Virus record (IMG/VR): IMGVR_UViG_3300048578_000354
Coordinates: 1 to 31,057 of that record
Source of the DNA: a virus
Taxonomy: Duplodnaviria; Caudoviricetes
Length of the DNA stretch: 31,057 nt
Strand: one strand, 5' to 3'
A program made the translations under genes and the position numbers. Positions 1 to 31,057 of this stretch are shown here, piece after piece; within the stretch, counting starts at the first letter, position 1, and the number at the start of each line of letters is the position of its first letter. The notes below the pieces were generated by a model. It was not told the DNA's origin, did no database searches, and was given only the letters and a program-made list of their open reading frames with translations.

Positions 1-603
1 ATGGCATCGACGGTTTCCATTTGCAATCTGGCCCTTGGCCATCTCGGCGCCGACAAGATCGACGCGCTTTCCGAGGCGAGCAGCGAGGCGCGGGCGTGCA
101 ATCGCTTTTATGGGCAGACGCTGGACGCGCTGCTGGCGGCCGGTCCCCCCTGGCGGTTCGCCCGCCATGCGACGGTATTGGCCGAGGTGACCGGCACGGC
201 GGCCGGGGCGGGCAGCCTCGGTCGCTGGGCGCATGCCTATGCGCTGCCGGTGGACCTGATGCGGGTGCGGGCGCTGCGGCCCTCCGACGGGCCGCTGTCG
301 GCCGAGGGCTCGTATCCTTATGAACTTTCCGGCGACCGGCTCCATGCCGACGTGGCGCCGGCCGTGCTCCACTACATCCGCCGGGTCGACGACGCCTCGA
401 AGTTTCCGCCGCTGTTCGTGGAGGCGCTGTCCTGGCACCTCGCGGCGCGCCTCGCCATGCCGCTGACGCGCGACGCCGGCCAGCGGCAGGCCGCCTTCCA
501 GATGGCCTTGCAGACGCAGGCGGCGGCCGGCGCCGCCGACGCCAACGACGAGCCGGCCGAGACGAGCTTCGTTTCCGACTACGAAAGGGCGCGCGGGGCA
601 TGA
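1..603 (+). CDS. Podovirus tail tubular protein A / head-tail adaptor (T7 gp11, P22 gp4-like)
   Basis: 200 aa. N-terminal ICNLALGHLG and C-terminal FPPLFVEALSWHLAARLA are typical of this family. Stop overlaps the next start (ATGA). Confidence 0.8.
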   Translation: MASTVSICNLALGHLGADKIDALSEASSEARACNRFYGQTLDALLAAGPPWRFARHATVLAEVTGTAAGAGSLGRWAHAYALPVDLMRVRALRPSDGPLSAEGSYPYELSGDRLHADVAPAVLHYIRRVDDASKFPPLFVEALSWHLAARLAMPLTRDAGQRQAAFQMALQTQAAAGAADANDEPAETSFVSDYERARGA

Positions 604-2696
604 CGCTCAGGGCCTATCAGCCTGCCTTCGTCGGCGGCGAGCTGTCGCCCGCCCTCTGGGCGCGGGTCGACACCAAGAACTATGCCGTCGGCCTGAAGAC
701 GGCGCTGAACCTGACCATCCAGGCGCATGGCGGGGCGAACAACCGCGCCGGCCTGGAGTTCGTGGGCGAGGTGAAGGCGAGCGGCCACCGGACGCGGCTG
801 ATCCCCTTCCAGTTCAACGAGAGCCAGTCCTACGTGATCGAGTTCGGCGAGGGCTCGCTGCGCTTCTGGCGCAATGGCGGTCTGATCATCGCCCCGGGCG
901 GCGGCATCTACGAGCTGGCCTCGCCCTACGCTTCCGCTGACCTCGACGAACTGGTGTTCGCCCAGGAAGCGGACGTGATGTACATCGTTCACCCGCGCCA
1001 CCCGGTGAAGAAGCTGTCGCGCTATGCCGACAACAACTGGACGCTGACGGAGCCGACCTTCGCGCCGGCCATGACGGCGCCCACCACCATCGCCGCGGCG
1101 GCGCAGAGCAGCACCTCCGGCCAGACCGGCTACAAGGCGCGCACCTATCGCTACAAGGTGGCGGCGGTGAGCGAGGCCTCCGGCGAGGAGAGCCTGCCGT
1201 CGGGCGAGGCATCCTGCGTCAACGACCTTTCCGTCGACGGCGGCATCAACCGGGTGACCTGGAGCGCGGTGACCGGCGCATCCAAGTACGTGGTCTACAA
1301 GTTCTCCAACGGCTCGTTCGGCTACATCGGCTCGACCACCGACCTCTTGCTCGACGACGAGAACATCACCGCCGACACGGCCGACGGGCCGCAGATCGGC
1401 CGCAACCCGTTCGACGGGCCGGGCAACTACCCGCGTGCCGTCACCTTCATCCAGCAGCGGCTGGCGCTGGCCTCCACCGACAGCGAGCCGCAGGCGGTCT
1501 ACCTCTCCCAGACCGCCAACTACGAGAACTTCGGCTACGCCTCGCCGGCAAAGGACAGCGACGCCATCACCTTCCGCATGCGGGCGCGGCAGGTGAACAT
1601 CGTGCGGTCCATGCTGGCGGCGCGCTATGGCCTCTTGCTCCTCACCTCGTCGGCCGAATGGGTGGTGACGGGCGGCTCGGCGTCGGACGCCATCACGCCC
1701 AGCGCCATCGTCATCGCCAACCAGGGCTATCGCGGCGCGGCGCCGGTGCAGCCGATCAACGTGGGCGAGACGGTGCTGTTCGCCCAGCGCTCGGGCGGGG
1801 TGATCCGCGACTTTTCCTACAGCTATGGCGACGACGCCTGGGTGGGCAAGGACCTGACCATCATGAGCCGCCACCTGTTCGAGAACCGCTCGATCAAGGC
1901 CTGGGCCTATGCGCAGGCGCCGAGCTCCATCGTGTGGGTGGTGCTGGACGACGGCTCGCTGGTGTCGCTCACCTACATGAAGGAACACGAGGTGTGGGCC
2001 TGGACGCGGCACGAGAGCGGCGCCGGCGCGGTGTTCGAGGACGTGACCACCATCGCCGAGAACGGCGAGGACGTGCCCTATTTCGTGGTGAAACGCACCA
2101 TCGACGGCGTGGCGAAGCGCTACATCGAGCGGCTGCATACCAGGGCCTTCGACCGGGTGGAGGATGCCTTCTTCGTCGACTGCGGCCTCACCTATTCCGG
2201 GCCGCCGGTGACGCGGCTGATCGGCCTCACCCATCTCGAGGGCTGCGAGGTGGTGGCGCTGTCCGACGGCAACGTGGTGCGCGGCCTGACGGTGGAAAAC
2301 GGCGCCGTGAGCCTGCCGGTGGCGGCCGCCAAGGTGCACGTCGGCCTGCCTTACGCGGCGGTGCTGCAGACGCTGGATCTCGACCTCGGCATGGTCCAGG
2401 ACATCGGCAGCGTGCAGGGGCGCTTCAAGTCGGTGTCGCGGGTGGTGCTGCGGGTCGAAAAGACGCGCGGCATCTTCATCGGCCCGCGCGACGAGGCGCG
2501 CGACGGCGAGCGCACCGTCGAGTTCAAGCAGCGCTCCACCGAGGCGTGGAACGAGGCGATCGGCCTTTACACCGGCGACATCGACATGGTGCCGCCGGCC
2601 AGCTGGAACCGGGCCGCCGGCATGTTCGTCAAGCAGTTCGACCCGCTGCCCATGTCGATCCTCTCGATCATGCCGGAGGTGACGCTTGGCCGGTGA
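600..2696 (+). CDS. Podovirus tail tubular protein B / nozzle (T7 gp12, P22 gp10-like)
   Basis: 698 aa. Motifs FVGGELSP, RLIPFQFN, QEADVMYIVHP, YPRAVTFIQQRL, WAWTRH, AFFVDCG, VHVGLPY. Lies directly after the adaptor. Confidence 0.88.
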   Translation: MTLRAYQPAFVGGELSPALWARVDTKNYAVGLKTALNLTIQAHGGANNRAGLEFVGEVKASGHRTRLIPFQFNESQSYVIEFGEGSLRFWRNGGLIIAPGGGIYELASPYASADLDELVFAQEADVMYIVHPRHPVKKLSRYADNNWTLTEPTFAPAMTAPTTIAAAAQSSTSGQTGYKARTYRYKVAAVSEASGEESLPSGEASCVNDLSVDGGINRVTWSAVTGASKYVVYKFSNGSFGYIGSTTDLLLDDENITADTADGPQIGRNPFDGPGNYPRAVTFIQQRLALASTDSEPQAVYLSQTANYENFGYASPAKDSDAITFRMRARQVNIVRSMLAARYGLLLLTSSAEWVVTGGSASDAITPSAIVIANQGYRGAAPVQPINVGETVLFAQRSGGVIRDFSYSYGDDAWVGKDLTIMSRHLFENRSIKAWAYAQAPSSIVWVVLDDGSLVSLTYMKEHEVWAWTRHESGAGAVFEDVTTIAENGEDVPYFVVKRTIDGVAKRYIERLHTRAFDRVEDAFFVDCGLTYSGPPVTRLIGLTHLEGCEVVALSDGNVVRGLTVENGAVSLPVAAAKVHVGLPYAAVLQTLDLDLGMVQDIGSVQGRFKSVSRVVLRVEKTRGIFIGPRDEARDGERTVEFKQRSTEAWNEAIGLYTGDIDMVPPASWNRAAGMFVKQFDPLPMSILSIMPEVTLGR

Positions 2697-3324
2697 ACCA
2701 AAGCAACTCCAGCAAAAGTGGGAACCGGTTTTGCGTCCGGAGTTGCGTGAGAGCGGGGAAGCGCAGCAACTCCAGCAAAAGTGGGAACCGGTTTTGCGTC
2801 CGGAGTTGCGTGAAAACAAAGGACCGGAGCGTGTCGGCGAACGTGAGTTCGTCCGGCATGGTCCGGACATCCAGATCGTGCCGGCGCGCGGCAAGCACTG
2901 CCGGTCGATCGCGAGGCGCATGCGGGTGGCCGACGTCACCGAGGTGTGGCGGGCCGGCCGGGTGGGGCCGGTCACGGCGCTCCGCCGGTCGATGCGGCAA
3001 TCCACCGCCTTCACCGTGCTGATGGATGGCCGGCCGGAGATCATGTACGGCGTTGGCGATCTCAACGTGCTCGCCGGCATCGGCGGCGTGTGGCTCTTGG
3101 GAACGGATGCCATCACGCGCAACTGGCGCTGGTTCCTGAGGGCGACGGCCGAAGGGCTGCCCGCCCTGTTCACCCGCCACGAGGTGCTGCGCAACGCCGT
3201 GGACCGCGAAAACGCCGCGTCGCTACGCTGGCTCAAATGGCTGGGCGCCACGTTTCTCACCGAGATCGACGTCCACGGCCACCCCTTCGTTCTGTTCGAG
3301 ATGAGGAAGCGCCGCGATGTGTGA
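2686..3324 (+). CDS. Phage GNAT-fold virion-assembly protein (T7 gp13 / P22 gp14 position) with a repeat-derived N-terminal insert
   Basis: TTG start with GGAGG at 2675-2679. C-terminal NAVDRENAASLRWLKWLGATF is a GNAT-like motif. Synteny between nozzle and internal proteins. Confidence 0.75.
   Translation: MAGEPKQLQQKWEPVLRPELRESGEAQQLQQKWEPVLRPELRENKGPERVGEREFVRHGPDIQIVPARGKHCRSIARRMRVADVTEVWRAGRVGPVTALRRSMRQSTAFTVLMDGRPEIMYGVGDLNVLAGIGGVWLLGTDAITRNWRWFLRATAEGLPALFTRHEVLRNAVDRENAASLRWLKWLGATFLTEIDVHGHPFVLFEMRKRRDV
2702..2866. repeat. Palindromic MITE-like element inside the CDS: two identical 49-bp units (2702-2750, 2765-2813; period 63) plus a third imperfect hairpin (~2825-2866)
   Basis: AGCAACTCCAGCAAAAGTGGGAACCGGTTTTGCGTCCGGAGTTGCGTGA occurs twice. 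Each unit has arms GCAACTCC/GGAGTTGC and GCAAAA/TTTTGC. Resembles dispersed Rhizobiales repeats (Brucella Bru-RS type). Confidence 0.85.
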
Positions 3325-3904
3325 TTTGGGAACCGCCTTGATGGTCGGCGGCGGGCTGTTGAGCGGCGCCGGCCAGATTTCCAGCGCCAACGCCCAGTCG
3401 AAAGCTGCCCGCTATAACGCCGAGGTGCAGCGCAACAACGCTATGCTGGCCGAGCGGCAGGCCAAGAACGTGCTGGAAGCCGGCATGCGCGAGGAGCAGA
3501 AACAGAAGGCCATGACGCAGCAGCTGATTGGCAAGCAGCAGGCGGCCATGGCCGCCAGTGGCGTCGACACGACCTTCGGAACGCCGCTCGACCGGATGGT
3601 GGACACCGCCATGCAGGGCGCCATCGACGACCTGACGATCAGGGTCAGCACATACCGACAGTACGACGACGTGCGCAATCAGGCGGTCAGCTACCGCAAC
3701 CAGGCGGCGCTCTACGACATGGAAGCCAAGAACAGCCGCACGGCGGGGATATTGGGCGCGTTCGGGTCGATGGCGTCGAGCTTCGGTAGCGCGTATTCGA
3801 ACGCGGTGAAGATGAATCCGAAGGTGAGTTCGAGCCCGATCACGAAGACAGCCGCATATAATGGCGGAAAAACGATGTACGGCGTCTACGATTATCCACG
3901 CTGA
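3317..3904 (+). CDS. Small internal virion / ejection protein (T7 gp14, P22 gp7-like)
   Basis: 195 aa starting MCD. Gly/Ala hydrophobic N-terminus, Gln/Ala-rich helical core, motif QQAAMAASGVD. Position after the GNAT gene. Confidence 0.75.
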   Translation: MCDLGTALMVGGGLLSGAGQISSANAQSKAARYNAEVQRNNAMLAERQAKNVLEAGMREEQKQKAMTQQLIGKQQAAMAASGVDTTFGTPLDRMVDTAMQGAIDDLTIRVSTYRQYDDVRNQAVSYRNQAALYDMEAKNSRTAGILGAFGSMASSFGSAYSNAVKMNPKVSSSPITKTAAYNGGKTMYGVYDYPR

Positions 3905-3939
3905 TCCGTGCTCGTCGTCCCGCCCCCTGCCGTCCTTCC

Positions 3940-4341
3940 CTATTGCATTCGCCGGCTGGGCGCCTCGGCCGGTTTGCGGGGTGGCGCCTTCTTGCCTTTC
4001 CGGTGGTTGGTTACCACGTCGAGCGCCGCCTGGAACGGCGCGGTGACGTTGCTCTCGAAAATGATGCGCTCCCGCTCGCTCATGCCGCGCGTGTAGGCTT
4101 CCAGAGAGGCGGCGTTCGCCGCCGCGCACGGGCCCTGGAGCAGTACCGTGGCGATCGTTCCGGCATCGGAAACCCGGTCGTCCACCTTCGCGACGTTCCT
4201 GTAGAGGCAGTTGACGAAGCGATTGACGCCGGCCGACTGCTCCGCCTCGCTGGCCGGCGGTGGCAGTGGCGTCGTGTTGCAGCCCGCCATGACGAGAAGA
4301 AGGGCAGTGATGCCGATGGTCTTCCTAAGGCACGCTCGCAC
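3940..4341 (-). CDS. Putative lipoprotein, convergent with the small ejection gene
   Basis: GTG at 4341 follows GGGAGG on the minus strand. Signal peptide MRACLRKTIGITALLLVMAG-C with a lipobox. The track start at 4404 is probably too long. Confidence 0.7.
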   Translation of the reverse strand: MRACLRKTIGITALLLVMAGCNTTPLPPPASEAEQSAGVNRFVNCLYRNVAKVDDRVSDAGTIATVLLQGPCAAANAASLEAYTRGMSERERIIFESNVTAPFQAALDVVTNHRKGKKAPPRKPAEAPSRRMQ

Positions 4342-4470
4342 GACGGATATCCTCCCAGCCGAATCCGCTCGCCCGACTATGTCGCGGAGAGGGCGAGGCG
4401 GCAACGGGATGCAACTTTCTTTTGCATCAGGGTGAATACGGCGGGGGAGATTGATATGGGCCTCTGCGAT

Positions 4471-4578
4471 TTCTCGTCCTGAGGTCCTGCGCCTGAAGCA
4501 CAGGGTGGCAACTAAATATATGTTTCAATTATATAATTCCGTCATCCTGCGCGCAGGCGCAGGACCTCAGGACGAGAA
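4471..4578. repeat. REP/REPIN-like palindromic element, copy 1
   Basis: Perfect 25-bp inverted repeat TTCTCGTCCTGAGGTCCTGCGCCTG (4471-4495 / 4554-4578) around an AT-rich core. Confidence 0.85.
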
Positions 4579-4666
4579 GTTGGGCGGGTGATATCGGGCG
4601 CCCGCCTCGCTTCGTCTGCGTGCGTTTCCACATCCACGGATTGCTGCGCCGTGCTACCAATCGGCC

Positions 4667-5560
4667 ATGTCTTTCGGCGTGTTCATTCACCGCTTCGATT
4701 CGATCTATGACGACAGCCCAGCTGAGCGCTATCAGTTCCCGGCGCAGTATCTCGGTCGCGTCAGCGCCTGCGTCGGCGACTGGATCGTCTATTACGAGCC
4801 GCGCAAGATCCGCGACACGCGCGGTTACTTCGCAATCGCCCGCGTGGCGCGCGTCGTTCCGGATGCGGCGGGCATGTATGTCGCCGAGATCGAGCCGGGC
4901 AGCTATCTCGATTTCGTCACTCCGGTGCCGTTCTCCGACGAGGGTGGGGTGATCGAACGCGGCGTTCTCAACGAGGACGGGCGCATATCCGGCCGCGCCC
5001 AGTCGGCGGTGAGGCCGATCAGTGCCGCCGATTTCGACCGCATCCTGGCGCGTGGTTTCCACGAGGCGCAGCCCGAGCTGCCGCGCATCGGTCCGATGCC
5101 GAATGCCGGCTTTGAAGACGGGCCGCAGGCGCCTTTCATCCTCGAGCAGCCGCGCCTGCGCGTCGAGCAGCTCGGCTCGCGCATCGTGCGAGACCGGTTG
5201 TTCCGGCGCGTGGTGCTCCGTGCCTATGACAAGCGCTGCGCCGTGACCGGCCTGAGGCTGATCAACGGTGGCGGACGGGCGGAAGTGGATGCGGCGCATA
5301 TCCGCCCCGTCGAAGCCAGCGGGCCGGATATCGTCAGCAATGGCCTGGCACTGTCCGGAACGGCGCACTGGATGTTCGATCGCGGCCTGATCAGCCTCGA
5401 CGACGATTTCGCGATCCTGGTGTCGCGGCACGTCAACGATCCCGACAGCGCGCGCGGCCTGATCAACCCGACCGGCCACACCATCGTTCCGCCACGCCCG
5501 TCGGACCGGCCCAGCCCGCATTTCCTGAAATGGCACCGGGACAACGTGTTCAAGGTGTAG
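4667..5560 (+). CDS. HNH endonuclease with an N-terminal putative DNA-recognition domain (putative type IV restriction enzyme)
   Basis: C-terminal CAVTG...AAHIRP...NGLALSGTAHWMFDRG is an HNH_2-type motif. N-terminal VGDWIVYYEP...YFAIARV is PUA/EVE-like. Confidence 0.85.
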   Translation: MSFGVFIHRFDSIYDDSPAERYQFPAQYLGRVSACVGDWIVYYEPRKIRDTRGYFAIARVARVVPDAAGMYVAEIEPGSYLDFVTPVPFSDEGGVIERGVLNEDGRISGRAQSAVRPISAADFDRILARGFHEAQPELPRIGPMPNAGFEDGPQAPFILEQPRLRVEQLGSRIVRDRLFRRVVLRAYDKRCAVTGLRLINGGGRAEVDAAHIRPVEASGPDIVSNGLALSGTAHWMFDRGLISLDDDFAILVSRHVNDPDSARGLINPTGHTIVPPRPSDRPSPHFLKWHRDNVFKV

Positions 5561-5564
5561 GATC

Positions 5565-6875
5565 TCACCCAGACACCGCGAGGCGCTCCGATCGCTTCAG
5601 GGCCGCGCTTTTCACCGTCGTGTGGATCGCCTCCGGGAAGCCCGGAGGTAGGGCCCTCTCCACCGTCTCGAAGGCGGGTTCGGTGGCGGCGCGCATTTCC
5701 TCCAGTGCCTCGCGAACCGTCGCGGCCGACAGGCCGGCCGCTTCGCCGGTTTGCAGGAAATGCCGGGCCTGGATGTCGGCCACGCGATAGTGGTTGCGCC
5801 GCCCGACCGACAGCGCCAGCTTCATTTGCTTCAGCTCGATCTCGCGGGCTGCGAGGCTCGGTTCGGCGGTGAGGATGTCGTAGAGCGGCGTCAGGCGGTA
5901 GCCGCCGCCGGGGCTGAGGAAGATCGAGACATTCTTGGCGTGGCCGTCGGTGGCGCCGATCAGCCAGAAGAAGATTTGCGCCTTGAAGACGGTCAGTCGG
6001 TCTTCGGTGGGCGTGTCGCTGCCGCCGAGGAGGTTGAGCACGTCGACGAGAGTCGGGCCGCCGTCGGCCTGATACTTGCGGGTCGGAGGGACAGAGAGGG
6101 CCTGGCAGCAATCTTCCTGTGGCAGGCGAAGGAGGCGGCCGTCGCGCGCCGAGAGGCGGTCGAAGCGCTCGATCACCAGCGCCGCCACGCCGCCGAAATC
6201 GGCCATATCGGCGCGGGCCGCCGGCAGGCCGAAGGCGGCGGCGAGCTTCAGGCAATAGAACTCGTTTTCGACGCTGTGCGTGAGATCGATGCCGCCGGAC
6301 AGGCGGCCGATGCGCGGCTTCAGGATGTGGGTGGTGGGCGTGGTGCCGAGCGGCTTCAGCCAGCGGCCCTCGTGGCGGAGGAGGGCGGTCTTCTCCTGGG
6401 CGCCAGCCACGGAAATGCGGAAGGGATCGTCGCGCGTGAGGCCGAGCGGCGCCTGGGCCAGATTGCCGAGGAGGTGGCCGATGGCATCGTCGTCGAGCGG
6501 CTCGCCCTCGATGAGACCGGCGGCGGGCACGTCGATGGTGTCGGGTACGAACTGCAGCGCGCCGACGCAGTCGCGGCCGATCACCGACAACAGGCTGAAG
6601 GCATCGATGCCGTCGGCGCCGACCCGCTCGGCCACGCGGCGACGCAGGGCGTCGACATCGGGCAGCAGGTTGTCGAACACCGCGGTGACGGGCGCGCCGC
6701 GATAGGCGTCCTCGCGCAGCGGCAGCGACAACGACACGGGAAGTGCGTTGTCCCATTCGAGCCAGCTTACATCGTAGCGGAAGCTGACGGCACCGCCGGC
6801 ATCCTTGGCGAGCTGGCCGACCAGCCGGTTGTTGAGGAGAACTCTGAGTGGCTCATGGGCCTTGCGGCGCGCCAT
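5565..6875 (-). CDS. hipA: HipA family toxin kinase
   Basis: RISVAGAQEK P-loop, THILKP, ERFDR, QEDCCQAL, DGHAKN, TPLYD, plus an N-terminal coupling domain (SLSLPL, FDNLLP). Confidence 0.95.
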   Translation of the reverse strand: MARRKAHEPLRVLLNNRLVGQLAKDAGGAVSFRYDVSWLEWDNALPVSLSLPLREDAYRGAPVTAVFDNLLPDVDALRRRVAERVGADGIDAFSLLSVIGRDCVGALQFVPDTIDVPAAGLIEGEPLDDDAIGHLLGNLAQAPLGLTRDDPFRISVAGAQEKTALLRHEGRWLKPLGTTPTTHILKPRIGRLSGGIDLTHSVENEFYCLKLAAAFGLPAARADMADFGGVAALVIERFDRLSARDGRLLRLPQEDCCQALSVPPTRKYQADGGPTLVDVLNLLGGSDTPTEDRLTVFKAQIFFWLIGATDGHAKNVSIFLSPGGGYRLTPLYDILTAEPSLAAREIELKQMKLALSVGRRNHYRVADIQARHFLQTGEAAGLSAATVREALEEMRAATEPAFETVERALPPGFPEAIHTTVKSAALKRSERLAVSG

Positions 6876-7126
6876 CAGAAGGCGTCCTCGATCGAGGCGG
6901 CCGTGCCCTTGCTGCGCGGGGCGAGACGGAACTCGAGATCGAGCGCGGCGATGACGGCGAGGATGGTGTCGATACGCGCGGCCGGATTGCCCGTCTCGAT
7001 CAGCGAGATGGTCTCCTGCCGGAGGCCGGCGCGATTGCCGAGCTCGGCCTGACTCCAGCCGAGCGCCTTGCGGGCGCGGCGGACGCCGTTGCCGATCTGG
7101 GCGGGGGTGCGGGCGAGGTCAGACAT
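6875..7126 (-). CDS. hipB: HipB-like XRE HTH antitoxin
   Basis: 83 aa with WSQAELGNRAGLRQETISLIETG. TGATG coupling to hipA. Confidence 0.9.
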   Translation of the reverse strand: MSDLARTPAQIGNGVRRARKALGWSQAELGNRAGLRQETISLIETGNPAARIDTILAVIAALDLEFRLAPRSKGTAASIEDAF

Positions 7127-7134
7127 AGGAGGAT

Positions 7135-7206
7135 TATGAGCTAAAGACGATAAATGCGCAATATCGGAAATGGCGCATAATTCGGAATTATGCGGTGAGT
7201 CCGATA
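7135..7206. promoter_or_regulatory. Three putative HipB operators TAT[CG]-N10-[CG]ATA
   Basis: 18-bp sites at 7135-7152, 7162-7179 and 7189-7206, exact 27-bp period, directly upstream of hipB. Same geometry as E. coli TATCC-N8-GGATA. Confidence 0.75.
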
Positions 7207-7269
7207 AGGCAGGCCCGTATCCTGCCGACTTCCGTTGCCGATTGGGCGCCCTATATCGGCCGGGAGTTT

Positions 7270-7400
7270 CGTTCTGCCTGAGGTCCTGCGCCTTCGCGCA
7301 GGATGACGGCTAAATATTTGTTTATAATATATAATCTGCCATCCTGCGCTTTAGGCTGCTTGCATTCGTGCGAATGCAAGGTGGATCTCGGGACGAGAAC
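7270..7400. repeat. REP/REPIN-like palindromic element, copy 2
   Basis: CCTGAGGTCCTGCGCCTTCGCGCAGGATGACGG, then an AT-rich core similar to copy 1, then a right arm with hairpin CTTGCATTCG-TG-CGAATGCAAG ending GGACGAGAA. Confidence 0.8.
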
Positions 7401-7425
7401 GCGAGCCGTTGGTATCAGGCTCCTC

Positions 7426-8040
7426 TCACGCCCCCAGCCCACGGCACGCCGCCCTGACCAGCCATTCGATCTGCGCTTCGAGCGCCGTCAGCGGGACCGC
7501 GACCAGGCGCTCTTCCAGGCCCAGGGTGACGATGCCGTGGACGGCGGCGAAGAGGGTGCGGGCGGCTAGGGTTTGTTGGGGTTCATCCATTTGGGGGACG
7601 AGGAGGGTGAGGGGTTCGGCGACGTGGCGGAAGAGGCGGAGCTGGTCGTCGGCGGCCCAGGCGGGGAGGGCGGTGCCTTCGGCGAGGCGGAGTTCGAACA
7701 GGGTGCGCCAGAGCCTCAGGTTGCCCTTGGCGAAATGCAGGTAGGCGTGGGCGATGGCGACGAGGCGGTTCACCGCGTCGGCCTTGGATTCGAGCGGCAG
7801 CGCGTCGGAGGCGGCGGTCAGCGCTTCGCCGAGGCGGCCGAGGGTGCGCGAGGAGACGCGGAGCGCCAGCTCGTCGAGGTCGGCGACGATGTTGTAGAGG
7901 CCGCCGAGCGCGATGCCGATGTCGGAGGCGAGGTCGCGCGCCTTGAGGCTGGCCATGCCCCCCTCGGCGATGCGGCGCTCGGCGGCGTCGGTGAGGGCGG
8001 CAAGCTGCGCCTGGCGCCGTTCGGAGAGGGGGGCATTCAT
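7426..8040 (-). CDS. TetR/AcrR family regulator (WHG-like C-terminal domain)
   Basis: N-terminal HTH (SLKARDLASDIGIALGGLYN), AYLHFA, FAAVHGIVTL. Divergent from aas. Confidence 0.9.
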   Translation of the reverse strand: MNAPLSERRQAQLAALTDAAERRIAEGGMASLKARDLASDIGIALGGLYNIVADLDELALRVSSRTLGRLGEALTAASDALPLESKADAVNRLVAIAHAYLHFAKGNLRLWRTLFELRLAEGTALPAWAADDQLRLFRHVAEPLTLLVPQMDEPQQTLAARTLFAAVHGIVTLGLEERLVAVPLTALEAQIEWLVRAACRGLGA

Positions 8041-8067
8041 CCGTCTTCACCTTGAAATCGCGAGGCG

Positions 8068-8137
8068 TGAACATCGTTCATTTTCATCTTGAACAACGTT
8101 CATATCTCCGCTATATCCATCTTGTGAACAATGTTCA
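8068..8137. promoter_or_regulatory. Three palindromic operators TGAAC-N3-GTTCA (likely TetR sites)
   Basis: TGAACATCGTTCA 8068-8080, TGAACAACGTTCA 8090-8102, TGAACAATGTTCA 8125-8137, all in the tetR/aas divergent gap. Confidence 0.8.
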
Positions 8138-8266
8138 TAGCACGGAGGCGGGGTGAGGTGAAGGGCTTGGCGGTGGAGCTTTTCCATCGTCATTTGCGTT
8201 TCACCTGCCGATCCGCTTCCCTGTTCCCACGGCCGTATCGCCCCCAAGGCCCTCTCGGGAGGTTCC

Positions 8267-11200
8267 ATGACCAAGCCGCTCCTCATCCAGCGCCGTTTCG
8301 GGCCGCTGTTCCTGGTGCAGTTCTTTTCGGCCTTCAACGACAATTTCCTGAAGAACGCCCTGGTGTTCACCATCCTGTTCCAGATGGGCGTCGCCGGCGG
8401 CGAGGCGCTGGTGACCATTGCCACCGGCATATTGATGCTGCCGTTCATCTTCCTGTCGGGGTTGGGCGGTGAGCTCGCCGACCGTTACGACAAGGCGAGG
8501 GTGGCCGGCTGGCTGAAGCTCGTGGAGATCGCCATTGCCGGCCTGGCCGTGCTCGGCTTCGCCATCCAGTCGATTGCCGTGCTGATGACGGCGCTGGTGC
8601 TGTTCGGCGTGATCTCGGCGCTGTTCGGGCCGATCAAATACGGCATCCTGCCGGACCTCCTGGCGCCGTCCGAGCTGCCGCGCGGCAATGCGCTGGTGGA
8701 AGGGGCCACCTTCATTGCCATTCTCACCGGCACCTATGCCGGCGGCTTTGCCACGGGCGCCTATGGTGGTCCATGGGTGTTCGGCGTCGCCATGATGGTG
8801 CTGGCTGTGGCCAGCTGGATCGCCGCGCTCTATGTGCCCAAGGTGGGCGCCGCCGCGCCGGAGACGGTGATCGACCGCAACGTCGCGCGCTCCACCGTGC
8901 GCCTCATCGGCGAACTCTGGGGCGAGCCGCGCCTCTGGCGCACCGGGGTGATGGTCAGCCTGTTCTGGATGTTCGGCGTGGTGGCGATGGCGCTGATGCC
9001 GACCTTCGTCAAAGACATCCTCGGCGGACGCGAGGTGGCGGTGTCGGCCTACCTCACGGTGTTCGCGGTGTCGATCGCCGTGGGCTCGGCGCTGGGGGCC
9101 TGGCTGTCGGCCGGCCGCATCGTGCTGCTGCCGGTTCCGGTGGCCTCCGTCGCCATCGGCCTTGCGGCGCTCGATCTCGCCTGGACGCTCAGCGGCCTGA
9201 CGCCGGCCCCGGCCACCGAAAGCCTTGCCGAGTTCTTCGGCCGGCCCGGCGCCATCCATGCCGCCATCGACCTCGCGGCACTGGCGATTGCCGGCGGCGT
9301 GTTCATCGTGCCGTCGTTCGCCGCCGCCCAGCACTGGGCGCCGGTGGAACGGCGCGCCCGCGTTGTCGGCGCCATCAACGCGTTGACGGCCCTGTTCATG
9401 GTGGCCGGCGCCGGCACGGTGGCCGTGGCCCAGGCGTTGGGCGCGACGGTGCCGATGGTGCTGGTGGCGCTCGGCCTCTTCGCCTTCGGTTCGGCCGTCT
9501 GGATCTTTAGGGTGTTGCCGACCAACCCGCTCAGCGATTTCGTCTCGATCCTGTTGCGCGCCGTGTTCCGCATGGAGGTGACCGGCCTCAAGCACGTGCC
9601 GCCGGCCGGTGAGGGGACCATCGTGGCGCTGAACCACACCAGCTTCCTCGACGCCGTCGTCGCCGTGTCGCTGCTCGACCGCAACCCGGTGTTCGCCATC
9701 GACCACACCATGGCCGAGGCGTGGTGGGTGAAGCCCTTCCTGCGCTTCACCCGCGCCATGCCGCTCGACCCGACCAAGCCGCTGGCGACGCGCGCGCTGA
9801 TCGCCGCCGTCAAGGCGGGAGAGACGCTGGTGATCTTCCCCGAGGGGCGGATCACCGTGACGGGCACGCTGATGAAGGTCTATGACGGCGTCGGCCTGAT
9901 CGCCGACAAGGCCGAGGCGCCCATCGTGCCGGTGCGGCTGTCGGGGCTGGAATCGACGGTGTTCAGCCGCCTCAACTCCTTGCAGGTGAAGCGCCGCTGG
10001 TTCCCCAAGGTGACGGTGACCATCACCGAGCCGGTGCGGCTGTCACTGCCCGAGCACCTCAAGGGCAAGGCGCGCCGGCAGGCGGCGGGCAACGCGCTCT
10101 ACGGCATCATGTCGGACATGATGTTCCGCACCACCGACACCGACCTCACCATCTTCGAGGCGATGGTGGCGGCGGCCCGCCAGCACGGCGCCGGGCGCAT
10201 GGCGCTGCGCGACCCGGTGGGCGGCAAGCTCAGCTATCGCCGGATGCTGATGGGCGCCCGCATCCTCGGCCGCAAGCTCGCCCCGCTGGCCGCGCCCGGC
10301 GAGACGGTGGCGCTGATGGTGCCCAACGCCGTCGGCGGCGCGGTGACGTTCCTCGGCCTGCAATCGGCGGGTCGCGTGCCGGCGATGATCAACTTCACGG
10401 CCGGCGCCGCCAACATCCTCTCCGCCTGCGAAGCGTCGAAGGCCAAGGTGTTCGTGACGTCGCGGCTGTTCGTGGAAAAGGGTCGGCTGGAGCCGCTGAT
10501 CGCCGCGCTGGACGGCAAGATCAAGATCGTCTGGCTGGAGGACGTGCGCGCTACGGTGACGCGGCTCGACAAGCTGGACGCGGTCCTCAACTGGCCGAAC
10601 AGGCTGAGGAAATCCGGGCCGGACGATGCGGCGGCCATCCTGTTCACCTCGGGCTCCGAGGGGACGCCGAAGGGCGTGGTGCTCAGCCACCGCAACATCC
10701 TCGCCAACGTGGCGCAGGTGGCGGCGCGCATCGACTTCTCGCGCACCGACACGGCCTTCAACGCGCTGCCGATCTTCCACTCGTTCGGGCTCAGCGCCGG
10801 CCTGATCCTGCCGCTGGTCTCCGGCGTGCCGGTGTTTCTCTACCCGACGCCGCTGCACTACCGGATCATCCCGGAGCTGGTCTACCAGACCAACGCCACC
10901 GTGCTGTTCGGCACCGACACCTTCCTCTCCGGATACGGCCGCATGGCGCACCCCTATGATTTCCGCTCGCTGCGGCTCTTGGTGGCCGGCGCCGAGGCGG
11001 TGAAGGAGACGACGCGCAAGCTCTACGCCGAGAAGTTCGGCCTGCGCATCTTCGAGGGCTATGGCGTGACCGAGACGGCGCCGGTGCTGGCGCTCAACAC
11101 GCCGATGCACAACCGCGCGGGCACGGTGGGGCGGCTGTTGCCGGGCGTCGAGCATAAGCTGGAGCCGGTGGAGGGCATCGAGGCCGGCGGACGGCTGCAC

Positions 11201-11665
11201 GTGCGCGGCCCCAACGTGATGCTCGGCTACCTCCGGGTGGAAAACCCCGGCGTGCTGGAAGCGCCCGAGGGCGGCTGGCACGACACCGGCGACATCGTGG
11301 CGCTCGACGACGACGGCTTCGTCGCCATCAAGGGCCGCGCCAAGCGCTTCGCCAAGATCGGTGGAGAAATGGTGTCGCTGGCCGCCATCGACGCGCTGGC
11401 CACCCAGTGCTGGCCGGACGCCATGTCGGCCGCCGCCAGCGTGCCGGATGCCAAGAAGGGCGAGCGCATCATCCTGGTTACCGACAGGAAGGACGCGACG
11501 CGGGACGGGTTCATGGCGTTCGCAAGAGAGCGCGGCGCGACGGAGCTGATGATGCCGAGCGAAGTGCTGGTGGTGCCGGGATTGCCGCTGCTGGGCTCGG
11601 GCAAGACGGATTTTGCGGGGCTGGGGAGGTTGGTGAAGGAGCGGGCGGCGGTGGTGGCTGCGTAG
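8267..11665 (+). CDS. aas: MFS (LplT-like) + acyltransferase + acyl-ACP synthetase fusion (2-acylglycerophosphoethanolamine acyltransferase)
   Basis: N-terminal MFS (QFFSAFNDN, GELADRYDK), PlsC motifs NHTSFLD and FPEG, AMP-binding FTSGSEGTPKG and GYGVTE. GGAGG RBS. Confidence 0.93.
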   Translation: MTKPLLIQRRFGPLFLVQFFSAFNDNFLKNALVFTILFQMGVAGGEALVTIATGILMLPFIFLSGLGGELADRYDKARVAGWLKLVEIAIAGLAVLGFAIQSIAVLMTALVLFGVISALFGPIKYGILPDLLAPSELPRGNALVEGATFIAILTGTYAGGFATGAYGGPWVFGVAMMVLAVASWIAALYVPKVGAAAPETVIDRNVARSTVRLIGELWGEPRLWRTGVMVSLFWMFGVVAMALMPTFVKDILGGREVAVSAYLTVFAVSIAVGSALGAWLSAGRIVLLPVPVASVAIGLAALDLAWTLSGLTPAPATESLAEFFGRPGAIHAAIDLAALAIAGGVFIVPSFAAAQHWAPVERRARVVGAINALTALFMVAGAGTVAVAQALGATVPMVLVALGLFAFGSAVWIFRVLPTNPLSDFVSILLRAVFRMEVTGLKHVPPAGEGTIVALNHTSFLDAVVAVSLLDRNPVFAIDHTMAEAWWVKPFLRFTRAMPLDPTKPLATRALIAAVKAGETLVIFPEGRITVTGTLMKVYDGVGLIADKAEAPIVPVRLSGLESTVFSRLNSLQVKRRWFPKVTVTITEPVRLSLPEHLKGKARRQAAGNALYGIMSDMMFRTTDTDLTIFEAMVAAARQHGAGRMALRDPVGGKLSYRRMLMGARILGRKLAPLAAPGETVALMVPNAVGGAVTFLGLQSAGRVPAMINFTAGAANILSACEASKAKVFVTSRLFVEKGRLEPLIAALDGKIKIVWLEDVRATVTRLDKLDAVLNWPNRLRKSGPDDAAAILFTSGSEGTPKGVVLSHRNILANVAQVAARIDFSRTDTAFNALPIFHSFGLSAGLILPLVSGVPVFLYPTPLHYRIIPELVYQTNATVLFGTDTFLSGYGRMAHPYDFRSLRLLVAGAEAVKETTRKLYAEKFGLRIFEGYGVTETAPVLALNTPMHNRAGTVGRLLPGVEHKLEPVEGIEAGGRLHVRGPNVMLGYLRVENPGVLEAPEGGWHDTGDIVALDDDGFVAIKGRAKRFAKIGGEMVSLAAIDALATQCWPDAMSAAASVPDAKKGERIILVTDRKDATRDGFMAFARERGATELMMPSEVLVVPGLPLLGSGKTDFAGLGRLVKERAAVVAA

Positions 11666-11685
11666 TCATTGCGAGCTGAAAGCTT

Positions 11686-11723
11686 GGGGCTTCGGGGGAG
11701 CGTGATAGGGCCCTCGGAGCCCC
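11686..11723 (+). terminator. Possible terminator hairpin after aas
   Basis: GGGGCTTCGGGGG...CCCTCGGAGCCCC pairs with G-U wobble. Weak U tail. Confidence 0.35.
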
Positions 11724-11727
11724 TGTT

Positions 11728-11915
11728 GTCCTGAGGTCCTGCGCCTGAAGCGCAGGATGACGGCCTGATAGGAGCGGGAGTCACGTCTTGCAGTGCAGAG
11801 GCAGCGGGGATTAAGCGAAGAGCTAACTAGCTGTTTTATATCAATTTCCTGTCATCCTCGCGAAGGCCGCTTGAATTCGCGCGCGAATTCAAGGTGGACC
11901 TCAGGCAGGATGAAG
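11728..11915. repeat. REP/REPIN-like palindromic element, copy 3
   Basis: GTCCTGAGGTCCTGCGCCTGAAGCGCAGGATGACGG ... GTCATCCT ... CTTGAATTCGCGCGCGAATTCAAG GTGGACCTCAGG. Confidence 0.8.
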
Positions 11916-11974
11916 CTCAGAGGGGAGTATCGGGCTCCGGAGTCGATCGTGTTGCCCCTCTAAGCTCCCCACCC

Positions 11975-12002
11975 CACCACGGAAACCTCAAGTCCTTAGC
12001 GT
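11975..12002 (+). promoter_or_regulatory. Putative late-promoter motif, copy 1
   Basis: CACCACGGAAAC-N10-TAGCGT, ending 56 bp before the ATG at 12059. Confidence 0.7.
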
Positions 12003-12058
12003 CGCACCGACAGCGTCGGGCTGAATGGCCGCCGGCGCGCAAGCGACATGAGGACAAG

Positions 12059-14122
12059 ATGCCCGTTGTGCCGACCTATGAAGACCGGGGCATCCGCCTC
12101 GACCCCGGCCTCAATTTCCGCGACAACACCCACGCCACGCCGGAGATGTTCGGCTCCGGCATCGGCACCGCGCTCGGCACGGTTGGCAAGGGGCTGATGG
12201 ACCTGGGCGGCGCCGTGGCCGAGGTCGCTGATCTCGACGCGACCAACGCGGCCAAGGACAACAACAACGGCTTCATGGGTGGTGTGCGCGAGCTCAGCTA
12301 CGGCGAGAACGGCTATATGAACACCACCGGCCGGGTGGCGGTGGAAGGGCTGGATGCCTACCGCAAGGGCCTGTTGCAACTGGCGCAGGATGGAGCGAAG
12401 GGCCTGTCGCCCCTGGCGGCCCGAAAGTATTGGGATGCCACCAATGTGACACTCAACAGCCTGTCGGACGAAGCCGCCAAGCATGCCATGCAGCAGCGCA
12501 AGGTCTGGACGGCGCAGACCAGCCGGGCGCGCGTCGATACCTTCCGCGAGAGTGCCGCAGCGAGTTGGGGGCAGCCCAATGCCGAGAAGCTGGACGTGAT
12601 TGCCGCATTCACCGAGTACCAGCAACTTGGAAACCTGTTGGGTTGGAAAGCGGACGAGTTGGCTGGGCAGTCGGCCGGATTGATCTCGGACGTGCATGAG
12701 GACGGCATCCTGCGGAAGGCCGAGGGCGACCCTAGGGGGGCTGCTGCCGACATCGAGACGTACAAGGGCTTTCTGCTACCCGAGGCTCAGGAACGACTGA
12801 AGGCTACCGTCGGCAAGGCCGCGCTCGACGAGGAGACGCGGCTGGGGGCGCTGGAGTTCGCGGGCGGAACGCGAAAGCCGGGCGAGGCTTCGCGATCGTA
12901 TCTCGCGGAAGCGGCCGAGGCCGGCGCCGCGCCGAAGGTCGGGCCGACGCTGGAGCGGGCGCTGCTGCTGGGGCACGTGACGGGCGATGACGCCGACAAG
13001 GTGATCCGTCTCGATCCCAACTTCTCGACCAATCTTGCCGCTCTCCTCGAGGACGTACCGTCCCAGTACCGCGACGACATCAACATCCGCATTCCCGAGG
13101 CCGACGGCAAGGGGCGAACGGTCGATCTCACCTACAGGGGCAAGAGCCTTTCTGTCGCTCCGTCGCAACTGCTGGACTGGGCGAGGCGTTCTGTCGGGCG
13201 CTATGGCATGCTCATGCCGATCGGCGGGACGGGCGGCGCGGTGACGGCCGCCACCGACGGCATTGCCGTGCGGGCGCAGCGGCCCTCGGCCGACGCCATC
13301 GACAAGCACCTCGCCGGCATCGATGATCCGCGCCGGCGGGAGATTGCCAAGCAGGCCATCGCCACCTCGCTGGATCTCGAAAGCCAGCAGGAGCGAGAGC
13401 GGCAGCGGCAGGCCAAGGCCACGCTGTGGCAGCAGGTGGAGGCCGGCACGCCGCCCGATGCGCTGCCCTATACCCTCCGTCAGGCGGCCGGCGACCAGGC
13501 CATGACGGTGGCGCGCAACTACATCGGCAAGAAGCTGGCCGGGCCGATCGTCAGCGACGACATGCTGCTGGCCGACATGCGCCTGTTCTCGGCCGAGCGG
13601 CCGGAGGACTTCGCGCTGGTCGACCTCAACGACTATCGCGACCGTCTGGAGGACTCCGACCTCAAGGCGCTTGCCGAGACGCAGGCGGCGATCGGCCGCG
13701 ACGGCCGCAAGGCACGCGACCAGGGCGCCGAGCTGAAGGACGCCTTCGACATGGCGAAGGCGCGCCTGGAGGACGCCGGCGCGATCCTGCCGGGCGAGGA
13801 GAACAGCGGCCAGCGGCGCCAACTGCTGGCCGAAGTGCAGAACGCCGTCTACACCGGCCTTGCCGACTTCCGGGCGAAGAACCCCGGCATCAAGCCGGCG
13901 CCGGCCGACGTCCGCCGGATGATCGACAAGTTCCTCCTGCCCTACTACGTGCCGCTGCCGGACCCGAGGCGCGAGAGGCCCACGGCCGTCAAACTCTCCG
14001 ACATCTCGCCCGACCTGCGCAGGAGCATCACCCGCCAGCTCGCCACCGAGTATGGCCGCAAGCCGACGGACGGCGAGGTGGCGCGCGAGTATCAGGCTTT
14101 CATGCAGGCGCAGGGGGCGTGA
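12059..14122 (+). CDS. Medium internal virion / ejection protein (T7 gp15, P22 gp20 position)
   Basis: ATG at 12059 with GAGGA RBS (MPVVPTYE start is typical). The track start at 11894 lies inside the REP-like element. Ala-rich helical protein. Confidence 0.72.
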   Translation: MPVVPTYEDRGIRLDPGLNFRDNTHATPEMFGSGIGTALGTVGKGLMDLGGAVAEVADLDATNAAKDNNNGFMGGVRELSYGENGYMNTTGRVAVEGLDAYRKGLLQLAQDGAKGLSPLAARKYWDATNVTLNSLSDEAAKHAMQQRKVWTAQTSRARVDTFRESAAASWGQPNAEKLDVIAAFTEYQQLGNLLGWKADELAGQSAGLISDVHEDGILRKAEGDPRGAAADIETYKGFLLPEAQERLKATVGKAALDEETRLGALEFAGGTRKPGEASRSYLAEAAEAGAAPKVGPTLERALLLGHVTGDDADKVIRLDPNFSTNLAALLEDVPSQYRDDINIRIPEADGKGRTVDLTYRGKSLSVAPSQLLDWARRSVGRYGMLMPIGGTGGAVTAATDGIAVRAQRPSADAIDKHLAGIDDPRRREIAKQAIATSLDLESQQERERQRQAKATLWQQVEAGTPPDALPYTLRQAAGDQAMTVARNYIGKKLAGPIVSDDMLLADMRLFSAERPEDFALVDLNDYRDRLEDSDLKALAETQAAIGRDGRKARDQGAELKDAFDMAKARLEDAGAILPGEENSGQRRQLLAEVQNAVYTGLADFRAKNPGIKPAPADVRRMIDKFLLPYYVPLPDPRRERPTAVKLSDISPDLRRSITRQLATEYGRKPTDGEVAREYQAFMQAQGA

Positions 14123-14151
14123 GGGGGGGGCGGCCCCTTACGCATTCAGTT

Positions 14152-14544
14152 TCAGCGCTGGGTTATCCCTGCGTCTTGGACCGGAGCCGCGCCAAACTCT
14201 ACCTCCAGATCCTTCAGTGAAGAATAGGTCATGCTGATGGATAGAAAAAGCAAGATGGCGACGCCGGTACCGAGGCCCCTCGTCGGGACGGAAGCATTCC
14301 GGGCGAGACGGATGATGGCAAAAAAGAGGGCCGGTATGATGAACAAGCCTATGAAGTGGCCGACAACGGTCCCGATATACCGCGCGGATCCGAAATCCTG
14401 ATTGGGTACCTTGACGCCGAGAAGAACTGTGATGACGATCGTGGCGGCCAGGGCAAGCAGGCACAGCTTTCTCAAGCAGCTGTCGCGATGATATCTGTCG
14501 AGCGCTACGGCTTTCTTGATCTCTTCTGAGACGTCGTCTTGCAT
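14152..14544 (-). CDS. Small 3-TM membrane protein, paralogue A
   Basis: 130 aa, three hydrophobic segments, GAGG RBS. Aligns with 15698..16042. Confidence 0.75.
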   Translation of the reverse strand: MQDDVSEEIKKAVALDRYHRDSCLRKLCLLALAATIVITVLLGVKVPNQDFGSARYIGTVVGHFIGLFIIPALFFAIIRLARNASVPTRGLGTGVAILLFLSISMTYSSLKDLEVEFGAAPVQDAGITQR

Positions 14545-14702
14545 GTTTTTGCCTCGTGCCCCGTCCGACGGCGCAGGCGCGGACGGGCTGTCGCTCGCAA
14601 GGAGGGCCGATCCCTCGGTTGGTCCGACTGTGTCCGGAAACGGCGCGAGTCGACAATGGAGTACAACCCCTTATTGAAGCGCGGGCGCGGCAAGGCGCCG
14701 AT

Positions 14703-14730
14703 CACCACGGAAACCGTCAGCAGTTAGGGC
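14703..14730 (+). promoter_or_regulatory. Putative late-promoter motif, copy 2 (degenerate)
   Basis: CACCACGGAAAC-N10-TAGGGC. The final T of the -10-like hexamer is lost and no virion gene follows. Confidence 0.6.
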
Positions 14731-14962
14731 GCTGTTCGATCTGACTGAATCAGATCGGCGCCCGAAGTCTGTGTTTGCCAGGTATCATCTTGTCGATCCT
14801 CGTTTCACCCCGGTCGGATGATGCTCTTGCCTCTGGCCCGTCTGACGACAAAGGCCGAGCCAGGGCGCATGGGCGATAGTGCGGACTCGGAGATATACCG
14901 TTGTGGATCGGGGTGTGGCTGCCGTAAAGGTTGTGCGTTGCGCTTATCGGTAGAGGTGCCGG

Positions 14963-15535
14963 ATGTATTCGCTTTCGGATATTGTTGTTCCCCTTGTTAA
15001 TATAATTGCTAGCAGGGCGCTCCATTTTCTCGACTACAGCATTATTACTCTCTTGGGGGTGCCCCTGATTTCCGCGCTGGGGGCTCTGCATTTTGCGAAG
15101 CCCGCGTTCAAACTCGGACGGGCTGGCTACTTTTGTGCGACCGGCTTGTTCATTTTGCTTTTGGCGGTTGGTAAGAGTCTGATTTTTCTGACCTACTGGG
15201 CTCTTTTGGACAGTACTTTCTCTTGGGAGAGCGGGCTTTACCTGTTGGCGGTGCTGGGCATCTATGCCTGGTTTGTGGGGATGGGCGTTTTCATGGGGTT
15301 CGCGTCTTCCGCCCGGGCCATGGATGGGTATGGCCATCGCACCTACTGGTTTCTGGGCTTCATCCCGCTCGCCGACCTCGTGTTGCTGCTCAAGAGTCCG
15401 CGCGAGCGAAAAGCACTGACCTTGAAGCGGCTGGCCGGAAACACGCTGCTGATCGCCATCGGCGCGCTGCTGATCTGGATGGTCAGAGTGCAGGTCCATA
15501 TCTTTTCTACGATAATCGATGCGCTGGGACAGTAA
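14963..15535 (+). CDS. Multi-TM membrane protein, DUF805-like
   Basis: 190 aa, about 5 hydrophobic segments, motifs GRAGYF and ARAMDGYG...WFLGFIP. AGAGG RBS. Lower GC. Confidence 0.7.
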   Translation: MYSLSDIVVPLVNIIASRALHFLDYSIITLLGVPLISALGALHFAKPAFKLGRAGYFCATGLFILLLAVGKSLIFLTYWALLDSTFSWESGLYLLAVLGIYAWFVGMGVFMGFASSARAMDGYGHRTYWFLGFIPLADLVLLLKSPRERKALTLKRLAGNTLLIAIGALLIWMVRVQVHIFSTIIDALGQ

Positions 15536-15603
15536 GCCGCGAGCCGCCAAACCTGCCGTGGTCTTCAACGCCGCGCTGCCCTGACGCCTTCGATCGAAGG
15601 GGC

Positions 15604-15683
15604 AGCGGCACCCGCCTGCCTGCCATGGAGTATGCCGCAAGCCGACCGACGGCGAGGGGGCGCGGGAGTATCGGGCTTTCATG
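15604..15683 (+). pseudogene. Decayed copy of the 3' end of the 12059..14122 gene
   Basis: Aligns to 14024-14104 at 69/81 positions by manual count, including a 1-bp deletion. Confidence 0.85.
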
Positions 15684-15697
15684 TGAGCATAGTTGGG

Positions 15698-16042
15698 TCA
15701 GGAGGGGATGGCGCCCGACAGCTGCAAGCTGGCGTGGTAATAAAGCACGCCACACCAGATGAGGACTGCAATGAGGCCGGTTATCAGCCCGGCTCTGGGT
15801 ACGTCGGCCCAACGCATCAACCTGACCAGGACGAAAAACACCAACCCGAAAAGAAAAGCGGAGATGGCTATGCCTAAAGTCTCTCCAATCCAACGTCCTG
15901 TCGCACCACGCAGGTAGGGGTCAACAGGCTGAGCGGGTCTGTGAAGCTGGACTATCAGGCTACAGGCCAGAGCAACAAGAAACATGATGCCAAGGCTTAT
16001 CTTGAGGCCGCGCTTCTTCTCCGCAGGGCTGTAGTCTTTCAC
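15698..16042 (-). CDS. Small 3-TM membrane protein, paralogue B
   Basis: 114 aa, GTG start, AAAGGA RBS. Shares R[YW]IG and FFxxxRLxRxAxVPxxGLxTG with paralogue A. Confidence 0.75.
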   Translation of the reverse strand: MKDYSPAEKKRGLKISLGIMFLVALACSLIVQLHRPAQPVDPYLRGATGRWIGETLGIAISAFLFGLVFFVLVRLMRWADVPRAGLITGLIAVLIWCGVLYYHASLQLSGAIPS

Positions 16043-16050
16043 TTCGGATT

Positions 16051-16065
16051 GTTCCTTTGTTGTTC
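16051..16065. promoter_or_regulatory. Alphaproteobacterial LexA-type box, proximal
   Basis: GTTC-CTTTGTT-GTTC, overlapping the RBS of 15698..16042. Confidence 0.55.
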
Positions 16066-16193
16066 GATGCTTTTCGGCTCAACGGCGTCGTGCTCCCGTC
16101 TCGCCGGTTTGCCTGATACCGCGCGAGTTCTCCGCAGCGCTCTTGGTCCTTGAATGCCTAGCCTCGCTCAGCCTTGCGCGTGGCCGGTAGCCT

Positions 16194-16208
16194 GTTCCTT
16201 TTGTGTTC
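16194..16208. promoter_or_regulatory. Alphaproteobacterial LexA-type box, distal
   Basis: GTTC-CTTTTGT-GTTC in the divergent intergenic region. Confidence 0.6.
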
Positions 16209-16350
16209 CTGAATGCACCATCAGGAGGCGAGTCGGCAACAGGACACAATCTTTTCTAGGGGGCTGGTGAATACTGAGGAGGTGAGCTGGTCGGAGCTTG
16301 GCAGGCTTTGCTGGTGCTGCTGCTGGCCGGGATAGGCGGCCTCAACCGAT

Positions 16351-16378
16351 CACCACGGAAACCCGCAGGACTTAGCGT
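16351..16378 (+). promoter_or_regulatory. Putative late-promoter motif, copy 3
   Basis: CACCACGGAAAC-N10-TAGCGT, 30 bp before the TTG at 16409. Confidence 0.7.
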
Positions 16379-16408
16379 CAGGCCTGATCCTTTTCGGGAG
16401 ATAGGTCT

Positions 16409-19400
16409 TTGCGCACCCCAGACAGCCCTGAAAACTACAACGCCTTCAAGGATAACCAGCAGCGGCAAAACGAAAAGCGCCAGCAGTTCCGGGTCGTGAC
16501 GCGGCTGGCAGGCGACGACAGCTCGCCCGTCAGTGACGAGCAGCTTGCCAACGACGTGGCCAAACAAACCGGGAGCGCTCCGGCGCCGGAGGACATCGTC
16601 AGGGCCAATCGCGAACTGTTCCGCGAGGCGAGCGACAGGGCATGGGCGGAGAAGATCGGGAAAGAAGCGCCGATTACGTTGGCGTCGATGGGCGATCCCA
16701 GAGTTGGGCTCACATCGCGCAGTGACGCCGAGGCGTTTGCCGGCATCGAGAAGAATCTGAGCAAGATCGTAAATGCTCCAAACCCGGATGGAGCTGGGGC
16801 GCCAGTGCGGGGCCTTCAGTTGGCTTCCGCGCCGATTTCTGTGCTTGGCCCGAACGGGCGTATGCCTTTGCCCCCCATTCCCGTGCCTGATCCGAGGCGC
16901 GTGGTTCCGACTCCGCGCTCGGACCCACGGGATACTCTCCCTCTCCCCGACCCGAGAAAAAGCCCGGCGCTACCGACGCAGCCTGAGGGGCAAGAAAATG
17001 CGACGGCAGCGGTTATAGACGCGCCGGCAGACGTCCCTAGGCATGGAGGGGCATCTCTGACTGAAGGGGCGGGGCAGGTGCCAGCTACAGAAGGGGCCGG
17101 GGCGGAAGCGTCGAAGGGGGCGTCCTCTGATGGTAAGGTGGCTCCTATGCGATCTGACTCCGCAGCGTCTGCGTTCGGTGAGGCGGAGGGAAAGGACGGC
17201 ACTTCCACTACCCCCACCGTAGAGGACAAACCGAGTGGCAACATAGGGGGACCGGAAACGACCTCTGGCCAGACTGCACCCGCTATGGAGGGGGGCGGTG
17301 ATCGGAATGTGGGTGGCAAAGCTCCCGGGGAAGCAGAGGGGCAGGACGCTGATGCTGGGTCTGCTGGTGGCGGCGCGGTTGGTCCCGGCAAGGCGCCGCA
17401 AGCCTCTTCATTGGGTGGCGGTACGGAGAAGGAAGCTTCCCCTTCTTTGAACGCAACGCAGGCCCCCACAAGTGCAAATGAGCACATGGCTGGTCAGCCC
17501 GAAGTGGCTGCATCTGCGGGGCGAGTTGGTGAAGAGGTAGGATCGTTTGGCTTTTCTGTGGAGTCGCGCCCCGACACGACTCTTCTCGTTGATATTGCGT
17601 TCGCCAAAGAAAAGAGCCCAGAAGAGCAGGCGGAAATCCGCACTAGGATCTACAAGTCTAACCCTTCTCATATCCCCCACCTCGTGGATATGTACGAAGG
17701 CGCGCTGCATGGCGTAAGCCCACTTAAGCTGATTGGAGATATGTCTCCAGAACTTAGTGGTATTTCGTCAATTCTTCAGACTGTTAGCGGTCAGTATCCG
17801 GATAAATCTAAGCTTTTTTATTTTCTTAATGCGTTAGATCGAGGTTTTTCTGGCCTTTCGCTGAATGAGCTGTACGAAAATGGGGAAAAATTCGCTCAAA
17901 TTGGTCTAGATCAAGACCGCTCAATTGTGGAGATATACAAAGATGAGTGGTCTATGTACAGTTTTGACGCTGCTGTCCCTATGCAAAGTGGGTCGTATTC
18001 ATCTCCGACTTACGCCGGGAATAGTTATGCGGGACTTTCTCTTTTAAGTGCGTTTGGCGCCATAAAGCGTTGGGGACTATCCCGCTTGGAGTCTAAGGAT
18101 GCGCTGCCGCTGGCCAAACAATATTTCGAGGATGCAGCCAAAGTTCAGGCTCACATTGAAGCCTTGCCTCTGTCACCAGAAGCTACCCGTTTTATGACCG
18201 CGATGGACAAGTTGAATGATGAGCCGTCGGTCTCGGTCCAGACGTCGAAGCTAACGTCTCTCGTGAAAGAGGATCCCTGGGGCGCCCTAGCCCTTGTCGC
18301 TGAAAAGGGAGTGGAAGGAGTCCCTGTTCTCTTGATGCAATCCATAGCTGTTGCCTTGACGAAGAAACCCATGGTGGGCGTAGGGTTGAACATCTTGGCC
18401 GCTGAACAACAAGCGCATGCGACTACAGCACTAAAGTTCATCGAGGATAAGGGCTTCAACATACAGAAGCATGGTGAAATCGGTCGCCTCCTAAAAGCGC
18501 CGGATGTGTTGAGAGAGGCGGAACGGCTTGGTGATAGAAGGGCACTCTTGGCTGTTCTGGTAGCGGCTGCCTCCGGTCGCCTCGGATCGGAAAACCTACT
18601 GGCCGACATAACCCTCAAGCAAGTTGCTTCTCCTCTATTGGCCATGGGTGGCGAGGCACTAGGAGAGATCTATTCAGGCGAGCAGTTGAAGGTCGCCGAT
18701 ATCGCTATGGCCGGCGCTTTGGATTTCGTCAACAGCTCAGTATCGCGGGGGGTCGATGTTGTAACTGGCAAAGCCTTAGCTAATGTGAAGATAGGTTGGC
18801 ACGACTACATCTCTTTGCAAAGAATTATAAAGGATGGCGAGGGATCGAATCTTCGGATAAAAAATCCTGATGCATATGAGATGGCTATTGCGGAGATTGT
18901 TCGTGGTCATCCAAATGAGAAAATATTCTTAGGAATTAGAGAACTAGATTTTGCGCTCAAGCGATTGAACCTCAATGAGGATGTCTTTTTGGCGGGACTT
19001 AAGGGAGTCACCAAAGCAGATCTTGAGGCGGCACGCCAAGTTGGCGGCGATATCCAAATTCCGACAGAAGTTTATCTGACACGCATCGCTTATGAGCCGA
19101 TCGGTGTGCAGACAATACCGTTTGCGCGTTTTGGTCTGAACGGGGTGTCTGGCGTTGAGGCGCGGGCACTCGCAAACTGGCTAAAGGAGTCCCAGAGATC
19201 TCTCGACGAAAGTCTGAACGGCGTAGAGACAGGAACTCCTGCTTCTGTAATGGCGCCGTCTTCAGAGGGAGGTAAAGGAACGCAACCAAGTGAGGGCGCC
19301 GGTCAGGCTACCGCGACGCCTGATCCGTCTGGCACTACCTCGCAAGGTTCGAGCTCGCTGGCCGCTGGTGCGACGTCGTCGGATAACTCAAAGGCCACAG

Positions 19401-19759
19401 TGGTTCCACAGCAGACCCAAACGCTTCCCATCGGTGGCAGAGAGTTCATGGATTCCACGTCGCCGGAAGCGCTCGTTACTCCTGAGGGAACGTTGGGTCC
19501 CAGGCAGTTTGTCCCTAAAGCGGGAAAGCTGCCCCCGGAAACGCTGGTTCCGCAGCGCCCAGCCCAAGGTAACTCACGCGGACACGGCAAAATTGTGCCA
19601 GGCGTTGATCCCTATCCTGAGGGTCTTCCCAATAAGGTACCAAAGCAGAAGGATAAGCTGGGTACCTATGATCAAGCAGCCCGAGACAATCCAGTCCAGG
19701 AACTGCTTTTCCCACCAGCACTAAATCAGTCCCCTGAACTATTCTTGTATGGACGCTGA
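16409..19759 (+). CDS. Large internal virion / ejection protein, N-terminal part, with low-complexity inserts
   Basis: 1116 aa, TTG start with GGAG. Segments SNLRIKNP...EKIFL and GGDIQIPTEVYLTRIA resemble giant podovirus internal proteins. Visibly lower GC than its neighbours. Confidence 0.62.
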   Translation: MRTPDSPENYNAFKDNQQRQNEKRQQFRVVTRLAGDDSSPVSDEQLANDVAKQTGSAPAPEDIVRANRELFREASDRAWAEKIGKEAPITLASMGDPRVGLTSRSDAEAFAGIEKNLSKIVNAPNPDGAGAPVRGLQLASAPISVLGPNGRMPLPPIPVPDPRRVVPTPRSDPRDTLPLPDPRKSPALPTQPEGQENATAAVIDAPADVPRHGGASLTEGAGQVPATEGAGAEASKGASSDGKVAPMRSDSAASAFGEAEGKDGTSTTPTVEDKPSGNIGGPETTSGQTAPAMEGGGDRNVGGKAPGEAEGQDADAGSAGGGAVGPGKAPQASSLGGGTEKEASPSLNATQAPTSANEHMAGQPEVAASAGRVGEEVGSFGFSVESRPDTTLLVDIAFAKEKSPEEQAEIRTRIYKSNPSHIPHLVDMYEGALHGVSPLKLIGDMSPELSGISSILQTVSGQYPDKSKLFYFLNALDRGFSGLSLNELYENGEKFAQIGLDQDRSIVEIYKDEWSMYSFDAAVPMQSGSYSSPTYAGNSYAGLSLLSAFGAIKRWGLSRLESKDALPLAKQYFEDAAKVQAHIEALPLSPEATRFMTAMDKLNDEPSVSVQTSKLTSLVKEDPWGALALVAEKGVEGVPVLLMQSIAVALTKKPMVGVGLNILAAEQQAHATTALKFIEDKGFNIQKHGEIGRLLKAPDVLREAERLGDRRALLAVLVAAASGRLGSENLLADITLKQVASPLLAMGGEALGEIYSGEQLKVADIAMAGALDFVNSSVSRGVDVVTGKALANVKIGWHDYISLQRIIKDGEGSNLRIKNPDAYEMAIAEIVRGHPNEKIFLGIRELDFALKRLNLNEDVFLAGLKGVTKADLEAARQVGGDIQIPTEVYLTRIAYEPIGVQTIPFARFGLNGVSGVEARALANWLKESQRSLDESLNGVETGTPASVMAPSSEGGKGTQPSEGAGQATATPDPSGTTSQGSSSLAAGATSSDNSKATVVPQQTQTLPIGGREFMDSTSPEALVTPEGTLGPRQFVPKAGKLPPETLVPQRPAQGNSRGHGKIVPGVDPYPEGLPNKVPKQKDKLGTYDQAARDNPVQELLFPPALNQSPELFLYGR

Positions 19760-19823
19760 CGCTTGCTCCCCAATGGAAGGCTGAAACTGTTGTCCCTAAT
19801 GGTGACGGCATTGCTGGTCATGG

Positions 19824-19847
19824 CGGAAACCCGGCTTCTCCTAGCAT
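19824..19847 (+). promoter_or_regulatory. Putative late-promoter motif, copy 4 (11-bp spacer)
   Basis: CGGAAAC-N11-TAGCAT in the gap before the next large gene. Confidence 0.5.
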
Positions 19848-20034
19848 GTGGCGTTCCGACCGTTGGGAAATGCCGCCTTGCCCGTCATAGACACACTCAG
19901 GCGCGTTTACGGGTCCTCACCGGTTGAAGAGAGGGGCAACCTTGCCCCCCGTCGAGAAACTTTTGCGGGTTCGACTTTGCGTCCTTCGCATGTTCGAGGA
20001 ACCGGATCGGCCTGCCTCACAGCCGGAGATTAGA

Positions 20035-23000
20035 ATGACCATCATGTCCCCTCAGACGGCAGACGGGGATATCCACCGTCTTCGTGTCGGCTCAAAAGAT
20101 GACAGAGCGCTCCCAACGACGGAGACGAGCCCGAGTGGCTCTATGCACCCACCTGCCAATGACGGGGAGACGTTGAAGCGGGTGTTCGCGGATGCCGGCT
20201 TGTCGGCCGTGGTGAACGAAGCCGCCCGCGCGTTCCTGACGCTGCTGTCCGGCATGGAGCGGCGCGGCGATACCGCGGCGGTGGCCGACCACGCGACGCT
20301 TCGCCGATGGTGGGGCGATGGCAGCGACGGCGAAGCGCGGCTTGCCCGTGCCTTCGTGGCGTATCTTCTGGACGGCACCGCACTGCCGGCCGGGCCGCGC
20401 GAGGCGTTTCGGCATTTTCGGGCTTGGCTGATCGGGCTTTATGTCGTTGAGCGCCGGCAGGGCGTGGCTGTCAGGGCCGAGGTGGCCGAGGTGTTCGACC
20501 GGCTGCTGGCCGTAGAGCTGGCGCTGGCCGAGGCGCGGCGGACGGCGGGGGATGTTGGGCCCGTGTCGCCGGACCTTCAGGAGAAGCGCACGGCGGCGGA
20601 CGCCGAGGCCGAGGATCGGCTGACGGGGGAGATCTTGCGGCCGGTGCGGGCAGCGCGGGAGAAAGGCTATCGCCAGGAACTGGCGGCGGCGACGGCCGAG
20701 GCGGAAGAGCGGATCAATGCGCTGCCGGTTTATCGGGCCACCGAGTGGCTGACCAGCCGGCGTTGGTTGGGTGAAGAGATGCCGGCGCTGCCGACGATCC
20801 GGCTGTCGCGGCCCATCCTCGTCGAACGCTACGGCGAGGCGGTGCTGGCGGCGCTGCCGCGCGGGCGGTTCACCGCTCATGCGGCGACGGGTGGCGTCGA
20901 CCCCGACGAGGCGGCCGGGCTGTTCGGCTTTTCGAGCGGCGACGAGATGATCCAGGCGATGGCGCTGGTGCCGAAGCGCGAGGCGACCATTGCGCTCGAG
21001 GCCAAGCGGTTGATGGTGGAGCGGCGGGGCGATCCGCTGGTTGACGGCACGTTGCCGGAGATGGCGCTGGCCGCCATTCACGGCCCTCGCATGGCCGAAT
21101 GGCTGGCCGCGGAGCTCAAGGCGTTGGCCGGCCCTGCCGGCGAGGCGCAGCCCGTCAGCGCCGAGGGCGCGGCGGCATTCGCCCGCGACGCGCTGGTGGA
21201 CACGCCGGTGCGCGACGCCATCGACGCCCGTCGCCATCTGGTCGCCGAGCGGCGGGCCGGCGAGGAGGTGGCGAAGCTTGCCGCGTCCAGCGAGGGCGTG
21301 CGGGCGGAAGACCTTTATGACGCACGGCGACGGCAGTTGCTCAACCTGGCGCTCTATGCCGAGGCGCTGGGGATTGCCGACGATCTCGAGGCGGCGGAGG
21401 AGATGGTGCGCCGGCTCGACCGGCCCGAGCGGCCGGAGGTGACGATCGGCGTTGACGGCTGGCCGGCCATCGATGCCATTCTCGATCGTTTCGAGTTCCG
21501 CAAGACCGATGAGCCGGCGCCGCGCAACGCGGTGGCGACCTTCGTGAAGGCGATGACGGCGGCCGGCCGCGACAACGAGCTGGCGATCGCCGATCTGGTG
21601 CTGCAGGGCGGCGAGGGAAAGCCCTATGGCGAGCTGCCGATCGGCGTGCTGAAGGCGGTGGTGGCCAGCCTCGACAACATCGAACACGCCATGGGCCGCA
21701 ACGATGCGCTGGTGGACGAGCGCGGGCGGCAGCGCCTCAGCGAGGCAGCCAAGGGCATCGCCACCGCGCTGGAGCGGACGAAAGGCGGAGCCGGGAAGCG
21801 CCCGGTCGATCTCGGCCGGGCCGCCGAAGAGGTGTTGCGCGAGATCGACGGCCGCGCCAAAGGGCCGGCTTTCGCCGCGCTGAAGGCGCCCGTCGATGCC
21901 GCCGTCGCGGCGCTGAAGGCGCGCCGGCAGCGGGCGGCCGAGGAAGTCGCGGCGCTCTATGCGCCCTATGACGCGGGCGAGCGGCGGGCGATGGCGGTGC
22001 GCCGCTTCCTGCCGGCGCTGGGGCGGTCGCTGTCGCGCTGGGAGATGATCGCCGTTGCGCTCAACGCCGGCACCGAGGCCGGCCACGCGGCGCTGACCGG
22101 TCCGGCGGGCTTTCCGCCGGAGATGGTGTCGGCGATCCTCGCGGCGCTCGATACGCGGGATGCGCGCTTCATCCAGTCCGTCTGGGACTATCTCGAGAGC
22201 TTCCGGGACGAGATCGCCGCGCGCGAGCGGCGGGCGACCGGCGCGGCGCCCAGATGGAGCGAGGCGCGGCCGGTGAGTGTCGGCGGCGTGGCGCTGACGG
22301 GCGGCTTCTATCCGCTTGATATGAAAGGAGACCTGGCCGTCGATGTGCGGGTCGGCCGCTTCGCCAAGGCGATGGTGGAGGGTGGAGGAGGGGATGGAGC
22401 CGCCGTGGGGCTCGATCTCGCGCTGGTCCATGCCTTCGTCGACCGGTTGTTGCACGATCTCGAACTGTCGGAGGCGGTGACCAACGCGCGCCGGCTGCTC
22501 GCGCAGCCGGAGCTGCGCGACGCCTTCACAGCCAAGGGCCGCACCGACGATCTCGAAACGCTGGCGGCCTGGCTCGACGCCGTCGCGGCGGGCGATCTCA
22601 GGCCGGCGGATTTCCATCTGCGCATGGCCTCGGCCGAGGGCGGCGACGCCGTGGCCCGGCAGCTGGCGCGGGACCTCGCGGCGGCGTTGACCGATGCGGC
22701 AGGCTTGCCCGAAGCGATCGAGGCGGTGGGCGCGGCGTTCGCGGAGGGCGCCGGCGGGACGTTCGTTGACGGCATCGCCGACCGGATCGCCGAGCGGTCG
22801 CCCCTGATGGCCGGGCGGCGGCTGGCGGCGGCGAAGCGGGGCGAGGCGGGGCCGGACGATCTCGCGGCCTGGCTGATCCGGCGCGTCCGCTGGCACTTCG
22901 TCGAGGTCCCGGCGTGGCTTGCCGGCTACGGCCACGGACTTGCGCGCTCCGGCGGTGATGCCAGGGCGGTGGCCGAGGGCGACCGCTGGGTGAGGAGGAT

Positions 23001-23376
23001 CGGGCTTCCGGATGGCCAGGCGGGGGCGGCGGTGAAGGTGATGGTTGCCGCCCTGATGGCATCCTCCGCCGCATCGGACGCGGCGGGCTTGGCGCGCACC
23101 CTCGGTGCAACCCTGCTGTTCGCCCGCGAGAGGTTGGTGCTGGCGGCGGCGCGAAGCGGCGAGGGCGCCTTGGGCCTGCTCGGCGCGGCGCCGGGCATCG
23201 GCGCTGCGACGTCGATGGACGGGGAGGGTGCGACCCGGGCGGCCCTGTGGGCGAAGAGTGGCGGCCGCGACGGGGCGGGCGCCGCCGCCGTGCGGTCGGC
23301 CATGATGGCGGCGGCGCTCATGATCGACGCGCCGGCGGAGGTGGCGATCGACCACGCGTTCGGCGCGATGACGTAG
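20035..23376 (+). CDS. Large internal virion / ejection protein, C-terminal part
   Basis: ATG at 20035 with GGAG (track start 19924). Motifs ARAFVAYL, FRAWL, EVFDRLLA, FGFSSGDEM, VALNAG, FIQSVWD, LTGGFYPL. Very high GC, Ala-rich. Confidence 0.7.
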   Translation: MTIMSPQTADGDIHRLRVGSKDDRALPTTETSPSGSMHPPANDGETLKRVFADAGLSAVVNEAARAFLTLLSGMERRGDTAAVADHATLRRWWGDGSDGEARLARAFVAYLLDGTALPAGPREAFRHFRAWLIGLYVVERRQGVAVRAEVAEVFDRLLAVELALAEARRTAGDVGPVSPDLQEKRTAADAEAEDRLTGEILRPVRAAREKGYRQELAAATAEAEERINALPVYRATEWLTSRRWLGEEMPALPTIRLSRPILVERYGEAVLAALPRGRFTAHAATGGVDPDEAAGLFGFSSGDEMIQAMALVPKREATIALEAKRLMVERRGDPLVDGTLPEMALAAIHGPRMAEWLAAELKALAGPAGEAQPVSAEGAAAFARDALVDTPVRDAIDARRHLVAERRAGEEVAKLAASSEGVRAEDLYDARRRQLLNLALYAEALGIADDLEAAEEMVRRLDRPERPEVTIGVDGWPAIDAILDRFEFRKTDEPAPRNAVATFVKAMTAAGRDNELAIADLVLQGGEGKPYGELPIGVLKAVVASLDNIEHAMGRNDALVDERGRQRLSEAAKGIATALERTKGGAGKRPVDLGRAAEEVLREIDGRAKGPAFAALKAPVDAAVAALKARRQRAAEEVAALYAPYDAGERRAMAVRRFLPALGRSLSRWEMIAVALNAGTEAGHAALTGPAGFPPEMVSAILAALDTRDARFIQSVWDYLESFRDEIAARERRATGAAPRWSEARPVSVGGVALTGGFYPLDMKGDLAVDVRVGRFAKAMVEGGGGDGAAVGLDLALVHAFVDRLLHDLELSEAVTNARRLLAQPELRDAFTAKGRTDDLETLAAWLDAVAAGDLRPADFHLRMASAEGGDAVARQLARDLAAALTDAAGLPEAIEAVGAAFAEGAGGTFVDGIADRIAERSPLMAGRRLAAAKRGEAGPDDLAAWLIRRVRWHFVEVPAWLAGYGHGLARSGGDARAVAEGDRWVRRIGLPDGQAGAAVKVMVAALMASSAASDAAGLARTLGATLLFARERLVLAAARSGEGALGLLGAAPGIGAATSMDGEGATRAALWAKSGGRDGAGAAAVRSAMMAAALMIDAPAEVAIDHAFGAMT

Positions 23377-23414
23377 AGAATTTCCGGCGAACTCAGGTTC
23401 GCCGGACGCGCTCT
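23374..23414. repeat. Hairpin related to the 2702-2866 element, probably a terminator between convergent genes
   Basis: Perfect stem TCCGGCGAAC-TCAG-GTTCGCCGGA (23383-23406). Its reverse complement resembles 2827-2855. Confidence 0.7.
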
Positions 23415-23422
23415 TGCCGGCC

Positions 23423-23692
23423 TCAGTGTTTGATATCCCTGCGGATGGCCTTGCCGATGAAGAAGGCGAGGCATGCGGCAATCACCCCGGCGGCGATGCT
23501 GATGAACTCGACCGCGTCCCACCTGAAGCCCAGGATCTGCATGCTGCGCATGATGACATGCGCCAGGATGGCGAGGCCGATCGCCACGGGATAGCCGACG
23601 GCGTTGCGGACCTTGAACAGCCCGACGAACAGCGACGCGATCGACGCGACGTCGAGGAGCTTCACGGCAAGCATCACGAAAAACAGGGCCAT
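23423..23692 (-). CDS. Small 3-TM membrane protein, convergent with the large ejection gene
   Basis: ATG at 23692 after GGAG gives 89 aa, almost wholly hydrophobic with a basic C-terminus. The longer track ORF overlaps the + strand promoter motif. Confidence 0.62.
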   Translation of the reverse strand: MALFFVMLAVKLLDVASIASLFVGLFKVRNAVGYPVAIGLAILAHVIMRSMQILGFRWDAVEFISIAAGVIAACLAFFIGKAIRRDIKH

Positions 23693-23827
23693 CTTCAAAA
23701 GCTCCAGGACCGTCGCCGCGCCCTGTTGGCGGGCAGGCGAGTCGTGGCCGGCAGTTTGTGCTGCCCGAGCCGGCGTTCCAAGAGGGTTTGGCCGGATGGC
23801 GGGTGGTTCGCAGCCCGGCGCGCGTTG

Positions 23828-23851
23828 AAACAAACCCGGCGGCTCTAGGGT
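23828..23851 (+). promoter_or_regulatory. Putative late-promoter motif, copy 5
   Basis: AAACAAAC-N10-TAGGGT upstream of tail fibre 1. Confidence 0.65.
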
Positions 23852-23935
23852 CTCGCCTGTCGATTCCCAGTGTCGCACCGTCATCGCGGAAGGCGCTTGC
23901 CGCTTCCGCGCCGGTGCTCGTCAGAAGGCCCGCCC

Positions 23936-25441
23936 ATGACCATTGCGAGCGAAGCCAACCGCTCCGGCCCCTATGCCTGCAACGGCGCAACGACGCGCTT
24001 TCCCTACGCCTTCAAGATCTTCGACGAGGCGCATGTCCGCGTCATCCTGACCGACGCCGACGGCGCCGAGACCACGCTGGCGCTCGGGACGGACTATGTC
24101 GTGACCGGCGTCGGCACCGACGGCGGCGGCGCGGTGCAGACGGCCGTGGCCCATCCGACCGGCTGCCTGGTGACGCTGATCCTCAACGTGCCCTTCACGC
24201 AAGGGACGGACCTTGAAAACCAGGGCGCCTATTTCGCCGAGACCATCGAGCGGGCGCTGGACGAGGGCGTGCAGCGCGATCTGCAACTGGCCGAGGAGGT
24301 GGGGCGCGCCTTCAAGCTGCGTGCGTCCGCCGATCTGGTGGCGGCCGGGTCGGTGTTCGTTTCCGACGGTGTCGGCGGCGCCACCGGCGGGCCGTCGGCG
24401 GCCGATATCACGGCTGCCCGGGACATCGCGGTCGCCTCCGAGGGCGCCGCGATACTGGCCGCCGCGACGGCCGGCGAGAAGGCCGGAGCCGCGGTGGCGG
24501 CGGCCGACCGCGCGGAGACGGCGGCCGCCTCGGTGGAAGGCGTCGTCTCATACGCCGTCGCGCAGCAGCTGACCGCCGAGGAGAAGACGCGAGCGCTCGA
24601 GAACCTGGGGCTGGACAGGGCACTGACGCCCTTCGGCTTCACGGCGGCCGAGGGACAGAGCGCCTTCGCCCTCGGCATGTCGCCGGCGCCGAACGCCTGC
24701 ATCGTGTCGCAGAACGGCGCCTGGCTGACCGGCGGTGTCGACTATGCCATCGCCGGGTCGACGCTGACGCTGGCCACGGCGGCAGACGCGGGCGACCGCA
24801 TCTCCGGCGTGGCGATCTCATCGTTCGAAGTGGCGAACGCCATGCAGCCGGCCGCCAACCTGGCCGATCTTGGCGACAAGGCCGTGGCGCGAGCGAACCT
24901 GGGGTTGGGGTCGGCGGCGGTGCTGGGGGCGGGTACCGGGGCGGGAGAGGTGCTCAAGCTTGATTCCAACGCGCGGGCATCGGTCGCGGCGTTTCTTCCG
25001 GGGATGATCATCAACAGTGCGTATGCCGAAACTACCGTCGCCGCCGCGTTGACGGCGGTGTTGCCTATCGATGGAACTCTTCCGCTTGCAACTGAAGGAA
25101 CACAGGTGGTTGCCGTCACGATAACGCCGAGATTGTCTACGAGCCGCCTTCGGGTGATAGCGAAAGTCGTCGGACAGGTGAGCGGTGGTTCGTTCACAAC
25201 TCATGTCGGCTCAGCTCTCTTCGCAGGAACCACTCCCATTGACTTCACATCGACGCACTTAACGACGTCCGGTGCATTGTTCGCTCATGTGCTTTTGTCG
25301 GAGTTCTCTTCTAGCTCCACAGTACCAATCATGTTGTCCGTGCGATCCGGGCAAGCGGGTGGGGGGCAAACACTTAACATCAACACGCCCACAGCCAACG
25401 GATTTAAGTGCAGTATTTCTGTTGAGGAGATAGCCCCATGA
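23936..25441 (+). CDS. Tail fibre 1 (T7 gp17-like N-terminal anchor, variable tip)
   Basis: MTIASEANRSGPY...NGATTRFPYAFKI...DYVVTG anchor, ANLADL..ARANLGLG repeat, lower-GC C-terminus. Confidence 0.85.
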   Translation: MTIASEANRSGPYACNGATTRFPYAFKIFDEAHVRVILTDADGAETTLALGTDYVVTGVGTDGGGAVQTAVAHPTGCLVTLILNVPFTQGTDLENQGAYFAETIERALDEGVQRDLQLAEEVGRAFKLRASADLVAAGSVFVSDGVGGATGGPSAADITAARDIAVASEGAAILAAATAGEKAGAAVAAADRAETAAASVEGVVSYAVAQQLTAEEKTRALENLGLDRALTPFGFTAAEGQSAFALGMSPAPNACIVSQNGAWLTGGVDYAIAGSTLTLATAADAGDRISGVAISSFEVANAMQPAANLADLGDKAVARANLGLGSAAVLGAGTGAGEVLKLDSNARASVAAFLPGMIINSAYAETTVAAALTAVLPIDGTLPLATEGTQVVAVTITPRLSTSRLRVIAKVVGQVSGGSFTTHVGSALFAGTTPIDFTSTHLTTSGALFAHVLLSEFSSSSTVPIMLSVRSGQAGGGQTLNINTPTANGFKCSISVEEIAP

Positions 25442-26127
25442 CCCTCGCTGCAAATCTGGCGGCACTCGCCCGTCGTGTCGTTGGAATTTCCGCAAACAAT
25501 CTTGTCGCGCTCGACGGCTCGGCAAAGCTTCCCGCTGTTGATGGATCGCTGCTTACGGGCCTCGCGCTTGGCGGCATCAAGGGTGTCCGCCTGATCACGG
25601 CGTCTGGCAGCGTGACGCCGTCGGCGGGTGTGACCAAGTGGCTCTACTTCATCGTTGATGGTGGCTACAACGGGGGCGAGAGTGGGCAGGGCGCACAATA
25701 TAAGGCTGGCGGCGGTGGGTCGGGCGGCAAGGGTTCCATAGGGCTTGTCTCCGTAGATGCGGCTATTGCCTACAATGTGATCATCGGAGCCGGCAATGGC
25801 GGAGCAACCTCCGTTTTGGTCGGCGGCGTAACCAAGACGTCCACCAACGGGATCCTAAACGTTCCTGCTGCAAACCCGGACAGTCCGCCGATGGCCTTTA
25901 ATAGTTCGGCCGTCAGCTGGGCCATGTCGGGGTCTGGTGGGCCAGGACCATTCGGCTTTGGCAATGGTGGCTACGTGGCGGTTGCGGGTGGTGCCACCGG
26001 AGGTGCAAACGGCAATCCAGGTACGGGATATGGGGCCGGTGGTGGCGGAGGGGTGAGTGGTAGCCAGAATGGCAACTTAGCCGGAGGGGGCGGCTCGCCC
26101 GGCTGCCTCCTTATCTTGGAGTACTGA
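25438..26127 (+). CDS. Secondary fibre / receptor-binding protein 1, glycine-rich
   Basis: ATGA coupling. N-terminal LDGSAKLPAVDGS fibre motif followed by a Gly-rich domain. Confidence 0.7.
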   Translation: MTLAANLAALARRVVGISANNLVALDGSAKLPAVDGSLLTGLALGGIKGVRLITASGSVTPSAGVTKWLYFIVDGGYNGGESGQGAQYKAGGGGSGGKGSIGLVSVDAAIAYNVIIGAGNGGATSVLVGGVTKTSTNGILNVPAANPDSPPMAFNSSAVSWAMSGSGGPGPFGFGNGGYVAVAGGATGGANGNPGTGYGAGGGGGVSGSQNGNLAGGGGSPGCLLILEY

Positions 26128-26129
26128 CG

Positions 26130-26687
26130 ATGCGAACCGGATACATCATCGAAGCCGACGTTGTCGTCAACGCCATCATTCTGGCAAATGACGCTGACCC
26201 GGCTAACTTTGGGGCAGTTCTTGGCCTAGAAGGCGTTGGCATCGGCTGGGCGTTTGACGGCGAGACTTGGTCGCCGCCGGTCGGCCCTGCGCTCTCTCTC
26301 GCCGACCTCCGCGCCACCAAGCTCGCCGCCATCTCCGCCTCCGCCGACGCTCTCCTCGCCGCTGGTGCGCCCGTCTCAGGCGGCTTGCACATCGCCCTCG
26401 ACGATGGGAGCCGCGCCGACCTTACCGCAATGGCCTCGACAGCAACGGCCGCCTCCACCGGCGCCGTATCCTGGCCTGACACCTACTCGCGTGGCTGGAT
26501 CACTATCGAGAACGTGCGCATTCCGCTCTCAACGCCGGCCGATGGGCTGGCGCTGGCCGCCTCGGTGGGCGAGTGGTACGCGGCCGTGGTCCAGCATCGG
26601 CGCGATCTGAAGGACGCGGCGCTTTCGGCCGGGGATGCCGCCGCGCTCGACGCCATCGACATTGCCACCGGCTGGCCGGCGGCATAG
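26130..26687 (+). CDS. Tail-fibre assembly/chaperone-like protein 1 (DUF4376-like)
   Basis: LRATKLAAI...WITIENVRIPL...LKDAALSA..LDAIDIATGW. Position after the fibres. Confidence 0.7.
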   Translation: MRTGYIIEADVVVNAIILANDADPANFGAVLGLEGVGIGWAFDGETWSPPVGPALSLADLRATKLAAISASADALLAAGAPVSGGLHIALDDGSRADLTAMASTATAASTGAVSWPDTYSRGWITIENVRIPLSTPADGLALAASVGEWYAAVVQHRRDLKDAALSAGDAAALDAIDIATGWPAA

Positions 26688-26712
26688 GCGGGGCGTGGTG
26701 AAGCCGCTTTTT
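26307..26712 (+). repeat. Direct repeat of 29394-29799 (tail-unit duplication)
   Basis: Colinear at constant offset 3087, extending past the stop through GCGGGGCGTGGTGAAGCCGCTTTTT. Confidence 0.9.
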
Positions 26713-26770
26713 CCCGTGGCCGAACCTATCACGACGGCCGCGGCGCGATGAGACGCTTCGCTCCGCGACC

Positions 26771-26794
26771 AAACAAACGTCGCCAGGTTAGCGT
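26771..26794 (+). promoter_or_regulatory. Putative late-promoter motif, copy 6
   Basis: AAACAAAC-N10-TAGCGT upstream of tail fibre 2. Confidence 0.68.
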
Positions 26795-26875
26795 TCGTAC
26801 CAGCTCAGTTCTCCCTGCCGTCGCGTCGTTCGTGGACCACCAGCTTTCCGCGCGATGCCTTTTGCGAGGCCCTCC

Positions 26876-28708
26876 ATGACCATTGCGAGCGAAGCCAACC
26901 GCTCCGGCCCCTATGCCTGCAACGGCGCGACGACGCGCTTTCCCTTCGCCTTCAAGATCTACGACGAGGCGCATATCCGCGTCATCCTGACCGACCCGGC
27001 CGGCGTGGAAGCCGACCTGGACCTCGGGCCGGACTACACGGTGACGGGCGTCGGCGACGATGGCGGCGGGGCGATTGTCGTCACCACGGCGCCACCGGCC
27101 GGCCACCAGCTGACGCTGGTTCTCGACGTGCCCTTCACCCAGGCGACCGACCTCGAAAACCAGGGCGCCTATTTCGCCGAAACCATCGAGCGGTCGTTCG
27201 ACCTGCTGACGCAGCAGGCGCTGCAGCTGAAGGAACTGGTCGCCCGCTCCGTCGTCCTCCCCGTCACGTCGATGGTGTCGGTGACCGAGCTGGTCAACGC
27301 CACGCTCGCCTTGGCCAAGGTGCAGAGCCAGATGGTGTCGCTGGTCGGCATCGCCCCCGACATCGAAACCGTCGCCGGCATCACGGCGGAGGTCGTGGCC
27401 GCCCAAGGCAACGCCCAGACGGCAACGTCGGCCGCCGTTATCGCGACGACCAAGGCCGGCGAGGCGGCGGCAAGCGTGGTGGCAGCAGCCGGTGCCGCCG
27501 ATCGCGCCGAGGTTGCTGCAAGGACCGTCGAAGGGGTCGTCTCCTACGCCGTCGAGCAGGACCTGACGACCGAGGAGAAGGCGCAAGCACAAGCGAACCT
27601 TGGCCTTGAGGGGCTGCGCAACGCCTTGACGCCGTTCGGCTTCACGGCGACCACCGGCCAGACGGCATTCGACCTCGGCATGTCGCCCTTGCCGAGCGCC
27701 TGCATTTTCTCACTGAACGGCGCGTGGCTCACCGGCGGTGGCGTCGACTACACGGTTGCTGGATCGACGCTCACTCTGGCGACGCCAGCAGAAGCCGGCG
27801 ACCGCATCTCCGGCGTAGCGATTGCCCCGTTCACGGTGGCAAACGCAATGCTGTCCGCCGCCAACCTTGCCGACCTCGCTAACGTGGCGGTCGCACGGGG
27901 AAACCTAGGCATAACACCGCAGACAATGGCGGCGTGGGCTGGCGGCGCCAGAGGGCACATCTTCGGGCTGACCATATCGTATGTGGGGGCCACGACCTTT
28001 GCCGTCGCGCCGGGCGAGGCAGCCAGCGAGGGCGGTACGCGGTCGGCTATCATTCTGTCTGCGCCCATGAACAAAGGGCTAGGCGCATGGTCGACAGGTC
28101 CCGGTGGCGGTGCCCTTGATGCCGGGGCCATCGCCGCAAATACTTGGTATCACGTATATCTCATCAGCGCGGCGGATGAAAGCGCGGTTGATGTGTTGCT
28201 ATCTTTGTCGGCTACAGCTCCAACGCTGCCTAATGGTTACACGGCCTACAGACGTATAGGCTCGATCCGCACAAACGGTTCGTCTCAGATCACGCAGTTT
28301 GTGCAGATGGGGGATGACTTTTTTTGGAATACCCCTGTTAATGATATCGCCATCAATCCTATCCCCACAACCGCCACGCTTTACACGCTATCCGTTCCGT
28401 CCGGTGTGCGCGTGACTGCCCATCTAACTGGGCAGCAGCTCGCAATGATTACAAACCACATTGGTGTGCTGCTTTCGCCTCCTGACACGGCCGATGTAGC
28501 GCCGGGTGCTGCATCCAGCCCGCCGACCGGTCCGTTCAATGTTGGTGTAAACCCTTATAGTACTGGCAGCATTACGGGCTCGATGTTGTCGTTGCGTGTG
28601 CGCACAGACACATCGGGCCGCATCCGCGCCCGTGCAAGCGCCACCAACGCAAACTCACTCTACGTCTATACATACGGGTGGACAGATGATCGAGGAAGAT
28701 TGCAATGA
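26876..28708 (+). CDS. Tail fibre 2 (same anchor as fibre 1, different tip)
   Basis: First ~105 aa nearly identical to fibre 1. Tip has GALDAG...NTWYHVYLI...PTLPNGYTAYRRIGS, a common phage fibre domain. Confidence 0.87.
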   Translation: MTIASEANRSGPYACNGATTRFPFAFKIYDEAHIRVILTDPAGVEADLDLGPDYTVTGVGDDGGGAIVVTTAPPAGHQLTLVLDVPFTQATDLENQGAYFAETIERSFDLLTQQALQLKELVARSVVLPVTSMVSVTELVNATLALAKVQSQMVSLVGIAPDIETVAGITAEVVAAQGNAQTATSAAVIATTKAGEAAASVVAAAGAADRAEVAARTVEGVVSYAVEQDLTTEEKAQAQANLGLEGLRNALTPFGFTATTGQTAFDLGMSPLPSACIFSLNGAWLTGGGVDYTVAGSTLTLATPAEAGDRISGVAIAPFTVANAMLSAANLADLANVAVARGNLGITPQTMAAWAGGARGHIFGLTISYVGATTFAVAPGEAASEGGTRSAIILSAPMNKGLGAWSTGPGGGALDAGAIAANTWYHVYLISAADESAVDVLLSLSATAPTLPNGYTAYRRIGSIRTNGSSQITQFVQMGDDFFWNTPVNDIAINPIPTTATLYTLSVPSGVRVTAHLTGQQLAMITNHIGVLLSPPDTADVAPGAASSPPTGPFNVGVNPYSTGSITGSMLSLRVRTDTSGRIRARASATNANSLYVYTYGWTDDRGRLQ

Positions 28709-29292
28709 CCCTTGCCGCTAATCTTGCCACGCTCGCGCGTCGTCTCGTAGGCACCGCCGCAAACAATTTGCTCTCACTTGACGGTGCAGCTAAGTTGCCG
28801 GCTGTTGATGGGTCGCAGCTCGTCGGTGTCGGCAGAAAGCTTATCTCTACGACAAGCATAAGCTCAGCGGCGTCTGCCGACATTACGTTGCCATCTGGGT
28901 ATTCCAAATTCGAAGTCGAGTTGCTGGGACATACAGGCAACAACTACCTGATGGTGCAGGTACGAGTGGCAGGCGCCGGAGCCGTTCTTTCAGGAGCGAC
29001 CGACTATAAACAGATAGCGCAGCTCCGCGCTACGGGCGTTGTTAGCTACGACGGTAGCGCAGGCGTAAGCTCGTACCGCATCATCCACGTAGCGATCTCT
29101 TGGTTCGACGTGTTGATCGACATCGATAACGTATCCGGCGCGATCAAGTCGCAAGGTTGGGCTGCTGGTAACGAGCTCTCAGCAATGGGCCGCGTCCAAA
29201 CCGCCGGTCCTTACAATCTTCTTCGACTGACGCCCAGTACGGGTACCCTCACCTGCACGTGCAAGCTCTTTGGCATCAAGGATGCGTCATGA
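28705..29292 (+). CDS. Secondary fibre / receptor-binding protein 2
   Basis: First ~41 aa paralogous to 25438..26127, remainder unrelated and beta-rich. ATGA coupling at both ends. Confidence 0.7.
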   Translation: MTLAANLATLARRLVGTAANNLLSLDGAAKLPAVDGSQLVGVGRKLISTTSISSAASADITLPSGYSKFEVELLGHTGNNYLMVQVRVAGAGAVLSGATDYKQIAQLRATGVVSYDGSAGVSSYRIIHVAISWFDVLIDIDNVSGAIKSQGWAAGNELSAMGRVQTAGPYNLLRLTPSTGTLTCTCKLFGIKDAS

Positions 29293-29774
29293 GAAAGATC
29301 GTCATCGAAGCCGACGGATCATTTGTTGAGCGTGAAATGACGCCGGATGAGGTGTCAGGGCTCGATGCATTGAGAGGCGATGAGCTTCGACAACTCCGCG
29401 CCGCCAAGCTCGCCGCGATCTCGGCGACTGCCGACGCTCTGCTCGCCACCGGCGCTCCGGTTGCCGGCGGCTTGCACGTCGTCCTCGATGACAGGAGCAG
29501 CGCCGATCTGATGGTCATGGCCTCGACCGCAACGGCCGCCTCCACCGGCGCCGTGACGTGGCCGGAGAGTTATTCGCGTGGCTGGATCGCGATCGAGAAC
29601 ATGCGCATCCCGCTTGCCGCGCCGGCCGACGGGCTGGCGCTGGCGGCATCGGTGGGCGAGTGGTACGCGGCCGTGGTCCAGCATCGGCGCGATCTGAAGG
29701 ATGCGGCGCTGGCGGCTGGGGATTCCGCCGCGCTCGACGCCATCGACATCGCCGCCGGCTGGCCGGCGGCATAG
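29289..29774 (+). CDS. Tail-fibre assembly/chaperone-like protein 2 (DUF4376-like)
   Basis: ATG at 29289 overlaps the upstream stop. C-terminal ~125 aa nearly identical to 26130..26687. Confidence 0.72.
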   Translation: MRKIVIEADGSFVEREMTPDEVSGLDALRGDELRQLRAAKLAAISATADALLATGAPVAGGLHVVLDDRSSADLMVMASTATAASTGAVTWPESYSRGWIAIENMRIPLAAPADGLALAASVGEWYAAVVQHRRDLKDAALAAGDSAALDAIDIAAGWPAA

Positions 29775-29784
29775 GCGGGGCGTG

Positions 29785-30183
29785 GTGAAGCCGCTTTTTT
29801 CCGACGCCGATCCCGCCAACGAGGTGCTGGTGCGGCTTGGCGAGGTCAGCGCCAGTGTCCAGCACCTGTTGCGCGACTTCGGCGACGAGAAGATCGCCGC
29901 CCGCGACAATCGCGCCGCCATGCATCGCCGCCTCGACGAGCAGGCGCGCGAGCTGTCGGCGCTGAAGGCCGAGCTGACGCTCAGCCGGCGGGCGGTCGAG
30001 GACATGGCGCGGACGCAGAGCGAAACCGTGCTGCCGGCCGTCGGCGAGTGGCGCGACATGAAGACCACCGGGCTGCGCATCGTCGGCGTGCTGGCCATCG
30101 GCGGCGTCAGTATCGGCGCCACGCTGGCCTGGTTCTCCGATCAGGCGGTGTCGCTCTTGCGCCACTGGCTCCGGATCGGCTGA
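29785..30183 (+). CDS. Coiled-coil protein with a C-terminal TM segment (DUF1515-like, lysis-region gene)
   Basis: GTG at 29785 (or 29782). RAAMHRRLDE motif and C-terminal hydrophobic helix. Confidence 0.6.
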   Translation: MKPLFSDADPANEVLVRLGEVSASVQHLLRDFGDEKIAARDNRAAMHRRLDEQARELSALKAELTLSRRAVEDMARTQSETVLPAVGEWRDMKTTGLRIVGVLAIGGVSIGATLAWFSDQAVSLLRHWLRIG

Positions 30184-30187
30184 GCGC

Positions 30188-30215
30188 CACCCCGCAAACC
30201 CTTGCCGCCTAGTCT
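30188..30215 (+). promoter_or_regulatory. Putative late-promoter motif, copy 7
   Basis: CACCCCGCAAAC-N10-TAGTCT (10/12 match to CACCACGGAAAC), 31 bp before the holin ATG. Confidence 0.68.
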
Positions 30216-30246
30216 CCAGCCGTCGTTGCTCGCTGGAGTGTGCGCC

Positions 30247-30480
30247 ATGAAGCGACCGAGGCTCGTGCCCAACGCCGGAAAGGTGCTCCGGCGGTCCTGG
30301 ACCTCCCGCATCCTGATCGCCGGAGGCCTTCTCACCGCCGCCGAGGCGGTGCTGCCCTATCTGTCCGGCGGCGAGCTGATCCCGCCGGCCGTCTTTCCCT
30401 TCGTGGCCTTCGGCGTGGTGTTCGCCGCCTTCGTCGCCCGCCACGTGCTGCAGGAGGCCTTGCACGATGGCGACGATTAA
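30247..30480 (+). CDS. Putative holin (2 TM)
   Basis: ATG at 30247 with GGAG. 77 aa, two hydrophobic segments, overlaps the lysozyme start. Confidence 0.65.
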   Translation: MKRPRLVPNAGKVLRRSWTSRILIAGGLLTAAEAVLPYLSGGELIPPAVFPFVAFGVVFAAFVARHVLQEALHDGDD

Positions 30481-31057
30481 GCTCGCGCCGACCAGACGCG
30501 CTCGCGCGGCCATCGCCGCCGTGCTGCTGTCGGCCGGCGCCGGTGGCACGCTGGCGCTGATGCCGGGCGCCGCTCCCGTCCCCGACGACGTGGCTCTGGC
30601 GGTGACTGTGCTGGTCAAGCCCTGGGAGGGCCGCTCGCTCCGCGCCTATCTCGACACGGTGGCCAAGCCGCCGGTGTGGACCATCTGCGATGGCGACACC
30701 AAGGGCGTCAGGCCCGGCATGGTGGAAACCGCCGCCGGCTGCGACCGGCGCCTTGCCAGCCGCATCGTCCGCGACTACCGGTCGAAACTCGTCGCCTGCG
30801 TGCCCAACTGGCCGGCCGCCCCGCTGTCGTGGCGGGCGATGATGACCTCGCTCGCCTGGAACATCGGCGTGGACGCCGCCTGCCGGTCGACGGCGGCGCG
30901 GCTCGGCCGGGCCGGCCGCTGGCTGGAGAGCTGCACGGCCGCTACCGCGTTCAACCGGGCTGGCGGACGCATGGTGGTCGGCCTCGCCAACAGGCGCGGC
31001 ATGGGCGACGCCTCGCGTATCGGCGAGGGCGAACTCTGCGCCTCGGGGCTCGAGTGA
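30467..31057 (+). CDS. GH24 phage lysozyme with a SAR-like N-terminal anchor
   Basis: WEG..AYLD...VWTICDGDT catalytic region, SLAWNIG, GLANRR. Ala/Gly-rich N-terminal hydrophobic stretch. Confidence 0.9.
   Translation: MATIKLAPTRRARAAIAAVLLSAGAGGTLALMPGAAPVPDDVALAVTVLVKPWEGRSLRAYLDTVAKPPVWTICDGDTKGVRPGMVETAAGCDRRLASRIVRDYRSKLVACVPNWPAAPLSWRAMMTSLAWNIGVDAACRSTAARLGRAGRWLESCTAATAFNRAGGRMVVGLANRRGMGDASRIGEGELCASGLE

Follow-up and report, generated by a model that had tools for sequence, protein, structure and literature searches.

Motif copies in the window

How could the late genes of a phage still be expressed together after other genes have come to lie between them? This question is raised by the 31,057-nucleotide stretch of DNA analysed here (the window), in which seven copies of a short motif lie among particle genes. 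Sequence and profile comparison identified the window as the tail and lysis half of an epsilon15-like podophage gene set, with the following features.

1..603, + strand: tail adaptor (tail tubular protein; phrog_394)
600..2696, + strand: tail nozzle (PF25675, phrog_376)
2686-3324, + strand: small internal virion gene 1, start uncertain (phrog_308)
3317-3904, + strand: small internal virion gene 2 (phrog_418, PF24072 T7_gp14)
3905..11893, no single strand: cargo block with an HNH gene (+), a hipA/hipB-like pair (-), a TetR-like gene (-) and an MFS-acyltransferase-ligase fusion (+)
11975..12002, + strand: motif ahead of the gp15-like gene, its box reaching to 11987 and its hexamer, TAGCGT, at 11997-12002; seen in 9 relatives
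12059..14122, + strand: gp15-like internal virion protein, named by analogy (phrog_10475/1044; 35% to the intact prophage protein)
14703..14730, + strand: orphan copy, a gp16N-type motif with hexamer TAGGGC (30 bp align with the 16351 copy at 87% identity)
14725..14830, no strand assigned: dispersed palindromic repeat beginning at the TAG of the orphan copy, with ~100-bp matches elsewhere
16351..16378, + strand: motif preceding the large internal virion protein's N-terminal half, in 5 relatives
16409..19759, + strand: N-terminal half of the large internal virion protein (phrog_9880; TTG start, GGAG upstream), its middle variable and low in GC
19820..19847, + strand: motif with 11-bp spacer before the C-terminal half of that protein, among relatives only in G002
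20035..23376, + strand: C-terminal half of the large internal virion protein (phrog_9880; in the intact protein, residues 1109-2250 match at 41%)
23828..23851, + strand: motif before tail-fibre module 1, at the same position in the intact prophage
23936..26687, + strand: tail-fibre module 1, three genes, the last DUF4376 (phrog_1640, phrog_1807, PF14301)
26771..26794, + strand: motif before the duplicated tail-fibre module 2
26876..29774, + strand: tail-fibre module 2, a tandem copy; an alternative in-frame ATG at 26855 is possible
within 29782..31057, first gene, + strand: DUF1515 gene (PF07439)
30188..30215, + strand: motif before the holin-like gene and endolysin, at the same position in the intact prophage
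30247-30480, + strand: holin-like ORF, so named from position and hydrophobicity only (family search without a match)
30467-31057, + strand: endolysin (PF00959)

The seven strings described in the initial annotation are all present, all on the + strand, with AAAC at 11983, 14711, 16359, 19827, 23832, 26775 and 30196, and the spacer is constant in length apart from the 11-bp case at 19827, as had been reported. The pattern AAACN{10,11}TAG has 7 matches in the window, all on the + strand, against 1.29 +/- 1.12 expected from 100 dinucleotide shuffles, none of which reached seven; because the pattern was derived from these same sites, held-out tests in relatives weigh more. The full form of the motif is A-N4-G-N-AAACC-N9/10-TAGnnT, and it lies upstream of eight particle-gene classes, including the tail adaptor, for which the position seen in relatives would fall just beyond the window edge. 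Scans of the window found no Rfam match, 3 sigma-70 consensus sites (3.0 in shuffles) and 16 terminators (14.6 in shuffles).

Six copies do precede a virion or lysis gene, with the start codon 50-208 nt downstream. The description of the copies as lying outside the coding sequences depends on one gene: the copy at 11975 falls within the longest open frame (11894-14122), whereas the start indicated by homology, ATG 12059, leaves it outside. The claim that a copy stands before every restarted segment did not survive. Only the copies at 11975, 16351 and 23828 come after cargo genes; that at 19824 sits between the two halves of one split protein, that at 26771 at the head of the tandem fibre-module copy, and that at 30188 only 13 nt past the stop of the preceding particle-cluster gene. 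In addition, the large terminase gene (TerL) is cut off from that of the small terminase (TerS) by cargo, yet lacks the motif in all 8 regions examined, and the intact prophage already carries the motif at internal positions (fibre, holin, adaptor).

The copy at 14703 is indeed the only one without the final T of the hexamer. This loss had been explained by the missing gene behind it, but it marks the edge of a repeat insertion: the ~100-bp dispersed repeat starts exactly at the TAG of this copy and replaces its final T. The repeat has six ~100-bp matches at 85-90% in the G026 and G001 regions, and weaker or shorter ones in G019, G024, G004 and G022. According to the part of PMC8407463 cited here, an alphaproteobacterial promoter is not necessarily silenced by loss of this T. 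In the present comparison, 14 of 17 phage TerS sites are without it.

Conservation of the motif in prophages and phages

In all likelihood the seven repeats represent an inherited promoter for the late genes of a short-tailed (epsilon15-like podophage) family; promoter activity is highly probable. The reading of a -10 hexamer and a close upstream box that would unite scattered late genes in one regulon is supported. In 56 hand-collected sites, covering eight gene classes plus the orphan copy, position 6 of the hexamer, which lay outside the search pattern, is T in 55. Matrices built with one class left out placed 6 of 7 sites within the top 7, while the TerS site ranked 29th (439,120 positions). 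Distant matches before terminase and head-module genes, which a matrix scan had been expected to reveal, were found. On 220 kb of G024 the full matrix gave 7 matches of at least 13 bits, all on the late strand and all before particle or lysis genes, if a 269-aa gene without assignment is counted in.

The TerS site overlaps the coding end of a regulator gene, where AAACC-N9-TAnnnT is kept in 12 of 12 genes while the residues it encodes vary. In an intact Pleomorphomonas prophage (G027:C34) the motif precedes the TerS, capsid, adaptor, fibre and holin-like genes. Among related phages, 16 of 19 distinct TerS starts have CAACC/AAACC-N9/10-TA no more than 110 nt away, with no box at spacings of 5-8 or 11-13 and a background of 1.5%; it accompanies 29 of 97 uncoupled starts versus 5 of 160 coupled ones. 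In G032 the regulator gene comes with no more than a near-miss TerS site, and in G036 a divergent gene comes with no site; L087 has no CAACC/AAACC site within 110 nt of TerS. The copy at 11975..12002 is, judged by comparison of sequences, one gained where cargo separated gp14 from gp15; none of 37 distinct phage gp15 upstream regions carries the motif.

In four metatranscriptome contig sets, the virion genes and the opposite-strand gap were covered alike, so these RNA contigs are uninformative on expression or starts; small word shares in RNA runs were not counted as habitat evidence. As a separate observation, the predicted shorter transcript was more open than the read-through RNA at 8 of 10 folded sites (no clear covariation; no null), and occlusion of the ribosome site by read-through RNA is a modelled lead only.

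A dispersed element under purifying selection

Of 27 genomes from one family, 10 carry the gene set. In the four genomes with both parts on one contig, 67-99 kb separate the tail genes from the head genes, which lie upstream, and the host-like region between them is colinear and long-lived. The element spans 102-145 kb versus 45-48 kb for its intact relatives, whose capsid protein is 93-95% identical to its own. The TetR and MFS genes of the cargo block at 3905..11893 occupy that gap in 7 relatives as well. No integrase or replication genes are linked to the element (integrase-like genes were only unlinked), and the phage primase-helicase was not found in 5 of 5 genomes; these searches used single-protein queries, which divergent genes could escape. 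The copies compared are without stops and show dN/dS values of 0.08-0.20, with portal and capsid under purifying selection, and the element copies form one clade (support 0.90) in the nozzle tree. In 12 of 12 copies the small terminase lacks residues 1-~60, its DNA-binding domain. The missing linked replication genes, the span, the purifying selection and the terminase truncation together fit a new, independently domesticated element resembling a gene transfer agent (GTA). We favour, with reasonable confidence, an inherited epsilon15-like late promoter that serves a domesticated, probably GTA-like element in Pleomorphomonas chromosomes. Particle production with gene transfer has roughly an even chance. 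Several observations weigh against this reading. Vertical descent is only partly supported: some groups in the element match the gyrB grouping, but synonymous distances are 0.37-0.64 of those of gyrB and correlate weakly with them (Spearman 0.13-0.48), and four genomes close in the gyrB tree (G016, G017, G018, G025) are without the regulator and a close nozzle homologue. Stops or frameshifts occur in the copies of G019 and of G027:C60. The ejection module is variable and may be incomplete in places: its genes are of another type in 4 of the 10 genomes, and in G001 and G021 the interval from gp15 to the fibre gene shows no large ejection protein.

A particle using the same promoter and activator might instead chiefly deliver internal proteins or kill neighbours, like a bacteriocin or toxin carrier, with gene transfer incidental. 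The ejection proteins invite this reading, as they are duplicated, split and swapped, with two module types and variable C-terminal parts. Small genes for signal-peptide or membrane proteins follow the ejection genes, fibre modules number 1-3, and the intact phage protein bears a MuF_C domain. However, that region is missing from the split protein of the window, no toxin domain was detected in ejection proteins (11 scanned against Pfam, 10 against PHROGs), and terminase, portal and capsid are all retained. We regard such a particle as unlikely.

Less likely still is a defective prophage decaying slowly in an insertion hotspot, its motifs being left-over promoters multiplied by local duplication and without host function. 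In favour of it, presence is patchy, two genomes have broken copies, relic motif copies occur in G002, G003 and the window, and synonymous divergence is low in relation to gyrB. Against decay stand the low dN/dS, the terminase truncation, identical in every copy, the long-lived colinear region, and the gp15 promoter, kept in 9 relatives though absent from phages.

A candidate activator

A dedicated activator or an alternative sigma factor had been suggested as the reader of the motif. The first part of this suggestion is favoured and the second is not; no alternative sigma factor was recognised among the scanned early ORFs of the intact prophage. The reader is quite probably a protein combining a CPCC motif with a winged helix of the OmpR/PhoB/SARP type. 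It co-occurs with the motif across genomes, although this co-occurrence, like a helix change (KTQL vs KVAL) that parallels the box (AAACC vs CAACC), is not phylogenetically independent: 14 of 15 related phage records contain the gene, as do all 16 prophage-bearing genomes, G030 is without both the gene and the TerS motif, and in a further set of five genomes G261 alone has the gene and is also the sole one with the motif. Other conserved early genes in phages also co-occur with the motif. In the element the candidate activator gene, a fusion with an HNH-like domain, lies beyond the window and immediately upstream of the small terminase; kept in 12 genomes, it is the only early gene found to be retained, and Cro-like and zinc-finger genes, like the primase-helicase, were not found in the 5 genomes tested.

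The structural model (pLDDT 80.6) predicts an OmpR-type winged-helix fold. Foldseek matched it to SaeR, VanR and PhoB with a probability of about 1 and weak E-values (0.05-0.25), and its Atlas neighbours carry PF00486. The A2 profile matched no solved structure, the DNA-binding domain matched no Pfam or PHROG family, and two fused proteins had no Pfam match at E 0.05, so that no receiver or BTA domain was seen; the CPCC motif is invariant. No record in a collection of 50,697 phages matched the activator, and an exact-peptide search of viral contigs gave none, but profile searches of those viral-contig records did match. TTAAC half-sites lie ahead of the gene at a fixed position in 9 of 9 loci; their count at one regulator locus (5 versus 2.9 expected) is not above chance.

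That the motif is a promoter or loading site for some other factor (an alternative sigma factor or regulator of the host, or else a Q-like antiterminator or the HNH-like domain) appears improbable. Its short spacing to the hexamer and single box could suit such a factor, the HNH-like domain is likewise retained and fused, and antitermination is known in GTA late control from the cited parts of bioRxiv 10.1101/2024.11.20.624540 and PMC11150451. However, the HNH-like gene occurs in just 4 of 32 related records, a processive Q-like antiterminator needs one promoter where there are eight here, and the sites have no accompanying sigma-70 -35 consensus. The strict pattern gave 23 matches across 5 genomes, 21 of them inside the element, and this near confinement argues against a host regulon.

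It is highly implausible that the motif, instead of being a promoter, is an RNA element or serves recombination or insertion: the adaptor copy does form a CTAG-centred inverted repeat that would mask the ribosome-binding site, and a repeat was inserted at one TAG, but the inverted repeat is not general in the other classes, and the motif has a single orientation, a constant place before start codons, the TAnnnT form and no Rfam match. Integron attC, REP and invertase-site readings were rejected (no GTT core, one orientation, no general dyad).

Proposed mechanism and significance

Under the activator model, host sigma-70 polymerase would take TAGnnT as the -10 element, and the CPCC winged-helix protein would bind A-N4-G-N-AAACC at about -33 to -22, replacing the -35 box, and recruit the polymerase; starts would then be expected about 7 nt past the hexamer. 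Because one diffusible activator would read many short promoters, the gene set could tolerate cargo and spread over its present span, and a new motif copy may have arisen where cargo severed gp15. As the small terminase no longer has its DNA-binding domain, the particle would take up host DNA with little specificity. A fuller account, which we hold tentatively and at slightly less than even weight, is an undescribed GTA, recently and independently domesticated from an epsilon15-like podophage, with convergent loss of the TerS domain, its single retained regulator under CtrA-type sites, a novel SARP-like activator of phage late genes and a 27-bp portable promoter that let the genes disperse over >100 kb. 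In the literature consulted, mostly open-access, neither the element nor its motif or activator was found described.

The transition from prophage to GTA is difficult to test, since the GTAs known so far are ancient and distant from the phages they came from. In the present case, domesticated copies coexist with closely related intact phages in culturable species, and twice in one genome, so that each step can be compared directly: replication loss, terminase truncation, regulator fusion, new promoters and host control. For an entire family of uncultured Rhizobiales podophages, the motif would provide a late promoter together with a candidate activator, and so compact a pair could be of use in Alphaproteobacteria. 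If no DNA is transferred, the promoter-activator pair remains a new example of familiar phage late control.

Comparison with known systems

In P1 (Lpa), T4 (MotA) and Mu (C), several late or middle promoters combine a -10 hexamer with an activator box replacing the -35 element; their box sequences differ from the one described here, and their protein families are probably different too. PhoB is a class II activator of the SARP/OmpR-PhoB kind, and the predicted winged-helix fold is shared with this class, which includes AfsR acting on the afs box; AfsR was the top sequence match to the activator, a non-significant one (E 0.2). In the portion of PMC10936776 cited, the 3' SARP repeat lies 8 bp away from the -10, and the box covers -40 to -19, overlapping -35. 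If TAGnnT is the -10 element, the site described here would abut the -10 spacer and stand in for -35, a geometry that fits. SARP boxes have an 11-bp direct repeat, whereas here there is a single box, and a class-weighted profile to -30 from AAAC revealed neither a second box nor such a repeat. Unlike these activators, the candidate is phage-encoded, has the invariant CPCC and lacks receiver and BTA domains.

As far as the cited text of PMC11150451 goes, one factor co-activates dispersed genes at many promoters with a degenerate -35 in RcGTA and CcGTA (Rhodogtaviriformidae; GafA or GafY/GafZ), an arrangement like that proposed here. The RcGTA small terminase also lacks its N-terminal DNA-binding domain (PMC6854486, in part), and the TTAAC half-sites recall the CtrA sites ahead of gafA (PMC6363796, in part). 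Unlike RcGTA, the element has podophage structural genes (TerL 53-54% to epsilon15 and phiV10), another activator fold and intact close phage relatives. The RcGTA marker TIGR02218 was found in 0 of 5 genomes with a positive Caulobacter control, which argues against an RcGTA-like (type I) element; TIGR02243 was found in 0 of 27, but is invalid as a marker because the Caulobacter control was also negative.

BaGTA (Bartogtaviriformidae), described in the cited part of PMC9662315 as a domesticated phage of Hyphomicrobiales with genes spread over 79 kb, resembles the element in its dispersal over a large region. It differs in run-off replication and, according to the cited part of 10.1101/2024.11.20.624540, in having one canonical sigma-70 promoter and a Q-like antiterminator; instead of a single TTGACA-N17 promoter, the element has many short promoters without a -35 consensus. 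Sulfitobacter phages, named as the closest BaGTA TerL relatives, were not in the best 30 of 273 TerL matches, an indirect comparison.

Temperate podophages like epsilon15, phiV10, BPP-1 and BcepC6B, whose Rhizobiales branch was seen here only as prophages and metagenomic contigs, differ from the element in their linked integrase and replication genes and share with it their head, tail, ejection and lysis gene families, arranged in the same order. The GTA definition in the cited part of PMC9662315 asks, among other things, for a gene set that does not fit into one particle, on which the spans given above bear, for vertical inheritance, for packaging of mostly random host DNA, on which the TerS truncation bears indirectly, and for delivery of DNA to other cells. 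With Caudoviricete-derived particle proteins, endogenised and without replication of its own, the element agrees with that definition on these two points, GTA genes often lying in several loci.

Motif copies and gene content of the window

The seven motif strings reported in the initial annotation are all present on the + strand as written. AAACN{10,11}TAG matched 7 times in the window, against 1.29 +/- 1.12 matches in 100 shuffles, none of which reached 7. The window encodes podophage proteins: a tail adaptor, a nozzle and internal virion proteins, then two fibre modules of the tail, and at its end DUF1515 and endolysin genes. The labels gp13-gp16, adaptor and holin were given by analogy, and Pfam matches back only T7_gp14 and the nozzle. 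Cargo between the virion genes includes an HNH gene, a hipA/hipB-like pair, a TetR-like gene and an MFS-acyltransferase fusion.

11975, + strand: motif copy after cargo
14703, + strand: orphan motif copy, internal
16351, + strand: motif copy after cargo
19824, + strand: internal motif copy
23828, + strand: motif copy after cargo
26771, + strand: internal motif copy
30188, + strand: internal motif copy

The proposal that the motif stands before every restarted segment does not extend to the large terminase gene (TerL), which sits behind cargo yet was without the motif in all 8 regions examined. The orphan at 14703 is a duplicate of the 16351-type motif, and a palindromic repeat of ~100 bp, which recurs at 85-90% identity at other places in related genomes, starts at its TAG. 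Because this TAG is the edge of the inserted repeat, the copy lacks the last T of the hexamer; the insertion edge thus replaces the earlier explanation, in which the loss was tied to the lack of a virion gene behind it.

A membrane-type cargo gene (14963-15535, + strand) lies 230 nt past the orphan, and its 56% homologue in the genome G002 comes after gp15, where the motif is absent. A weaker motif match (15.7 bits) occurs at 18366, within the gp16N gene. Insertions cluster in the gaps between particle genes; another type of dispersed repeat, GAGGTCCTGCGCC...GGATGAC, borders the cargo genes at 4480-4580, 7280-7400 and 11730-11920, and is also found ahead of TerL in relatives. At 2691-2816, two in-frame 63-bp copies of a palindromic repeat lie at the start of the gp13-like ORF; similar sequence is abundant in metatranscriptome contigs and is also present, in-frame, in a host gene of locus L083.

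Conservation of the motif in relatives

In relatives, the motif precedes the small terminase gene (TerS), the adaptor, gp15, the N- and C-terminal halves of gp16, every fibre module, a holin-like gene and a 269-aa gene without assignment; for gp16C, the window and G002 were the only places where it turned up. We gathered 56 sites by AAAC-N10/11-TAG plus position and read conservation from the unselected columns. The T at hexamer position 6, which lies outside the search pattern, was found in 55 of the 56. Since these sites are related, the independent unit is the gene class, of which there are 8; in class-weighted columns, A seven bases ahead of AAAC reached 92%, G two bases ahead 89% and the C after it 94%.

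With leave-class-out matrices, six of the seven sites in G024, whose element lies on a single contig, took top-7 ranks among 439,120 positions; the one before TerS came 29th. Held-out motifs were also recovered ahead of the holin-like gene (TAATCT and similar), ahead of a small pre-portal gene in 8 of 10 upstream regions (two of the regions being misplaced), and ahead of the adaptor and capsid genes in an intact prophage (G027, contig C34). A strict pattern gave 23 matches in five genomes, 21 of them within the element (5/5 in G024); two matches lay outside it, in unrelated regions. The prediction that a scan would find sites before terminase and head genes was borne out, with matches ahead of TerS, the pre-portal gene and, in the intact prophage, capsid. 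The TerS motif falls within the final codons of the gene ahead of it, and AAACC-N9-TAnnnT is kept in 12 of 12 copies although the encoded residues vary. The motif is a conserved element with a fixed position ahead of particle and lysis genes.

At the adaptor site (L079-L086, about 9330-9420, immediately beyond the window), the box can base-pair with an inverted copy of itself further downstream, which takes in the ribosome-binding site; read-through RNA would hide this site, and promoter-started RNA would not. The 269-aa gene (L208:370-1176 in G024) belongs to no known family and has its own motif, and at least 6 genomes have it between the modules for head and tail; its product is probably a particle protein.

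Distribution and evolution of the element

Nozzle relatives 81-96% identical occur in records titled Pleomorphomonas or unclassified Proteobacteria, and among 27 genomes of the family a close copy (84-98%) was found in 10. Nozzle copies of the intact prophage type occur in two genomes, at 81% in G027 and, as a second copy, at 73% in G003. Capsid and portal homologues were present in all 11 genomes searched. Four genomes have the head and tail genes on one contig and the same strand, separated by 67-99 kb, and the interval holds metabolic, transport and regulatory genes (30 ORFs scanned); 17 of the 86 interval ORFs of G024 match in G001 and 21 in G004, in largely the same order. From end to end, the gene set covers 145 kb in G024 and 102 kb in G001. 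The prophage on G027:C34 is contiguous, ~48 kb long, and carries genes for integrase, primase-helicase and recombination. TerL shares 53-54% identity with that of epsilon15 and phiV10. Both forms coexist in G027 (domesticated on C60, where it is decaying; prophage on C34) and in G003 (C16/C19; C23/C25/C27/C28).

Domesticated copies form one clade, adjoining the two Pleomorphomonas prophages. Median dN/dS was 0.08 for capsid (9 copies), 0.14 for portal (10) and 0.20 for nozzle (9), compared with 0.06 for gyrB, and no stops were found; these ratios exclude the G019 capsid, which is frameshifted, the copy on G027:C60, which has decayed, and the nozzle of G026. Phage primase-helicase, Cro-like and zinc-finger genes were not found in the five genomes tested, and integrase-like genes there were unlinked to the element. 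In 12 of 12 copies the TerS start corresponds to roughly residue 60 of its phage counterpart, so that the part matching the N-terminal SF6-type domain (4zc3, 2cmp) is missing; in PMC6854486, absence of this domain is proposed as the cause of random packaging by RcGTA.

The motif in related phages

In more distant Rhizobiales phages (nozzle identity 55-75%), 16 of 19 distinct TerS starts have a cognate CAACC-N9/10-TA at a distance of 110 nt or less, and spacings of 5-8 or 11-13 gave none at these starts (background 1.5%). Across nine late genes, the cognate motif was found at 29/97 starts uncoupled from the upstream ORF versus 5/160 coupled ones, in a count whose coupling calls are crude and whose rows are related. 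Unselected columns of the phage sites read CAACC followed by A (86%) and T (97%), with A at -7 in 64%; the last hexamer T occurs at 16/36 sites, and at only 3/17 TerS sites. An alphaproteobacterial promoter without this T need not be silent (PMC8407463).

No motif precedes phage gp15 (0/37), which is coupled to gp14 in 34/37. In the domesticated element, cargo lies ahead of gp15, and the motif is there in the window and nine relatives. Judged by this comparison, the gp15 copy is one gained, then retained, in the domesticated element. Here the idea that the motif accompanies a re-started gene holds best, a copy having been gained where cargo lies. The motif itself is likely the phage family's own late promoter.

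Ejection genes are of two types among element copies. In the window, two genes (16409-19759 and 20035-23376) stand in place of the single 2362-aa phage ejection protein (LPD22 + MuF_C). The MuF_C region has been lost, and the middle of the N-half is low in GC and evolves fast. In the second type, the gp15 N-terminus is fused to a 1000-1240-aa protein with a variable C-terminus:

L172, 1089-4613: second-type ejection module
L174, 912-4025: second-type ejection module
L182, 287-4006: second-type ejection module
L350, 6337-9930: second-type ejection module

Behind this module, G001 and G021 have a small gene with a signal peptide, and in these two genomes no large ejection protein was found ahead of the fibre gene.

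A candidate activator

With 46 prophage ORFs (23 early) as queries, only one non-structural close match was found in the element regions searched, directly upstream of TerS; the winged-helix ORF lay outside these queries and was linked afterwards. The gene upstream of TerS encodes a fusion of an HNH-like domain and a CPCC/winged-helix domain in 12 genomes; the intact prophage has two separate genes. The modelled winged-helix domain (pLDDT 80.6) resembles the DNA-binding domains of SaeR, VanR and PhoB (probability about 1, E 0.05-0.25), and Trans_reg_C clusters are among its neighbours in the Atlas. The domain could be placed in no Pfam or PHROG family, and none of 50,697 deposited phages matched it. 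Its profile matches 14/15 related phage records and 16/16 genomes with such prophages, linkage to the same prophage having been checked for part of these genomes. The HNH-like domain occurs in 4/32 records, fused to the winged-helix domain in those four too.

G030 has neither the winged-helix gene nor the TerS motif. Among five further genomes with a related TerS, G261 alone has the gene and G261 alone has the motif, the gene search covering these five, with three more motif-less TerS loci outside it. In Pleomorphomonas (box AAACC) the recognition helix is predicted to be KTQL, in phages with box CAACC mostly KVAL, and a protease-gene coding site, GGA-AAC, occurs in 13/13 Pleomorphomonas loci versus 4/35 others; these changes count as one evolutionary event. 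Exceptions are G032 (near-miss site), G036 (divergent protein, no site) and L087 (none within 110 nt).

With TAGnnT at -12 to -7, the box would lie at about -33 to -22, a zone that SARP proteins bind while contacting sigma region 4 (PMC10936776). Unlike SARP boxes, the motif box has no 11-bp repeat. From co-occurrence and the structural model, we infer that the winged-helix protein likely reads the motif, binding the box and activating.

In G030 (L283:11900-12500), the only related phage without the activator, another small gene sits between helicase and SSB. The same HNH-like and winged-helix fusion occurs on P0009, a 49.8-kb contig of another organism.

TTAAC, a possible CtrA half-site, lies about 71 nt ahead of the regulator start in 9/9 loci (L225-L236, 70-150 nt upstream), with a second TTAA about 75 nt further upstream in 8/9. 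At gafA, CtrA binds TTAAC-N6-GTAAC 65-71 nt ahead of the gene (PMC6363796), whereas only half-sites precede the element regulator and the TTAAC count alone is not significant. By analogy, it is possible that the regulator is under CtrA control through these half-sites.

Comparison with known systems

Synonymous distances of element genes are 0.37-0.64 of those of gyrB and correlate weakly with them (0.13-0.48), suggesting that the element recombined or spread sideways. It was not found in four close relatives, and two copies are decaying. These findings count against a functional GTA, as do the two types of ejection genes and the lack of a large ejection protein before the fibre gene in G001 and G021. 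Public metatranscriptome contigs cover virion genes and the gap on the opposite strand alike. The RcGTA marker (TIGR02218) is absent from 5/5 genomes. Of the six traits that define a GTA in PMC9662315, the element shows two, particle proteins of caudoviricete origin and endogenisation without replication genes of its own, and gives mixed signals on two more, vertical descent and a size too large for its own particle, so we call it GTA-like, not a GTA. Although no toxin domain was detected in the ejection proteins, a particle for protein delivery or killing is a rival, if less likely, explanation. The element is probably a young domesticated podophage. A literature search, with subscription papers and supplements outside its reach, returned no account of the motif, the activator or the element.

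The observation that opened this analysis is real, and sequence comparison suggests that the motif is likely a late promoter of phage origin, for which the winged-helix protein is the candidate activator. Its promoter logic is like class II activation by SARP/PhoB proteins. The phage activators P1 Lpa, T4 MotA and Mu C, with boxes near the -10 element, are further comparisons, as is the spacing of the PhoB box. Unlike the many motif promoters here, BaGTA has a single promoter and a Q-like antiterminator (10.1101/2024.11.20.624540; PMC6899734). The putative motif regulon resembles the multi-promoter control of CcGTA by GafY, as described in PMC11150451.
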